The notes beneath the pieces are model-generated. The model ran no database searches and was not told where the DNA came from. It worked only from the letters and a program-made list of their open reading frames with translations. This document shows, piece after piece, positions 1-64,000 of a DNA stretch of 64,000 nucleotides. The position numbers and the translations under genes are program-made. This DNA comes from Giardia intestinalis. Its lineage: Eukaryota. The stretch lies in the NCBI GenBank assembly GCA_000002435.2, contig CM018793.1. One strand, written 5' to 3'. Numbering within the stretch: position 1 is the stretch's first letter; each line of letters begins with the position of its first letter.

Positions 1-389
1 GTCAGTGAATTGGGAACCCCTGTCACATAAACAAGATTACTTTGCAAGACCCGCGTTTTGCTCAATTCGCTCTTATTAATATGTGAATGGCTGGAAGAAA
101 GAAGGGTGCTTTGCCTATGAGACTTTACAGGTCTGGAACGAGGTTTAGATTGAGGCAATCTTTTGTCGGGAAATTGCCGCATAAACTCTTCGGGAGTCAA
201 TCTTCTATATACTTTAGGGTCATATACTGTCCTGCAATGAGGGCATTGGCCACCTTTGACTTTGTCGAAGCAGAAAGCACAGACCTGGTAATTGCAGGTA
301 CATGGGAAGAAAAGGAGTTCATCCTGTCCAGTCATCTTATTGCAGCACAGGGGACAGGTGTTGAGGTCGTCACTCGGCTCTTCACTCAT
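1..389 (-). CDS. NOT4: CCR4-NOT complex subunit NOT4 (CNOT4/Mot2-type RING E3 ubiquitin ligase), N-terminal part; partial, continues beyond left window edge
   Basis: Hand translation of the minus strand shows an open frame from the ATG (complement of 387-389) to position 1 with no stop. It is absent from the ORF track because it is incomplete. Translation begins MSEEPSDDLNTCPLCCNKMTGQDELLFFPCTCNYQVCAFCFDKVKGGQCPHCRTVYDPKVYRRLTPEEF. This matches the diagnostic CNOT4 RING (human CPLCMEPL..FFPCTCGYQICRFCWHRI...CPACRKPY). The following LVYVTGVP looks like the start of the RRM. An in-frame TAA lies upstream at 441-443. Confidence 0.75.
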   Translation of the reverse strand, partial: MSEEPSDDLNTCPLCCNKMTGQDELLFFPCTCNYQVCAFCFDKVKGGQCPHCRTVYDPKVYRRLTPEEFMRQFPDKRLPQSKPRSRPVKSHRQSTLLSSSHSHINKSELSKTRVLQSNLVYVTGVPNSL

Positions 390-435
390 CTCCGTTCCGG
401 GAGTCTCTAACCAAATTATTAGACCTCGGTTTAAC

Positions 436-2499
436 TCAATTTACAGGTATGGTCGAGGCGTGCCCTGCCGCCTCGCTAATGGTATCTTCTACCATGTCCA
501 TGCGCTGCCTTGCCTCCACTGCTTCTGCGCGCTTCATCTCTGCAAGGACAAGCTCATAAAGGAGATCTCCTTGGCTGTTCCTTAGGCTTCCCTCAAATGG
601 AAACAGGGCTTGAATACACTCTTTCTGTCCGGCACGAATAGCTGCCACAAGAGCAGTTTGCCCGTTGTCTGCAGTCATACCCTTCTCTCGTTCTAACAGC
701 AGACGAAGGCTGGCAAGACTCCCCTCTCGGGCAGCATACATCAGCGCCGTCCAGCCGTCCTGATCTTGCATGCAAGCCTCCCGCTCTAATAGCAACCTGA
801 CACTGTCGTAGTGATTAGCTTGAGCAGCCAGCATCAGTGCAGTCATACCGTCTGCCTTTCGGGCTCCAGCCTCCAGAAGAAGGAGTTCTGTTGTGACGGC
901 GTGTCCATTCTGCGCTGCCTTCATTAGAGCAGTCCATCCACTTACATGAGCAAAGACCGTGACAGACGTATGCTTCTGGATTCCGATCTCAGACAGCAAA
1001 AGCTTGACGCACTCTAAGTGCCCAGCAGATGCAGCAAACATCAATGCCGTGTCGCCCAGGTACACATGTCGCACCAAGGAGAGATTTGCGTTGACAGTGG
1101 CTGTAGCGCCCATGTGCGCGGCCCACATAAGAGGCGTCTTCTCTTGAACTTCTATGAGGTGCTGGGATTGGTATCGGAAGATCTCTGCTGCGTTTATTAA
1201 AACGTTATGTATATAGATGTGAGAGAGCAAGGCAAAGAGGAGCTGGGGGTTATTAGATGCAAGTGAGGTTGTGACGGCTTCATAGGGAGACACAGAGAGT
1301 AGCCGTATCTTGGACTCTATTACCGCCTTCTGGTTGTGTAGTGTAGAGCCAGGACTATTGAAGTGAACAAAGGACGTGGCAATATTTCCATATTCTTGAA
1401 TATCGCTATTAGAGTCTGTGGACACAACGCTTGATGGAGTGCCCGGAAGCTTCGCCTGCCTCCCGGAGGACGGCGTGTCGTCACAAGCGGTCGTAAACTT
1501 AGGCAGTTCTGCTTCAGGAGCATCGGCATCGATATCTGGAGCTGAATTAGTTTTTGGGAGGTCTAGTATTTGCGAGGGGCCGAGTGCCTGGTGCATCAAT
1601 CCCGCGTCGTGATGTTGAGGAGAAACAAAAAAGTCTGTATAACAAAGCGAGTCTGAAAGGTAGTCTGCAGGTGTCCTGCTCGCTATTATGGCATTGTAAA
1701 CCGCAGCACGGGCCGCCTGTTGGGTGGGCAGTAATGCAAATATCTCAGCAGCCGTTATGCGCTCAGTTGGATCAACGAGCAGACAGGAGTGGACCAGCCA
1801 GGTAAGCGTCTCGGAATACCCAGAAAGGGAAAGTGAGCTAAGATCGTGTGCGGCGGAACCGTAGCGTACAGTCAGCGTGGACGCAAGATCTAAAATGATG
1901 AGACCTAAAGACCAGATGTCTGCAGCAGGCCCGCTGGTTTGCCACCGCATCGTCTCTGGCGCAACATAGAGCCGCGCATCGGCGAGGCTCTTCCGGTTTG
2001 GGCGCCGCATGATGAACCGCGAAAGACTAAAAAAGGATAGCTTAAATATGTTTTGCTTCCGTAAAATCGTTGCAGGGCGAAGGTCGCAGTGGGCGGTTGG
2101 AGCCCGGCCATTGATGCGGCTGTGCAAATGGGCAAGACCTTCTGTCACGTCTCCGAGAATCTGCCATATGTCCACCTCTGGAATCTGGGACCCGTGGTTT
2201 CCGACGAGGTACTGCTCCAATGTGCCGCCAGGCATGTATTCCATCTCGACCTCGATGTGTCCCGACTCCCAATCAATCATAGGCTCGTTGAACTGAACTA
2301 TTTTATGATGCTGATATTGGAAGTACAGCCTGCACTCCTCAGCAAGGTGCACAAGGTCATCAGGAGAGGCCTCTGGCATGTCGGCCACACGCAGAGCAAT
2401 AAATCCCTCGGTCCCGCTCTTCTTGACCCGATAGAGGTACCCAAAGGACGCCTCCGCTAGAAGAGATACATCGTAGTACTGACTTGCCCGCAGCCCCAT
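436..2499 (-). CDS. NEK-family protein kinase-like protein with C-terminal ankyrin repeats; predicted catalytically inactive (pseudokinase)
   Basis: 687-aa ORF with an ATG start. The N-terminal protein-kinase fold is recognisable from the APE motif (YVAPE) and subdomain IX (DIWSLGLI). The VAIK Lys is replaced by Arg (FIALRV), the Gly-loop is degenerate, HRDLKPxN reads HCDLRPAT, and DFG reads SFF. The C-terminal half carries Giardia-style ankyrin repeats (GWTALMKAAQNGH..., GMTALMLAAQANH..., GWTALMYAAREGS...). Confidence 0.8.
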   Translation of the reverse strand: MGLRASQYYDVSLLAEASFGYLYRVKKSGTEGFIALRVADMPEASPDDLVHLAEECRLYFQYQHHKIVQFNEPMIDWESGHIEVEMEYMPGGTLEQYLVGNHGSQIPEVDIWQILGDVTEGLAHLHSRINGRAPTAHCDLRPATILRKQNIFKLSFFSLSRFIMRRPNRKSLADARLYVAPETMRWQTSGPAADIWSLGLIILDLASTLTVRYGSAAHDLSSLSLSGYSETLTWLVHSCLLVDPTERITAAEIFALLPTQQAARAAVYNAIIASRTPADYLSDSLCYTDFFVSPQHHDAGLMHQALGPSQILDLPKTNSAPDIDADAPEAELPKFTTACDDTPSSGRQAKLPGTPSSVVSTDSNSDIQEYGNIATSFVHFNSPGSTLHNQKAVIESKIRLLSVSPYEAVTTSLASNNPQLLFALLSHIYIHNVLINAAEIFRYQSQHLIEVQEKTPLMWAAHMGATATVNANLSLVRHVYLGDTALMFAASAGHLECVKLLLSEIGIQKHTSVTVFAHVSGWTALMKAAQNGHAVTTELLLLEAGARKADGMTALMLAAQANHYDSVRLLLEREACMQDQDGWTALMYAAREGSLASLRLLLEREKGMTADNGQTALVAAIRAGQKECIQALFPFEGSLRNSQGDLLYELVLAEMKRAEAVEARQRMDMVEDTISEAAGHASTIPVN

Positions 2500-2550
2500 C
2501 GTCAGATCGATGCGTGTTGCAGGACTGAGGATGTGAAAAAGAAGTCGGCG

Positions 2551-2582
2551 TCAATTTTTTTTGAATTTTTTGATTTTTAAGG
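2551..2582 (+). promoter_or_regulatory. A/T-rich initiator-like tract immediately upstream of the SPP ATG
   Basis: The tract tcaattttttttgaatttttgatttttaagg abuts the ATG at 2583. Short AT-rich initiators within about 50 bp of the ATG are the established core promoter type in Giardia. Confidence 0.4.
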
Positions 2583-3797
2583 ATGATAGTGGCCGGCGTG
2601 ACTTTAGGGGTCACCGCTGTAGCTTTAGTTGCGCTTGGTGCCTTTTTGGCGACCAGAAGAAATGACCCTCTTACTAAAGACTTTCGAGAACAGTTGGGGG
2701 GCAAGGGTGCTGGGAAGATGTTCACCATTTCCACCGCTCTCCTCGTAGGTCTCTACGTAATAGTGTCAAGGCTCCGCCAAGACATACTCCCCATTCTGAT
2801 GAAGGCCTACTTTTGCTATGTCCTTGTAATGATGGCTATCAACTTTCTGCGTCCGTTCCTATTTAGGAGTATCTACCCCGGCTCTCTTGACAACCCTCCT
2901 CAGTATCTAGTGAAGTGGATGAAGCTTTATGCTGTAGATCTAGTCTCGGTTGCTGCTGCGCTCCCCTTGCTGCTTATCTATTGGCTTTCAGATAACTGGA
3001 TTGTCATGAACTTCTTGGCTGCTTTAGTGGCACTGTTTTCGATTGAAATCACACGCTTTAAGACACTAACTATTGCATCAATCACGTTGGTGGCGTTTTT
3101 CTTTTACGATATCTACTTTGTGTTCTTCACACCCATAATGCTTACGGTTGCAAAGAAGGTAGTCATCCCAGTCAAGATTGTGTGGCCTCGTGAGTTTTAT
3201 ACTTTTAGCATCTGGACATCATACAGTGATACGGCCAAATTTGCGCTGCTTGGCCTCGGCGACATAATTCTTCCCGGAGTATACATTGCACTTGTTTCTA
3301 GAATAGAGGCACAGATTGCCGCCACAAAAGGCCTGGTTGTAAGACCTTCGCTTACGCAGGCCTGCATCGCAGCGTATGCCGTCTCAATCATTGTAGCCAT
3401 GTGTGTTTTGTACTTCTCCCAGAAAGGACAGCCAGTACTACTTTACATTGTACCGTCGCTGCTATCAACGACCTACGGGCTCATGTATTGCAAGTATGAC
3501 AGGGACCTGCGGGATGCTGTCGTAAGTTATGTGGACGAAGATGACGATGAGATAGTACCTTTCAAACCTGGCGCTAAGTCCAAGGCCGGTGCGGCAAGGG
3601 AAGACGAGCACATTGATAACCAGGAGGGAGACAAGAGCTTATCCTGCACTGAGGAAGCTCGGACGCTCCTCGATGTTCCAGAGGTAGATACAAATGGCAT
3701 GAATGGCATGAATGGTATAACTGATAAGGATGATAGAGGTGACAGAAATGATACTCCCGCTGACAACGATAATAGCAACACAGTGGTTGACCAGTAA
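2583..3797 (+). CDS. Signal peptide peptidase (intramembrane GxGD aspartyl protease, A22B family)
   Basis: 404-aa multi-pass membrane ORF. The catalytic YD motif (FFYDIYFVFF) and GLGD motif (LLGLGDIILPG) are present in consecutive transmembrane helices. The C-terminal PAL-type motif reads QPVLLYIVP, matching QPALLYLVP of SPP. This is followed by an acidic/Asn-rich tail. Confidence 0.8.
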   Translation: MIVAGVTLGVTAVALVALGAFLATRRNDPLTKDFREQLGGKGAGKMFTISTALLVGLYVIVSRLRQDILPILMKAYFCYVLVMMAINFLRPFLFRSIYPGSLDNPPQYLVKWMKLYAVDLVSVAAALPLLLIYWLSDNWIVMNFLAALVALFSIEITRFKTLTIASITLVAFFFYDIYFVFFTPIMLTVAKKVVIPVKIVWPREFYTFSIWTSYSDTAKFALLGLGDIILPGVYIALVSRIEAQIAATKGLVVRPSLTQACIAAYAVSIIVAMCVLYFSQKGQPVLLYIVPSLLSTTYGLMYCKYDRDLRDAVVSYVDEDDDEIVPFKPGAKSKAGAAREDEHIDNQEGDKSLSCTEEARTLLDVPEVDTNGMNGMNGITDKDDRGDRNDTPADNDNSNTVVDQ

Positions 3798-3799
3798 AT
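3793..3799 (+). terminator. Putative poly(A) signal AGTAAAT overlapping the SPP stop codon
   Basis: AGTRAAY consensus (AGTAAAT) overlaps the TAA at 3795-3797. Giardia poly(A) signals typically lie at or within about 30 nt of the stop. Confidence 0.4.
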
Positions 3800-3916
3800 C
3801 TAATGCTTCAGCAGAACTACTGAGTGCAGCACACCTACAGACAGGTTTGAAATTCATAAAAGATGCAATGCACGACCTAATCAGCACAAAGAGGGACAAA
3901 GACCGTAGAGGTGGGA

Positions 3917-4714
3917 CTAAGTTTGTTCGTCCAGGGCCATCGGAGGATTTAGTCCACGCTTTGCAAGTACCCGCTTAGCCGGCTTGTGTGCATCTCTGTA
4001 ATAAAGCTCAGTCATGCGATCAAACTTGGAGACGGGTATGTTGCGTGGCACGTGCTCTACGTCACAGGGGATGGTACCACCGACATCTTTATAAATCTTG
4101 TTCTCCCTCGCGTGTATCTCTGCGGGCCGCCGAAGGGGATCATCAAGCTTGATGGCTGTCTTGCTGCGCATGTATTTGGATAATTTATATGGGTCGTACT
4201 TGTTTGTGGGCATGTCCAGGCTTATATGCATGCTATTTCCTGCGTTAAGGTATTCCTGGAAGGCTGCACGGCGAAGATCAGCAGTAAACTCTGGATTTCG
4301 GTCGGCAACTTCGTTCATTATTCGCTGCTGAATGGGCAGAAAGACGTTCATTTCCCAGTCTATAAACAGTCTCTCCTTGTTGAGCTGTTTTTCGGTGTTG
4401 GCGATGGCAAGCGTGGCGTCGCAATCTCTTAGCGTCTCCTCGTTGCCTTTTGTTAGTTTCTCTTGTAGAGATCGTAGCCTTGCATTTGCCTTGTTGTGCA
4501 TGAGCTCCACCTGTCGCTTGCTGGTGAGTCGCATCTGCTCCATTCTCTGCTCATAGCCTCTCCGCATGGCCTCGGCTTTCTCACGTCTTCTGCAGTCTAA
4601 GCCATTGTCCTGTGCCACTGCACTTGTCGAAACAGCTCTCCGTTGCGGTGTGATCCAGTTGCTGGTTAAATCGGTAAAGTTTGCAGCGAGGAGTTGCTTG
4701 TCGTTTACCTGCAT
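3917..4714 (-). CDS. Hypothetical coiled-coil protein
   Basis: 265-aa ORF with an ATG start, Arg/Glu/Lys/Gln-rich heptad-like stretches, and no recognisable catalytic motif. It sits in a 62-bp divergent arrangement with the LRR gene. Confidence 0.5.
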   Translation of the reverse strand: MQVNDKQLLAANFTDLTSNWITPQRRAVSTSAVAQDNGLDCRRREKAEAMRRGYEQRMEQMRLTSKRQVELMHNKANARLRSLQEKLTKGNEETLRDCDATLAIANTEKQLNKERLFIDWEMNVFLPIQQRIMNEVADRNPEFTADLRRAAFQEYLNAGNSMHISLDMPTNKYDPYKLSKYMRSKTAIKLDDPLRRPAEIHARENKIYKDVGGTIPCDVEHVPRNIPVSKFDRMTELYYRDAHKPAKRVLAKRGLNPPMALDEQT

Positions 4715-4776
4715 TTACTAAAATTTAAGCTGTCTTGACATAAGAGAAAGAGGCGTGCAAGCGCGTTGACACCAGC

Positions 4777-7700
4777 ATGGATTATCTCCTTTCGGCCGCG
4801 CACAGTGAACGAGATTCTGGCTCCAACGGCTCTATCCAAGATTATCTGGACTTTGATCTTATACCGCGACCCCTGGCATCTATGCAGTCATTTTTAATGA
4901 AAGATATTCTGGACAAGCTCGTTGTGCTTAGTCTTTCTAACTGTGGACTAGAGAAAGTTCCTGCGTGTCTTCGCGCTCTTCCGTGCCTTCAAGAATTGGA
5001 TCTGTCGCGAAACAGACTGACACACTGTGCCTCTCAGTTCATCACTGCCAATCTTCCCTTCTTGAAGGTGTTAGACCTCAGTGACAACTACCTGACGGAT
5101 GTCGGGGAGCTGCAACATCTGGGAGTCCTCAATGATCTAGAAGTCCTCAATATAGAGGGCAACCCGCTACCCTTTGCAGCCAGTCGCTGCGAAGCAATTC
5201 GTGCCTTACTCTTCCAAACAGCTCACACAGAAGCATTTAGTTCTCGTGCCCGGCAACTGCATGCCACCCACCGTACAAACATCAAGTACAGCCCATTTCT
5301 TTTGTTAGGCAGCTACAAGACTATCGTCAGTGATTATCCATCTGCGGTGGCTAATGCTGTGAAGGCTTCGTTAGCCGTCAAACAAGGCTCCTATGATGCT
5401 CTAGACACTAGCGACTACTTAAAGAAGCAGCTGTCCATTGATGCTCATAAGTTGACTAATGGATCCTTCTTTAGTCGGTCTTCGTGGACTAATGAAGGCA
5501 TTGTTGTTTCAGGCCCGGGCTGCGTCCTGCTCAGTGATGCGCGCCTGGAGGCCCCCTTGGTCTACATTGGTAAGCGCGATGATATCTTCAACACATACAA
5601 TTCTTGCCTAGGTGCAACAGAGACCTATGCTAATCTTATTTATCGAAAAGCCAAAAACGCGAGCTCTGCAGCAAATACAGGGATCAACCAAGCTAAGCTT
5701 GTTAAGACTCAGCTAGATAACTGCTCAGATGAAGATCACCTGCGATTCTTCGGGTCGCTTAACTTCAGCTATCTTGACTCATATACGGACCAGCGAAATT
5801 CTCTTTCAAATACCACAAAGAGGCCTGTCTCCACAAGTGAGTATTTACGAAAAAGAGCCAGCAGCCATTCGCTCATTGTTTCAACCGCGAGTGCTGGGAT
5901 GATAGACAATTATAATATTAATCGTGCCATAGATATGCCGGCAGACATAGAAGCCAATCTAACAAAGAAAGGACAAACGCAACATTTTTTTATCAATCTG
6001 AATCAGAGGCCTCTCCATAACATAGATTCTCCGTTTCCAAGGCTCCGGATTTTGAACAATCTCATTATAACGGTGGATGACTATGACAGAGCCAAACAAC
6101 TCAATACCACGGTGCAGTACACGAACTACCTCCTTTCTCCTCGTGCTCAATTCAGATCGACTAGGCGTAGCTCTGCCACAAGACGGGGTCTCTCAGGAGA
6201 GAAAGGCAAATCACTAGGATTGCTGTCCTTTAACCGCTCTCACTGCATCCCTCCATCTGAAATACTCCAACAGAGACAGTTTGCAGATAGAGAACGGCAA
6301 AACACGCTGATGTTGGAGCAACAGGTATGCGATCATCTTAAACAATTCATTATGACAGGCGAAATTAACTCTAACGACGGGGAAGAGTCTATAGATCTTC
6401 TACAAGCCTCAAACGAAAGCATCGGTGACACTCTAGACGATGCAACAACGAAAATGGCACATACCAATCCGCCCGCTATGTTGACACAACGGACTGGGCC
6501 AACAAGTGCCTCGGCTAATGGTTTGATCAGTGGCTCGTTCGCCTCTGATCGTGATGCAGATCTCCAGCATCTTGATCAACACTTAGCGATGACCCAGCTA
6601 GCCTCTGATGCCTTCAATCCACTTCCGTCGGAACACTCGGCTATGCGCGTTTCGGAGTTAGGAGTTGCCAGGACTGGTGTTATTGGCAATTTAGCGATGG
6701 ATAAACATGTTCTAGAAGAGAATGAGCTAAAGACAAAACGAAGGTCTGGCGCCGCTGCTTTAGCTAGCTCTTCAATAGCTTTCACAAGCAATGCATTTAA
6801 AGCGCTCGCATCTTCTCAGTATGCCCACAAAGATACATTTAAGCAATCTGAGAATAAATTAGGTTGTACTCAAACACTAGGCAAAACTGAGGCAGACACA
6901 ACCGAGTATGCTTTATCATTGGCCTCCACTACTAAGTTGGGACGGACAACAGTCAATGATGACACTATGACCCATCTGCTGGAATCGACTCCAAGCGTGG
7001 GGGTCATGCATGCTCGCGCCAAGAGCCAATTTATGAAAGTACGACCGCTCAGCTCCACCCAGCAGGAGTCTTTTATGAGAACAGCTGTGGAGGCAAAAGA
7101 AGCATACCCAAGCAGACTCGAGCAAGTCACGCTAGAGTCACTGATAACAAAGCAAGCAAATGACAGGTTATCTGACCAACATCAGCAGCGTAAAAGAGAG
7201 ATTGCAGCCTCTGAGAACATGCTCCGTGCACCGGGGTTGAAGACTACAATTGGGATCATTGATGACGACGCCTTGGTGGTGCAGCGTGATACTATTGCAA
7301 AAACAGCCGAGCCCCTGGACATATTGATAAGAAATGCTGACACAACTGAAGAGTTTGACAGAATTATGAGCCTAGATGGGCAGTTTCGAGCAAGTAAGAT
7401 CAGTCCAGAATACAATACAGCATATAGCATGAAAATGTTTGGAAAATCTAATGTATCTGGTGGAGCCTCGGCCAAACCAGTCGGAACCCCTGAAGAAGCT
7501 ACAAGCGGAACAACTGTTGCCGACTCCGTGGCTGCACGCTCGATACATCCCACCGCTCAAGATGCTGACGAAGATGCGTACGTTCGTCTTGTCAAGGCAT
7601 CAATCAGTCAAAATCCACTCAAGTTGGAAACAAATGCAATCTCGTACGAAAAAATGGCCAATCCGGAATTTGCTGACAAAGATTTAATTCCCAACACGTC

Positions 7701-9147
7701 CATAGCCACTAAGATCACACCAACCTTTATTGATGTCATTCAGGAGGAGTACAGACTCCAGAAGAATGCAACAGACAAGCTATTTATTGAGGCAGCACGA
7801 AACATGGACAGAAAAGTCCGAGAGAGCGTTACACGGCCATCTTCACAAATCTTTGTCCGGAATACTCCACAAGCCAGGTTCTCGGCCAATAGTGATACAG
7901 ACCCATCAGCGAAGATTAACCGGCACTCTGTGTTGCTTGATATAGCCATGCAAGGAGATCGATTGGCAGGTGATGGGGATCTGGTTCAGGATCACTTCAC
8001 CGGAAAAATACCTGCCAGTACCATAGCAGAAGCTCAACACTTAACAAATAAGATCGGTAATCCTAAGAAATCTAGAACATCTAACACATTAAGTCCATCC
8101 CGGAAACCCACCAGACCTGCATCAGCCACACAGATTAGAAAAGCATCTGGAAGCGTGTTGTCATATACGTCAAGAGAGATAATGCAGTCAGTGGACACAC
8201 AGCTCTACAGACAGCAATTGAGCATGGAGAAGAGTCGCTATCGGTCGTCCAGCAATCGCACAATAACTAAGTCAGATGCAGACGAAAAGCGAGAGCAAAA
8301 GAATACCATGAAGCTTTTGTATCAGAATAATGAAGACTTGATGCGGCAAGAGAGACAGGTGCAGCACCAAGAGCATCTCAATCGCATAGCACTTATAAAG
8401 AATACACCATCCAAGTCTTACATGACTGATGAGAAGAACGCCGGAATAGCCGTCTATAGGAATGCAGCCAGGAGAGCACGTACAATATCTAAGAGGAATC
8501 GCAACATGTCCAAGACATCAAACACAGCAGAAGAGATCAGGCGGGCTGTCTGCAACGACAAGCTGCGCTACCAAGGCCTGTCGTCTGCCGAGCTCGCAAA
8601 GGGCCTTGTCATCTCCACTGGTGAGCTGGTAAAACCACTCAACGTGCCTTGCCTAGAGGAAGTGGTAGAACACGCAGGAAAGATAAAGGTGGCTCCTTTA
8701 GAGCTCATAGGCTTGAGTACAGATGTGATCAGGAATATAGAACCTGATTTGAAAAGCCTATCTGCTGCAGGAGAGCAGTTTCTAAGCGATGAATTGGCAT
8801 GGGAGGAGCAGATGCGCGACCCGGACTACAAGTTCCAGAGGACAACGAGCCGAATGGCAATGTGCAGTCACGTCAATAATAGCAAGCTAGATGCTAGTAG
8901 GATTCAGAATTTACAGGTCCTTACCTTTAGCAGCCTACCCATTAACGAAGCTGGGCAGCATATGAACGGTATTCTGCAAGAGATGACATTTAGGGCGGAC
9001 GCAGGCCTAACGCTTAAGGGCTTTACCCCAGGAGAACAAAGCCCCGTGCATGCAAAGGCTAGCGAAGCGCGCTGCATTGCACAGCAGCTTCTGCAGAAGG
9101 CCAGTGGGAAGGCCTTGAGAGCTAACTCTAAGACAAGGTCACTTTAG
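4777..9147 (+). CDS. Large leucine-rich-repeat-containing protein (N-terminal LRRs, long low-complexity/disordered remainder)
   Basis: 1456-aa uninterrupted ORF. The N-terminus holds about 4 canonical LRRs (LSLSNCGLEKVP..LQELDLSRNRLTHC..LKVLDLSDNYLTDV..LEVLNIEGNPL). The remainder is Ser/Thr/Asn/Gln-rich. Confidence 0.6.
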   Translation: MDYLLSAAHSERDSGSNGSIQDYLDFDLIPRPLASMQSFLMKDILDKLVVLSLSNCGLEKVPACLRALPCLQELDLSRNRLTHCASQFITANLPFLKVLDLSDNYLTDVGELQHLGVLNDLEVLNIEGNPLPFAASRCEAIRALLFQTAHTEAFSSRARQLHATHRTNIKYSPFLLLGSYKTIVSDYPSAVANAVKASLAVKQGSYDALDTSDYLKKQLSIDAHKLTNGSFFSRSSWTNEGIVVSGPGCVLLSDARLEAPLVYIGKRDDIFNTYNSCLGATETYANLIYRKAKNASSAANTGINQAKLVKTQLDNCSDEDHLRFFGSLNFSYLDSYTDQRNSLSNTTKRPVSTSEYLRKRASSHSLIVSTASAGMIDNYNINRAIDMPADIEANLTKKGQTQHFFINLNQRPLHNIDSPFPRLRILNNLIITVDDYDRAKQLNTTVQYTNYLLSPRAQFRSTRRSSATRRGLSGEKGKSLGLLSFNRSHCIPPSEILQQRQFADRERQNTLMLEQQVCDHLKQFIMTGEINSNDGEESIDLLQASNESIGDTLDDATTKMAHTNPPAMLTQRTGPTSASANGLISGSFASDRDADLQHLDQHLAMTQLASDAFNPLPSEHSAMRVSELGVARTGVIGNLAMDKHVLEENELKTKRRSGAAALASSSIAFTSNAFKALASSQYAHKDTFKQSENKLGCTQTLGKTEADTTEYALSLASTTKLGRTTVNDDTMTHLLESTPSVGVMHARAKSQFMKVRPLSSTQQESFMRTAVEAKEAYPSRLEQVTLESLITKQANDRLSDQHQQRKREIAASENMLRAPGLKTTIGIIDDDALVVQRDTIAKTAEPLDILIRNADTTEEFDRIMSLDGQFRASKISPEYNTAYSMKMFGKSNVSGGASAKPVGTPEEATSGTTVADSVAARSIHPTAQDADEDAYVRLVKASISQNPLKLETNAISYEKMANPEFADKDLIPNTSIATKITPTFIDVIQEEYRLQKNATDKLFIEAARNMDRKVRESVTRPSSQIFVRNTPQARFSANSDTDPSAKINRHSVLLDIAMQGDRLAGDGDLVQDHFTGKIPASTIAEAQHLTNKIGNPKKSRTSNTLSPSRKPTRPASATQIRKASGSVLSYTSREIMQSVDTQLYRQQLSMEKSRYRSSSNRTITKSDADEKREQKNTMKLLYQNNEDLMRQERQVQHQEHLNRIALIKNTPSKSYMTDEKNAGIAVYRNAARRARTISKRNRNMSKTSNTAEEIRRAVCNDKLRYQGLSSAELAKGLVISTGELVKPLNVPCLEEVVEHAGKIKVAPLELIGLSTDVIRNIEPDLKSLSAAGEQFLSDELAWEEQMRDPDYKFQRTTSRMAMCSHVNNSKLDASRIQNLQVLTFSSLPINEAGQHMNGILQEMTFRADAGLTLKGFTPGEQSPVHAKASEARCIAQQLLQKASGKALRANSKTRSL

Positions 9148-9390
9148 GGAAATCGCCTCCCATGGCGCAGCACAGAGTGGGCAAATGACGTTGCTAGTCA
9201 GCCATGTGTGTATACATTCTGTGTGGAAGACATGGCCGCACTTGCTCTTGACCAAAGAGCACGTCGAGTCTGTGCTGGCGCACGTTGGACAGAGTTCATG
9301 GCAAGGGATCTTGCAGACAGCACATGCTGCAAGCTCGCTGGCGAAGCGCCAGGCAACGAACTTATTTACAGCAAGGGTTCTTAGGGACAT
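9139..9390 (-). CDS. RING-box protein (RBX1/APC11-family RING-H2 finger, cullin/APC E3 catalytic subunit)
   Basis: 83-aa ORF: WRFASELAACAVCKIPCHELCPTCASTDSTCSLVKSKCGHVFHTECIHTWLTSNVICPLC. This matches the RBX1/APC11 pattern of a C-x2-C, an extra Zn-ligand insert, C-x-H-x-F-H-x2-C-I-x2-W-L and a final CPLC. The 3' end overlaps the convergent LRR gene by 9 nt. Confidence 0.7.
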   Translation of the reverse strand: MSLRTLAVNKFVAWRFASELAACAVCKIPCHELCPTCASTDSTCSLVKSKCGHVFHTECIHTWLTSNVICPLCAAPWEAISLK

Positions 9391-9708
9391 TTTTAGGATT
9401 GCACTACAACTATGAATAGCAGTTAGTTCGGTGCTCGGGAGTCTAAGGTAAACGCATACTGTTTACTATTGTCCATGTGAGCTACCAATTGAAGTCGTTG
9501 ACATGGCCAAAGGAGCGAGAGTTCACTCGTCGGCTGCAAATCATGCTTGCAAGCTAGACCCGGTGGCACAGCGCACATATAGAACTATCCATCGCACAGT
9601 CCTCGTGAGTGTTACGTGCACTAACATATGCGCATTAACATATGTTGAGACGCTGAACTCCCATACAGCATTGAGTGCGTTCAATTCAATAGTCTCCATT
9701 CAGAGAGT

Positions 9709-20500: not shown

Positions 20501-23500
20501 AGACAGGTTGATGGAGATGATCTGACCTGAAGAATAGATAAAAAGGCAGTGTCAGAGCGAAAGAGATGCAAGTACGATCCCTCTATAAACACTGCATCTC
20601 CATTACTCAGTAAAAAGAGCGTGCTTTTTGATACCAAAAAACGCACAATAAATGTATTAAAAATAGGTAATTCGATCAACAAAACATGCGTTTCATTGGA
20701 GTATGCACTGTCAGAAAAAAGATCGTCGGGGACCCTGGCCAACACTACGCTTGCAATGTTCGGAACAAGTCTAGCGTACTCCATAGATATTTCGCTTCGT
20801 TCAACTTCGTCGCCAAAAAGAAACGGCGCAGAACTGTGCTTGACGTTACAGTCTTGCCTGGTAGAATATTTTTCCGACGTGGTGCTATGCCTAGACTGTG
20901 ACTTAGCGGCACCATACTCTGTTAGAAACCCAATTATTTCATATATTATGTTGGAGATAAAGTTTGGCAAAGTATCTATAGAATCATTTGGACTCGAGAG
21001 CTTTTCGTGTGCAGTTACTTGGATTTTCGACTCGTTATTTTCTGCAAAAGTCAGATCAACCAGCACAATGCCATTGCACTGGACATTACACGACCCATCA
21101 GAATACATTGCAAACTCAATATGGTCGGTGTTGCAACACGCTGTTGACCTGCTAGGGGTGAGCGCACCACAGAATTCGGCAATCAGCGCAAATCGAGCTA
21201 GATCTGGTCGCTTTGTATAAAGGAGGTCTTCTTCCAAGGCAATTCTACACATGAGAGCGCGCTCAGGCTCTTGTGGTGCAGGGTTTTGAGAAGAACTACT
21301 TTCTACCAGTGAGGATGCTACAGGATTGGCGTCGACTGTCTTAACGCTTCCACGAGCACCACTTCTACTCTGAGTTCTGGACGGGTTGCCTGATGATTCG
21401 TTTGCAGGTCTCTCCGTCTCTTCCGGCGTCAGGTGTGCTGGAATGGGCACTGGCTCCTGGAGAGCCGATGTATCCACAAAAACGCTACAATCTGATAGTA
21501 TGTATGTTAGCGTATACTGCTTTATTATGCCCACACTTTTATCTCCAAAGAGAATATTAAGTTTAGCGGTCATTGGAATAGCAGTCGTTAAGGGACCAAG
21601 CCCATCACCGCTATCCTTCTGGGACACTACTTCAATCCTGGATATGTTTTCCTCTGTTTCAGAAAGCATTACAAAGTGATCAGCGTAGTCTCCAGTACCA
21701 AGGTCAGATTCTGGTTGAACAAAAAGGCTAGCCCACATTCGATAAAAGTCAATTCGTCTCTGTAAGGGTGAGGATGAAATGGAGGATTTGTCGTTTGGAG
21801 TGAGGTAGAATGTGGAGTAATTCCTTAAACTATAATTAGGATGGATCGAGAACGATGTCTGTGCTTTAGCTTTGATAAAATCTGCAAATACCGTTTTAGA
21901 GAGGCGCTGTGGCGTGCTATTTATGCGCCCATATTGACTTTTAGAAAACGCTGAAGCCTCTACAACAACAGTTGTGGGCATCTGCTCTCTTTGCTTTGAA
22001 TCTTTGCCTTTGCCAACGCTTCCTACGGAATCTTTCCTTAACCCCTCTACGCAACTTGCCGAAATAGCCTCTCGAAGGCGACTAATAAGAGAAGCATTCT
22101 TGTTTTGCGAAGTATAATTCAAATACGTACAGTGCGACCCCTTTCCTGCAGTTTGTGCGTAATACACTGCAGAGACACTTATCTTCACATGCTTCTTCAA
22201 TCCACTAAGGCGGAGTTGGGTCACAGGATGCTTTTGCTTTGAGTAACTTTCCTCGTCAATGAGATCCTCATAGTCTGAATTCAGGAACCCCAGAAGACTA
22301 TTAAGTATAAAAGCCGACGGTTCATCACCATATAGTTCAAACAAAATAAGGGAAAGTGCTAACTCCAGGTTAAGCTCAGCGAGATCCTCGGGTGTTATTG
22401 CTGGGTCAACCTGGATAGCAGAGCCCTTGTCTTTTGCAGCACTACTTGCCGGCTTCCCTTTCTGTGGAACGTCCTTTTGATCATTGCGTATAGCATCACA
22501 GTGGTACCTCGTGAAGAAATCTTTGTAGCTCTCTGGCTTCAAAGGCGCAACGGGCCCCAATTGTGCCATTAAGCAGGGTATGCTATCAGAAGAAAAGTAA
22601 ATCCATTGAGAATCCGCTACTAATAGAGAGGCCAGTGACATATCGTTTGTGCAAGAGGAAACAGAAGCACTTGCTCCCCTGTTCTCCTCCATGATGGGTT
22701 CGAGTCCCTCTAATTCCACAGTGTGGTTGCTTTTGTCATCGGTTTCTGAACACTGTGCCTCTAAGCTTGGGTTAACTGCTGGTGAGATTCTTGAGCTACT
22801 TGAATCTCTCTGTTTTGTGCGACTTCCTTGTGGTCTAGAGTCTAACGAAGAGTCCAGAGCGTGTTGTTGACTCGATACTAGATACGGCTCACCATTGTCC
22901 AAATAAAGACTGGATCTCGCAAGATTGTCATCAGAAGAAGACCCGGCCGTTTGACAATTGACCTTCGAGTTTGCAAATTCAGCTACTTGTCGATATGTAG
23001 CCACACATGCTTCGGTAACAGTTTCTATTATAAAGTCTATAAACTGTGAGATTGGGTTTGGCTTTCGGACCCTATGGGGAGAGATACGATAAGATGGTTG
23101 CCCCGTTGATGCTGATTGCTCATTGTGTCCATCTTTTCCATGTAGAAACTCGTTAAAGGATGCGGGACTATCGGCATAGCAGTAGCAAATAGAGTACACA
23201 AGTGCGGGATCTGCCAATTCGCTCGGTGCCGACACTGGCGAAAACTGTTCCAGTGCATTTCGCCACTCCACGTAGCTGGGAACGACCGTTGATAGGACAG
23301 AGATAGGGTCGTATGGAATATCCAGCAATCTGCAGAGCTCTTGCAGATGTCTCAAGAGATACTGTTGTATATTACGCAAAAGAGACTGTTTCAGGACCAG
23401 CTCGTTTGTGTTCTCGAGAGTTCTCAAAACAACTCCATCTTCATTTGGTTCAATGAGCTTCTGGGAGAGACAAAGAGAGTTTGTTAGTGGCTCAAAATAG

Positions 23501-25347
23501 GCATAGTTCATTACTGGAATAATAGGCTTCGGTACCAGGGCTGTGTAGTACGCCAATCGATTTTGCGCCTCAGACGTTTTCGTGCCTAGCTTGATAACTG
23601 CACTGTGCTGAAGGTTCTTATGTACCACTGTCTCCGGTAATGCAGCGGTAATATCTAGGATATTATTAGGTGGTAAAGGACCAGGAGAACCATTGGCTAC
23701 TAATAGCTCATTCAGATGTAGGACAAGGGTCTTCCTGACCAAGGTCTCCGCCTCTTGAATTGAAAGCGGTTGAGGGCTTTCTTTGAGGAATAGCCTAATG
23801 AGCTCCTGAAAGTCTGATCTCCGTAACATCACAGTTCGCGGCGATAGACTGCGAAAGTTTTCAAGAATAGCATAATTCCGTTCTGGGAAGTATTCTTCTA
23901 TGAGTTTTTGAATGTCTAATGTCGCTATTTGGGCGTCCAAGGCCCTCTTTTTATAGGTCTTGACCTCTTCAGAGACACAACGATTCAAGGTTATAGTGTA
24001 AGTGTCATAGAGAGAGGTATATGCTGTCGCTTTGTTCATCTGCGGTGAGAGTGCTTCGTACGTGTTCTGGAGTGGCTCATTTGTGTCACAATTCAAGGCG
24101 TGCCCATCATTGTGTCCTGCTTCCCTGTTACCCTTGGAGCTGCTGTAAAGACGTAATAGACCGGTGATACCAGTGAATGAACTAGGAAGGCCTTCAAATC
24201 TTTGCCTGAACAAATTGCTGTCTTCAAATGGAGCAAAGCAAGTACTTTCAGAATGGATGACACTCCGCAGAGGAAATAAAAGAGGTCCAGTAATTGTGCG
24301 ATCTGATAGAGTAACAGACTCATCAGTTAACGCGGACGATTCCTCGCCTGCGTGATTCCAGCTGAGCTCGACAGGAGTAGACTGACAATCCTCATGTTCG
24401 GCTGATTCTTCTCTATTTCCTGCCAAGTTCGATTCACGTGGTCCACGTGTTTGCAAGACATTGAGAGAGATATCTCCTTCAGAGAGAGGTATGTTGTCTG
24501 CTACAGACGCAGGCTGGGCAAGTTGTGTGTCTGCCTTCTTGGGATCTGGAGAGCACAGCACCACAGCATCAACCATGGCACCTAGCAACACAGATAAGTG
24601 ATTTTGATCTGCTGGGGAGAAGTAGCTCATCCGTGTTCTATAGAGACGCATCATCCTAGGCCCAAGCACAGCCGTATCATACAAAAGGTGTAATGACGGG
24701 CAACCGAGCGTAACAATCATTGGTGGCATAACATCGAGCCAAACGGAATGTCCGCTGACATTATGTACTCTAGATGCGCGCAGATGGGCCATGTAAAGGC
24801 GTCTATGCATCCACTCACGAAGCAGCTCCTGAGCCACAGAAAGGAGAAGCGGGAACTCTATAGCGGTTTCGTTTATAAGATATTCGTGGAAGTCCTTCGT
24901 CTCAACCTTTGGGGCTTCGTTTTTGCTGTCGGATTTTCCCTTGCTCTTCTCTATGGGTTTTGCAGCGACCTCCTGACTGGGGCAATAAAAGTGTCGCAGA
25001 TTGATATCTAGTTCTGGGAAGGTGCAACTATATGAAGCATCTGACGTGCTAGATCCTGAAGTCAGAGTCACCTGCCCGCCGACGCACAAGTCCAAAGCGC
25101 GTAAATCGCTCTGTTCTATTCCATCTATCAATACAAAGGTGGTGTGCTCAACACCCAAGGATAGCGCAGCAGTGCGTTTGGCACTAACCACGTCCTGTAA
25201 AGAAGAAAGAAGCATCGTCTGCTTAGATGCACAATCAGCTGTGAAATCAAGATAGACAAGATCCTTGAACACCGGAGAAGATAAGTCGGCGGCTAAGGCC
25301 TCGGTACAAGGACCAACCCGACGGATGAGGAGGGGAACAATCCTCAT
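17524..25347 (-). CDS. Giant hypothetical protein (2607 aa), no recognisable domain
   Basis: 7.8-kb uninterrupted ORF with an ATG start at the complement of 25345-25347. The sense-strand ORF is continuous; the competing antisense ORFs (e.g. 20549..21220, 223 aa; 18497..18874, 125 aa) are short. By eye there is no kinase, ATPase, repeat or transmembrane signature. Confidence 0.65.
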   Translation of the reverse strand: MRIVPLLIRRVGPCTEALAADLSSPVFKDLVYLDFTADCASKQTMLLSSLQDVVSAKRTAALSLGVEHTTFVLIDGIEQSDLRALDLCVGGQVTLTSGSSTSDASYSCTFPELDINLRHFYCPSQEVAAKPIEKSKGKSDSKNEAPKVETKDFHEYLINETAIEFPLLLSVAQELLREWMHRRLYMAHLRASRVHNVSGHSVWLDVMPPMIVTLGCPSLHLLYDTAVLGPRMMRLYRTRMSYFSPADQNHLSVLLGAMVDAVVLCSPDPKKADTQLAQPASVADNIPLSEGDISLNVLQTRGPRESNLAGNREESAEHEDCQSTPVELSWNHAGEESSALTDESVTLSDRTITGPLLFPLRSVIHSESTCFAPFEDSNLFRQRFEGLPSSFTGITGLLRLYSSSKGNREAGHNDGHALNCDTNEPLQNTYEALSPQMNKATAYTSLYDTYTITLNRCVSEEVKTYKKRALDAQIATLDIQKLIEEYFPERNYAILENFRSLSPRTVMLRRSDFQELIRLFLKESPQPLSIQEAETLVRKTLVLHLNELLVANGSPGPLPPNNILDITAALPETVVHKNLQHSAVIKLGTKTSEAQNRLAYYTALVPKPIIPVMNYAYFEPLTNSLCLSQKLIEPNEDGVVLRTLENTNELVLKQSLLRNIQQYLLRHLQELCRLLDIPYDPISVLSTVVPSYVEWRNALEQFSPVSAPSELADPALVYSICYCYADSPASFNEFLHGKDGHNEQSASTGQPSYRISPHRVRKPNPISQFIDFIIETVTEACVATYRQVAEFANSKVNCQTAGSSSDDNLARSSLYLDNGEPYLVSSQQHALDSSLDSRPQGSRTKQRDSSSSRISPAVNPSLEAQCSETDDKSNHTVELEGLEPIMEENRGASASVSSCTNDMSLASLLVADSQWIYFSSDSIPCLMAQLGPVAPLKPESYKDFFTRYHCDAIRNDQKDVPQKGKPASSAAKDKGSAIQVDPAITPEDLAELNLELALSLILFELYGDEPSAFILNSLLGFLNSDYEDLIDEESYSKQKHPVTQLRLSGLKKHVKISVSAVYYAQTAGKGSHCTYLNYTSQNKNASLISRLREAISASCVEGLRKDSVGSVGKGKDSKQREQMPTTVVVEASAFSKSQYGRINSTPQRLSKTVFADFIKAKAQTSFSIHPNYSLRNYSTFYLTPNDKSSISSSPLQRRIDFYRMWASLFVQPESDLGTGDYADHFVMLSETEENISRIEVVSQKDSGDGLGPLTTAIPMTAKLNILFGDKSVGIIKQYTLTYILSDCSVFVDTSALQEPVPIPAHLTPEETERPANESSGNPSRTQSRSGARGSVKTVDANPVASSLVESSSSQNPAPQEPERALMCRIALEEDLLYTKRPDLARFALIAEFCGALTPSRSTACCNTDHIEFAMYSDGSCNVQCNGIVLVDLTFAENNESKIQVTAHEKLSSPNDSIDTLPNFISNIIYEIIGFLTEYGAAKSQSRHSTTSEKYSTRQDCNVKHSSAPFLFGDEVERSEISMEYARLVPNIASVVLARVPDDLFSDSAYSNETHVLLIELPIFNTFIVRFLVSKSTLFLLSNGDAVFIEGSYLHLFRSDTAFLSILQVRSSPSTCLVPTQGGSSAIPVYSSPLVLYASQGFPFWNVFFEQRKKWLVTRKIPERINFNPKSRPHLGQHNIERESMALKDTLTLARQMCNLAQKEYSEFPAVYPCYLDIFGTESVWRMHHEAFVTGTDSVVVPLRGVTRFLLGSPEVHAPDCRGHSISPYPPSLSLLDWTGNTIFCRLGCTFEPKITKFVTLTESVQQPERSLSKEKGASRKETSSTGTQSSKKTSKEPPRVATDTNTSAEQQSQDVASDALAKPPCTIVEKKLDCFNSVRPFLPPVIPPKVQADVVVELERVLQEREDKAMQRILKREQALNDVLEKQSVESAPRKDAKEKSPKKSNKDTNKPETTLKEEPLENDAPLEVHREIVDILSEVNPIKTYSALQLFFKHFSDISRQKMEQEAAMAVAQSSAKGKDLKNQVEPAFVSIPKVSSVYLSRQEHPQTAEGLLDDCMQDPNGIPLPCCPIISPRYFIYPISPDLRNALSYSVEDECMGYLRNCEPWVCLHDADISYLRYIGMLHQLIDSSNYTAISSRSSQAYFKISTTSKLSCLPRYLFSLPLSSIVCQILNTMRSALAFTNLPMTSALEDSPCDASTLSTTSRGKAGAKGVITRGGTHATVAQGIVLPPKLKGKSAWETGASDPSPLHVPFGERFLSLFDPNSPYLLHPGDKYAANVVEFIELHSFLTKGDLLCYQHLEQTKLNWKLSAAQRDIVIQSYQKMETTGIALGKALTSVIAILKKEKRQREREAMRELEQQEELARQMALFAEQHVRSNEEEKNEVSYDYSVDKPTKSARPRKHMNTKKPVDMALPKIANISPPPLDWKRQFNDEDLDVEYAALSVDELRRKSYVEKYPLLKYVPADIDPREKAMSSKMLAHQTIIQSTSGSSVLGSSKNNPTILRAIPTKINIRQKTFNVLLKNLSEDILSVSLTYDCNILNLSEPTGPLTLSPQTSIDLHFEVKLHRPTEIVVKGETLAGNSDSIVVSCVGKIMPTSTSSHSGLR

Positions 25348-25432
25348 AGTTGCAGGATTTGCTGAAATTTCAACTAGTTATTTACAATTTCAGTATGTTT
25401 GGCAATCAATAATAAACAATTGCAATTAATAA
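25348..25432. promoter_or_regulatory. 85-bp A/T-rich divergent intergenic region (bidirectional promoter candidate) between the giant ORF and NOP2
   Basis: The sequence reads ...gaaatttcaactagttatttacaatttcagtatgtttggcaatcaataataaacaattgcaattaataa. It is flanked by ATGs on opposite strands. Confidence 0.4.
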
Positions 25433-26941
25433 ATGACGAAGCACGGAGCGAAGGGAAAGAGTAGCGCTGCACGAGGTCAAAGGGCTGCACAAAGAAAGGC
25501 TGTGGAAGTGCCACGTAAGGAGGATGATAGTTCTTCTGTCTCTAGCTCCTCATCCAATAGTGATTTCTCTTCCGAAGGAGCTCCAGGCCCAATGGCAAGT
25601 GGCTTCGTCGGGTTCAGCAAGGGGGCAAGTGAGCCTGGCCGCAAAAGGCTTTTTGACGACAGCGACGAAGAGAATGACCACTCTGATTCTAGCCCACAAC
25701 AAAAGGAAGTGGCAGAAGAGTTTGGAAGTGAGGAGTCTACTTTCACAGACGAGAAGATTGACATAGGCCTCAAAGCTACACGACCTGCAATCCGGGCTAT
25801 GCAAGAGGCGCAGGAAGAGAACATGAAGGAGCTTAGGCATACGGAAATCTACGATCCGCGTGTAGATGAGGTCACCAACATAGAAGGAATTCGTGGAAGG
25901 ATCTTGCGTGTCGTTGGGGTCCTGGCAGACTTCAAGTCACGGCGCCATCCTGATCTGAGCCGCATGTTCTATCTAGAGCTACTTAAGAAGGATATATCGG
26001 TAGCGTATGGTTACTCAGACGGCGTCATTGACATTTTGCTAGGTCTTTTTGGCCCCATAGACTTCCATGCGTTTATAACAGCTTGCGAGAAGCCACGCCC
26101 ACTCACCATTCGTGTCAATTCCCTGAAGGTCAAGCGGCGCCAACTCGCGCAGATGCTTATTGCACGCGGCGTCAACCTGGATCCTCTTGGTGACTGGTGT
26201 AAGGATGGCCTGCAGATCTTCTCCTCCCAGGTGCCCATAGGAGCAACCCCGGAGTATCTGCGTGGATACTACATGATACAAGACGCTGCCTCGTTCTTGC
26301 CGCCCATGGCGTTGAGTCCCAAGCCAGGCGAGCGTATTCTTGACATGTCTGCGGCTCCAGGAGGAAAGACAACGCATCTAGGAGCCCTGATGCAGGACTC
26401 TGGAATGATCCTCGCTAATGACATGAACAGGGACAGAATACCTGCTCTTCAGGCCAATCTGGCTCGAATGGGTGTGACGTGCGCCGTGATTTCTTGCAGT
26501 GACGCTAGAGAGCTGGCACAGTGCACTGGGAACTTTGACAGGGTGTTACTTGACGCTCCTTGTACGGGGCTGGGCGTCGTTTCTAAGGATGCAAGCATCA
26601 AGGCCAACAGGACATTCGAAGATATACACAAGCTTTCTCACCTCCAGAAGGAGCTTCTTAAATGTGCATTTGATCTTTTAGCGAAGCATCCCTCAAGCCC
26701 ACGATTGGTATGCTATTCTACTTGCAGCGTAACACTGTCTGAAAACGAGGCCGTAATAGACTGTATTTTGCGCACGCGGAATGTCGAGGTTGTGGATCTG
26801 CCATTTAACTTCGGAAAACCCGGAATTACGAGATTCAATGGTGTGAGCTATCACCCATCCATTCAGAAGGCACGTCGCTTCTATCCGCATATACACAACA
26901 CCCATGGATTCTTCATCTGTCTGCTGCGTCTCAAAGTGTAG
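25433..26941 (+). CDS. NOP2: Nucleolar rRNA (cytosine-C5)-methyltransferase NOP2 (NOL1/NOP2/Sun family)
   Basis: 502 aa. The SAM-binding motif is ILDMSAAPGGKTTHLGALM. The catalytic motifs DAPCTGLGV (motif IV Cys) and YSTCSV (motif VI Cys) are present. There is extended collinear similarity to yeast Nop2/human p120 (RPLTIRVNSLK..., VPIGATPEYL.GYYMIQ, RFYPHIHNTHGFFI). The N-terminus is acidic/Ser-rich. Confidence 0.9.
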   Translation: MTKHGAKGKSSAARGQRAAQRKAVEVPRKEDDSSSVSSSSSNSDFSSEGAPGPMASGFVGFSKGASEPGRKRLFDDSDEENDHSDSSPQQKEVAEEFGSEESTFTDEKIDIGLKATRPAIRAMQEAQEENMKELRHTEIYDPRVDEVTNIEGIRGRILRVVGVLADFKSRRHPDLSRMFYLELLKKDISVAYGYSDGVIDILLGLFGPIDFHAFITACEKPRPLTIRVNSLKVKRRQLAQMLIARGVNLDPLGDWCKDGLQIFSSQVPIGATPEYLRGYYMIQDAASFLPPMALSPKPGERILDMSAAPGGKTTHLGALMQDSGMILANDMNRDRIPALQANLARMGVTCAVISCSDARELAQCTGNFDRVLLDAPCTGLGVVSKDASIKANRTFEDIHKLSHLQKELLKCAFDLLAKHPSSPRLVCYSTCSVTLSENEAVIDCILRTRNVEVVDLPFNFGKPGITRFNGVSYHPSIQKARRFYPHIHNTHGFFICLLRLKV

Positions 26942-26961
26942 GACGCGCATCTAGTGTCCAT

Positions 26962-29085
26962 CTAGTCCAGTTTCCCCATAAAGTCTATAATGTTAATGCA
27001 CATACTCTCAAAGCAAACAATTGCAGATATCACAATAGCCGTTATAGCGATTGCCTTGCGCCTTTTGGTCATCTTTGCCAGCTCAGCTTCTCTGTTTATC
27101 GCGCCACAGATGTTCCCTATCTCTACCTGCTGCGCCTCTGCAACGGCAGGCATAATATCCGGTAGTCCACGCGCGCTGTCACTTTCTTCTTCTGTCGATT
27201 CGGTGTACTCTGCCCCAGCTTTGTTCTGAATCTTGTAGGAGCGTTCTCTCGTGCTCTCGCCTGCTCCATCGCGAAGTTCATCGTTCTGGGGGAGATTTGG
27301 TGTGTCATCGTACTTGCCGTCTATGCTATCGATGTCATGCGGTGTCTGACTGGTCGAGCCTCGGAAGCGTGAATTGACCAGTGAACTGTTGTTCCTGCTT
27401 TTTGTGACCATACTCGCTCGGCGGGAGCTGGCTTTGGGAGCCGAGATGTTGACGATGAAAGACGAGGTCCTGTCGCGACCACCCGTCAATGGAGCCCCCG
27501 TGTCAACTGTTGTAAGAGGAGGCAGAGTCGAACCTCGTGCCGCCTCGAAGTTTGTGGCGGCGCTGGAGAGCGTCCTCCCACGCATGAAACCAATGAGAGA
27601 TCCCGTGCGCATAACAGAAACCCCGCGGGAGCGATTGACGGTGACCTCCACCGCATTCACATCCACTGGTGCGGCTGTACTGATAGATCTTGCCCTGGTT
27701 ATGGCATCCTTGACGTCTCCTGGCAGCATAAGGGCCATCAAAGAAGTCCCAACAGCCTCTGTCTCAATAACGCCATTTTCATCAGCAGCTTCGCGAAACT
27801 CCTGACCGACATCGTTTTTTGACTCTACGCGAAGAATGGGGAGCTTGTAATATACCCAAATGGGGACCCCGAAATATAAGATGCCGCCACAGATAGACCC
27901 TAAAAGTCCAAATATGGCGGCAATATTTTCGTAAACTAACGCTACACCGAACCCGAAGATGACAAACGCAAGAGTTAAGCCTGCAAAGATGCCGTACCAA
28001 CGCTTGGGCTCGATGTCCTTATCAATCTTAATGTAGGAAAATATCGAGAGCTTTAGAGGATACAAAACTAGGGGATAGGCCACACAAACAACTAATGCGT
28101 AAAGAATCTTGATCACCACAATCCAATAATCACTGCAAATGTCAAATGACTTCAAAACGTTTGAATCTATAGTCTTCCCAAAGATTAGCGCACCAAAAAA
28201 TCCCACCAGACAATATAGAACTGTGCACAAAGACATGGCAATAATTATAGACAACTTTAGCACACGCATGCGAAGGTAAAGAGGGCCTTTTAACATGCTT
28301 AGCATTGGTGGGGTTACAAGCTGTGCTGTGTAGTTTCCTTGAAGCATGGGTATGTAGCTGAAGAAGAACAGGAACCCCATGGGCAGGGACCCGAGCCCCA
28401 ACCCCTTGCTCGGGGACGGCCACCAGGGGACCGCAGGGCGGAAGAAGCCCCCTGCCGTGCTGCCGTCGGTCGGCTTTGCCGAAGGAAAGCGAGGGCAGAC
28501 CTGCCCGTTGCGTCCGAGGGAGATGAAGTAGTATACAGGGATGGTGACGGCCATGCCCATCGCAAAGAAGATGGAGACAGACGCTATGGCAGAAAGCACC
28601 TTCGTGGACTTGAGGAGAGAAAGAGGAAGGATGATGAGGAAGGAGACGCCGGCTTTTATCACGTATGGTATCCACTTGTGTGAGTCGAACGAAGGAAGGA
28701 ACGACTGCAGAATCCCAATAACTGATTGGCTAGCAATGATGATGTAGCTCGTAAGAAAGCCAAAGTAGAGAACTATAAGCATTGCATCTAGAGTGTATGC
28801 GAACTTTGGCCCAATAACCTTTTGGGTTAGTGCCCGATAGGAGTAAGACCGCGTAAGGTAGCAAGCCTCTATATATCCAAGAATGAGATACAAAGAGATC
28901 CCCAGCGAAATAGGTATAATGAAGAACGTTAAGGTGAAACCAATCCTTGAGAAGATGTATGCAATAGACAAAAGCGAGGCCCCTACTATCTGAGACATTA
29001 ATGTGAAGGATGTTGATGTAGACGAGTTCTCTTCACTGTCCCTCTTTGCATCAGATTTGCCTCGGCTACGCTCATCGGGCGACAT
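26962..29085 (-). CDS. Amino acid transporter (Aa_trans / amino acid-auxin permease family) with a long hydrophilic C-terminal extension
   Basis: 707 aa. The N-terminal region is typical of the family (TSFTLMSQIVGASLLSIAYIFSRIGF...) and has about 10-11 hydrophobic helices. The C-terminal third is Ser/Arg-rich and ends in an extra hydrophobic segment. Confidence 0.7.
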   Translation of the reverse strand: MSPDERSRGKSDAKRDSEENSSTSTSFTLMSQIVGASLLSIAYIFSRIGFTLTFFIIPISLGISLYLILGYIEACYLTRSYSYRALTQKVIGPKFAYTLDAMLIVLYFGFLTSYIIIASQSVIGILQSFLPSFDSHKWIPYVIKAGVSFLIILPLSLLKSTKVLSAIASVSIFFAMGMAVTIPVYYFISLGRNGQVCPRFPSAKPTDGSTAGGFFRPAVPWWPSPSKGLGLGSLPMGFLFFFSYIPMLQGNYTAQLVTPPMLSMLKGPLYLRMRVLKLSIIIAMSLCTVLYCLVGFFGALIFGKTIDSNVLKSFDICSDYWIVVIKILYALVVCVAYPLVLYPLKLSIFSYIKIDKDIEPKRWYGIFAGLTLAFVIFGFGVALVYENIAAIFGLLGSICGGILYFGVPIWVYYKLPILRVESKNDVGQEFREAADENGVIETEAVGTSLMALMLPGDVKDAITRARSISTAAPVDVNAVEVTVNRSRGVSVMRTGSLIGFMRGRTLSSAATNFEAARGSTLPPLTTVDTGAPLTGGRDRTSSFIVNISAPKASSRRASMVTKSRNNSSLVNSRFRGSTSQTPHDIDSIDGKYDDTPNLPQNDELRDGAGESTRERSYKIQNKAGAEYTESTEEESDSARGLPDIMPAVAEAQQVEIGNICGAINREAELAKMTKRRKAIAITAIVISAIVCFESMCINIIDFMGKLD

Positions 29086-29217
29086 TTAATTTTTGCTTCA
29101 GCGTTTGTCTTTTGATGGAAAGAAGCGGTCTTAGTAATAACGGTATTACAGGAAAAGTTATGAATGTTGCTAATCTTCTGGAAGCTGTTGACCCTCGTTT
29201 ACAGGAAGCAGTAAATA

Positions 29218-29748
29218 ATGGCGCTGATATCATATCCGACAAAGGACACACTCTTCTTACTAGACGCTGGGATAGCGATAAACGCCATGGAGCAGCTACC
29301 GCCCAAAGTCTTTGTTAGAAAGATTGCAGAGGTGTTTCCCAGGTCGGCGGTGCTTCTTGGTCCCAGGCCTGCGGACAACGTGGCACGACTGGGAAGACTA
29401 TCCGAGAACATTCGGTCGTATATAGTTTGCACTCTGCTGTGCATGCAACGGTTGCATCAGCAGATTAGACGCCCAAATAGCATTTTAGACACAAGGAATT
29501 GCCGCAGAAGGCAGCTGGCAGAGAGCAGAGAAGCATTCTACGTGCTCCTAAGGATATACATAAAGCTTTATGAGCAACGAGATCTGCGGGCATCAATCTT
29601 CTCTGGGCTCTGTGACATGTCTCCTAGGGATCTAAATTTCCTCGAGATAGAGCTCCTTTGCATGTTGCACTTTTCACTAATAATCAGCACAGATGTATTC
29701 TTGACCGTGGTTTCTGACATCTGTAAAGGCAAAATGACTAAAATCTAA
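29218..29748 (+). CDS. PHO80-like (P/U-type) cyclin
   Basis: 176 aa. The cyclin-box core AFYVLLRIYIKLYEQRD...LNFLEIELLCMLHFSLII matches the PHO80-family pattern (VFLTALTVASKFL...LNALEREFLFLLDFDL). Confidence 0.5.
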   Translation: MALISYPTKDTLFLLDAGIAINAMEQLPPKVFVRKIAEVFPRSAVLLGPRPADNVARLGRLSENIRSYIVCTLLCMQRLHQQIRRPNSILDTRNCRRRQLAESREAFYVLLRIYIKLYEQRDLRASIFSGLCDMSPRDLNFLEIELLCMLHFSLIISTDVFLTVVSDICKGKMTKI

Positions 29749-29756
29749 ATTTTCTC

Positions 29757-30533
29757 ATGCGATGTGACTGGGAGGTCGTAAAGCGCTGCTTTGAAGCCCA
29801 ACCAAACTTTGCTGACTATATCCCATCCAAGAAAAATGGCCTGTTTCCTGTAGATGAGAATATGGTCTTTCGAGCTCTGAATTTGGTTGGGAGTCCGCGA
29901 AATGTGCGTATTATCATAGTGGGCCAGGACCCCTATCCTCGTGCAGAATCTGCCGTCGGCATCTCATTCTTAGACGGTGCAGTCGAAAGCTTTCAGAGTC
30001 CTCGGCTAGCTCCAAGTGTCAGGCACGTGCTGCAGGCCATCTTGGTTTCTCGCAAACTAATGGGCCCCCAGGACAGCGTTGATAAATTGCGTGCTGTCTT
30101 GAAGGACAACATCGGAGAAACGCAGACAGAATGGTTTACCTCCCTTGCTACGCGATGCGGTGTTCTGTGGCTTAACCGAAGCCTAACGTTCGGAGGAAAG
30201 GACCCAAAGACCTTGCAAGTGCACCTGACATTTTGGAAGCCTGTTATAGAGACCATTCTGGAGGAGGTTGTGCGAGCAAGGACAAGCAGCGGATTGATTG
30301 TTTTGCTCTGGGGCGCGAAAGCAGCTGATCTTAGGCCCGTCTTGGTAGGGCTTGCAAACAAGCATAAAAACTGCTCTATGAAGCTCCTTTTAAATGTCCA
30401 CCCTCTAGGCCACACCTTTCCCGGCGCAGGAGTATTTGAAGCAGTAAAAAAGGTCGAGGAGGAGCTCAAGATGGGTGTAACTGACTTTCTATCTGCGACG
30501 GTTTCTAAACATGACCACAGTGATGAATTGTGA
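29757..30533 (+). CDS. UNG: Uracil-DNA glycosylase (family 1, UNG-like)
   Basis: 258 aa. The water-activating loop reads RIIIVGQDPYPRAESAVGISF (UNG: [20 protein letters not shown]). The uracil-specificity region is GVLWLN (UNG: GVLLLNAVLTV). The segment LIVLLWGAKA matches LVFLLWGSYA. The C-terminal His motif reads VHPLGH (UNG: AHPSPLS). It starts 8 nt after the cyclin stop. Confidence 0.7.
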   Translation: MRCDWEVVKRCFEAQPNFADYIPSKKNGLFPVDENMVFRALNLVGSPRNVRIIIVGQDPYPRAESAVGISFLDGAVESFQSPRLAPSVRHVLQAILVSRKLMGPQDSVDKLRAVLKDNIGETQTEWFTSLATRCGVLWLNRSLTFGGKDPKTLQVHLTFWKPVIETILEEVVRARTSSGLIVLLWGAKAADLRPVLVGLANKHKNCSMKLLLNVHPLGHTFPGAGVFEAVKKVEEELKMGVTDFLSATVSKHDHSDEL

Positions 30534-30674
30534 TAAAACTGGCTCTTTCAAAAACCTTCAAATTAAAAACTATGATGAGGTTAGCGATCCCAAGCGGGGC
30601 CTGGCCCTGCGTTGCAGACAACGCATCACCGCTCTGACCTTTACTAAATGCTGAGTGTGGCTCTGAGGGCTTTT

Positions 30675-31544
30675 CTACTGGAACACACTCACAATGGTTC
30701 GATTGGCAAGGACAGCTGCAGATGGACATAACCCGCAAAGGATAGAGTCTAAATCTGTGCTACTTTGGGGACGAATCTCCTTACCCACCAAAACGTGGTT
30801 TGTCAGGCGTCGTGCACTACCCGATACCAGTGTGGTTTTGCAGGCACTCATATCCTTGATGGGACCGGGATGACACAGGACTGTATCAGCTACCTCTTCT
30901 GGGTGAGCCGAAGAAAGATCCAGTAAGTGAATTGCGGATGAGCTTGTTCCCGCCAATACCCCGCCCCAGGGAAGAGCTGCTAACCTCGTGACCGTCGTAC
31001 CCCTTGTCGGTGAATCAGCATAGCGCTTGAAGCGAAGCTCTAGGCATGGCGTTTTCCTCCCTATCCGAGCATCAACCACCGAGATAATGTCTTCACAGGC
31101 GGCGCATATGCACCCAAATGTCGGGAGCACAGCTGCATGTGATGAGCAGAGCCTGAAGTGCCTGGAAGCGTCAGAATAGATGGGCATAGTGTGCACAAAA
31201 ACATTCTTGCTGGGGTCATAGATTGTCACCATCCCTCGAGACGTGCTTGCTACCACGAGCTCATAAGCATTTGGGCCCATAGCATGCAAGGAGGTGAGAA
31301 ACGCGGAATCTAACTTCATAGATATTCTATCACCAATTGCTATCTCACCGTTTCTGAAGCTGCAGTACAGCTTGTGCCCCGCTGCCAAGGCTGTCACAGG
31401 CGCGTTTTGAAGACTGCATGAGACGATGATTCTAGTTTGCTGGGCGTTGCTTCCAGTTGTTGAAATGTGCGTCACGCTTCCGCTATATGATCCAATTGCA
31501 TACCCATCTTCGAATTCAACGAGACCGCACGGTGGCCTGCTCAT
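30675..31544 (-). CDS. Hypothetical protein, possibly WD-repeat-like beta-propeller
   Basis: The track ORF is 30675..31604, but its first codon is TTG. The first ATG gives MSRPPCGLVEFEDGY... at the complement of 31542-31544. Ser/Gly/Thr-rich beta-strand-like segments are reminiscent of WD repeats. Evidence is weak. Confidence 0.35.
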   Translation of the reverse strand: MSRPPCGLVEFEDGYAIGSYSGSVTHISTTGSNAQQTRIIVSCSLQNAPVTALAAGHKLYCSFRNGEIAIGDRISMKLDSAFLTSLHAMGPNAYELVVASTSRGMVTIYDPSKNVFVHTMPIYSDASRHFRLCSSHAAVLPTFGCICAACEDIISVVDARIGRKTPCLELRFKRYADSPTRGTTVTRLAALPWGGVLAGTSSSAIHLLDLSSAHPEEVADTVLCHPGPIKDMSACKTTLVSGSARRLTNHVLVGKEIRPQSSTDLDSILCGLCPSAAVLANRTIVSVFQ

Positions 31545-31779
31545 GCAAGGAATTTGGAGCGTCGCACTCAGCTTTCTATGCTGTGCAGTGGCCGGTAAGG
31601 GCAAATCCGTCGCCTGGAGAAGCTCAAACCAGCAGGAAAGATGTCGTGGGAACCCAGAGAGGTGCCGAATCGAGGCATCAAGGCCAGGACCGCGAACGTT
31701 ATAACCACTTGGTGGATCCAGCGATGGAATAAATTAGAAATTTACCTACTGCAAACCGTAACACACTAAGTGCAGAGAA

Positions 31780-33849
31780 TTAAAACTCATCTACGCTGCC
31801 CATGAGCTTTATGTTCTCGGCCGCTGTTCTCTTCCTTGAGACTATCTTCGATCCCCGCCGCCTCCGCAGGACGAGCCAGCATGCGAGGGCGACGGCCGCT
31901 ATGATGAGAAGAGAGACAACGACTGCCACAGTGACCGTCGTGGAGCTGGAGCTGGCCTTCCTGGTCTGAGAGACGCATGTGTCATCCTGGAGAATGTACC
32001 CCTCCATGCATATGCAGAGAGAGCCGACTGATTCTGATCCGCTTGGACAGCCTGAGGCGCAGGATCTCTTGCTCGGCTGGACGTTGTGGCTGCTGTCCGC
32101 ACATGAGAGGCACTCGCCACTTGCGCTGCAGTTCGAGCACCCCGTGGCGTCTGACGGACAGGTGTTCTTAACGATGCATGCGCCGTCACTGCTGGGCTCG
32201 AAGCCCTCCGCACAGACGCATCTGCCACTACCATCTGGTTGCTGATTTGGTCCATTACACTGAGATACACACGAAGAACTATCTAGCGAGATCAATCCTT
32301 GGGAACACTTTGTGCACATGACTCTGCTGTTGCTGAAGGTACATGTTTGGCACTCCTCAATGCCACACTGGAAACACGAACGGCTGTCGGTGTCTGCATA
32401 GTACCCGTCACCACATTCAGAGGGATCCACACAGATTTTGCCTGAGGCACTATACTTCATGTATTTTCCCGAAGCACATGAGATACAGCTACTAGCTCCA
32501 GGGCCCGTGCAATCTGCGCAAACTGGATCGCATGCCTCGCAGTTACTTGTGCCAGTGTCTAAGTAGGTTCCTGAGCCACATTTGCAGCGGCAAATACCAT
32601 TTTCATCACACCTACCTGGATTATTTGCTGGGCACGAGTCAACACAGGATGCACCGCCCACGGCTGCATACTTGTTGTTTTTGCAGCCGATGCATATGAG
32701 TGTGTTTGGCTCATTATACTTAGTAACGCAGCTAGCACAGTCAGCAATTGAGGCATTACAAAGGTTGCATGTTCCATCCCTTTTAAAGTATCCGTTTTCT
32801 TCTCTGCAAGTAGTACACTTACCATTGAAGGCCTCTACGCATATGGTGCTTCCAAGGACATCGTTTGTATTATAACAACCACCTTCATACAAAAAGACGC
32901 TGCGGATGGGGGAGTTTTGATTGCAAGCAGTGCACCTTCCTTCGGACGCATCCTTTTCGCAGCTATTCCATCTACCAGACGGCTTACAATTACCATTGTG
33001 AGGGATCTCACTAGAATTAGCACACTTCTTACAGGCAGAATAACCACTTATTTCAAACTGGCTAGCTGAGTCACATATCGTATTTCCTGTCCCAGTTTTG
33101 CTATAACACCCGCCTTTGTGATAGATATAGTCAGTTGAACAGTGAGTGCAGTACCCATTCTCACACTTATTGGAACCAAAAGCCGTACATACACCATCAA
33201 TCGGAGCTTTATCGTCAGCTGAACAAGAAGTACACTGAATACTAGCAGTGCTTGCAGCATTACTTGGTGCAGGATCTTTTGCTAAAGAAACACAGGTTGA
33301 ACAACCATCCATTCCAACCTTACCATTGAAGCCAACAGTATCACCACACAGGATACACTTTTCCTTGGCAGTACTATCCGAGTTCGTAAAAACACTTTCA
33401 GAGTATGTTTCGCAAACGCTACACATACCACTTGAAACAGTCTTACAGATGTGTGAGCCAGGCCACTCATCCTTGCTGTAGCAACCACCATAAAATAGGA
33501 AGTAAGTTGTCTCTGCATTAGGATCGTCACTTCTACTTCCCTTTCTACCAGTGCATGACGTGCAGCGCTTTGTAGCACCGTTGTCATTGGTCTGTGCTGT
33601 AACACAAACTGAAGTATCAACGGAGGAATCCCCTGCTCCAACACATGCCCCATTGATGGGTACCTTTCCAGATTTGCACTCAGTACACAAGGTTATTCCT
33701 CTATCAAACATAACACACTTATTTTCTACGCAATCTGTATGGGTTGGGCCGCATGCCACGTAGTAGCTGTTTACATACGGAGTCGAACTATCGTCTGCCT
33801 GAATCGCTTGACTGAGAGCAAGTACGCCAAGGAACAACAGCACCAGCAT
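31780..33849 (-). CDS. High-cysteine membrane protein (HCMP; VSP-like Cys-rich type I surface protein lacking the CRGKA tail)
   Basis: 689 aa. The signal peptide is MLVLLFLGVLALSQA. There are dozens of CXXC/CXC motifs and three GGCY motifs (FYGGCYSKD, HKGGCYSKT, YEGGCYNTN). A single C-terminal TM helix (VAVVVSLLIIAAVALACWLV) is followed by a basic 28-aa cytoplasmic tail (RRRRGSKIV...SVDEF), not CRGKA. Confidence 0.85.
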   Translation of the reverse strand: MLVLLFLGVLALSQAIQADDSSTPYVNSYYVACGPTHTDCVENKCVMFDRGITLCTECKSGKVPINGACVGAGDSSVDTSVCVTAQTNDNGATKRCTSCTGRKGSRSDDPNAETTYFLFYGGCYSKDEWPGSHICKTVSSGMCSVCETYSESVFTNSDSTAKEKCILCGDTVGFNGKVGMDGCSTCVSLAKDPAPSNAASTASIQCTSCSADDKAPIDGVCTAFGSNKCENGYCTHCSTDYIYHKGGCYSKTGTGNTICDSASQFEISGYSACKKCANSSEIPHNGNCKPSGRWNSCEKDASEGRCTACNQNSPIRSVFLYEGGCYNTNDVLGSTICVEAFNGKCTTCREENGYFKRDGTCNLCNASIADCASCVTKYNEPNTLICIGCKNNKYAAVGGASCVDSCPANNPGRCDENGICRCKCGSGTYLDTGTSNCEACDPVCADCTGPGASSCISCASGKYMKYSASGKICVDPSECGDGYYADTDSRSCFQCGIEECQTCTFSNSRVMCTKCSQGLISLDSSSCVSQCNGPNQQPDGSGRCVCAEGFEPSSDGACIVKNTCPSDATGCSNCSASGECLSCADSSHNVQPSKRSCASGCPSGSESVGSLCICMEGYILQDDTCVSQTRKASSSSTTVTVAVVVSLLIIAAVALACWLVLRRRRGSKIVSRKRTAAENIKLMGSVDEF

Positions 33850-34309
33850 CAGTGGATTTTTTGATTGTTGCCTGCCCCAATGCTCACCTTTGCGAATACA
33901 AAAAGATTTCTTCTATAATTTATAACATTAATTAGTAGAGCAGGCGTGTGTAGGCAGATATTGATAACTCCTGTATTTAGGACCACGAAGTGAAGGAGAG
34001 TAACTGTTGACATCCTGAGTGCCACACTAAGTTCAACATGTAAAGGATATTACTGCACGAGAAATTATCCTAGTGGAAGGCCCTGTTTTCAATCCTATAG
34101 CTGAACTGTCCGATGTGTTGTCTTATAGTTCGTCCCAACGCATCATCTTTTGGTTTATGCTTGCAAAATAATTAGCGTAAAATAATACGAACGAGGATTT
34201 ATACCTTCTATTATGTTATTTCATATACAAGAGTGTTGTACTAACAGAGTAGGGCACGATAACGGGGCAAGAAGAACGGTGTAAGGAAAACAGTTTTTAA
34301 TTTCCAAAA
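33850..34309. promoter_or_regulatory. 460-bp A/T-rich divergent intergenic region between the HCMP and a hypothetical gene
   Basis: This is the longest non-coding stretch in the window. It ends in ggaaaacagtttttaatttccaaaaATG. It presumably carries promoters for both flanking genes. Confidence 0.4.
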
Positions 34310-37198
34310 ATGGGTCTCGATAAAGAGGAGTCAGTGTCTGTTCACAGGGAGCCTTTGGAAACAACACCAGCCAATTCCTCTGATATCAAAGAGAGGGTGC
34401 CCCCAAACGAGTCGGAGACCACAAGGAGCTCTCAACCTTCAGGTCATAGGAAGCGCTCAAGTCGCAAGCACAGTTCTGCTTCAAAGGCGCGCATGACAGA
34501 GTCAGATAGCGAAATTCTGGACAGCGTGCTCTCCGTCTTGGAAACGACGCTTAGCCAGTCAAACACTGATGCACAGGTACTCTCTAGACGGCACGTCAAG
34601 CGATCTGCGTCAGCCATGTCATCGGCAATGCTCCAGTCTGGAGGATACTTTGTTGACGAGCACGGGGATCTGCAGCAGGGTACATCGCGTGCTGCCAGCT
34701 CCAGTCGCCCCCGCTCATACTCTGCTTCGCGAGCTGGGTGCTGCGATAGTGGCATAGCAGATCACCTTCGGTTATCTGTACTTCCAGAGGAAGGACACAG
34801 GAAACATAAACATGATTCACTGGTTCCTTCAGTGGCTTTTAAAGCTCCAACTCAACCTCCCAAATTTACGAATTTCCTCCGTGCACACCACGCCGTTCCG
34901 TTCGATATGCATGCGTGCAAGATAAGCCAGTCACGTACTGCAAGACCAGGGCCCATTGCCACGGGAGGAATAGCCTCTCCGGCAGACATCAAGCAGCTTC
35001 TCTCTCGAGAAAGCCTTCAGGAAATTAAGCTCAAGAATGACGCTGCTCAGCGGTCGGTTTTATCTGTTTCTGCAGAGCACACGCACATTCCAGAGAGGTC
35101 CAGCTCTTCTCGTCATGCAACACGACCCACAGTCAAAGAGTTCAATACGCAGTCTGTGCGTGCAGTGAAACCCGTCCCTCTTGCACAAATTTGCAATAGG
35201 CCTGTGAAGGCCACAGACTCTACTCTTCGATCAGCAAGCACTTCTTCTTTTCTGACCCAGCAGTCTGGCTCGTCGTCGTCTCTTCACGAGCAACAATCAT
35301 TTACGACTGAAGAAACAGCTATACTGCATTCCAATCAAACAGTGCAACTGCCTAAACAACCACACTCTGGAAAGCTAGTCTTCAAGGGCCTGAAGCTCCT
35401 GAAGCCTGCTAAAGCGACTGAGAGTGGCCCCCAGATGCATGTACAGCAAGCAGAATTTAGTGAGCATAGCGCTAGAATAAGTAGAGCAGATACTACAGAT
35501 ATTGCAGGAATGGAGAGCTTCTCAGAGTCGTCGTTTGTGGACGCAGACATCATCCAGGTACCAGTACCTCCTCCACGCAAAAGCGCTGAGGCAATTGATC
35601 CGGCCACAGCGGAAAGCAACACATTAAAGGCAGAAGATTGTGAACGAGCCGAAGCATATCTATCAAATTCAAACTTGATCACTTTCTCTCACTCCCAAAA
35701 GCCTGCCAAGAGTGATGTCGTCGAAAGCGGCTCTGCTCAGTTTCAGGTGCTTGCAAAGGAGGTAGGTGTGGAAGGCGCTTTCGATCTTTTGCGTAAGGAA
35801 TTTATTACACTAGGCGTTCGGCTGGCACAACTGGCCAATAGGAGATCCTATGTTGAGTCTGCTCTAAATAACTACGAAAGCTTTACGTCTGATGGCAACG
35901 CGGATCATTCTTATCTAACGGCAGAGATAGAGGAGACTCAGCGCAAGCTTGATGCAATTGAAGATGAAATGACTCAGATATTGGCAAGGCGGGCAGATCT
36001 TCGACAGCACTTTGCAGACGCTGGAGTTAACATCCAAACAGAGGTGATCAGCGAAAGACAAGCTCGGAAGGCTAAAATTGATCAAGCATTGCTTTTAGAG
36101 TTGAACCCCCTTGAGGCGGCTCAGTCGGTCAAGGGGAATTCCTGTGCAGAAACCCTAAATACTACCTGGCTCACTGGCAATCAAGCAGCTAGTATAGCTG
36201 ATTCATGCGATCATAGTATATTCATGTGTGATGAGTCCTTGCGTACGAGCCTGCAAGGTACCAGCAAGCCTAACGTTCCACGTCCACAACTTCCCATGAA
36301 TCTGTCTATCTCTGTAAAAGATATGGCAGTGGGGGCAAGCATGCAGGTAGCGCTTGATGACTCAGCAGTCATGGGTGCTCGTGTGGCTCAAGAGGATCAA
36401 CCCTCGAACAGTACTGAAGTTGGTCTACAAGTAGCTGAATCTGTTACTGTGCAGCGGGTATCAGCAAGTGATACTATAGATCATATTTCGCGAATTATCA
36501 GTCCTCAATATGTGGACACGGAAAGACGCAACATGTCAAGGCTTATGGCGGTGCTATTGACAGCATTTGAAAACCCTAGTGATGCGTCTGTATATGCAGA
36601 AGAAAACATCCTCAAGTATAGCACTGCCATCAGCAATCTAGGCTCATCTAATAGCGATGCAAGTATGAAGGCTGCATTGCCCGCGCTGATCAGGCCCTAT
36701 TCTGATGTGATTGTGCTCCTTATGGAGGGCTTATCGTCCTTTTTACATACAGGAAGATCGACAGCCCTCATACGCGCGGTTGTAGCGTCTAGAAAACATC
36801 CCGGATGGATGTGCTCTCCCGTGCTCAAGGTGTTAGCATCCGTGTTAGAAATCTTGTCCTTACATGTTGCAACGTGTGATACTACAGCTGGTTGCCTGGA
36901 TAATCACTATTTCCGTACAGTCCACAGTGGAGGTGCATGGATTGTTTCGGAGTTAATAGTATTTCTGCGGTGTTCTCTGCAAAGCATGAACGTTATATCA
37001 GTAGATGATGCGCACCAGATAATGACGGCTATATTAACCTTTTCCTCGTGCGTATCGTCAGAGGTATCCCAGCGGTGGCGTAAGGAGCTACACGCGATTG
37101 TCTCCGCTGAGCCACAATTACAACGATACAGAGACCTCCAGGAAGCTTTGCCACGTGGTAAAGAAAGCAGTGACGGAGTTGCAATCGAACAGAGATGA
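34310..37198 (+). CDS. Hypothetical protein (962 aa), Ser-rich N-terminal half
   Basis: Long ORF with an ATG start immediately after an A/T-rich initiator. No recognisable catalytic motifs. Confidence 0.55.
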   Translation: MGLDKEESVSVHREPLETTPANSSDIKERVPPNESETTRSSQPSGHRKRSSRKHSSASKARMTESDSEILDSVLSVLETTLSQSNTDAQVLSRRHVKRSASAMSSAMLQSGGYFVDEHGDLQQGTSRAASSSRPRSYSASRAGCCDSGIADHLRLSVLPEEGHRKHKHDSLVPSVAFKAPTQPPKFTNFLRAHHAVPFDMHACKISQSRTARPGPIATGGIASPADIKQLLSRESLQEIKLKNDAAQRSVLSVSAEHTHIPERSSSSRHATRPTVKEFNTQSVRAVKPVPLAQICNRPVKATDSTLRSASTSSFLTQQSGSSSSLHEQQSFTTEETAILHSNQTVQLPKQPHSGKLVFKGLKLLKPAKATESGPQMHVQQAEFSEHSARISRADTTDIAGMESFSESSFVDADIIQVPVPPPRKSAEAIDPATAESNTLKAEDCERAEAYLSNSNLITFSHSQKPAKSDVVESGSAQFQVLAKEVGVEGAFDLLRKEFITLGVRLAQLANRRSYVESALNNYESFTSDGNADHSYLTAEIEETQRKLDAIEDEMTQILARRADLRQHFADAGVNIQTEVISERQARKAKIDQALLLELNPLEAAQSVKGNSCAETLNTTWLTGNQAASIADSCDHSIFMCDESLRTSLQGTSKPNVPRPQLPMNLSISVKDMAVGASMQVALDDSAVMGARVAQEDQPSNSTEVGLQVAESVTVQRVSASDTIDHISRIISPQYVDTERRNMSRLMAVLLTAFENPSDASVYAEENILKYSTAISNLGSSNSDASMKAALPALIRPYSDVIVLLMEGLSSFLHTGRSTALIRAVVASRKHPGWMCSPVLKVLASVLEILSLHVATCDTTAGCLDNHYFRTVHSGGAWIVSELIVFLRCSLQSMNVISVDDAHQIMTAILTFSSCVSSEVSQRWRKELHAIVSAEPQLQRYRDLQEALPRGKESSDGVAIEQR

Positions 37199-37239
37199 AT
37201 GAACAAGGCTGAGTGGATCACAAAATAAATTAATTGCTG

Positions 37240-40200
37240 ATGGAGGGCCAGGGCAAGAGTAAGGCTAAAGCGGCGAAAGCGGCGAAGGGGGGCTCTGGCA
37301 AGGCCATCGTTCAGAAGGCAGAAGGAAAGGCCTTGAGGACAGAGCTCAAAGCTTTCGAATATGAGTATGAAACTCCAGTGGGGGAAAAGAAGAATATCAG
37401 CGGTGCATGGCCCAAGGCATACAATCCGTCTGTTATTGAGAAAAGCTGGTATGAGTGGTGGGAGGCTGCCGGCTTCTTCAGCCCGGATATGCAGAAGAAC
37501 ATCCGAAGCAAGGACTCACGCTGCAAATTCACCCTGCTGATCCCTCCACCGAATGTCACTGGGTCCCTACATATTGGCCACGCTCTCACTAATTCCATTC
37601 AAGACGCGCTTGTGCGGTGGTATCGCATGATGGGGTACAGGACGTTGTACCTCCCCGGGCTTGATCACGCTGGGATAGCAACGCAGTCTGTCGTTGAGCG
37701 CAATATTATGAAAACTGAGGGGAAAACACGACACGACCTTGGGCGAGAGCGGTTTTTGGAAAGAGCTTGGGCTTGGAAGGAGCAGTTCGGTGGGCGAATT
37801 CTGTCTCAGCTGCGAATTTTAGGCTCCAGCTTTGATTGGTCCCGGTCTGTCTTCACGCTGGACCCAGCTCGCAGTAGAGTACATAACGAGTCCTTCGTAA
37901 AGCTGTTCAATAGGGGTCTTATTTACCGTGATTCTCGCTTAGTTAACTGGGACTGCTCTCTGCAGACTGCAGTCAGCGATGTGGAAGTTGAGTACATCGA
38001 CCTGAAGCTCCCACGACAGCTTTCCGTCCGAAATCACGATCCTGGGAAGAGCTATCCCTTTGGATACCTGTGGCGTTTTTCTTACAAGGTCATTCCGAGT
38101 TACCTTGCAGACAAGAGCGAAGCAGATCTCCTGACCGCTTTTCAGAGCGGTGAGCTGAAGTTCGCTTGTCAGGACTGTGCTAAGTTCTACACCTCTTCTA
38201 TACTTCCACTTCTCGACAGCGATTCTATTGCAGAGGGTAGCCCGTCGCCTTATGAGCTATTACGCTTACATCAATGTGCGGATCCGGGGTGCTTATTTAC
38301 GGCGGAGGAGTTAGTTGTAGCCACTACACGGCCTGAGACGATTATAGGAGACACTGCTGTTGCAGTTCATCCCCGAGACCATCGGTACACGGATCTCCAT
38401 GGGAGGTGTCTTTTCCACCCTATTCTGTTAGGAAAGAAGGTGCCCATCGTGCTTGATGATGTTCTAGTTGACATGGAGTATGGTACTGGTTGTGTCAAGG
38501 TCACACCCGCTCACGATCCTAACGATTTTGAGTCTGGGCGTCGTAATAAGCTAGAGTATCTTCAGATATTTACTGACGATGGGAGAATTGTACAAATGAT
38601 AGAAAGCACACACAACGGAATTACCTACCACTTACCAGCTCGCTTTGCAGGAGTAAAGCGCTTCGATGGGCGTTTGGAAATGCTTTCTTATCTTAAAGAA
38701 GCTGCGCTTTACAGAGGTCGTACCCCAAATCCAATGGTAATTGGAACATGTCAGAGGTCTGGTGACATTTTGGAACCTATGGTCAAACCACAGTGGTACC
38801 TGAACTGTGAACAGATGGCCCAACGGGCCCTTAATGCAGTCTATGCTCCGCCGTCGGAAGCAGAGCGGCTGCTCATTGTTCCCGAGATGCACAAGGACAC
38901 CTGGAAGTCATATCTGGCTAATATAAGACCGTGGTGTATTTCTCGTCAACTGTGGTGGGGACACAGGATTCCGTGCTACAAGTTTTGGTTTGGAGACAAT
39001 CCAGAGCCATCTGGCGACAAAACTGAGCACTGGGTGGCAGCATGTTCAGAGGAGGAGGCGCGGAGAATTATTACCAAGAAGCACTTGGACGTACAGGGTC
39101 AGCTCCATCTCAAGCAGGACGATGACGTAACCGACACGTGGTTTTCATCGGGGCTCTTCCCCTTCTCATGCTTTGCGGACAGTGAGCGAGACTTTTCCAG
39201 GTACTACCCCGGGTCTGTTCTGGAGACAGGTAACGATATCATCTTCTTCTGGGTGGCTCGGATGGTCATGCTCAGTCTCGAACTCTACAATGTCCTTCCT
39301 TTCAGGGAGGTGTACCTCCATGCCCTTGTTCGGGATGCTCACGGGGCAAAAATGTCGAAGTCTAAGGGTAACGTTGTTGATCCGATAGACGTGATCAAGG
39401 GAATTACTCTTCAAGAGATGGGAGATAAGGTGCGCGCCACAAACCTGCCACCAAAGGAGATTGAGCGTGCCCTCGAACTCCAGAGCAAGGATTTTCCGAT
39501 TGGAATTCCAGAGTGCGGGACAGATGCGCTTCGGTTTGCATTGTGCGCGTATACTGGTCAAGGCCGATCTATCAACCTAGATGTTAACAAGATAGTCGCT
39601 TATAGGAATTTCTGCAATAAGATCTTCAACGCTGTTAAGTTTGGGTGCTACTTTAGTGGGATATGTGATGTGCTCGATGTGGACACTGGAGCTACAAACG
39701 CTTGTGGCCGGTTTTGGCAGAGCAACATCCGTCATTACGAAGATTTTAATGATTTCATCATGAGGGTTTATCGCACAACTCTATCCGCTCGTACGTTTAA
39801 AACTACAGCAGCTACTGTGGGCGAACTGGACCCCACAGCTGCTTACACTACCAATGATCCTAACGACATCTATACCCCGTGCACTCAGTCTGAAGATCAT
39901 CAGTCAATTGTTGCAGCAAGATGGATTCTCTCGCGGCTTTACAATACAGTACGCACAGTGACGAAGAGCTTCCGCGAATTCCGAATCGCCGATGCATGCA
40001 CTGCAATCTATACCTTCTGGTATGATGACCTATGCGATGTCTTTTTGGAACTTGTTAAACCTATAATTGCGTCGATGTCCGCGGAACCAAAGCGCCTTGA
40101 TGCGCACGCAGAGATCATGCGGATGGTCTACTTCTGTTGCATCGATCAAGGTCTCCGTCTCCTGCACCCGTTTATGCCATTCTTGTCAGAGGAGCTCTTT

Positions 40201-40896
40201 CAACACCTTCCTCGCTGGTCCAAGGAGGAGGGCCTTGAAACACTGATGTACGCAGAGTATCCTACCAGCTACGGTGCCCACCACTTCGTCACCTTTGGAT
40301 CAAAGCATGAGCTACTAGGTGAGGAGCTATCTAGGGACGAGCAGAAGAAGGTGGAGGGCACAAGCATTTACAGACTGTCTTCAGTCCTACGTGACCGTGC
40401 TGCAGAGGAGATGGTTGCTCACCTCAAGCCGTTGATGACTGCTGCAAGGGCGCTTCGGGGCCAGTATAACATCAAGCCATCGTCAACTCCTCGCTATTAC
40501 ATTGCATGTGACAAGAGTGACGAGCACTATAAGCACATCATGGACGGGTACTATGTGATTAAGACCCTGTGCAATATGAGGCAGCTGGACATCGTCTCCC
40601 CTAAGGTCAAGTTCTCTAACTGTGGGTGCACCGTGTTATCGGCAACGCTCCTTATTTACATGGACCTTCGCGGTCTTATTGATGTGGAGCAAGAGCTCTC
40701 AAAGGTCAGCAAGGAGATGGAGCAGATCCGCACGCAGATTGAGAAGCTGGACAAGCTAATGAAGGGGTCAAATTACGACCGAATGCCAGAGCACTTGAGG
40801 AAGCAAAATGACGAAAAGATGGCCGGCTTCTTGGCCAAGTTACTACAGCTGGAGGAGCTTGCAGCAAGCTACCAGGCTATGAAGGAGGTTGAGTAA
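37240..40896 (+). CDS. VARS: Valyl-tRNA synthetase (class I aaRS)
   Basis: The track ORF starts at 37234 with TTG. The ATG two codons later (MEGQGKSK...) is the likely start. The HIGH motif reads PPPNVTGSLHIGHALT and the KMSKS motif reads KMSKSKGNVVDP. CP1/editing and anticodon-binding regions are collinear with eukaryotic ValRS. A short Lys-rich N-terminal extension precedes the catalytic domain, and a C-terminal coiled-coil is present. Confidence 0.95.
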   Translation: MEGQGKSKAKAAKAAKGGSGKAIVQKAEGKALRTELKAFEYEYETPVGEKKNISGAWPKAYNPSVIEKSWYEWWEAAGFFSPDMQKNIRSKDSRCKFTLLIPPPNVTGSLHIGHALTNSIQDALVRWYRMMGYRTLYLPGLDHAGIATQSVVERNIMKTEGKTRHDLGRERFLERAWAWKEQFGGRILSQLRILGSSFDWSRSVFTLDPARSRVHNESFVKLFNRGLIYRDSRLVNWDCSLQTAVSDVEVEYIDLKLPRQLSVRNHDPGKSYPFGYLWRFSYKVIPSYLADKSEADLLTAFQSGELKFACQDCAKFYTSSILPLLDSDSIAEGSPSPYELLRLHQCADPGCLFTAEELVVATTRPETIIGDTAVAVHPRDHRYTDLHGRCLFHPILLGKKVPIVLDDVLVDMEYGTGCVKVTPAHDPNDFESGRRNKLEYLQIFTDDGRIVQMIESTHNGITYHLPARFAGVKRFDGRLEMLSYLKEAALYRGRTPNPMVIGTCQRSGDILEPMVKPQWYLNCEQMAQRALNAVYAPPSEAERLLIVPEMHKDTWKSYLANIRPWCISRQLWWGHRIPCYKFWFGDNPEPSGDKTEHWVAACSEEEARRIITKKHLDVQGQLHLKQDDDVTDTWFSSGLFPFSCFADSERDFSRYYPGSVLETGNDIIFFWVARMVMLSLELYNVLPFREVYLHALVRDAHGAKMSKSKGNVVDPIDVIKGITLQEMGDKVRATNLPPKEIERALELQSKDFPIGIPECGTDALRFALCAYTGQGRSINLDVNKIVAYRNFCNKIFNAVKFGCYFSGICDVLDVDTGATNACGRFWQSNIRHYEDFNDFIMRVYRTTLSARTFKTTAATVGELDPTAAYTTNDPNDIYTPCTQSEDHQSIVAARWILSRLYNTVRTVTKSFREFRIADACTAIYTFWYDDLCDVFLELVKPIIASMSAEPKRLDAHAEIMRMVYFCCIDQGLRLLHPFMPFLSEELFQHLPRWSKEEGLETLMYAEYPTSYGAHHFVTFGSKHELLGEELSRDEQKKVEGTSIYRLSSVLRDRAAEEMVAHLKPLMTAARALRGQYNIKPSSTPRYYIACDKSDEHYKHIMDGYYVIKTLCNMRQLDIVSPKVKFSNCGCTVLSATLLIYMDLRGLIDVEQELSKVSKEMEQIRTQIEKLDKLMKGSNYDRMPEHLRKQNDEKMAGFLAKLLQLEELAASYQAMKEVE

Positions 40897-40901
40897 CGTT
40901 G

Positions 40902-40908
40902 AGTAAAT
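40902..40908 (+). terminator. Putative poly(A) signal AGTAAAT 6 nt after the ValRS stop, 14 nt before the next ATG
   Basis: gagtaacgttgAGTAAATaccATG: an AGTRAAY match inside the 25-nt spacer separating ValRS from the phosphoesterase gene. Confidence 0.4.
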
Positions 40909-40921
40909 ACCATGGGTAAAA

Positions 40922-42181
40922 ATGAAGGCCCTCTTTTACATAGGTTTGTGCTGTGCAATGGCGTCTGGTGGCCTCAGTATCACTGTCTTAGCAGATATAC
41001 ACCTGGACGAGAGATACATAGAGACAGGCTCCCAAGAGGTTTTCTGCAGAGAAAATCAGGACAGACCAGAGGCAAAGTACTCTCTTCCAGGATGTGATTC
41101 ATCTGAAAGCCTTGTTGATGCAGCATTAGCCAGCCTTCAAAAGGAAGGGCCTTATAATGTGATGGTTGTCCTTGGAGACATCGGGCCCCACTCTTCGGAG
41201 TCTCCAGAGATGACCCAGCGAGCTATTAAAGCAATCGCTGATAAGCTTAGGCGCCTCTTCATAAACAAACCTCCCGAGCAGGAGATGATCATTCTTCCTG
41301 TGATAGGAAACAACGACGTCTTTCCTACCTACGCTGTACCTACAGAGGATGGGGACCCCCAGTTACTATTTGTGGCAGACCAGTTCAAAGACCTGATGAC
41401 CACTGAGGGGTACAGACAGTTTCAAAGACGGGGGTATTACAGTGTCCCTCTTTCTAAACATCGAGTAACTTTCCTTGTTATTAATGCTAATTACTACAGT
41501 GTACGTCATAGAGAGCTAGGCGAGGACCCGGCCGATCAGTTTAAGTGGGTAGAGAACCAGATGATAGAGGCAAAAGCCAAGGGGTACCGTGTAATCCTTA
41601 TCAGCCACATTCCATTTGGTGTCAATGTATATGACGAAAGCGAGGCCCTTCATTCACAATACACTGATCGTATTAGGTCCATTCTGCGAAGATATGCATC
41701 GACTGTTTTGGCTTGCTTGTATGGGCATTACCACAGTGCCTACCCACTGGTTCTATCAGCAGGGGAGGAGCCATTAGTCCCCATGTTTATCTGCCCATCA
41801 ATCGCACCTAGCAACTACAACAATCCTGGATATTATGTTTTCCACATATCACCGCTCCACGAGGTAGACTACGATCATTATGCGCTTAATATAGAAGCTG
41901 CCAATATGCAGCATAGAGAAATGCACAATAGTACAGAATTGGCGTCCTTTGATTGTCTGTATAGGTTTTCTCAGCGCTATCGGCCTTGGTTGGGACTAAG
42001 GGCTTTGCCAACAGCACAAAACATTGCACATTTATATGAACACATGCTCAATGACGACTTTGTTTGGTATCAGGTTCGCGCCGCCACTACATCTATGCTG
42101 TCAGAGCGGAGACTAGACTTTCTACAAATGGCAGTGGACAAAGCGTTCATGGACGCGTATAACCTTAGCAACTCCAACTGA
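40922..42181 (+). CDS. Acid sphingomyelinase-like phosphodiesterase (calcineurin-like metallophosphoesterase, SMPDL3-type)
   Basis: 419 aa. The signal peptide is MKALFYIGLCCAMASG. Metallophosphoesterase motifs are present in order: LADIHLD, VVLGDIGPH, GNNDVFP, ISHIPFG, GHYHSA. The length and spacing resemble the ASM-like 3a/3b family. Confidence 0.7.
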   Translation: MKALFYIGLCCAMASGGLSITVLADIHLDERYIETGSQEVFCRENQDRPEAKYSLPGCDSSESLVDAALASLQKEGPYNVMVVLGDIGPHSSESPEMTQRAIKAIADKLRRLFINKPPEQEMIILPVIGNNDVFPTYAVPTEDGDPQLLFVADQFKDLMTTEGYRQFQRRGYYSVPLSKHRVTFLVINANYYSVRHRELGEDPADQFKWVENQMIEAKAKGYRVILISHIPFGVNVYDESEALHSQYTDRIRSILRRYASTVLACLYGHYHSAYPLVLSAGEEPLVPMFICPSIAPSNYNNPGYYVFHISPLHEVDYDHYALNIEAANMQHREMHNSTELASFDCLYRFSQRYRPWLGLRALPTAQNIAHLYEHMLNDDFVWYQVRAATTSMLSERRLDFLQMAVDKAFMDAYNLSNSN

Positions 42182-42199
42182 AGACAATTGGAGACTGAA

Positions 42200-45100
42200 C
42201 TAAAATCCGAAGTATTCAGCCGCAACACGTTGTATTTCACAGACACTTGCATCTGAGCCTTTCAATGACATGATTGCATCCAGAGGTGAACTGCCATTTT
42301 CTAAACAGAGTGTATGCTCTAGTGGAAGCAAAATCCTAACAAATGCAGGCTTACGTAACTCGATCGCTAAAATAAGCGCTGTCTTACCGTGCTTATCCCG
42401 AACCCCGTGCTGTATTGGTAATAGGGCCCATGCACGGGCTAGATCACCACTTACCACAGCTTGCATGAGCTCGGTGGTTCTAGAACCTGTGTTTGTGATG
42501 TCTACGTTAGTCACATCTGGGCACTCATAAGGTGCCAAGATTTCGGCGATACGTATGTGTCCTTTCTCCAGTGCGTGAACAAGTGCGGTCTTTCCACTGC
42601 TGTCTACAAGACCGGCCTCTCCATGAATTAGATATTCCACTGCAAATAGCCTATTATAGATTGCTGCAAACATGAGTGCGCTTAGGCCGTCATCAGTAAC
42701 TAAACAGAGTAGACTAAGATGCATACCTATCGCACGGGCGTCCCCATCGACTACAGCTTGCATGAGTTTTGTGAGTCCAGTGCGCTCTGTGCACTGACTT
42801 TTTAGTTGCAGTGTTCTACTAGCAGTGCGACTCTTTGCTCTGGTTATTGTTTGGCGCAGTAACGATGCATTTCTTGTCGGAGAAGGCGCCCTAGTGCTTT
42901 TGCTCGACTCATCGGATTGCGGTAGTTGCTGTGCCAACGACGGCCTTCGGGGAGGTACAGAGGGAATAATTATTGGAAGGAGCGTGTCTGTTTCCTGTCC
43001 TAACCTTGTCTGAGAGCTCTCAGAGGGCCTTGCTGATGCCATTGTTATTACTGTAGGGGTTTTAGATCTAGTTGTTGCTTTTAGCTCATTGCGGAAAAAG
43101 GTGAGCTCTTGTGTAGCTGTCTGCAGCTGGGACTTGAGTGCAGTGACTTCTAGCTCCAAGACTTTTATAAGTTTAGCTGTCTCAGTCGTGATGTTACCTT
43201 TATTGATCTTTTTAGTATAATGGTCTGCAAAGAACATAATTGCGTTATCTCTTTCAGCGATTGTTTTGGTCATGGTGTCTATTTCCATTTGCATAGCTGC
43301 ATGTTCAAGTTCGAGCTTAGCCAGTGCTTCCACATAATACTTTTGGTCTTCATTGTTGTCCTCTGTGCTGTCAGAAACATTTAGTAAGTCTCCTATTATC
43401 ATATCTGGTGGTTTTTGAACATGTGAGAAGGCCTTTTTCTTGGAGCTAACTGTCTCTGCCGAGACAGATTTAAGAAGGGCCTCTAGCTCTCGCCGGAGGT
43501 CATTAATGACTTGGTCCTTTTGTGCGAGCATCTCTTCGTGCTGTTGTCTCGTTGCTTGCTCTTCTGTAGTCTTGGTAGAACAAGGGGACTGTACGAGCTG
43601 TGGATAGAGAGTATTGGGGGACACATATAATAATGCAACAAGCCTCTCAATACAAGAATCTTTTGCGTGGAGCAAGCCTGAGTAGTCAGCAGGTTTTAGT
43701 GGAGGTTTTAAAGGCTGGAGAGTGGCAAGAGATGAGGATCTGGTAGGAGGATGAAGAGTTACTGAGAGTGGAGGATTGGGCGGATTAGGAACGGGGATCC
43801 TCCCTGTCCCACTCATTGGATTGATTTTTGAGCAGCTGGAGCTCCTCTTCAAGCTCTTATTGAGATCGTTTGTTCCGCTCTCATTAAAAAGCGTCCGTGC
43901 AAGAAGCTCAGTTTGGGCAGTGTAGCCAGAAAACTCCGCTTTGAAGGCTGTCATTTGCTGCTTTATCTCTCTGATTACATCGCACGACCGTAAGGTCTGA
44001 TCGAACAAGTCTTCAAGCCGGATATCTCGTTCGGTCCTTCTATCAGAAATGAATCCCTGCTGCTGAATGTCGACAAGAACCTTTTTATGTATTACTATTT
44101 TATCTCTTAGGGTCTTAATTTCCTGTGTGACCTCGTCAATGAGCCCTATAAGTTCAACTTCTTTTAGAATTTTTGCATCCAGTTCTTTGCATAACTTGGC
44201 TTCTCGCTTGCTCTGAGATTGTGGCTTAATGTCAACTTCAAACAGAAGCTTCTGTAGCCGGTCAATCTCCAAATCCTTTGTTCGTAAAAGGGAGCCATAG
44301 CTACAATCTTCTAACATCTCGTGTGGCACCTTACTTTGGATGACTCTTTGAGTGGAAGCTTCAGGGAGTGCCATAGTACTAATCAGATCCGTCTCCACAC
44401 AAGCATCAACCCTTCTGCTCGCAGAGTCTGGAACCAGAGATACACAGAGATCAATAAGCCGGTCGATAAACTCGTTCTTTGAAGTGAGTAAACCATCAGA
44501 AATTACTTTAGAAAAGCAGGTGTGTTCTGAATAACAAGATGTGCAGGCATCGATCATGGCAAAGCTATCCGTCATTAGGGTAGAGCGCCGCAGAGTCAAA
44601 GCTTCTAATTGGCTTTGCAGATAGCGTATCTCAGTATCCTTGCGTTCAAGGAGGGGGAGAATTGCACTAGAAGAGTGTGTAAGTCCCCCTTTTCTACCAA
44701 TCTTGCTTCCACACATGCCAGATTTAGATCGTTGATTTGTTTTCAGTAGCTCATATGGAAATGAATCCTTAGATGCCAGTTGTGATTGGACCGAAAGAAA
44801 CCCTTCAGGAATTTCATCACGGCTCCTCTCCATAAGCAAGGGATTTATCTCTTGATGATCTGGTTGCCCTTGCAGTTCAGAAGGCTTTGCGCTTACGAAC
44901 TTTGAGTCATGTGCATGCTTTTGCTTTTGTTTCTTATCTGCTTTTAGTGCCTTAGTAAGCCCTTTATCTTTAGTAGCTTTCTTTCGCGTTGGAGTTTGCT
45001 CAGGTATTTGGCTAGCTAAATTTGCATCTGGGGTTGGGGCTTTATCAACCAACTTCGCAATAGCATTGATAGTCTCATCAAATTCTGGATCAGAAGCACT

Positions 45101-45825
45101 GTCCGGTACACTCCTTTGACGCTCTACCGTTATGGTACTATAATCCAGGTCATCCAAAGCCACCCTAGGACTTTGAACACCTTGAGCGGGCAACATTAAA
45201 GACTGCATGGTGAACTCTGTGGTTAGAGCAGGCCCATCTGTGTCCTTACCAGTTCCACAAGCTTGTGGATCAACATCTCCTGTGTCAAAGTATCGCACAA
45301 CGGCATGATGGCCCTCGGTTTCCGCAAGCGTACGACTATAGATGCGCTCTTGCTTCGACGGTTTATACTGAGTTACTATTTCAACGACACATCTTAAATT
45401 TCCTGTCATAGAAGCGTAGTCAAGTGCATTCAAGTCGTGGTCGTCCGTCACTAGAGAAAAGTAATGTCGCAGTGTGACAAGGGCGTCATAGCTACCCACC
45501 TGGGCTGCAATCATATAAGCATCACGTTTGTCCGGTAAAATTATGTCTGCTTCGAGGGGAGCTAAGAGGCTACACAAATCCGCTGAGTTATTCAGCGCAG
45601 CCATGATGAGAGCTGTACAACCCTCATTATTTACCATCCCCACTTCATAGTCTATTAGGAGCCGCACAATCTCAGCATTTTTCATTTGCACAGCATATTG
45701 TAAGCCCGTTTCACCAAAATCACCACAAACACCTGCACACTCAGGTAGGAGGCGCTCTACCTCGCTTATGTCACCGCTCTGAATGGCACGAAACCACGTT
45801 CTAACCTTATTATCCCTACTCATCA
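42200..45825 (-). CDS. Ankyrin-repeat / long coiled-coil protein (Protein 21.1 family)
   Basis: The track ORF starts at 45826 with TTG (protein MM...). The ATG is one codon later. It has N-terminal ankyrin repeats, an approximately 700-aa coiled-coil/low-complexity core, and a C-terminal ankyrin cassette (TALMFAAIYN..., KTALVHALEKGH..., KTALILAIELRK...). It is a tandem paralogue of the next gene. Confidence 0.8.
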
Positions 45826-45853
45826 AACAAATTTATCATAAACCGATTCACTT

Positions 45854-48800
45854 TTAGACGGATCTGCTAGACAGAAGAGAGCTGAGAATATAGTGGGATG
45901 GCAGGTCCTTGGAGACGTAGAATAGTGCATCGTTCCCTTGGTTGTCCCGGATCTCTTTCTCTACTAGAAGAAGTCGCGCACAGGCTACATGCCCAGCTTC
46001 ACATGCATACATAAGAGCTGTCCTTCCTTCGGAGTCCTGTAACTTAGCTTGTAACCCAAGAAGATTGAACACTATGTATACATCTCCGTGGGCAGCAGCA
46101 GTCATTAGTTCCGTTCTGCGGTTTCCCTCAGATGAATAGACAGAGATATCTAGACCTTCCCAATTCAAGAGAAGGGTTGCAACTTTCAGATGATCGAGTT
46201 GGAGCGCTATATCTATTGCGCGTTTGCCATCTGAACGTGTCTTTCCTGCTTCAAACTCTGCCAGGTACTTAACAGCGGCAGGCACATTGTACTCAGCTGC
46301 CAGCATAAGAGCAGTCGTCCCGTTCTCCAGAGAGTATCCAATTTGCTGTAAGTTTGCGCCGATTGCCCTCATGTTGCCGGTCATGATGGCCTCCATCAAG
46401 GCAGTCGGATTTTTCAGAGGCTCGTGTGCAGATTGCTCACTGCTTCTAAGGATTGCTGTCACAATTGGAGCAACAGATGGTTTAATTAGACCAATTGAAA
46501 GCTGATCAAGAGGAGACGATGCTGCCACAGGGAATGCATCGAAGGAGTTACTCGATGGGATCTTCTCGTCGCCTGAAGATGTCCTAAGAACTGAAGCTGA
46601 TCTATATTCAGAGAGGGGATGTGACCTGGGCAGAAATACAGATGCTGGCCGTTGAGAAGATGACGCCCGAGATGCACCTGTTGCATGAACCTCGGCCATC
46701 AGCTGAGTGACCTGCCCATCTGCCTGGGCCAGCTGTTCAGTCAGACTCAGAATCTTTCCCTCAAGAAGAGAAACAGTCGGGTCGCCACTCTCTGCTGTAG
46801 GGTGCTTCTTAATATAATGGTCTGCAATTGTTGAAATAACGTTATTTTGGATTGAAATAGATAGATTAAGAATGTCAACCTCATTTGATAGCGCTACGTT
46901 TTCAATGACCAAGGAGTCTATGTCCTCAGACGGATGAGGACGTTGATCTAGAGAGTTTTTAGCTGCATCGTTGTCTAGGCTGCGATCTGCCATCAGCATA
47001 AGTAAATTCTGAAGCCTACCTATCTCAGCATCTTTAGCTAGCAATATATTTGACGCGTAGTGGAGTACAACGGGCTTTCCTGAAAGAGGGGATGGTTCAT
47101 GGAGCTGCTCGGTGGGTAAAGACTCGAACGCATCAGCACTATCACTAGGTTCTGGAGTTGCGTGTCGCGAAATTACATGCGCATCTTTAGAAGAAGAAGA
47201 AGGAGGAGGAGGGTATCTAATTGAGCTCTTAGGACGATCCGTACGTTCAAGTGCTTCCTCTCTCTCCTCTAAAAGATCAGTCGCCTTGGCAAGGGCTTCC
47301 TTTGTCTGGGCCAGCTCGGCACGAAGGTCACGTTCTAGTTCATCATATATATCATAGCACACTGGATCCGGAAGACGCGAGACCATACCATCCTGTGTTT
47401 CAGCCTCAAGGGCCTTCTGCAGCGATACTACTTGCATGGCCAATGCCTCCTCACGAGCAACATACTCCTGAACTACATTATCCAACATGTCATAGATGCC
47501 AGAAATCTTCTCAACAGTGTACTCTGCAAGCCTTTTGGAGACCTCATGAGCTGCAACTTCGTATGAGAGGAAGCCAGGAGGGTCTTGGAGAGGTTCAACC
47601 AGAAGGTCTATGGACACAGATGCATCTACCACATGCGTGGATACAGGGGCTATAGCACTAATGGTATTGGCTGTTGACTCACGCTGCACGGTGTTAGTAT
47701 TAATATTTTCTAACAGAGTTATAAGCCTCTCAATCTCGTCGTCCTTTTTGGCTAATATTTGAGAGTATTCGCGGCTAGAGGCTTGAGCTAGTAGTAGCTG
47801 TGTTGCCTGTAGTTGTGCCTCACGTTGCTCGCCAACGGTTCTTAGTTTGTCATTCTCTGACGTAAGGACTCTAAGTCTGCCTTCTACTTCCGCGATAGAG
47901 TTATCACGAGTTTCCATTGTGCTCTCAATTGTTCTGAGCTTCTCTTGCGTTTCCCGAAGAATATCCATGTCGTCACCATATGTTTGTACTTCTTTAAGTA
48001 GAGCACTGTTATCTGCTGTTAAACGTCTGATTTCGGCCTTGAGCTTATCTATTTCCAATTCTTGTTCGTTGGCAGCGAGCGTCAGTAGCCTGACCTTCTC
48101 TTTCTGGGCGGTAAGTTCATTGGTGGCGTCGGAAGCTGGCAAAGCGAGAGACAGTTGCTCCTCTCTTAGGGATCTAAGACGGAGAATCTCCTCATCCCTT
48201 TCTTGAATGGCAAGTTTCAAAGCGTCGATTTCTGCCTGTTCCGTGTTGATCAGATTGCCTTGATGAAATTGAGAGTTTTGAAGAGATGTGGACCGACACC
48301 TGCCAAACGCAGCTCGGCTTTTGGCTAAGCTGGTCGTGGAATGAACCATACTCGACGGGGTAGTTGCCCTGGACACACTTTTCTTGCTAGACCTAGTGCT
48401 TCGACTATCGGTAAGTTTAATGACTTCACTTTCTCCATCGAGATTGGGGCTGCCATTGAGAACTGCTGGTTGTTCTTGTGCTATGTTAACTGAGTATGCG
48501 CTGATAATATACTTCAAACGATCTATTTCTTCATTTTTCTCCAGTAGTTCTGCTTGCAATGATGTGATAGTAGCGTCCTTAGTTTGAAGCATATCCAAGG
48601 ACGCTTGCTGTGGAAGAGAAACTCCACCAGCACCAATCTGGACCCCTAAAATTGCGTTCAGTCTAGCTGTGGAGCTCTGCCCATCATCTGCATATGCACT
48701 GTCATGAGCATCTAGTACAACTGAGGCTGGCGGTGTAGCGATTCTGGCAACAACATCGCATAGTACTGGAGAGTCTTCTTTCATATCATTGAACACAAAA

Positions 48801-51475
48801 GCAAGGCATTCCTGATCTGCATTTTTAGTGGCGGACCTCTGCAGGCGCTCCTTGAGGTGAGTATTTTCAGCGACCAGCCGTTCATTCGTTGCCTTCAATT
48901 GCTCTAGTAGCTTTTTCATATTAGTAGCGTCATCATATAACGGGGGCGAAGTACATTTGTTCGACTCTCGCGTCAACTTTTCTAACCGATCGTTGTCTGC
49001 TTCTAGACCACGAACTCGCTCTGCCAGAAGCAGGACCTCGTTGGTTAGCCGAACATTTTCATCTGCAAGATCTTGAGGAATGCGCTTGCTTGAAGCAACA
49101 GGGGTCGCTGCTCTACTACGATCCTTTTTCTTCAATCTCCCCAGCGAGAGACTTCTCTTCGAGTTTGTCATGGTGTTGCCCATACTACCCATGCTTGCTT
49201 TTAGATCGTCTAACTCTTGGGTCTTAGTCTCCAGTTCGTCAAGCAACAATTGTATCTGTTTTGGTGACGTTTGTGAATGATCAAGATTGCCTGGATCTAA
49301 GTCAGGCATAGAGTTTATCACCTCACGGAGCCGCTCTATTTCTGCGTCTTTATCAGCAAGTAGTGAGATTAACTCACGTGTAGAGGAGATGGTATCCACA
49401 ACGTCTTCCATAGTAGAAGCACACAGGCTTTCTGACAGGCCCTTTACTCCTACCCTAGAATTGGCAAGAATCTTACAAAGCTTTGAGTCGTCATGTTGCG
49501 GCCTTTCGCTAAGCTCCTTCTTAAGCGTCTCGTTCTCCTTCAGTAGATCCTCCACCTCATGTTCTAAGGCCTTTATTTTATCGGTCAGTGAATCTATTGC
49601 AGCAGGAACAGGCATCTGCACCCTGTGTAGTTCTGTTGCATCCAAGAGCTCCTGAAGCTCGTTAATTTTGGCGGCCTGTTCCGCAATTACTTTGTTCATA
49701 AGCTCTTCCTTGTTAGTTTCGAGGGTCTTTGGGGTGATCGTGCCATCCGTTTCAACTCTAGCCAGCTGTTCTCTGAGAAGATGTATCTCTTTGTCACGCT
49801 CAGCAAGTTGGATGATTGTGTTCTTGCGGTATGCATCAAAGCTAGAAGATGACCGAGTGGTAGCATCCTTGCGCACAGATTTACCACGCCCAAAGAGCGA
49901 GGACGTGCTCAGTCTGTTTGAATTGCGACTCTTGACACTGGACTCTGCCTTCATTTCTTGATATCCTACTGTGGCCTGTAGGTCGCTAACTCCTCGAGAC
50001 TGATATTCGGAGATAAGCTCCTGAAGCATGGCGATAGTATTGTTCTTCTCGTCTATTATCTTGTCGAACTCTTCCGTAGTAACTATGGAGCAAGAGATAG
50101 GAGCGTCTTGCAAATCACCCAAATACTTCCTGTTTTGTCTACTAAATACATTTTCCGAGGGATCTGCGGTGCTTCTTTTTGGCCCGCACATCGGAGGTGT
50201 TCTCGGTCTGGACTTGTCCTTTAGCATGGCGGTGACCGACTTGGACCGACGCCGAGGCTTCTTAGCGCTCGAAGGCCGCAAAAACTCTAAATCCTCATAT
50301 ACTAAAATATCCGTGTTCTTCTGATTCTCTTCTTGAATATAGGGCTCATCAGATAGATGCTTCTGTCCGGTTTGTGCCATTTGCAACATGTGTTGGAGAT
50401 TCATGTTTTCCTGAACGGATAGTGCATACGCATCTTCCAGATGTCTGATCCTTTCCGTTAACTCGGCCATTGCTGATTCATTATCTAGACACGATAAAGC
50501 GTAATTGCCAATGGCTGGAGACGTACCAAACCCAATTGGTGATGTGGCCGTGGCAGTAGCAGCGGGCTCTGTTGTGGGCAAACAATAAGGATAGTTTGCC
50601 TGCTGGAGCTTTAGATTCTCCATCTGCAATGTTATTATCTCATTTTCTTTAATCTGCATAGAGTTGGTGAGCTCTGTGATCTTGTGCCTTAGCATGCTCA
50701 CTGTCTGTCCATGCCTGTCGTTGAAGTCGGTGACAGAGGAGGTTACTGACCCGACATACGACGTAGTCATCTGGGAAGCTGTTAGAGGGTTTTGCTGAGG
50801 AGTCCGCATGGGACTCGGAGATGACTCAGCGGCATAAACAGAGGTTTTGGTCTGAGGTTGAGTTGTGGACGGACGGTGTTTAGATGGAACAAATGCGTGT
50901 ACGTTAGATGTGCGGCGTGCATTATTTTTAAAAGAAACCAGGGCACGTTCAATCTCTAAAAATCTATTCTCTGAGGCCACGTTAATAGCATATTTGAGCT
51001 CGATGTTAGATATTCGCTGTGAGGACAGTATAATATTGACGCAGTCTAGATGACCCGAATTAACAGCATAGTCCAGGGCGTTGAGCCGCGCCTTATCCTG
51101 TCGCAACTTAAAGTTCTTCGTCATCATCAGAAGCGCCGCTGCGGCTCCAACTTGTGCTGCTAGCATGTACGAGTCTCTACCATCGTCGAGAGTGATGTCC
51201 TTCTCCAGGGGCGCCAAAACCTCACACAGGCCCGGATTGTTGGAAAGAGCAGCGACCATGAGAGCCGTGTAACCAGATGTACTAACTAGTCCAGCCTCAT
51301 ACGGGATTAGTATGTGGGCCATTTTTAAGTTCCCAGCGCGACACGCCTGAATGAGAGCAGTATCTCCATCAATGTTAACGTATCCTTTAAAGCTTTCAAC
51401 AAGAGAGCGTACGGTTTCTTGGTCTCCTTGCGCAACAGCGTGGAACCACGCTGCCTCGGAAGGTGATTGAAACAT
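45854..51475 (-). CDS. Ankyrin-repeat / very long coiled-coil protein (Protein 21.1 family), 1873 aa
   Basis: ATG start. The N-terminal 150 aa align position-by-position with the downstream paralogue (WF.A...GD...V..L...G.TAL..AAL.N...LC..LAPLE.DI.L.D.RD.YM.AAQVG...LNALDYA). More than 1000 aa of heptad-rich coiled coil follow. The C-terminal ankyrin cassette is shared with 60429..63269. Confidence 0.8.
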   Translation of the reverse strand: MFQSPSEAAWFHAVAQGDQETVRSLVESFKGYVNIDGDTALIQACRAGNLKMAHILIPYEAGLVSTSGYTALMVAALSNNPGLCEVLAPLEKDITLDDGRDSYMLAAQVGAAAALLMMTKNFKLRQDKARLNALDYAVNSGHLDCVNIILSSQRISNIELKYAINVASENRFLEIERALVSFKNNARRTSNVHAFVPSKHRPSTTQPQTKTSVYAAESSPSPMRTPQQNPLTASQMTTSYVGSVTSSVTDFNDRHGQTVSMLRHKITELTNSMQIKENEIITLQMENLKLQQANYPYCLPTTEPAATATATSPIGFGTSPAIGNYALSCLDNESAMAELTERIRHLEDAYALSVQENMNLQHMLQMAQTGQKHLSDEPYIQEENQKNTDILVYEDLEFLRPSSAKKPRRRSKSVTAMLKDKSRPRTPPMCGPKRSTADPSENVFSRQNRKYLGDLQDAPISCSIVTTEEFDKIIDEKNNTIAMLQELISEYQSRGVSDLQATVGYQEMKAESSVKSRNSNRLSTSSLFGRGKSVRKDATTRSSSSFDAYRKNTIIQLAERDKEIHLLREQLARVETDGTITPKTLETNKEELMNKVIAEQAAKINELQELLDATELHRVQMPVPAAIDSLTDKIKALEHEVEDLLKENETLKKELSERPQHDDSKLCKILANSRVGVKGLSESLCASTMEDVVDTISSTRELISLLADKDAEIERLREVINSMPDLDPGNLDHSQTSPKQIQLLLDELETKTQELDDLKASMGSMGNTMTNSKRSLSLGRLKKKDRSRAATPVASSKRIPQDLADENVRLTNEVLLLAERVRGLEADNDRLEKLTRESNKCTSPPLYDDATNMKKLLEQLKATNERLVAENTHLKERLQRSATKNADQECLAFVFNDMKEDSPVLCDVVARIATPPASVVLDAHDSAYADDGQSSTARLNAILGVQIGAGGVSLPQQASLDMLQTKDATITSLQAELLEKNEEIDRLKYIISAYSVNIAQEQPAVLNGSPNLDGESEVIKLTDSRSTRSSKKSVSRATTPSSMVHSTTSLAKSRAAFGRCRSTSLQNSQFHQGNLINTEQAEIDALKLAIQERDEEILRLRSLREEQLSLALPASDATNELTAQKEKVRLLTLAANEQELEIDKLKAEIRRLTADNSALLKEVQTYGDDMDILRETQEKLRTIESTMETRDNSIAEVEGRLRVLTSENDKLRTVGEQREAQLQATQLLLAQASSREYSQILAKKDDEIERLITLLENINTNTVQRESTANTISAIAPVSTHVVDASVSIDLLVEPLQDPPGFLSYEVAAHEVSKRLAEYTVEKISGIYDMLDNVVQEYVAREEALAMQVVSLQKALEAETQDGMVSRLPDPVCYDIYDELERDLRAELAQTKEALAKATDLLEEREEALERTDRPKSSIRYPPPPSSSSKDAHVISRHATPEPSDSADAFESLPTEQLHEPSPLSGKPVVLHYASNILLAKDAEIGRLQNLLMLMADRSLDNDAAKNSLDQRPHPSEDIDSLVIENVALSNEVDILNLSISIQNNVISTIADHYIKKHPTAESGDPTVSLLEGKILSLTEQLAQADGQVTQLMAEVHATGASRASSSQRPASVFLPRSHPLSEYRSASVLRTSSGDEKIPSSNSFDAFPVAASSPLDQLSIGLIKPSVAPIVTAILRSSEQSAHEPLKNPTALMEAIMTGNMRAIGANLQQIGYSLENGTTALMLAAEYNVPAAVKYLAEFEAGKTRSDGKRAIDIALQLDHLKVATLLLNWEGLDISVYSSEGNRRTELMTAAAHGDVYIVFNLLGLQAKLQDSEGRTALMYACEAGHVACARLLLVEKEIRDNQGNDALFYVSKDLPSHYILSSLLSSRSV

Positions 51476-51498
51476 CCCTATCTCTTTACTAAAATTTT

Positions 51499-52191
51499 AT
51501 GGAGCTTGTGATAGAACCAGTTAAGCAGCATAGGCGCCAAACTCTGTCCACCCAGGTACGTGAGGGCAGGCAACAAGCAGAGGAGAAAGCCCGTTGTGTA
51601 GATAAGCAAACTGTCGACTGGAGCAACAAATCCTTTGCAACAATTCGATTGCCAGAGCAAAAAACCACTAAGTACGAGGATTGCTGGAGTTCGTTTTCTG
51701 ATACGTATACTGACATTGTGACGTCTGAATTCATAGAGCAAATCGAGAAACAAACTAAAGAACAAATCCGGATTAATGAACTCCCAAGGCAAAGCACTAC
51801 ACCTACAGTCGTCAACATAAATCCACCTTCACCAGAGCGGTCAACTGTCAATCAGAGAGCCTTCAAAAAATTAGCACAACCCCGAACGTATCGAAAAGGA
51901 TATCTGCCAACCAGTACAGTATTGTCTCCGACATTTGCATTTTGCAATAGAAGATACCTAGAGCACAGTCTCTCAAAGAACACAGAATCACCAAAATCAG
52001 AGAAGAAACGTGCGGAGATTATGTCCTGCAAACGATTAGCTCATTCAACGGATATAGCCATTCACTGGCATAAATATGGCGAGCATACAGAGTCAGTTCT
52101 TCATATAAACGCTTTTAGCCATTACGCAGAGCCACGTAAGGCGTCTTATGCTACAGGGACCATAGAGAAATCCGAGAAAGCTCTGGAATAG
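51499..52191 (+). CDS. Hypothetical small basic protein (230 aa), questionable
   Basis: This is the only ORF over 200 aa in the 675-bp spacer between two minus-strand genes. It overlaps the Raptor 3' end by 41 nt. Lys/Glu/Thr-rich with no motifs. It could be a chance ORF. Confidence 0.25.
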   Translation: MELVIEPVKQHRRQTLSTQVREGRQQAEEKARCVDKQTVDWSNKSFATIRLPEQKTTKYEDCWSSFSDTYTDIVTSEFIEQIEKQTKEQIRINELPRQSTTPTVVNINPPSPERSTVNQRAFKKLAQPRTYRKGYLPTSTVLSPTFAFCNRRYLEHSLSKNTESPKSEKKRAEIMSCKRLAHSTDIAIHWHKYGEHTESVLHINAFSHYAEPRKASYATGTIEKSEKALE

Positions 52192-55100
52192 CGATCAATG
52201 GGGCTCGCGGGTGGAATGCAATGCACTGAGGTTCTGTCTGTATGGGCGCTTTGTATGACATTTCACCTAGACACACTCCTGAAACATGTCCAAAAGTGAT
52301 GTTATACGTGAGAATATTCGCTGATTCTGTGTTACCAGGGCTCAAGGGCGTATCTTCTACGCACGAAAATAGCCCAGTATTGTGAAAGTTAACTGTCCTG
52401 GAGCTGGGTATAGAGTACTGCTTCAGTACAGTATCGGTGGCAGTGTCCTTGGACAAGAGTCTGCCAGATGCCGTTGACAAGAAAAGGGTATTGTCATACA
52501 ATGCACCACCATTGATGACCTCCGGGACCTTACCGGTCATAACTGAATTATTGCTTCTGGCATCAAATATGGAGTATTCTTTAGATCCATATGTCAGCAC
52601 TCCACAGCTCAATATGCCTGAGCACAAAGGTACTACATTATCGACAAGGTGGGCAGGCCTAAGTGTCAGGTACTTGGACTCGTGCATGAGATCTATGTAG
52701 CTGACCTCTGTCCCGCCCCGAATGGCAGTCACAATGTGTGGTGCTGTGGTGTGCATCTCTAGAAGGTCTGAATGTCCTCTAAGGATGGGGATGTTATTGG
52801 GCAGCACGGGGGTGTATGTCCACTCACCAACTCGCCTGGCAGATCCAGGTTCGTCTGGCTTCTTCTTTTCATGGAATAACGCGTTGCATATCTTGCTACG
52901 GGCGATAATGTATTGCTTCTTATGATGATTAAGAACAATATCAGGAGAGCTCATGTCTGCATTGAACTTATGTCTATAAAACTCGGCTATTGCATATGGA
53001 CACTTTTGCAGCCTTGTAGACGAGTATAGTGGCTCTGAAGAAGGTGTTCCTACGTTGAACGCGGACGTGTGTCTGCAAAGAGACGTGTCATGATAGTTTG
53101 TAAGAATTCTAACGGTACAATCTGCTGCAGCAATAGCCACCACGCTATGAGGAGTATGCTGGTTCAGAAGGACTATGTCTCCAAGCCAAGCAGATCTATT
53201 TTCCATAGAATATGGGCTTCTTTGCTCTCTGATGAGCTCGGTCATCTTAGAGTATGCGCTAGTCTTATTCTCCAGTGGCACAGCCTCTTCGTCATCGTCC
53301 ATGTCTGGGAAAAGCTTTCTTAGTAGCTTCGGATCAAAGTCTCTTGCCGAAGCAGAGCCTTGCTTGTATAAAATCTTCAGCAGTTGTGAAGAGAAGCTTT
53401 TCAGGACACTATAGTCTAACGACCTTGATGTATTGAGAATGCAGCAGTGGGGACACTCAAGAGATGCTGCATCTGCTTCGAGCATATTAGCTAAGATAAT
53501 TGGCTCAAGGGCTGTGCAATTATCCGTCGCCCAGTTCATCATATTATACGCTTGCGGACCTTGTGGGAAAGCAAGCATTGGGGTATGCAGGTGGCCTGAT
53601 ATTATCCCCCCGCCGGGCCAAGACGTAGGCTGGACGTCCAATATTAGATCAAGTGGTAGCTTATTCAAGAGCTCTCCGGTCGTGGTGTTCCAAACGCAAC
53701 AGGTAGATCCGTTATTCGTAAGCAGAATCGTCTCATTTCGATGAAATACAGCACTTTTAATTGCGCCAGTGCAATGAGAAATAGAGTTGACCTTTTTTAA
53801 CAATAGGGCTGACTTTTCTGAGCAGCGTGCCCCTCCACTGGATTTGTATTCTGCGAAATAGAACGCCCCGTTATCACCTACTCGCCTCTTTAGAACGTCA
53901 CGTACTTCACGTGCCTTCTTCACAGGAGCAAATCTAGAGCTAAGGTGATCTCTTTGCTCGGGATACATTGTGTGAAGTTGTCTTAGAAGATCAACTTCAG
54001 TCATAGCAGTGCAGCTGTTATTGCTTTCCGCATCTGGGAAACTCGTTCGCGAGGTTGCCTGAGAGGGAGCATTTATCTGCCTCAAACTAATCATTGGAAT
54101 AGTTTCGCTGCCTATGCTGTGCGCAGAATCAACTTTTGGAAGCATCTCCATTACAAATAACCCCTCCGGGACAGACTCTGTGGCCAACTTTATAATGGTG
54201 TTGTCTGCTCCTTCTCCGGGCTTTAGTTCCTGTGCATTGCTTTGACTGTTGGGCGAGGACTTTGGAAGTATCTGAAAGGAGCCATCACTGTTTATTGTTA
54301 ATGGCTGAATGTTGGAGCTAATTGACTTCTGAGATAGAAGAGCTGATTTCATCCCTATCTGGTTGTCAGATAGCTTTAAGAATCGAACCTTGCTTAGACT
54401 CTCAGATAACCGATCATAGTCAATATCATTGATTGTAGCAGTGATTCTATTATGCATCTCCATTAGAAAGTTGTTCCTAGTCCATATAAGTGAAGAGTTG
54501 TTATCAGTTGTAAAAAGCGATGTCCTATTTTGTTGGGTGTAACGTAGAATAGGAGATTGCTCTATGCTATTAAGAGATATCATAAGGTAGTTTGAGAAAT
54601 CAAAGAACAAGGCGTGTAGAGCGAGAGAACATACGTATGGAACGAGGTAACCAAAATAAATCTCCTCCATAGGAACTATTAGTTCGTCTCCAAAGTATGC
54701 CTGCGATATCTCACAATACGCCAACGATTCAAGATATGGGAATGGTGATGCAGCCGTTTGCAATTTGAACCGAACAAAGTCGTGTGAAGGCAAAGTGGCA
54801 CTGGTAGATGCGGTTTTCAAGGGTGAGCCAGAGGATTTGCTTTTCAATTCCTTGATGTTTCTTTTCGCTGGTGATGTACTAGTTGAGCTCCTATCTGCTC
54901 TGTTGACCTTTTCGTTATCCTGCATAATTCGTACTCCCAGAGGATTAACATCCCTTGTAATAGTAAACCTTGTAATAGTAAATCTAGAGGAGCTGGTAGG
55001 AAACTGGAGGTTGCTCCTGCTCCATATGCGCATAGCGTCCATACAGTATGTGAGGAGAGGACTAGCCATCGCTGCATTGCGACAGAAATGGCAATAGTGG

Positions 55101-58100
55101 TCTATCACATGCATGCGTTCAAATTTGTCCACCTGGTGTTGCAAGTCATTGAAGTCAGCCTTGCCGGTGCTCTTTGCCAATTCCTCAAAAAGTTGTATGG
55201 GACGGACAAAAAGATTGCCTTTTTTATTATCCCAAGAAGAATATTTTTCACTTTTTAAAAGGTCATGGTCTCTCAGCGTTTGGATTTTAGAAAAGGATGC
55301 GATGTCATTTCCCAGATAACTGGTATTTTTTCGGCGTTGTGACATCAGTGAAAACACATTCGACTTATCACTGCTTAAGGTATTGAGATGCTCCTGTTCT
55401 CGTGAAACTGTGGGTCCAAGTCCACTTCCAGTAAATACTACGGGCGTGGACGGAGAAAGACGCCGTATATCGCTACGGTTTGTTTTCACAGCGCATAGGT
55501 ATCCTTCACAAATGCTTGGCATGTAAGAGCTGAATGATACTCCATGAATGCTCGCGTGGAGAACAGAGTATTCTCTTGGTGGTACTCCTGGAGGAAGAAC
55601 CTCTGTTACCAGCATAGTTTCTAGTTGTGGCGTAGATTGCGTTTCGGGCGCTTCTGGCTTCAGAGTAGTCTTTCTCTTGCTGCAGCTTTTAAGATAGGTG
55701 AGAACAAAGTGAAAGTAAGAGCGTAAACGAGCATGGTCGAATTCTGAGAGTTTTCTTACTTCAAGATCAAACAGGGATGGCCACGGGCTCTGAACGGCGT
55801 CTTTCTCTTGAGATATTGCGGCAGGTGAAGAGATATTCTCAGTGCTATTGAAAATGCGTTCCTTTCTGATAATCCTTTCTTCCATATTCATAGAATTAAA
55901 TTGCAGAGGATCCAGCATAACGGATACAGAATGCTGATAGTGTATCGATGTCGAGGAAATCATTTCTGAACGACTACTACTGCTACATTGCCCAATAGAT
56001 AGCCTAGGCGATCCTGCAAGGTCCTTAACCTTATCAAGAGATAGTAGAGATAGAGAAACCTGTGGGTTAAAGTCCAGACACTTTGTACTTGACGGAGAGA
56101 TGACATAATCCCGCAAGAAAAATGGCAGGCTGGCAAGGGCAGATCGCCCACAAGGACAGCATGCATCGTGCATTCTATAATAGCTGGCTCCACGATCATT
56201 GATGGATAGGAGTGAATGTACAGGACACATCTTCATTGACCGGTGAACTTTCTGCGCCGCGACAGAAGCAGCAGCCTCTATGTTAAAACATATAGAGGGA
56301 AAACGAATGCTGTTTCTGGAGAGAGTAAGAATAACAGATGCACAATTGTAAATCGACGCCACTATCTGAGGCATGCAAATGCGGATTGCCAGCTCTAGCC
56401 ACACGGCATCTAGCTGTTGTAGTAATAAGAACTTCTCTTTGAAAAACTCCAATTCGTGCATATTACACTCGGTTACATCTGATGTGTCCTTTGATTCTGG
56501 CTCAGTAGCAACTAATGTATTATTAATGTCACTTATAGAAATGTCAGATTGATCTGAGTTGCTATCAAAATTGAATGCTTTCCGTTGTTTTATAGAAGTC
56601 GTTACAAAGGAATTCTCAGACGTTTCAGCGCTTTCCGTCGTTCCTGCCGGATATGATTTTGCAGATTGAGAGGTTCCAGGGTTCTTGGAAAATTGGCTCA
56701 TAGACAGACCTTGTGCTTCGGTTGTTTTCAAGGTGATTGCAGCAGTATCTATGCAGACTCCATTAATCTTAACGCTAGTTAGAGGTGATGACTCCAAGTG
56801 GTTATAACACGCTGAGGAAGAGCGCAGAGCTGCGGCTAGGATATGTTTGATCTGTTTCTCTGAGAGATTGCGAACAAGACTGAGCTTCTGTATAATTAGC
56901 CTAACTCGCTGCATGCTCCTATCATTAAATACTTCCCTAACAGCGTTTAATATCTCAGCCTCTGTACTAAGCCTATTAGCAGAAAATCTTTTTTCAAGGT
57001 AATCCTTGCAATTGATGTGGAAGAAGTCATTTGTCATCGGCGTTGTTTGCAATAACAAGCACAGAGCGAGAGACGACACTCCATCAAAGAGATGCCGTGC
57101 TCTAATGGAGATAATCGACACAGGATCATACATTGCTTGCTTAAGTGTGCTATATGTAGTGTGAATAATAGGGTTGACTTGATGAGTCTGGAATCCGTTA
57201 AATATCTTCACATATGCGTTAGAATACATATCATATGCCACTATTAAGTCACTTGTTGCTAGAGCAAGGAAACTTTGAAAGTACAGGGGGATAACACGCG
57301 CAATGCAGCATAGGGCTTCATGTCTGACTAAAGGACTTACGTCATATATGCAGAGCTTAGAAATATTGAGTATAATATCTGGGGGATTCAAGTTGATGCT
57401 CTTATCAGACCCTGCCAAAAAGCTTTCGTTCCAAGTTTCTGACTCCGAGTCGCCCGGATAAAATACATCAACAACCCGATGACAGGCAATGATTGAAATC
57501 AAATCCACAACAGGTAGAGACGAGGTGACAACAGAGATAGCGGCTGCACGTATTTCTGCTGTCATGGATGGCTCAAAGAGCTTCATAAGGATGCCATAGA
57601 TATCGCGGATCTTCCCATAGTTACTTCCATAAGCAACTACGGATTCTGGCTGCTTGAAGTTATCATGTGCAGATGATATCAATTCGTCAGCAGTGAGCAA
57701 TGGCTCTACAGCTTCCTCTACTTGATCCGGCACAAATGTCAAAGAGAACAGCTTTGTTGACGAGCTAAGAAGGTTTGATGAGCTAGTCGCAATCACCATG
57801 CTATTTGAAGTAGGGATTGTTTTAGTGTAGGTATGAAGGGAGGGGCTTGATAGTCTGTTTGATCGTAGCTTTCTAGTATCTGTGACTGTTGTCGTCAGGT
57901 TGTGCATAAGTTCTGAGAGCAGAAGAAGACTCCAAAGCTTAATGTGTTCTGATGCCGAATGGACTAGAATAGCAAGTGCCTCGAGCATATTCTTCTGCAT
58001 TAAACTTTCGCGCATTATTGTGCAACACTCAGAAATGATGCGAGGATCGTCCCCTTGAGTATTCTGTGGCATATAAAAGCCAAACCCGTTTGTTAGGGTT

Positions 58101-60112
58101 GCAGAGCTGGCCTTACAAACAGCTGTCACATTGGAGTTGAGTCCGGTGTGTAATGGCACTTTGGAACGCGATTCTGCAGAAGGAGTCTCACGTGTGCTTA
58201 ATGAAGTGGTGACTGCTGATGTGTGACGAAGACGCGCCTCGAGAACAGCTTGGTCAGTTGTGAGACAGGTCAAGATTATCAGGCATAAGATCCTCATGTC
58301 GGTAGATGTTGTACTCTGCAATAAAAGGTTGCAAAGAACGTCCTCGATGTTCCCTTTGTTGGCTGCCACCCCACTTCCACTACGCCTTTTCGCGATGTTA
58401 ATAATAAGTGGTATTGTAGAATAATTCGCTGTTACAATCTTACAAACTATCAGAATGCAACGGAACTGGTCAGATTCGCACTCCTGAAACGTGTGAACGC
58501 CATGCAAAACTATCTGGAGCAATCGTAATTCTAAGGTGGCCCGAAGGCACCATGGACCCATGTCGATAAAGTGCACAATCAGGTCCAAAGCCTTGCTACG
58601 CAGTTGCTGTATCTTAATACTAATTATTACAAATGGCAAAACATCAGGAATTTCAGTTGATGGATGTGCGTCCAGGAGCCAGAGCTCAAAGGTCCGCAGC
58701 TGGTCCTGCAGGAACGACACCATCAAGTTGGATGTTGGGTCCATTGCTCTCTTCTTAATGAATGATTGATTGGCTGTTGACGAAATAGACGAGGTCTTAG
58801 AGTGCCCACGGAGGTTCAGCTTGGTACTTGCCACTGAGCTTTGGTCGAGACTCTCATTGACCCCTAGCTTGGCTGAGATCTGTGCTCTGTACTTTTCTAG
58901 AGACTTTATCGTTAGAACTGATGACGCTTGTGAGTCCTGTCTAGCTAGAGACCTTTTCTTCGCATCCTTGACTGTTTGCTGCTCGAAGTAGAACGTTAAT
59001 ACACCCAAGTTCATTAGCTTTGCATTACTTGTATAGACACTCGATAAGTTAGCGTTAAAAATGGTGTCAAAGACGTCCCAGAATCGATGAGCGGTTGTAT
59101 CAGGTAAGGAAGGGAGAGATTGAGCCGTTATTCGCAGATCCTTCATGATGCGCTGGGCGAGGATAAACCCAGTGTAAAGTGTACTGACACACTTATCCTG
59201 TCTGTATATCATATTAAATGTATCACGGGGAAGTGAGCTCCATGCAATTGCTTCACAGAGGAGCTTCAATATTTTATTTATGTTGTTAAGGAAGTCCCGT
59301 TTACCGGATTCCTGAAGATATGTATAAACAGATTCGCATTGTTCATATGTGCACGGGGACGAAGTAAACATATATATCTTTCGTATGTATGAGAAAATAT
59401 ACATCTTAACGGGGTTCAGTAGGCATTGTGTAAAAACGTCCGCTGGATAGCAGTTTAGTGAACTCAGCCAGAGGGGCAAACGCTCATTACTGCTTGTTGC
59501 CCCAATCACTAAGATGTTGTCATTGTCTAGTATATCTAATTTTCTAATGGTGTTAATTATGGATCCGGCATAATTGCAATCCAAGACCAGAAGTGCATGA
59601 TCTCCGACAATACGAAGCACATCGTCGATTGATACTAACTGAATTTTCTTTTGTCTGATAGTAGCAGTGTCTGGACCGTCATCATATAACAGAATAGAGC
59701 CTACGGTCGATTGCGAGTCTAACCCGTGGCATATGTAATGTAAGATGGTTCTCTGTGACGACGAAACGTGACTGCTAGTACTGAGACGAAGACTACGCAG
59801 CGTCGGTCGAACTATAAACTTAACCACGTTCTGCCTCTGTATGGAGAGAAGGCTTGTGTAAAGGCGGCGAAACGAAACAGACGTCTGCTCGGCTATTTGA
59901 TCCACCGGAAGGTTCAGAATATCAATATCAGCCTCATATATAGTGTTAACAGTGATTGGAATGTCAATACCTAGTTCTATGGCAGTCAGTATTAAAATCG
60001 TACCGACTTGAGGAGATTGAGAGCTGATGGGCAAAGAGAATGCCTGCATATTTCGTAAGGAGAGAGCATTGAAGCTGTGTCGTTGGCTAGCAAAGAGGAG
60101 GCTGGGTAACAT
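52151..60112 (-). CDS. RPTOR: Raptor (regulatory-associated protein of TOR, TORC1 subunit), greatly expanded (2653 aa)
   Basis: ATG start. The caspase-like RNC domain has a conserved His/Cys dyad context: ILHYICHG (human LFHYNGHG) and LLVLDCNYAG (IFVYDCSNAG). YPADVFTQCLLNPVKMYIF matches LPADLFTSCLTTPIKIAL. AIAWSSLPRDTFNMIYRQDKCVSTLYTGFILAQRIM matches [35 protein letters not shown]. The C-terminal region is plausibly WD40-like. Several long insertions are present relative to metazoan Raptor. Confidence 0.8.
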   Translation of the reverse strand: MLPSLLFASQRHSFNALSLRNMQAFSLPISSQSPQVGTILILTAIELGIDIPITVNTIYEADIDILNLPVDQIAEQTSVSFRRLYTSLLSIQRQNVVKFIVRPTLRSLRLSTSSHVSSSQRTILHYICHGLDSQSTVGSILLYDDGPDTATIRQKKIQLVSIDDVLRIVGDHALLVLDCNYAGSIINTIRKLDILDNDNILVIGATSSNERLPLWLSSLNCYPADVFTQCLLNPVKMYIFSYIRKIYMFTSSPCTYEQCESVYTYLQESGKRDFLNNINKILKLLCEAIAWSSLPRDTFNMIYRQDKCVSTLYTGFILAQRIMKDLRITAQSLPSLPDTTAHRFWDVFDTIFNANLSSVYTSNAKLMNLGVLTFYFEQQTVKDAKKRSLARQDSQASSVLTIKSLEKYRAQISAKLGVNESLDQSSVASTKLNLRGHSKTSSISSTANQSFIKKRAMDPTSNLMVSFLQDQLRTFELWLLDAHPSTEIPDVLPFVIISIKIQQLRSKALDLIVHFIDMGPWCLRATLELRLLQIVLHGVHTFQECESDQFRCILIVCKIVTANYSTIPLIINIAKRRSGSGVAANKGNIEDVLCNLLLQSTTSTDMRILCLIILTCLTTDQAVLEARLRHTSAVTTSLSTRETPSAESRSKVPLHTGLNSNVTAVCKASSATLTNGFGFYMPQNTQGDDPRIISECCTIMRESLMQKNMLEALAILVHSASEHIKLWSLLLLSELMHNLTTTVTDTRKLRSNRLSSPSLHTYTKTIPTSNSMVIATSSSNLLSSSTKLFSLTFVPDQVEEAVEPLLTADELISSAHDNFKQPESVVAYGSNYGKIRDIYGILMKLFEPSMTAEIRAAAISVVTSSLPVVDLISIIACHRVVDVFYPGDSESETWNESFLAGSDKSINLNPPDIILNISKLCIYDVSPLVRHEALCCIARVIPLYFQSFLALATSDLIVAYDMYSNAYVKIFNGFQTHQVNPIIHTTYSTLKQAMYDPVSIISIRARHLFDGVSSLALCLLLQTTPMTNDFFHINCKDYLEKRFSANRLSTEAEILNAVREVFNDRSMQRVRLIIQKLSLVRNLSEKQIKHILAAALRSSSACYNHLESSPLTSVKINGVCIDTAAITLKTTEAQGLSMSQFSKNPGTSQSAKSYPAGTTESAETSENSFVTTSIKQRKAFNFDSNSDQSDISISDINNTLVATEPESKDTSDVTECNMHELEFFKEKFLLLQQLDAVWLELAIRICMPQIVASIYNCASVILTLSRNSIRFPSICFNIEAAASVAAQKVHRSMKMCPVHSLLSINDRGASYYRMHDACCPCGRSALASLPFFLRDYVISPSSTKCLDFNPQVSLSLLSLDKVKDLAGSPRLSIGQCSSSSRSEMISSTSIHYQHSVSVMLDPLQFNSMNMEERIIRKERIFNSTENISSPAAISQEKDAVQSPWPSLFDLEVRKLSEFDHARLRSYFHFVLTYLKSCSKRKTTLKPEAPETQSTPQLETMLVTEVLPPGVPPREYSVLHASIHGVSFSSYMPSICEGYLCAVKTNRSDIRRLSPSTPVVFTGSGLGPTVSREQEHLNTLSSDKSNVFSLMSQRRKNTSYLGNDIASFSKIQTLRDHDLLKSEKYSSWDNKKGNLFVRPIQLFEELAKSTGKADFNDLQHQVDKFERMHVIDHYCHFCRNAAMASPLLTYCMDAMRIWSRSNLQFPTSSSRFTITRFTITRDVNPLGVRIMQDNEKVNRADRSSTSTSPAKRNIKELKSKSSGSPLKTASTSATLPSHDFVRFKLQTAASPFPYLESLAYCEISQAYFGDELIVPMEEIYFGYLVPYVCSLALHALFFDFSNYLMISLNSIEQSPILRYTQQNRTSLFTTDNNSSLIWTRNNFLMEMHNRITATINDIDYDRLSESLSKVRFLKLSDNQIGMKSALLSQKSISSNIQPLTINSDGSFQILPKSSPNSQSNAQELKPGEGADNTIIKLATESVPEGLFVMEMLPKVDSAHSIGSETIPMISLRQINAPSQATSRTSFPDAESNNSCTAMTEVDLLRQLHTMYPEQRDHLSSRFAPVKKAREVRDVLKRRVGDNGAFYFAEYKSSGGARCSEKSALLLKKVNSISHCTGAIKSAVFHRNETILLTNNGSTCCVWNTTTGELLNKLPLDLILDVQPTSWPGGGIISGHLHTPMLAFPQGPQAYNMMNWATDNCTALEPIILANMLEADAASLECPHCCILNTSRSLDYSVLKSFSSQLLKILYKQGSASARDFDPKLLRKLFPDMDDDEEAVPLENKTSAYSKMTELIREQRSPYSMENRSAWLGDIVLLNQHTPHSVVAIAAADCTVRILTNYHDTSLCRHTSAFNVGTPSSEPLYSSTRLQKCPYAIAEFYRHKFNADMSSPDIVLNHHKKQYIIARSKICNALFHEKKKPDEPGSARRVGEWTYTPVLPNNIPILRGHSDLLEMHTTAPHIVTAIRGGTEVSYIDLMHESKYLTLRPAHLVDNVVPLCSGILSCGVLTYGSKEYSIFDARSNNSVMTGKVPEVINGGALYDNTLFLSTASGRLLSKDTATDTVLKQYSIPSSRTVNFHNTGLFSCVEDTPLSPGNTESANILTYNITFGHVSGVCLGEMSYKAPIQTEPQCIAFHPRAPLIAIPELSRISLWSL

Positions 60113-60428
60113 AAAGCTATCGGCCGATTTTTTTAAAGAGAACCTAAGTTGTCACCGAAATTAGGTGCCTGTAGCTCTGATAGCAATGTGTCCTAGTTAT
60201 TTGCTCAACGAGACTGTGTGGGCCCAATATTTACTGAAACTTCTGTTTACTCGTTGAAAAATGACTCAGAGACGACTCACTATACATGGCGCATGTTTCT
60301 ATTAAGGACAACCAAGCGTTAGTAGCATAGAGGTTGCCGAAGGTAGCAATATTACAATATTTTAAGTTGATTGTATGGAGGCGGACACCCAATTACAAAT
60401 TTGCACTTAATTAATTGGAAAAAATCCG
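60113..60428. promoter_or_regulatory. 316-bp divergent intergenic region between Raptor and an ankyrin/coiled-coil gene
   Basis: Flanked by ATGs on opposite strands. It ends in cacttaattaattggaaaaaatccgATG. Confidence 0.35.
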
Positions 60429-63269
60429 ATGCGTCCAGCCAAAAGGGGTAAGTCTCAACTGTCTAAGCAGACTGTTGCTGAATCATCTCCCCCGCAAATA
60501 GCGAATGTGCCTCTGCCGGAGAACAGCACTCAGGCGATAGGCGACCTCTTAGAACGTGGCGCAGATCTTTGCACTGCGTACTCACAACTTGCCGATCAAC
60601 GCACCTCTTTACTCTCTGAACAGTTAGAGCAATGCAGTAACCACGATCTTAAGCGCTACTATAGTCGGCTCAATGAGGAACTGACTCTAATCACCCAGAT
60701 CAGCTCGAGGTTGCGTGCAGATCTTAAGTTCATTGCAGCGCAGTCACAAGGATTAATTGTCATTAGCTCTAAAACCATGTCTGATGACCCAGGGCTCTCA
60801 TACAGTTCTTCTCCACCCAGTAAGATGGATGCGTCTGATAGATGTCATGGGTCAATGACCGAGTCAACGCTCCAGGCGTCGACGCGAAGGTCCACGCGCC
60901 TCACTCCCAGTGAGGTTGAGGACTCCCTGGTTCAGGAGTTTATTAGAAAAGGTAACGCGCCCAGATCTGAGGCCGTCAAGTATGCTAAAATTGCTATATC
61001 ATTTGACCCCTCTGGGTATGCTGTTGGTGGAGACAAGCGGAGCTATAAAGAAGAGTTCATTGCAGCTAACTCTGAAAAAATTAGGTTACACGCAATGTTG
61101 CGAGATTCGGAAGCAGAGGTACAACGCTTGAGGAGCTTGGTTGAGCAAGCGCCATCTGAATTAGAGACAAAGCAGCTCAGAGCCAAGACTGCTATACAGG
61201 AAGACAAGATTAACTCTCTTAGATCAGTTTTGTCAATCAGGGATGCATCTAGGACTCGTGACAGCGTTGGTGAGAGTGCCCCTGCATCTCGTCTCGACCA
61301 TGATTTGGTGGATGAATTAACTAAGGAGAACATGGCTTTAAGAATAGAATTGGATAATCAGATCTCTATTGCTAATGCTCAGAATAAAACACACAAGCAA
61401 GAAGTTAGAAAGTTGCGTGAAAAGATCAGTGCTATGCAAAGTCAAGCGTCTCAGGAAGAGAATAAGCCTCAGTTCAAGGAAGCCTCGACCACACCTCAAG
61501 CTTCGGGGCTGTTTGAATCTACTCTGGGTTGTGATACCGGGTATCCTTGTTCTGATGATGACTCTGTGGACAAGAGCTATGTCGCTGAGCTTGAGGATGA
61601 CTTGACTCGTGCGCTATCTCGCATACAAGCCTTAACGGAGGAGAGGAACGCCCTTCAGGCAGATCTGAATAACAAGCTTTCTGCCAAGGCTGAGACTAAC
61701 CTTACAGCTAACCAAGTCCAGGAATTGGCTGCAAACAACATGATTCTCTCTAACGCTTTAACTGCACAGCACCAGCAGCTGACGGCTGCTTTCGCTGAGC
61801 TGAATCAAAAGAACGCCGATCAGCTTGTCCTGCAAAATACCATTCAACAGTTGACAGCTCAGCGTGATTACAACTCTCAAGCAATACAGGCGGAGATGAG
61901 TTCAAAACTAGATGCACAGATCAAGCTATACACAGAGCTTAAGGCTAATTATGAAAGTGCATTGGAGCTTATACAACAGCGCGATGACACTATTCTTCAG
62001 ATGTCAAATGATCTTTCCTCAAATGATAGGGTCACCATGCGCTGTGATAGAGACAATGCACGGCTAGAGCTTAAGGAGTGCAACCAGCAGCTTACTGAAA
62101 CAAAGCGACTACTACAGATGGTCACAGAGGCCATGGGGTATGAAGGCGGCTTCCCAACCACAACTGATGTTGAGCTTTGCGTTTCTCAGCACCAAAGGGA
62201 CAAAGAAAAGAAAACAATGCTAGAAACTGAGTATGCCTTGGCAAAACGAAAAATAGATAGTCTGGAAAAGGAATTGGCTGAGCTTAAGTCAAGTAGAGAC
62301 AGTCTGCAAAGCGCTATCCCCCCTAAGGTAACCCCGGCCAGTGCTATTTCCGCAGCTATTGCAGGTAGCAATGAAATCATTACTCCCCAGGATGCACAGC
62401 GATGTAATACACTATCTAATACTCTCACAGTTGCCCAAGGAATTCCTGGAAGTGCGACTGATTTGATTCGTAGCATGCGGGTCACTGGGGCCGACTTAGC
62501 ATCGTTTCGGACTTCTTCCGTCCGTACCACCAACAAAGCTGGGGTCGCATATGCAAGTTGTGAAATTCTCAATAGTTACACGCCGTTAATGAAAGCAATC
62601 ATAGCCGGAAATAACAGTGCGGTTTCACAAACTATTAGCTTCATAGGAAAGGCGGCGCTTGACGGCACAACAGCCCTCATGCTAGCCGCAATATATGACA
62701 ATAAAGAGGCGGTAGAGATATTAGCACCCCACGAAGCGATGATGAAGAGAAACGACGGAGCCACCGCGCTTAAGTTGGCTTTGCAGACACGACACCTAGG
62801 TCCAGCATCGATCCTGCTTAATTATGAGGGACCTACACTTCCTAAACAATTGCCGGGCTATCCACGTGAGGTAACTGCTTTGATGAAGGCTGCAGAGTTA
62901 GGTGATGTGGTGCTGGTATTTAGCTTGCTCGCTTCTCAAGCTGGGGCGAAGGATGCAGATGGAAGGACGGCTCTGATGAGGGCTGCACGAGCTGGGTTTG
63001 CAGACATAGTGTGGTTGCTAGCTCCACAGGAAGCTGGAATGCAGCTCATTAACGACACAGAGCTTGGCCCGGGCTCAACCGCACTGATGCTGGCTGCAAA
63101 TCAAGGACACCTCGAGTGCGTGAAGCTTCTAATTGCTAGCGAGCGAAAGTATAAGAATAATCTGAACTACGATGCTCTTTTCTATGCTCAGAGTTCTGCA
63201 TCTCATGTCTCCCCGGAGGATAGAGCTTCTATCATCGCTTTGTTAGAAGAAGGGTCTGGCACCCACTAA
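60429..63269 (+). CDS. Coiled-coil protein with C-terminal ankyrin repeats (Protein 21.1 family), 946 aa
   Basis: ATG start. It has about 600 aa of coiled coil. The C-terminal ankyrin cassette (TPLMKAIIAGNNSAV...GTTALMLAAIYDN...REVTALMKAAELGDVVLVFSLL...DGRTALMRAARAG...DALFYAQ) is nearly collinear with the C-terminus of 45854..51475. Confidence 0.8.
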   Translation: MRPAKRGKSQLSKQTVAESSPPQIANVPLPENSTQAIGDLLERGADLCTAYSQLADQRTSLLSEQLEQCSNHDLKRYYSRLNEELTLITQISSRLRADLKFIAAQSQGLIVISSKTMSDDPGLSYSSSPPSKMDASDRCHGSMTESTLQASTRRSTRLTPSEVEDSLVQEFIRKGNAPRSEAVKYAKIAISFDPSGYAVGGDKRSYKEEFIAANSEKIRLHAMLRDSEAEVQRLRSLVEQAPSELETKQLRAKTAIQEDKINSLRSVLSIRDASRTRDSVGESAPASRLDHDLVDELTKENMALRIELDNQISIANAQNKTHKQEVRKLREKISAMQSQASQEENKPQFKEASTTPQASGLFESTLGCDTGYPCSDDDSVDKSYVAELEDDLTRALSRIQALTEERNALQADLNNKLSAKAETNLTANQVQELAANNMILSNALTAQHQQLTAAFAELNQKNADQLVLQNTIQQLTAQRDYNSQAIQAEMSSKLDAQIKLYTELKANYESALELIQQRDDTILQMSNDLSSNDRVTMRCDRDNARLELKECNQQLTETKRLLQMVTEAMGYEGGFPTTTDVELCVSQHQRDKEKKTMLETEYALAKRKIDSLEKELAELKSSRDSLQSAIPPKVTPASAISAAIAGSNEIITPQDAQRCNTLSNTLTVAQGIPGSATDLIRSMRVTGADLASFRTSSVRTTNKAGVAYASCEILNSYTPLMKAIIAGNNSAVSQTISFIGKAALDGTTALMLAAIYDNKEAVEILAPHEAMMKRNDGATALKLALQTRHLGPASILLNYEGPTLPKQLPGYPREVTALMKAAELGDVVLVFSLLASQAGAKDADGRTALMRAARAGFADIVWLLAPQEAGMQLINDTELGPGSTALMLAANQGHLECVKLLIASERKYKNNLNYDALFYAQSSASHVSPEDRASIIALLEEGSGTH

Positions 63270-63279
63270 TATGGAAATT

Positions 63280-63286
63280 AGTGAAT
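63280..63286 (+). terminator. Putative poly(A) signal AGTGAAT 11 nt after the stop of 60429..63269
   Basis: AGTRAAY match (aAGTGAATttc) downstream of the TAA at 63267-63269. Confidence 0.4.
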
Positions 63287-63304
63287 TTCTTTTCCTAAAA
63301 AATA

Positions 63305-64000
63305 ATGACGCTAGAGCCGCACATTCTCCACGACGAGGATACCAATGACAGCGAGCAACACAGGGCGGCGTCGTTTTCTGATGTCTATGAGCTGTGCAGT
63401 ATTCTGCGAGGCGGATTTTCACTAGCGGAATACTTAGTTAGGCATATATCCATTGGTGAGAAATTCCTATGTGTGGAGCTCGATTACGGGAATATAAAGC
63501 ATTTCAATAAGGAACTCTGTCTGGCACGGCTCATGAGCTTCATGGGTCACCAGCATGCTAACCATTTGACATACCGTGAGTTCTTTGCAGACGAAGATGC
63601 CAGAAAGATCCAAATTATTATGGAGCCTTACATTAATAAATGCCTTTGTGACGTGATAGACCAGATTTGTCGCAGAAAGCTTACTCTTTCAGACGACGCT
63701 ATATGGGGTATCATTGCGCAGGTGTTCAATGGGCTTTATTTCTACCATCAGACTGACATCAATGGATTTTGTGGGAAAACACCCATTCATGGCGGAATAA
63801 ATGCCGAGAACATATATATTTCGACTAACGGAGTTGTACAATTGGGCCCGTTTCGGCTCCTCCCAGATTTTGAAGATGACTTCGATAACCTGCAGGAAGA
63901 TAGCACAGTGATACTGCCAACAAGCCCCGGCTCCACAGTACAGTCGTCGTGGAATGTTTCAGATCTTCAGGCCCTTGGATGCATAGTCTATGAGCTCTTG
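63305..64000 (+). CDS. NEK-like protein kinase-like protein, N-terminal part; partial, continues beyond right edge; predicted pseudokinase
   Basis: Open frame from the ATG at 63305 to the window end. It is not in the ORF track because it is incomplete. The kinase-fold landmarks are degenerate: IHGGINAENIYIS occupies the place of HRDLKPENI, and LGPFRL the place of DFG. Subdomain IX reads LGCIVYEL. Confidence 0.6.
   Translation, partial: MTLEPHILHDEDTNDSEQHRAASFSDVYELCSILRGGFSLAEYLVRHISIGEKFLCVELDYGNIKHFNKELCLARLMSFMGHQHANHLTYREFFADEDARKIQIIMEPYINKCLCDVIDQICRRKLTLSDDAIWGIIAQVFNGLYFYHQTDINGFCGKTPIHGGINAENIYISTNGVVQLGPFRLLPDFEDDFDNLQEDSTVILPTSPGSTVQSSWNVSDLQALGCIVYELL

Follow-up and report, generated by a model that had tools for sequence, protein, structure and literature searches.

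The DNA analysed here, a stretch of 64,000 nucleotides (the window), is almost certainly an internal nuclear-chromosome segment of Giardia intestinalis assemblage A, isolate WB clone C6 (ATCC 50803), as represented in the published reference assembly. Over its 64 kb lie 28 intron-less protein-coding genes, of which 26 are complete and 2 truncated, and a single box C/D snoRNA (Table 1). All 26 complete ORFs are residue-identical to the consecutively numbered WB C6 proteins KAE8305033-KAE8305058, whose genes are located on a single contig of 4,018,654 bp (4.02 Mb) in the same order as in the window; the ORFs thus agree in both sequence and order with the WB C6 reference genome (Xu et al. 2020, Sci Data, PMC7000408). 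The assignment to WB is based on these exact protein matches and on exact DNA matches to SRA assemblies spanning only positions 15433-28377, a span that includes the NOP2 gene and in which six public short-read assemblies are 100% identical to the window over 10-13 kb. In the 90%-identity protein clusters that were read, the named sequences are all from Giardia, and no observation speaks against the assignment. An earlier note had described the window as compact, Giardia-like nuclear DNA and not a prokaryotic locus, a description supported by the exact matches in reference order; best hits to a non-diplomonad genome would have spoken against it, but the matches were exact (100%) to G. intestinalis WB C6. 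Exact protein matches and gene order permit a sharper statement than "Giardia-like", namely that the window is taken from the WB reference assembly. The window is already sequenced and annotated, and it is an ordinary stretch of Giardia chromosome with nothing new in it; compared with the WB genome overall, it has no VSP cluster or repeat-rich region.

Table 1. Features of the window ("exact", exact match to the annotated protein)
Feature	Position	Strand	Evidence
CNOT4/Not4-type RING E3, 5' part	1..389	-	start at 389, off left window end; zf-RING_4 (PF14570) 45.5 bits
NEK kinase + ankyrin repeats, 687 aa, KAE8305033	436..2499	-	Pkinase 100 bits, Ank_2 124 bits; exact, WB "Kinase, NEK"
Signal peptide peptidase (SPP), 404 aa, KAE8305034	2583..3797	+	Peptidase_A22B 139 bits; exact
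Hypothetical GL50803_8430, 265 aa	3917..4714	-	exact; no Pfam family
Leucine-rich-repeat protein GL50803_16951, 1456 aa	4777..9147	+	LRR_4, LRR_8; exact
RING-H2 "RING-box", RBX1/APC11 type, 83 aa, KAE8305037	9139..9390	-	zf-rbx1 60.1 bits, zf-ANAPC11 43.9 bits
Hypothetical GL50803_8433, 303-aa ORF (298 aa in current annotation)	9709..10620	-	no family found
Hypothetical GL50803_16950, 396 aa, Ser-rich	10625..11815	-	no family found
Hypothetical GL50803_137720, 766 aa	11861..14161	+	exact
ESF1 homologue, 569 aa, annotated "Protein required for cell viability"	14197..15906	+	RRM_ESF1 125 bits; exact
Yip1 family protein, 245 aa	16013..16750	-	Yip1 42.9 bits; exact
Hypothetical GL50803_16949, 229 aa, coiled-coil-like	16842..17531	+	WB annotated protein
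Hypothetical giant GL50803_103818, 2607 aa	17524..25347	-	exact
Nucleolar protein NOP2, 502 aa	25433..26941	+	Methyltr_RsmB-F 196 bits; exact
Amino-acid transporter family protein, 707 aa	26962..29085	-	Aa_trans 103 bits; exact
Hypothetical GL50803_8771, 176 aa	29218..29748	+	annotated WB protein
Uracil-DNA glycosylase (UDG), 258 aa	29757..30533	+	UDG 24.5 bits, GQDPY motif; exact
Box C/D snoRNA GlsR16, Giardia miR3 precursor	30565..30641	+	Rfam RF02338
Hypothetical GL50803_28629, 289 aa	30675..31544	-	exact; no family found
High-cysteine membrane protein (HCMP), Group 1, 689 aa	31780..33849	-	Pfam Giardia VSP 42.3 bits; exact
Hypothetical GL50803_2382, 962 aa	34310..37198	+	exact; no significant family
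Valine-tRNA ligase (ValRS), 1218 aa	37240..40896	+	tRNA-synt_1 430 bits, Anticodon_1; exact, incl. BAA28839.1
Acid-sphingomyelinase-like metallophosphoesterase, 419 aa	40922..42181	+	Metallophos 32 bits; exact
Ankyrin repeat protein, Protein 21.1 type, 1207 aa	42200..45823	-	Ank_2 116 bits
Ankyrin repeat protein, Protein 21.1 type, 1873 aa	45854..51475	-	Ank_2 142 bits; exact
Hypothetical GL50803_5497, 230 aa	51499..52191	+	exact
RAPTOR-like GL50803_16734, 2653 aa	52151..60112	-	Raptor_N 47.5 bits
Ankyrin repeat protein, 946 aa	60429..63269	+	Ank_2 101 bits, C-terminal third; exact
Kinase-like gene, 5' part	63305..64000	+	off right window end; Pkinase 23.4 bits (cut-off 31.7)

The alternative that the window derives from a Giardia other than WB (assemblage A2, B, or E or the species G. 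muris), or from a different diplomonad, is very improbable. Such an origin would be compatible with the DHA2, P15, and GS isolates, in which relatives of most of the proteins share the 90% clusters and the gene order is kept (in DHA2, as read from consecutive accession numbers). However, the exact sequences belong to WB accessions, and those of the SPP, the HCMP, and the transporter were found on only one contig, the 4.02-Mb contig of WB. The DHA2 orthologues differ in length (1869 versus 1873 aa for the ankyrin protein and 401 versus 404 aa for the SPP), and a divergent Giardia contig is just 74.9% identical in DNA. On this divergent contig, the 18-kb block of ValRS, phosphoesterase, two ankyrin proteins, the small ORF, and Raptor is collinear with that of the window, which confirms the synteny that the earlier note had proposed to check. 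The encoded proteins differ slightly in length (1217, 422, 1183, 1850, 217, and 2644 aa), the 217-aa protein being the orthologue of GL50803_5497 at the same position; whereas GL50803_5497 and the 3' end of the Raptor gene share 41 bp in the window, there is no such overlap in the divergent contig. This divergent segment (Logan contigs SRR3177974_570 and SRR3177934_176) has the order and orientation of the window (hypothetical, ValRS, metallophosphoesterase, Ank, Ank, small ORF, Raptor_N), and its identity of approximately 75% suggests that it is probably from assemblage B.

The 28 long ORFs tile the window on both strands, and 96.1% of the sequence is coding. The sequence contains 28 ATG-initiated ORFs of 150 aa or more, with a maximum of 2653 aa, compared with a mean of 0.4 in 30 shuffles of the window, in which the longest was at most 196 aa. 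The 27 gene spacings lie between -41 bp and +460 bp, and their median is 45 bp. The window is thus denser than the WB genome average, for which the reference paper gives 81.5% coding sequence and intergenic regions of 477 bp on average (PMC7000408). Three convergent gene pairs overlap, including KAE8305037 with the 3' end of GL50803_16951 (9 bp) and GL50803_16949 with GL50803_103818 (8 bp), and six intergenic gaps are 132-460 bp long; hence, of the description "intron-less, 4-120 bp apart", the first part holds, but only 18 of the 27 gaps are within the given range.

This very tight spacing without introns, together with the presence of universal families (ValRS, UDG, the RsmB-type methyltransferase domain, and metallophosphoesterase), would also be expected of a prokaryotic, viral, or plasmid locus, or a metagenomic chimera, with its genes packed as operons or as a defence island. 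The probability of this reading is nevertheless negligible. Every gene maps to one chromosome-scale Giardia contig in reference order, 16 of the 27 junctions between genes involve a strand switch, and the products include eukaryote-only proteins (Raptor, CNOT4 RING, ESF1, SPP, and Yip1) and a box C/D snoRNA that yields a miRNA. The snoRNA, GlsR16, belongs to a Giardia-only family (106.4 bits, above the gathering score of 100; E = 7.7e-28), and the published 26-mer of miR3 (PMC3565978) is matched exactly at positions 30614-30639 within it. A megablast search of 25 kb of the window against plasmid and phage collections gave zero matches, and no tRNA was found in the window. A Shine-Dalgarno (SD)-like 4-mer precedes 1 of 28 starts, compared with 12% of control ATGs; i.e., the prokaryotic ribosome-binding-site architecture is absent.

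Of the 28 genes, 21 have a run of 6 or more A/T nucleotides within the 25 nt 5' of the ATG, compared with 17% of internal in-frame ATGs, and the mean A+T content at -20..-1 is 0.68 versus 0.52 (p = 7e-8), in agreement with the A/T-rich initiators described earlier. The WB reference paper reports an A-rich start motif, and the window shares this start context and the compact, intron-less layout with the genome described there (PMC7000408). The motif AGTRAAY, the published poly(A) consensus of G. lamblia (PMC1805757; this name and G. duodenalis are synonyms of G. intestinalis), occurs in its strict form near the stop (-4..+30) in 6 of 26 genes, versus approximately 0.3 expected. The motif attributed to the stops is therefore enriched approximately 20-fold but is not general, and it would not have identified the organism by itself. 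All ORFs are uninterrupted and equal to annotated single-exon proteins, and exact matches to CTRACMCACAG, the 3' motif of Giardia introns, are absent from the window, with a 1-mismatch count at chance level. No spliceosomal introns were thus observed; genome-wide, the reported introns number just 8 in cis and 5 in trans (PMC7000408).

The products named in the earlier note were tested by Pfam or PDB sequence searches. The statement that all long ORFs have eukaryote-specific products does not hold: no family was detectable for 10 of the 28 genes, among them those for the 2607- and 962-aa proteins, and at least five families are universal, i.e., those mentioned above and the Aa_trans transporter. 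On the other hand, the ESF1, NOP2, SPP, and RING-box (RBX1/APC11-type RING-H2) assignments were all recovered at the scores listed in Table 1, as was that of the CNOT4 RING, whose best PDB matches are NOT4 RINGs (human 1E4U, E = 8e-14, followed by 1UR6 and 5AIE). Three ankyrin giants are present, as claimed for the Protein 21.1 type, and the P15 orthologue of the 1207-aa protein carries this name. The HCMP contains 77 Cys (11.2%), 21 CXXC, the anticipated GGCY motifs (3), and a C-terminal transmembrane segment, while a CRGKA tail is absent. NEK kinases fused to ankyrin repeats were proposed in the plural; one is complete, with degenerate catalytic motifs (HCDLRPAT is present and DFG is absent), whereas the other kinase runs off the window and stays under the Pfam threshold. 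In the latter, HGGINAEN replaces HRDxKxxN, and the gene probably encodes a NEK pseudokinase. The NEK-ankyrin protein, the Protein 21.1-type ankyrin proteins, and the HCMP with its match to the Pfam Giardia VSP family are lineage families that support the assignment to Giardia. The reading of GL50803_8771 as a PHO80-like cyclin is unproven: the PF08613 match (E = 0.11, 13.3 bits) is under the cut-off of 21, three orthologues or relatives do not show it, and four further tests gave nothing significant; the E value from hhalign against Pho80 (2PK9) is 0.12. Among the other hypothetical proteins, GL50803_8430 is conserved in assemblages B and E (90% cluster), and GL50803_103818 has no Pfam match at E <= 1 and no PDB sequence match. 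In GL50803_16951, the LRR_4 and LRR_8 matches are confined to the N-terminus. GL50803_137720 contains an in-frame tandem repeat (78 bp x 5.6 at 13580-14013, Tandem Repeats Finder score 861, 99% matches), with 1-8 repeat cores across database versions.

The Raptor assignment is confirmed for Raptor_N, but just the N-terminal ~540 of the 2653 residues align with known Raptors. In a PDB sequence search, residues 29-537 of GL50803_16734 (UniProt A8B621, called RAPTOR-like in PMC10418948) match Raptor/KOG1 chains with E = 2e-29, and the aligned part corresponds to the caspase-like Raptor_N and the start of the helical repeats of canonical Raptor/KOG1 (PDB 5H64, 6BCX, and 7PQH). Human RPTOR (1335 aa) has half the length of the Giardia protein. 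The C-terminal 1354 residues of the latter have no sequence match to any solved structure, and Pfam WD40 was not detected. The RING-H2 of KAE8305037 is above the Pfam thresholds for both zf-rbx1 and zf-ANAPC11, and its matches to the PDB chains of RBX2, APC11, and RBX1 are all at ~1e-8. The relatives in the GS and P15 isolates are named APC11; the sequence does not separate orthology to RBX from orthology to APC11. Since cullin, Skp1, and other APC/C subunits were not found in Giardia according to published inventories (PMC7029713 and PMC10100927), the usual partner of a RING-box protein is missing.

Identity, gene content, compactness, and motif statistics were obtained in this analysis; established knowledge of Giardia suggests how such a layout would be expressed. 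Each gene would be an independent, monocistronic eukaryotic transcription unit with an A/T-rich initiator-type element directly 5' of the ATG, so that the 5' UTRs would be very short, and polyadenylation would take place near, and at times inside, the neighbouring gene. If the units are monocistronic with their own signals, adjacency does not imply shared function, and the view that reasoning from operons or defence islands has no place here is supported.

The window is part of the published genome of Giardia intestinalis isolate WB. Exact-sequence look-ups in the public protein collection matched 26 of the 26 complete ORFs to annotated proteins of WB clone C6 (ATCC 50803), identical from first to last residue. 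The matched accessions are consecutive and follow the order of the window with none skipped, from KAE8305033.1 (NEK kinase) to KAE8305058.1 (ankyrin protein); the older RefSeq numbers (XP_001709387 to XP_001709360) show the same running order, and a single contig of 4,018,654 bp, probably chromosome 5 (the largest), carries all 26 proteins. The host is a eukaryote (Metamonada, Fornicata, Diplomonadida), and the best matches are to Giardia and not to a non-diplomonad genome, as the earlier note had anticipated. At the DNA level, positions 15433-28377 are 100% identical in six public short-read assemblies. The transporter, the HCMP, and the 404-residue signal peptide peptidase are recorded in these exact sequences solely on the WB contig; orthologues in the A2 isolate DHA2 differ slightly. 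These WB-only sequences, together with the exact protein matches, identify the window as the WB reference assembly itself (PMC7000408), beyond merely "Giardia-like" DNA. Since both the sequence and its annotation are already published, nothing in the window is novel. The reading as compact Giardia nuclear DNA, and not a prokaryotic locus, is a near certainty; the earlier note as a whole is partly confirmed, with several of its supporting details overstated or unproven.

The base composition is 47% G+C across the window, with no compositional break. There are 28 ORFs of at least 150 residues that begin with ATG, located on both strands and reaching 2653 residues, against a mean of 0.4 and none longer than 196 residues in 30 shuffled controls. 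The gene set, in which TTG starts from the bacterial code were replaced by the first ATG and the two genes truncated at the edges of the window were included, comprises 28 protein-coding genes that occupy 96.1% of the window. Neighboring genes are separated by a median of 45 bp (27 distances, from -41 to +460 bp), so that the spacing of 4-120 bp described previously holds for 18 distances but not for three overlaps and six gaps of 132-460 bp, the largest of which separates the divergently oriented HCMP gene and GL50803_2382. The overlaps lie at the 3' ends of three convergent pairs and measure 9 bp (9139-9147), 8 bp (17524-17531), and 41 bp (52151-52191), which would place the polyadenylation region of each gene within the coding sequence of its neighbor. 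Four of the intergenic regions are unusually long (235-460 bp; G+C, 0.38-0.51); they contain no annotated gene and give no Rfam match. The coordinates of the features are listed in the table.

Coordinates of the genes and other features discussed in the text, with supporting matches
Feature	Position	Strand	Match or remark
CNOT4-type gene	1-389	-	PF14570, 45.5 bits; human NOT4 RING 1E4U, E 8e-14
NEK kinase fused to ankyrin	436-2499	-	KAE8305033.1
Signal peptide peptidase	2583-3797	+	
RING-box gene	9139-9390	-	zf-rbx1, 60.1 bits (cut-off 31); zf-ANAPC11, 43.9 bits (cut-off 25)
Long intergenic region	9391-9708		
102-residue ORF	9503-9811		Absent from current annotation
Orphan gene	10625-11815	-	No Pfam or PDB relative
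Tandem repeat in GL50803_137720	13580-14013	+	78 bp x 5.6
Orphan gene	17524-25347	-	No Pfam or PDB relative
Transporter	26962-29085	-	
GL50803_8771	29218-29748	+	
Box C/D snoRNA GlsR16	30565-30641	+	RF02338, 106.4 bits (gathering score 100), E 7.7e-28
Orphan gene	30675-31544	-	No Pfam or PDB relative
Long intergenic region	31545-31779		
Long intergenic region	33850-34309		
Orphan gene	34310-37198	+	No Pfam or PDB relative
RAPTOR-like protein (GL50803_16734)	52151-60112	-	PF14538 (Raptor_N), 47.5 bits (cut-off 27)
Long intergenic region	60113-60428		
Ankyrin protein	60429-63269		KAE8305058.1
Right-end kinase	63305-64000	+	

The gene starts have the context expected for Giardia. The mean A+T content over positions -20 to -1 is 0.68; the control, 429 in-frame ATGs inside genes, gives 0.52 (Mann-Whitney p = 7e-8), and a run of at least six A/T within 25 nt upstream is found for 21 of the 28 genes versus 17% of control ATGs, in line with the A/T-rich element adjoining the ATG that had been reported. 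An A-rich motif at starts has likewise been described for the WB reference annotation (PMC7000408). Around the stop codons, the strict form of AGTRAAY, the published Giardia poly(A) consensus (PMC1805757), occurs within -4 to +30 in 6 of 26 genes, where about 0.3 is expected by chance (Poisson p ~ 1e-4), and it overlaps the TAA stop itself in two of the six. The claim of AGTRAAY at stops thus stands as an enrichment over chance, but the strict form is absent from the other 20 genes. The Giardia intron 3' motif occurs across the window at chance level only, which agrees with essentially intron-less genes.

A prokaryotic operon or defense island, the alternative that the earlier note had dismissed, would be expected to show a different architecture. 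A Shine-Dalgarno-like 4-mer precedes just 1 of the 28 starts, below the 12% found for controls, and no 5-mer of this type was found upstream of any of them. The strand switches at 16 of the 27 gene junctions, and neighbors have no evident common function: genes for ESF1, Yip1, and NOP2 lie with a transporter, and ValRS lies with a sphingomyelinase-like enzyme and ankyrin proteins. A megablast search of 25 kb of the window against plasmid and phage collections returned no match, and ARAGORN found no tRNA gene in the window. With a Shine-Dalgarno-like 4-mer at a single start, frequent strand flips, and a Giardia host contig, a prokaryotic system is rejected, and the practical conclusion that no prokaryote-style multigene system should be expected is sound.

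The ValRS-phosphoesterase-ankyrin-ankyrin-Raptor block, which had been singled out for a synteny check, is kept in order and orientation on a divergent 41.8-kb Giardia contig, which carries a phosphoesterase homologue with 75% protein identity. The genes of this contig encode a hypothetical protein (979 residues), ValRS (1217), Metallophos (422), Ank (1183), Ank (1850), a small ORF (217) before Raptor_N, and the Raptor_N protein (2644). Its DNA aligns with positions 34408-52315 of the window as a single collinear 18-kb block of 74.9% identity, a divergence that suggests a contig of assemblage B. On this contig the Raptor gene is clear of the small ORF (17851 versus 17870), unlike the overlapping pair in the window. 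The DHA2 orthologues also carry consecutive accessions (ESU39732-39756), and a 37-kb contig of isolate P15 is common to four of the orthologues.

Most of the product names proposed from sequence are supported. Pfam bears out the signal peptide peptidase, ESF1, and NOP2. The ankyrin giants number three, and for one of them the P15 orthologue bears the name Protein 21.1. Proteins of the HCMP class contain at least 10% Cys, many CXXC motifs, and GGCY; they have a signal peptide and a single transmembrane segment at the C-terminus, and they lack the CRGKA tail. The HCMP of the window fits this description: it has 11.2% Cys, 21 CXXC, and three GGCY motifs (residues 121, 246, and 323), and its transmembrane segment leads into a "...LMGSVDEF" tail in which CRGKA is lacking; it is annotated as "HCMP Group 1." The lineage-expanded families NEK-ankyrin, Protein 21.1, and HCMP/VSP are therefore present. 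The statement that every long ORF is specific to eukaryotes went too far: 10 of the 28 genes have no detectable family, and ValRS, uracil-DNA glycosylase, the metallophosphoesterase, the Aa_trans transporter, and NOP2 (through its RsmB-type methyltransferase domain) represent families that all domains of life share. The assignment to Giardia nuclear DNA does not depend on that statement. The ten genes are annotated as hypothetical, including proteins of 2607, 962, 766, and 396 residues, and no sequence relatives were detectable in Pfam or the PDB; PDB sequence searches with the 2607- and 289-residue orphans were empty. The 2607-residue orphan, GL50803_103818, is conserved in other isolates.

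The RAPTOR-like protein, which is listed under this name as UniProt A8B621 (PMC10418948), has an N-terminal caspase-like Raptor_N domain, in support of the name Raptor. Its Raptor_N score is above the cut-off, and its top PDB matches are all Raptor/KOG1 chains (E 2e-29). At 2653 residues it has twice the length of canonical Raptor, and its alignment to known Raptor/KOG1 is confined to residues ~29-537; the ~2100 residues beyond this N-terminal part have no detectable relative outside Giardia. Raptor/KOG1 ends in a seven-bladed WD40 propeller; here no Pfam WD40 was found at E <= 1, residues 1300-2653 gave no PDB match with phmmer, and an AlphaFold model of the C-terminus from the single sequence (pLDDT 31.9) was unusable. 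Strings that resemble WD repeats, such as "CCVWN" and "DCTVRIL," were recognized by eye only; those around residues 2115-2150 and 2324-2337 hint at a putative WD40 propeller interrupted by large insertions.

The assignment of GL50803_8771 as a PHO80-like cyclin is unproven. Its PF08613 score (13.3 bits; E 0.11) lies under the cut-off of 21, and three orthologues or relatives of the protein do not match PF08613. A phmmer search of the PDB gave nothing relevant, a profile search of PDB sequences gave nothing, and a word-indexed homologue search returned Giardia orthologues only. Searching 1.84 billion representatives with a profile HMM added one relative (162 residues, no Pfam family), also of Giardia type. 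The AlphaFold2 model, built from a six-sequence alignment (pLDDT 52.8), has no Foldseek match in the PDB at E <= 0.001, and hhalign against Pho80, with a sequence verified as identical to 2PK9_B, was not significant (E 0.12). The sole cyclin signal is a recurring sub-threshold similarity, centered on "SPRDLNFLEIELL..LHFSLII," at E ~ 0.1 against both PF08613 and Pho80. Nine putative Giardia cyclins have been published, two of which (GL50803_13874 and GL50803_17400) are PF08613 members, and GL50803_8771 is not one of the nine (PMC10100927). That it would be an extremely divergent PHO80/Pcl-type cyclin outside this inventory seems unlikely. Neither of the identifiers GL50803_8771 and GL50803_16734 turned up in the papers searched.

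The CNOT4-type gene leaves the window at its left end after residue 129; the portion read contains an N-terminal C4C4 RING of the Not4 type, which confirms the CNOT4-type RING. The RRM and C3H zinc finger of CNOT4/Not4, which come after the RING, would lie beyond this end. For the second RING protein, called RBX1-type, a RING-H2 with the RBX-type insertion is present, but the scores do not decide between RBX and APC11. The PDB chains of RBX2, APC11, and RBX1 are indistinguishable against it (all ~1e-8), and the annotation in isolates GS and P15 is APC11. From its neighbors GL50803_8430 and GL50803_8433, the gene is probably GL50803_8432, which the literature calls both an Rbx and the sole APC-like component (PMC7029713, PMC10100927). 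Inventories of Giardia found no cullin, Skp1, APC2, or other APC/C subunit (PMC7029713, PMC10100927), and the RING-box protein is an orphan with no obvious partner.

The NEK kinase fused to ankyrin repeats is borne out by Pfam and by its WB match. Its catalytic motifs are degenerate, with "IALRV" (Arg where VAIK has its Lys), "HCDLRPAT," and no DFG, and the right-end kinase has "HGGINAEN" at the catalytic motif. Neither kinase has the intact VAIK Lys, HRD, and DFG motifs of an active NEK kinase, and both are probably inactive pseudokinases; they are still NEK-family members by annotation and by their Pkinase domain. Pseudokinases are described for much of the NEK expansion of Giardia.

The box C/D snoRNA GlsR16, a noncoding RNA specific to Giardia that supports the assignment of the window, lies between the UDG gene and GL50803_28629, with its C box (ATGATGA) at 30572 and its D box (CTGA) at 30634, and is the only noncoding RNA that Rfam reports in the window at E <= 0.1. 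It is followed directly after the miR3 26-mer by CCTTTACTAAA. The motif CCTTYAYTNAA, a 3'-end motif of Giardia ncRNAs, occurs once in the window, right after GlsR16, a frequency within chance. Dicer-dependent miR3, of 26 nt, is processed from GlsR16 (PMC3565978), and the published sequence is matched exactly at 30614-30639.

Several loci differ among assemblies and isolates. The tandem repeat of GL50803_137720 is near perfect and in frame, with a unit of 26 residues (...PYLAVGEAYRDEEHHRDPLPDRPRER). The number of repeat cores varies from 1 to 8 among database versions of the protein, which are 650 to 818 residues long; it is eight in the old WB model and six in the new one. Low counts from short-read assemblies may reflect collapsed repeats. 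The periodicity of the repeat also gives rise to two spurious ORFs across it, one of 157 residues on the antisense strand and one of 160 residues in an alternative frame. Six independent short-read contigs, all 100% identical to the window, end at 28376-28377 within the transporter gene. No local repeat accounts for this common end; it is likely due to allelic heterogeneity or to a paralogous copy at another site. The signal peptide peptidase is recorded in the 404-residue form on one contig and in a 402-residue form on 164 contigs; their last 70 residues are identical, so the length difference lies further upstream. The forms of 399 and 401 residues in other isolates have one NGM unit fewer in the C-terminal tail.

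In accordance with established knowledge of Giardia, each gene would be an independent eukaryotic unit with its own short A/T-rich initiator region and a very short 5' UTR. Polyadenylation would take place no more than some tens of bases from the stop codon and, where two genes converge, inside the coding sequence of the neighbor. The use of the finding is practical and not scientific, in that it sets the expectations for other findings from the window. GiardiaDB identifiers already exist for all of the genes, and ATG is to be taken as the start codon in place of the TTG or GTG that a bacterial ORF caller offers. Tight spacing, overlapping 3' ends, and the absence of introns are normal here, and gene neighborhoods are not operons.

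Follow-up and report, generated by a model that had tools for sequence, protein, structure and literature searches.

We found that two adjacent genes in the genome of Giardia intestinalis WB (ATCC 50803), hereafter A and B, are likely to encode functional, Giardia-specific ankyrin and coiled-coil proteins of the Protein 21.1/ARP-1/"head-stalk" type and to form an ancient tandem pair, the products of which may be linker-like. The window, that is, the whole stretch of DNA that was analyzed, spans 64,000 nucleotides. Both genes are already annotated, and B has been published and localized with GFP in the rim of the attachment organelle. What our analysis adds is that the downstream neighbor of B, gene A, appears to be its ancient tandem paralogue conserved as far as G. 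muris, that the two proteins share a private non-ankyrin block, and that the N-terminal ankyrin cassette of B is essentially frozen among assemblages. These additions are of modest importance and leave the understanding of the ankyrin family unchanged; for ventral-disc research, they suggest that A is worth studying beside DAP103810, as B is known, and that the frozen cassette of B could serve as a bait for partners.

Gene models, genomic neighbors and published record

The two giant ORFs noticed in the first-pass annotation are indeed present next to each other on the minus strand, at 42200-45826 and 45854-51475. B lies upstream of A on this strand and ends with a TAA stop codon. Since the annotated start of A is the ATG at 45823, the genes are separated by 30 nt, and not by the 28 nt given initially. 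The features to which we refer below are:

42200..45823, minus strand: gene A, encoding a 1207-aa ankyrin/segmented coiled-coil (predicted)/ankyrin protein; ORF with an exact match to XP_001709363.1/A8B623
45854..51475, minus strand: gene B, encoding a 1873-aa ankyrin/segmented coiled-coil (predicted)/ankyrin protein; ORF with an exact match to XP_001709362.1/A8B622
45299..45823, minus strand: N-terminal ankyrin cassette of A (aa 1-175, ~5-6 repeats; profile match over aa 1-173 at 257 bits; six helix pairs in the structural model)
43070..43354, minus strand: non-ankyrin helical block of A (aa 824-918, 'LELEHAAM...FFADHYTKK...LELEVTALKSQL'), common to B
42284..42784, minus strand: C-terminal ankyrin cassette of A (aa 1014-1180)
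50951..51475, minus strand: N-terminal ankyrin cassette of B (aa 1-175), almost invariant across G. intestinalis assemblages
46676..46930, minus strand: non-ankyrin helical block of B (aa 1516-1600, 'LVIENVALSNEVD...TIADHYIKK...LEGKILSLTEQL'), common to A
45926..46417, minus strand: C-terminal ankyrin cassette of B (aa 1687-1850)
45824..45853, minus strand: B-A spacer, 30 nt from the stop codon of B to the ATG of A
60429..63269, plus strand: DAP103807 (GL50803_103807), encoding a 946-aa protein with a coiled-coil region and C-terminal ankyrin repeats (Pfam Ank at aa 720-902)

At E ≤ 0.01, the Pfam matches of A and B are to ankyrin families only and fall at both termini of each protein, in four stretches per protein, with Ank_2 reaching E 8e-34 in A and 1e-41 in B. 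Matches to Ank, Ank_2, Ank_3, Ank_4, and Ank_5 lie above the gathering score; thus, both are ankyrin-repeat proteins. In NCBI and UniProt the two carry the name "Ankyrin repeat protein 1", and their orthologues in strain P15 that of "Protein 21.1", which agrees with the assignment to Protein 21.1-type genes made from the sequence. The ARP-1 class comprises proteins with ankyrin repeats and neither a kinase nor a zinc finger (Xu et al. 2020, bioRxiv 10.1101/870949). A and B, in which ankyrin repeats occur with no other recognizable domain, have the make-up of this class, and like the other Protein 21.1/ARP-1 members they belong to a large family specific to the Giardia lineage.

Beyond A, the window contains the genes of a calcineurin-like phosphoesterase (Metallophos) and a class I tRNA synthetase, and beyond B a 230-aa ORF, a 2653-aa gene whose product has a Raptor N-terminal domain, and an ankyrin gene of 946 aa. 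The last of these is GL50803_103807, as identified by its length and by both published primers, which match apart from 1-nt indels; its product, DAP103807, was localized to the whole disc (Hagen et al. 2011, PMC3243723). DAP103807 resembles B in its neighborhood, its coiled-coil region, its disc localization, and a C-terminal cassette that is 42% identical to that of B. Yet, in contrast to A and B, it is encoded on the opposite strand and possesses neither an N-terminal ankyrin cassette nor the ADHYxKK block and KDxEIxRL motif described below. The gene lies ~9 kb away, outside of the tandem pair, and has no counterpart at the equivalent position of the G. muris locus. According to Xu et al. 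2020 (bioRxiv 10.1101/870949), ARP genes are dispersed through the genome with no evident clusters, and such families are linked to rearrangements. Against this background, A and B seem to constitute a small local exception, a tandem pair of old standing with another related gene, which encodes a DAP, 9 kb off.

B is GL50803_103810 (DAP103810), since its length of 1873 aa and mass of 206 kDa are those of the published protein and the last codons of B (45857-45882) are an exact match to the reverse cloning primer of the published study. The forward primer is situated ~175-200 nt upstream of the ATG of B, with a few indels relative to the window; this primer and both 103807 primers gave no match within 3 mismatches and were located by reading the sequence, to which they correspond except for single-base indels. 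For GL50803_103810, described as an ankyrin repeat protein, a size of 1873 aa and 206 kDa was reported (Hagen et al. 2011, Table 1, PLoS Negl Trop Dis 5:e1442, PMC3243723), and GL50581_4395 and GLP15_4036 were given as its orthologues. Its C-terminal GFP fusion was assigned to "disc edge, BA edge", which corresponds to the lateral crest plus the inner rim of the disc next to the bare area (PMC3243723). The association with the disc or cytoskeleton, proposed initially for both genes, is thereby backed by published data for B. The paper mentions neither the paralogue A nor the conserved tandem. As for A, the 2011 disc proteome tables contain no 1207-aa entry, and searches of UniProt and RefSeq accessions, candidate neighboring ids, and paper supplements returned no GL50803 id for it and no record of its localization, interactions, or knock-down. 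Ankyrin repeats are the sole domain in about one third of the 87 known DAPs.

Architecture and shared sequence of the two proteins

The regions between the ankyrin cassettes measure ~840 aa in A and ~1510 aa in B and are composed of ~10% Ser, 7-9% Thr, and 5-6% Pro. A rough home-made heptad heuristic delimits 5 segments in A and 11 in B, which cover 17-24% of the residues vs. 3-5% in shuffled sequences. The AlphaFold2 model of A, built from a 5-sequence alignment, is of low confidence (pLDDT 37), and its secondary structure alone was used; it displays about ten helices of 13-50 residues amid long non-helical stretches, and the five heptad segments of A coincide with helices of this low-confidence model. 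The stalk is predicted to consist of short helical segments placed between Ser/Thr/Pro-rich linkers, partly disordered, rather than of a continuous coiled coil. From the architecture proposed in the first-pass annotation, with N-terminal ankyrins, a coiled coil of 700-1400 aa, and C-terminal ankyrins, we could retain the ankyrin ends but not the uninterrupted coiled coil.

Such an organization brings to mind the Giardia head-stalk proteins GASP-180 and GHSP-115, which Elmendorf et al. are said to have described in 2005 and which are reportedly cytoskeletal, with about five ankyrin repeats forming a head at the N-terminus and a long coiled-coil-rich stalk. Likened to them by description only, A and B also start with an ankyrin head, followed by a stalk that is predicted to be coiled coil in short segments; they differ by the second, C-terminal ankyrin cassette and by a stalk that is broken by long Ser/Thr/Pro-rich stretches.

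We found that the N-terminal cassettes of the two proteins align over residues 10-167 of both, with 43% identity and no gaps (BLASTP, E 6e-28, 110 bits), so that the residue-by-residue correspondence noticed earlier for the first 150 positions, and taken as a sign of paralogy, extends over ~160 residues. In comparison, the N-terminal cassette of A matches the C-terminal cassette of B with 44 bits over 61 aa (BLASTP) and ankyrin proteins from outside of Giardia with ~48 bits. The similarity between the A and B N-termini is well above the generic ankyrin level, and the suspicion that it might be confined to ankyrin consensus positions does not apply, given 110 bits vs. the 44-48 bits of generic matches. 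A second BLASTP alignment joins residues 808-1166 of A with 1493-1837 of B (29% identity, E 2e-30); it reaches ~200 residues upstream of the C-terminal ankyrin cassette and takes in ~100 non-ankyrin residues.

These residues form a block of ~95-115 aa with a distinctive, non-heptad core, AI(M/S)(F/T)(F/I)ADHY(T/I)KK, flanked by two helices. Queried with the block of A (aa 816-930; core 824-918), BLASTP returns B with an E value of 5.6e-7, followed among non-orthologues by a protein at E 0.26; the reciprocal search with the block of B has the same outcome. An HMM of the block, run against 158 representative ankyrin proteins and DAP103807, recognizes the A clade, the B clade, and the G. muris A protein only, next to one weak match of 12 bits in the paralogue P0015. 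The ADHYxKK block appears, on this evidence, to be a shared derived character absent from the other paralogues examined. A database profile search with the shared block retrieved one 67-aa fragment and missed A and B themselves; it is uninformative on other carriers. At the codons for ADHYxKK, a 23-nt stretch of DNA is 91% identical between A and B. The stalks share a second motif, (Y/S)xLLxxKDxEIxRLxxLL, of which A has four copies, B and the G. muris A protein three each, and G. muris B one, while shuffling predicts 0.03-0.17 occurrences per protein. Outside of the sequences used for building the motif model, it was detected in the related P0012/P0177/P0217 clade only and was not seen elsewhere in the 158-protein set.

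Being adjacent, positioned on the same strand, and homologous in the N-terminal cassette, the helical block, and the C-terminal cassette, A and B show the position and the homology expected of tandem duplicates. Recent gene conversion and tandem-repeat expansion were rejected, as there are no long DNA repeats either between or within the two genes.

Position in the ankyrin family, age and selection

The N-terminal cassette is a hallmark of the whole subfamily and is not specific to A and B. Three dispersed paralogues, P0012 (assemblage B, 1213 aa), P0016 (WB XP_001709255), and P0015 (WB XP_001707383), share the N-terminal region of ~160 residues and are 35-42% identical to A and B over the same stretch, with scores equal to or above that of A with B. 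Counted as clades, there are at least three, apart from A and B, in which dispersed paralogues fit the cassette equally well (117-128 bits vs. 104-122 bits between A and B). Therefore, the gapless N-terminal match, in itself real, does not mark the pair in the way the first-pass annotation assumed. A profile search with the N-terminal cassette against 1.84 billion representatives, ranked by summed score, was dominated by multi-ankyrin proteins; it yielded paralogues, but its Giardia set was incomplete and missed DAP103807.

The abundance of such cassettes makes it conceivable that A and B became neighbors by chance or rearrangement, several dispersed paralogues being as close to them as they are to one another. 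Up to 3.6% of the ORFs of Giardia encode ankyrin proteins (Hagen et al. 2011, PMC3243723), ankyrin repeats occur in 4 of the 25 large ORFs of the window, and rearrangements have been tied to these families (Xu et al. 2020, bioRxiv 10.1101/870949). Furthermore, the N-terminal cassette of A scores higher with the P0012 type (117 bits) than with B (104 bits), and the C-terminal cassette of DAP103807 is as close to B as that of A (42% identity to B vs. 37% between B and A).

Our phylogenetic analysis, which consisted of bootstrapped neighbor-joining trees of the ankyrin cassettes with an incomplete paralogue set, bears on this question from both sides. A groups with the G. muris A protein in 94.5-100% and B with G. 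muris B in 95-100% of the bootstrap replicates. The tree of the N-terminal cassette alone does not join A and B (7% bootstrap) and places B with the dispersed P0012-type clade. In turn, the C-terminal cassette recovers the A and B clades as sisters with 70-76% bootstrap (57% once DAP103807 is added), as does the concatenation of both cassettes with 59%, so that the ankyrin-domain trees support the sisterhood of A and B weakly. A mere coincidence of position is also opposed by the non-ankyrin block, common to A and B only (one-sided BLAST), and by the location of the closest other relative, the P0012 type, the gene of which sits at an unrelated locus. Taken together with the long-standing adjacency of the genes discussed below, we regard chance neighborhood as unlikely. 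The case for a tandem origin is founded on the adjacency, the private block, and the moderate support from the C-terminal cassette, and not on the N-terminal match.

The organization of the locus is conserved well beyond G. intestinalis WB. In P15 (assemblage E), B and A are adjacent, with an assembly break inside A, the orthologue of which is GLP15_4037. The order B-A-phosphoesterase-tRNA synthetase is kept in a divergent metagenomic Giardia (L003, 76-80% identity). In G. muris, a 1128-aa gene closest to B (P0011) is followed after 34 nt, on the same strand, by a 1156-aa gene closest to A; the orthologues of the phosphoesterase and tRNA synthetase genes come next, on the opposite strand. The comparison of copy numbers that had been recommended for this locus thus reveals both genes in assemblage E, L003, and G. 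muris. Since both genes have 1:1 orthologues in G. muris, arranged in the same order and with the same downstream neighbors, the duplication appears to predate the G. muris split. The two genes have been adjacent since before this split although the upstream flank is inverted, which also speaks against their being neighbors by accident.

The local tandem duplication put forward initially is therefore upheld as regards tandem paralogy but not as a recent event. A recent duplication specific to G. intestinalis, followed by fast divergence and the growth of one copy, would fit the common strand, the adjacency, the short spacer, and the unequal lengths of the genes. It is refuted, however, by the G. 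muris locus with its two 1:1 orthologues in the same order, and agrees poorly with other observations: no DNA-level similarity between A and B was seen beyond the 23-nt motif, and synonymous divergence between assemblages has already reached 0.6-1.8 while amino acid identity between A and B is only 29-43%. We consider this scenario extremely improbable.

The difference in length between A and B seems to be due to a later change in B between species, and not simply to a divergence of the two copies after duplication, as had been thought from their sizes (1208 vs. 1873 aa). This is indicated by the stable length of A (1156-1208 aa in G. intestinalis and G. muris), compared with 1850-1890 aa for B in G. 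intestinalis assemblages vs. 1126-1128 aa in G. muris-type genomes. The G. muris B protein lacks the ADHYxKK block, which A and the G. intestinalis B retain; on grounds of parsimony, at least a part of the difference would thus result from a deletion in the G. muris lineage.

To estimate selection, dN/dS was calculated by the Nei-Gojobori method between WB and its P15 or L003 orthologues. Orthologue comparisons were used because synonymous sites are saturated between A and B at 29-43% amino acid identity (pS exceeds 0.75 already vs. G. muris). We obtained 0.12 (vs. P15) and 0.08 (vs. L003) for A, and 0.09 for B (WB vs. P15). The ankyrin cassettes are the most constrained parts (0.00-0.05; 0.04 for those of A), followed by the stalk and linkers (0.07-0.17). 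For the N-terminal cassette of B, 170 codons compared with P15 contain no nonsynonymous change at a dS of 0.79, i.e., 100% amino acid identity, and in more distant assemblages the identity is still 97.6-99.4%, vs. 86-95% for the N-terminal cassette of A. These ratios point clearly to purifying selection on both genes, and thus to functional proteins, and indicate that after duplication the heads of A and B have come under unequal constraint.

That one of the copies, most likely A, is a redundant duplicate in decay or without function could be argued from the fact that the 2011 disc proteome did not include A and from the faster evolution of its N-terminal cassette (86-95% vs. 98-100% identity in B). 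Against this stand the dN/dS values of A, both in its cassettes and overall (0.08-0.12), and an intact ORF of stable length in WB, other assemblages, and G. muris; the ORFs of A and B are intact in every genome seen, and A orthologues in other assemblages are 73-99% identical. The truncated copy of A in P15 coincides with the assembly break. Decay of A hence has next to no credibility in our view.

Possible roles of the proteins and the B-A spacer

The history that we find most likely starts with a single head-to-tail tandem duplication in the ancestor of the genus Giardia, before the separation of G. muris and G. intestinalis, with A and B kept side by side ever since. Each protein carries an ankyrin cassette of five to six repeats at either end and, as predicted, a stalk of short helices capable of coiled-coil formation interspersed with flexible Ser/Thr/Pro-rich linkers. 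With this build, A and B may act as long dimerizing structural linkers, in which the ankyrin ends would dock onto disc or cytoskeleton partners and the segmented stalk would set the reach and provide flexibility. The near-invariant N-terminal cassette of B possibly binds a highly conserved partner, whereas A may perform a related but distinct job.

A more elaborate possibility is that the genes have been kept adjacent because their products work jointly. The block and the KDxEIxRL motif would then be register sites for heterodimeric stalks, and the resulting rod, bearing four ankyrin ends, would cross-link elements of the disc margin or lateral crest, while the spacer would couple the expression of both genes. 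We regard this proposal as speculative and rather improbable.

An AGTRAA-type polyadenylation signal and an AT-rich initiator are general elements of Giardia gene structure. In the 30-nt spacer, AGTGAA is located two bases past the stop codon of B (three bases in G. intestinalis relatives), and ATAAATTTG immediately 5' of the ATG of A; we take the former to resemble the poly(A) signal and the latter the AT-rich initiator. The spacer is conserved in 29 of 30 bases in assemblage E (P15), where dS of the flanking sequences is ~0.6, and differs in L003 by 2 substitutions and a 2-nt deletion at a dS of ~1.7. A bicistronic or operon reading of the pair is not favored, as conserved elements within the spacer itself look like a 3' end and an AT-rich start. 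Based on the resemblance of these elements to a poly(A) signal and an initiator, A and B are probably transcribed separately from their own signals, with each gene presumably expressed alone from those contained in the spacer.

Stalk motif and C-terminal cassettes

In both adjacent ankyrin/coiled-coil genes (gene A, encoding 1207 aa, and gene B, encoding DAP103810), a motif roughly 20 aa long, (Y/S)xLLxxKDxEIxRLxxLL, recurs at the starts of predicted helices.

Copies of the motif
Gene A: aa 390-408, 510-529, 715-733, 763-782
Gene B: aa 704-721, 1238-1257, 1475-1493

The motif is also carried by the G. muris orthologues of both proteins and by a clade of dispersed ankyrin paralogues (P0012/P0177/P0217), and none was detected in the other members of the representative set of 158 ankyrin proteins. 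The C-terminal cassette of A is a three-repeat unit duplicated internally, as it contains a 40-nt direct repeat (42444-42483 and 42741-42780; 73% identical, 297 nt apart) whose copies code for both 'T(E/K)LMQAVV.GD' starts of the cassette.

A third disc-associated gene of this kind lies 9 kb away from gene B, on the opposite strand.

60429-63269 (+): GL50803_103807 (DAP103807), 946 aa, disc-associated ankyrin and coiled-coil gene

At the C-terminus, the ankyrin cassettes of DAP103807 and B share 42% identity, slightly above the value for A versus B. The N-terminal cassette, the ADHYxKK block (a non-ankyrin helical block common to A and B) and the KDxEIxRL motif are all absent from DAP103807.

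Spacer, flanking ORF and rearrangement

Genes B and A are separated by a 30-nt spacer (45824-45853), which is conserved among assemblages far above the level of adjoining synonymous sites and includes AGTGAA shortly past the stop codon and ATAAATTTG ahead of the ATG. The flank on the other side of gene B carries a further ORF.

51499-52191 (+): 230-aa ORF between gene B and the Raptor-like gene

This ORF has no Pfam match, and 41 nt of it are shared with the 3' end of the Raptor-like gene; its counterparts are annotated as genes in P15 (209 aa) and in a divergent metagenomic Giardia (217 aa).

We compared the flank at 52151-63997 with the G. muris locus (L001 1272-9976). In G. muris, the Raptor-like gene directly adjoins the gene found past DAP103807 (63365 onwards), and both are inverted relative to the ankyrin pair; neither DAP103807 nor the 230-aa ORF is present at the corresponding place. 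A rearrangement breakpoint therefore lies immediately beside the ankyrin genes.

The orthologue of A in the assembly of P15, an assemblage E isolate (L002 15635-17932), ends at 765 aa and is followed by unrelated genes, with its C-terminal 622 aa found on a separate contig (EFO62278.1). A break or chimera in the assembly is a more probable cause of the shortened copy than a genuine truncation.

Published primers and other family genes

Cloning primers for GL50803_103810 and GL50803_103807 were published in 2011 (Hagen et al., 2011, PMC3243723), and the native-promoter primer of gene B falls within the 230-aa ORF. The GL50803_103810 forward primer and both GL50803_103807 primers show single-base indels against our sequence (51647-51676, 60229-60259, 63246-63266). 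These indels, mostly within short single-base runs, suggest errors of the old assembly or of the table text.

The window holds further family genes.

436-2499 (-): NEK-like protein kinase, 687 aa, ankyrin repeats at the C-terminus
31780-33849 (-): 689-aa ORF with Giardia VSP domain

Follow-up and report, generated by a model that had tools for sequence, protein, structure and literature searches.

In the window, the 64,000-nucleotide stretch of DNA that was analyzed, the minus strand carries a complete, uninterrupted open reading frame (ORF) of 2653 aa plus stop at 52151..60112, with an ATG start; all features described below lie on this strand. The product is identical to GL50803_16734 (XP_001709361.1; UniProt A8B621) of Giardia intestinalis WB, assemblage A, which confirms the first-pass annotation in taking the organism to be Giardia. 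Raptor/KOG1 is the scaffold of TOR complex 1 (TORC1), the subunit that recruits its substrates, and the ORF very probably encodes the Raptor/KOG1 orthologue of G. intestinalis, with its parts in the canonical order and with a doubled length that is real and ancestral to Giardia. The length had been put at about twice that of animal Raptors, and the ratio to human RPTOR is indeed 1.99 (2653/1335).

The gene and its identity as a Raptor are already public. A 2023 paper lists A8B621/GL50803_16734 as the one RAPTOR-like subunit of GTORC1, although its association with TOR and LST8 is a STRING-based prediction only (PMC10418948). Literature searches for the identifier GL50803_16734 or “16734” returned unrelated numbers only, and a 2026 survey of TOR components, which mentions Giardia once, says nothing about how long its Raptor is. 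The architecture of the protein is undescribed and modestly interesting, and the present contribution consists of a map of the domains, proof that the additional residues are genuine and under selection, and the identification of three conserved Cys/His clusters.

The conserved domain at the Raptor N terminus (RNC domain), with a caspase-like fold, spans aa 29-360 (59033..60028) according to Pfam, phmmer, and hhalign. Pfam PF14538 (Raptor_N) matches aa 42-188 with 47.5 bits against a cutoff of 27 (E = 2e-12), covering profile positions 9-150 of 151. The gathering threshold of this family is also passed by two unannotated relatives, P0005 (3621 aa), from a genome of 62-70% GC (run SRR31929897), and the Q/N-rich P0160 (1941 aa), which is probably from a hexamitid-type diplomonad. 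Among PDB sequences, phmmer found eight matches, all of them Raptor/Kog1 (E = 2e-29 to 5e-23), with alignments that do not stop at the Pfam domain but continue into the ARM repeats; in the match to human RPTOR (E = 2.4e-29), aa 29-359 correspond to RPTOR 51-393 and aa 466-537 to RPTOR 407-478. In hhalign comparison with fungal Raptor, aa ~41-620 align with fungal 43-593 at 99.9% probability. These results bear out the Raptor identity, and every motif quoted earlier is present: HYICHG (aa 125-130), LDCNYAG (aa 177-183), PADVFTQCLLNPVK (aa 223), IAWSSLPRDTF (aa 289), and ILAQRIM (aa 317). A different caspase-like family, which the first-pass annotation had posed as the alternative for the N terminus, was not found: in Pfam, Raptor_N alone matches, and no other caspase-like or peptidase family, including Peptidase_C14, appears at an E value of ≤1.

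The caspase-like His/Cys dyad, reported as conserved from the sequence context, does fall under the human one in the alignment, with His129 (codon 59726..59728) at H153 and Cys179 (codon 59576..59578) at C196. The full dyad is kept in every Giardia lineage examined and in P0005, and Cys179 is invariant in Giardia, P0005, and P0160, as might be expected of an active caspase-like protease. Conservation among relatives, by which a peptidase would be judged, is nevertheless not strict. P0160 (HYISRN) has another residue in place of the His, as do the Raptor_N proteins P0161 (HYIGFG) and P0007; P0007 also lacks the Cys. The remainder of the RNC domain is still conserved in all three. Because of these replacements, conservation of the dyad tells little about catalysis. 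Further points against a protease are the absence of a peptidase family from the Pfam matches and the fact that we know of no Raptor with reported proteolytic activity. Proteolysis is accordingly a highly improbable role for this domain, and the dyad is presumably not catalytic. Elsewhere, the caspase-like fold is treated only as a possible TOS-motif binder (PMC5745459).

The RNC domain is joined to the first ARM repeat by a poorly conserved linker, insert A (aa 361-465; 58718..59032), whose counterpart measures ~14 aa in human RPTOR, ~11 aa in P0160, and ~182 aa in P0005. A putative ARM/HEAT α-solenoid follows at aa 466-~1100 (56813..58717), and its first part, aa 466-620, shows clear homology to canonical Raptor. 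Further along, profile-profile comparison aligns aa 823-952 with fungal 637-748 (E = 0.006), with matching “EIRAAA” and “SPLVRxE” motifs; aa 848-945 contain the canonical-type HEAT motifs “SMTAEIRAAAISV” and “DVSPLVRHEALCCI”; and the mid region gives a P value of 0.0026 against the ARM profile, compared with 0.07 for a noncognate control. Pfam HEAT has no match in the Giardia protein and a weak one in P0160 (E = 0.0015). AlphaFold2 modeling of aa 380-1579 from a four-sequence alignment returned a mean pLDDT of 30.6, too low for a usable model, with an all-helical solenoid that contains the sole stretches of pLDDT 50-65. Homology to canonical Raptor beyond aa ~620 is weakly suggested by these low profile-profile scores and by motif resemblance.

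At the C terminus, Pfam and hhalign point to a WD40-like β-propeller region (aa 2107-2653; 52154..53794) that is ~230 aa longer than in human RPTOR. Pfam detects a single, subthreshold WD40 repeat (aa 2109-2142; E = 0.15), and hhalign aligns the region collinearly, end to end, with the WD region of fungal Raptor at a P value of 9e-4 (ARM control, P = 0.72); cognate fungal HEAT/WD40 pairings give P values of ~1e-3 to 3e-3 versus 0.07-0.7 for noncognate ones. Searches of PDB sequences with the C-terminal 570 aa and with whole-family profiles yielded nothing significant outside the N-terminal Raptor match, and WD40 proteins formed the majority of the subthreshold matches of the C terminus. In the AlphaFold2 model of aa 1454-2653 (four-sequence alignment; mean pLDDT, 28.4), β strands are confined to the C-terminal region of what is an unusable, low-confidence structure. 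At P values of ~1e-3, a WD40-like propeller is weakly indicated. An insert of ~145-160 aa (aa 2151-2294; 53231..53662) would separate its blades 1 and 2.

Significant similarity to canonical Raptor is limited to the first ~620 aa, and NCBI uses the name “WD-repeat family protein” for one copy of the protein and “hypothetical protein” for another. Both observations could be accommodated if a frameshift error in sequencing or assembly had fused a Raptor_N gene with a neighboring WD-repeat gene, the artifact against which the first-pass annotation had cautioned. Independent assemblies of four Giardia lineages, however, contain the same uninterrupted ORF (2643-2653 aa; 70-80% pairwise identity; 2657 alignment columns), with the same flanking genes and gene order. 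The three lineages other than this one have collinear ORFs of 2643-2648 aa that are 70-74% identical to it, with hardly any indels. The protein cluster has 32 members, and 38 contigs carry the identical sequence. Selection acts on this reading frame from end to end: per 100-aa window, pN is 0.04-0.31 and pS is 0.6-0.75 (saturated), with a pN/pS of ≤0.45 in all windows and of 0.10-0.45 in the middle region. Purifying selection operates on the additional residues as well, and they are translated. In addition, the RNC N terminus and the same C terminus are found in a single ORF in P0005 and P0160, which come from very different genomes. Lineage ORFs, selection, and distant relatives together effectively refute a frameshift fusion, and the 2653-aa protein is the product of one gene.

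The location of the excess was quantified from alignment anchors. Relative to human RPTOR, the Giardia protein has ~59 additional aa before the first ARM repeat, ~1028 between RPTOR 478 and WD blade 1, and ~231 within the C-terminal domain. Relative to a 1482-aa fungal Raptor, the interval from the last recognizable HEAT motif (aa ~952) to WD blade 1 (aa ~2113) accounts for ~760 of 1171 extra residues. The earlier placement of the extra length between the conserved blocks and towards the C terminus therefore holds, with most of it between HEAT and WD40 and ~200-231 aa inside the C-terminal domain. Most of the excess forms a middle region (aa 1101-2106; 53795..56812) that replaces the canonical HEAT-to-WD40 linker and has no detectable similarity to canonical Raptor. 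An exhaustive search of 1.84 billion proteins with a profile of aa 620-1819 retrieved only Giardia, P0005, P0158, P0159, and P0160 and no canonical Raptor, and Pfam searches of the middle region, the individual modules, and the C-terminal halves of orthologues gave only subthreshold WD40 and chance-level matches. A Pfam match to TOD1_MUCI70 (E = 0.007-0.013) was dismissed as below the cutoff of that family. Tandem repeats were rejected as the source of the expansion, the only one present being a 15-bp ×2 duplication. The doubling very probably stems mainly from the replacement of a HEAT-to-WD40 linker of ordinarily ~300-400 aa by ~1000-1150 aa, together with other inserts that follow the RNC domain, interrupt the solenoid, and separate propeller blades.

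Starting at the RNC domain and continuing to the final WD blade, P0005 and P0160 align collinearly with the Giardia protein, a match that takes in the ARM/HEAT region and two conserved modules of the middle region. Total lengths are up to 1700 aa apart, as variable linkers expand or contract, and comparison of the inserts over the relatives reveals conserved modules common to Giardia, P0005, and P0160 within the extra sequence. Module 1 (aa 1216-1350; 56063..56467) has the core C1296-P-x-H1299 ... H1315 ... C1319-P-C1321-G (56147-56227). Module 2 (aa 1660-1840; 54593..55135) combines C1674-x-x-C1677-R ... L-L-x-x-C1690 with “TRDVNPLG” (aa 1719-1726) and “SPFPYLE..AYC1800.” Module 3, held in the insert between blades 1 and 2, has the motif H2174-x-H2176 ... 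C2220-x-x-C2223. P0005 and P0160 retain “TRDV” and the three Cys/His clusters unchanged, except that the third Cys of module 2 is missing from P0005. The gene order of the Giardia locus is found in neither of the two, for P0005 as far as visible. A word-indexed homologue search with a 5-sequence profile added one weak Raptor_N protein (P0161) and no more diplomonad sequences.

Cysteine is the most conserved residue type of the protein (11 of 62 invariant versus 182 of 2653 positions overall; P = 0.003), and all three of its C-x(1-2)-C motifs are invariant in Giardia, P0005, and P0160; conserved CxxC motifs are absent from the fungal Raptors examined. The invariance of the C-x(1-2)-C motifs suggests zinc sites, and the three Cys/His clusters may be structural sites of this kind that stabilize lineage-specific modules. 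Candidate metal-binding modules of this kind did not turn up in the fungal Raptors examined, and to our knowledge they occur in no other Raptor. Some properties of the extra length are instead those of neutral filler, i.e., a disordered, drifting linker: aa 1121-1200, 1361-1440, 1721-1760, and 2001-2040 are poorly conserved and S/T/N/Q-rich, the total length of the relatives ranges from 1941 to 3621 aa, and AlphaFold confidence is low throughout. Filler is nevertheless unlikely, given pN/pS values that do not exceed 0.45, the near lack of indels between lineages with saturated synonymous sites, an ordinary hydrophobic content (0.3-0.5) in most windows, and the conserved blocks and invariant Cys/His clusters inside the extra regions.

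Human RPTOR (5H64 chain B, among other PDB entries), yeast Kog1 (7PQH), Arabidopsis RAPTOR1 (5WBI), and Chaetomium Raptor (6ZPN) share with the Giardia protein the caspase-like RNC domain with its His/Cys dyad, the “PADxFT.CL..P” and “IAW..LPR..F...RQD” blocks, the initial ARM repeats, putative HEAT motifs of the “D..P.VR..A” type, and a putative WD-like C-terminal domain ending in “FHP...L.A......I..W/Y.” Identity, in contrast, is ~20-25% even in the RNC domain, which in Giardia is without the long loop that follows the dyad Cys in fungal Raptors. Besides human RPTOR with its 1335 aa, the solved chains range from 1287 to 1608 aa, and their HEAT-to-WD40 interval of 300-400 aa compares with ~1000-1150 aa, including Cys/His modules, in Giardia, which has in addition the inserts of ~105 aa after the RNC domain and ~150 aa between propeller blades 1 and 2.

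On the model of solved TORC1 structures, the RNC and ARM/HEAT regions would dock on TOR and present substrates, and Giardia Raptor would presumably serve in TOR binding, scaffolding, and partner docking. The HEAT-to-WD40 linker of Raptor is normally disordered. The lineage-specific interaction surfaces proposed in the first-pass annotation are a hypothesis. Our tentative suggestion, drawn from sequence conservation, is that in diplomonad-type Raptors this linker and one propeller loop became folded, lineage-specific modules with as many as three zinc sites (CPxH...CxC, CxxC...C, and HxH...CxxC) and that these modules might provide docking in place of the missing Rag/Rheb inputs of a minimal TORC1. 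RHEB/TSC and RAG/GATOR1 are absent from the lineage (PMC5745459). That absence, the ~1000 aa with no canonical-Raptor counterpart, and the fact that experimental or biochemical evidence of GTOR binding by Giardia Raptor was not found in the literature searched would also fit a Raptor-derived protein that is no longer a TORC1 subunit, its RNC/ARM core having been co-opted into another large scaffold with diplomonad-specific modules. Such co-option is improbable: the best-conserved parts are the RNC and ARM/HEAT regions, which contact TOR in solved TORC1 structures, and the canonical domain order is retained. Moreover, GTOR and LST8 are both present in Giardia (PMC10418948), and RAPTOR occurs in every eukaryote with functional TOR except ciliates (PMC5745459).

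A TORC1 scaffold of double size with conserved modules is a plausible place to seek the route by which nutrient or encystation signals reach TOR, and parasite-specific surfaces on a scaffold of an essential pathway might also be worth considering as drug targets. Giardia is a frequently cited example of genomic minimalism. Its Raptor is one of two enlarged subunits of the same predicted complex: the partner GTOR (PMC10418948), which differs from Raptor in belonging to the PIKK kinase family, also exceeds its human counterpart (363 kDa versus 289 kDa).

The Raptor gene of the window (52151-60112, minus strand) is already known and annotated, and it is the architecture of its product that is apparently undescribed: the linker is replaced by ∼1000 aa of constrained sequence, together with three conserved Cys/His clusters. 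The gene is one ORF of 2653 codons from ATG to stop, and no competing long ORF was found in the same interval. Its translation matches the Giardia intestinalis WB clone C6 protein P0127 (XP_001709361.1, GL50803_0016734, UniProt A8B621) at every residue, which assigns the window to Giardia assemblage A. A8B621 has been named as the RAPTOR-like member of a complex with GTOR and LST8, and its similarity to the yeast and human counterparts has been put at 40-44% (PMC10418948). RAPTOR is present in all eukaryotes with functional TOR, ciliates excepted, and Giardia is without clear RHEB/TSC or RAG/GATOR1 (PMC5745459). GTOR itself is enlarged (363 kDa). In the searchable literature, whose coverage is incomplete, no paper discussing the length or inserts of Giardia Raptor was found.

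The identification as Raptor made in the first-pass annotation was correct. Pfam places Raptor_N at the N terminus (47.5 bits against a cutoff of 27) and finds no other caspase-like family in the product, which answers the concern that the N terminus might belong to a different one. Among all PDB sequences, only Raptor/Kog1 (human, Arabidopsis, Chaetomium, and yeast) was matched (E = 2e-29 to 5e-23), with aa 29-359 aligned to human RPTOR 51-393 and aa 466-537 to RPTOR 407-478. When compared profile to profile with 39 Raptors (38 from fungi and the Raptor_N protein P0007), aa ∼41-620 were matched at a probability of 99.9%. In many automated gene calls (P0001 and others, 2632 aa), Met22 is taken as the start, but aa 1-21 (window 60050-60112) are kept by each of the four Giardia lineages and can be recognized in the distant relative P0005; Met1 is therefore the likelier start.

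The caspase-like dyad reported earlier is indeed conserved: His129 (HYICHG) and Cys179 (LDCNYAG) align with human H153 and C196, and both residues are kept in all Giardia lineages and P0005. In P0160, a second distant relative, the His is replaced (HYISRN), and two further Raptor_N proteins have lost the His or both dyad residues while the remaining domain is still conserved. The Giardia dyad is thus genuinely conserved, yet this is weak evidence for catalysis, and a structural or substrate-binding role would fit the data better; such a role has been discussed in relation to the TOS motif (PMC5745459).

The domain map begins with the caspase-like RNC domain (aa 29-360, strongly supported), followed by a variable insert (aa 361-465) that measures ∼14 aa in human, ∼11 aa in P0160, and ∼182 aa in P0005. 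An ARM/HEAT solenoid spans aa 466 to ∼1100, with strong support up to aa 620 and weak support thereafter. In its later part, aa 823-952 give a weak but specific match to fungal residues 637-748 (E = 0.006), and the motifs SMTAEIRAAA and DVSPLVRHE align under fungal ATEVRAAA and DASPMCRKE. A middle region without canonical counterpart (aa 1101-2106) precedes a C terminus (aa 2107-2653) for which WD40-like support is weak. There, blade 1 (aa 2113-2150) matches fungal residues 1149-1187 and blade 2 (aa 2295-2340) matches 1184-1228; the two blades are adjacent in fungal Raptor but ∼145 aa apart in Giardia. With P0160 added, the entire C terminus is collinear with the fungal WD domain (P = 9e-4; ARM control, P = 0.72). 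Pfam detects one WD40 repeat (E = 0.15), and WD40 proteins form the majority of sub-threshold PDB matches. Together, the fungal alignment, the Pfam repeat, and the PDB matches indicate that this region is likely WD40-like. Two AlphaFold2 models built from shallow 4-sequence alignments had a mean pLDDT of ∼30 and reached 50-65 in only two places, around the HEAT motifs (aa ∼819-939) and in a portion of the putative propeller (aa ∼2503-2573); these modeled stretches are consistent with the domain map without being evidence for it.

The approximately double length noted from the sequence was confirmed, and the extra sequence is real, constrained, and mostly ahead of WD blade 1. Relative to human RPTOR, about 59 residues are added ahead of the first ARM repeat, about 1028 between RPTOR 478 and WD blade 1, and about 231 within the propeller; relative to a 1482-aa fungal Raptor, about 760 of 1171 extra residues fall after the last HEAT motif and ahead of blade 1. 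The hydrophobic content of the added sequence is mostly ordinary, with only about four linker-like 40-aa windows.

The first-pass annotation had allowed for a fusion of two genes via a frameshift. Three further Giardia lineages, one of them assemblage B (GL50581_4393, UniRef name "Raptor N-terminal CASPase-like domain-containing protein"), have orthologues of 2643, 2644, and 2648 aa, which are 70-74% identical to the WB protein and 72-80% identical among themselves. All align in 2657 columns and hence have almost no indels. Synonymous sites are saturated (pS, 0.60-0.75) versus a pN of 0.04-0.31, and pN/pS is 0.06-0.45 per 100-aa window throughout the protein, including all extra regions. The loci share the order ankyrin gene, Raptor, small convergent ORF, and large ankyrin gene. 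The near-indel-free collinear ORFs, the shared gene order, and a pN/pS of ≤0.45 along the whole frame exclude such an artefact.

More distantly, P0005 (L001:10001-20866; run SRR31929897; contig GC, 62-70%), at 3621 aa, is longer than Giardia Raptor. Its locus shows no detectable synteny with that of Giardia, and the two proteins match collinearly in seven blocks, from the RNC domain through the last WD blade. P0160, a 1941-aa Raptor_N protein rich in Q/N, is also collinear with Giardia Raptor; its composition suggests a hexamitid-type organism with TAA/TAG read as Gln. An exhaustive HMMER search with a profile of aa 620-1819 against 1.84 billion representative proteins retrieved only Giardia, P0005, two fragments, and P0160. 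As no canonical Raptor was among the matches, the middle is either lineage specific or diverged past HMMER detection.

Within the extra sequence, three blocks are common to Giardia, P0005, and P0160, and none matches a Pfam family. The core of module 1 (aa 1216-1350) reads C1296-P-x-H1299 ... C1319-x-C1321. Module 2 (aa 1660-1840) contains C1674-x-x-C1677-R, followed by TRDV (1719-1722) and SPFPYLE..AYC1800. Module 3, which sits in the loop that joins blade 1 to blade 2, contains H2174-x-H2176 ... C2220-x-x-C2223. The protein has only three C-x(1-2)-C sites, all invariant across Giardia, P0005, and P0160, and of all residue types, Cys is conserved best (11/62 invariant versus 182/2653 positions overall; hypergeometric P = 0.003). 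No conserved CxxC occurs in the fungal Raptors examined. P0160 keeps all three clusters despite its lost dyad His. From these patterns we infer that the clusters are putative structural zinc sites.

Raptor is flanked by genes for ankyrin-repeat proteins of 1873 aa (45854-51475, minus strand) and 946 aa (60429-63269, plus strand), typical neighbors in Giardia, and the arrangement is the same in the three other lineages. A convergent 230-aa ORF (51499-52191, plus strand) without Pfam match occupies the same position in those lineages (39-50% identity); its 41-nt overlap with the Raptor 3' end is due to a ∼24-aa C-terminal extension in WB. The Raptor ORF has no tandem repeats except one perfect 15-bp duplication (two copies, 54953-54982), whose translation, FTITRFTITR (aa ∼1710-1719), immediately precedes the conserved TRDVNPLG. 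The other Giardia lineages show only one copy here, of a different 5-aa sequence, and the WB-type duplication is therefore recent and in frame.
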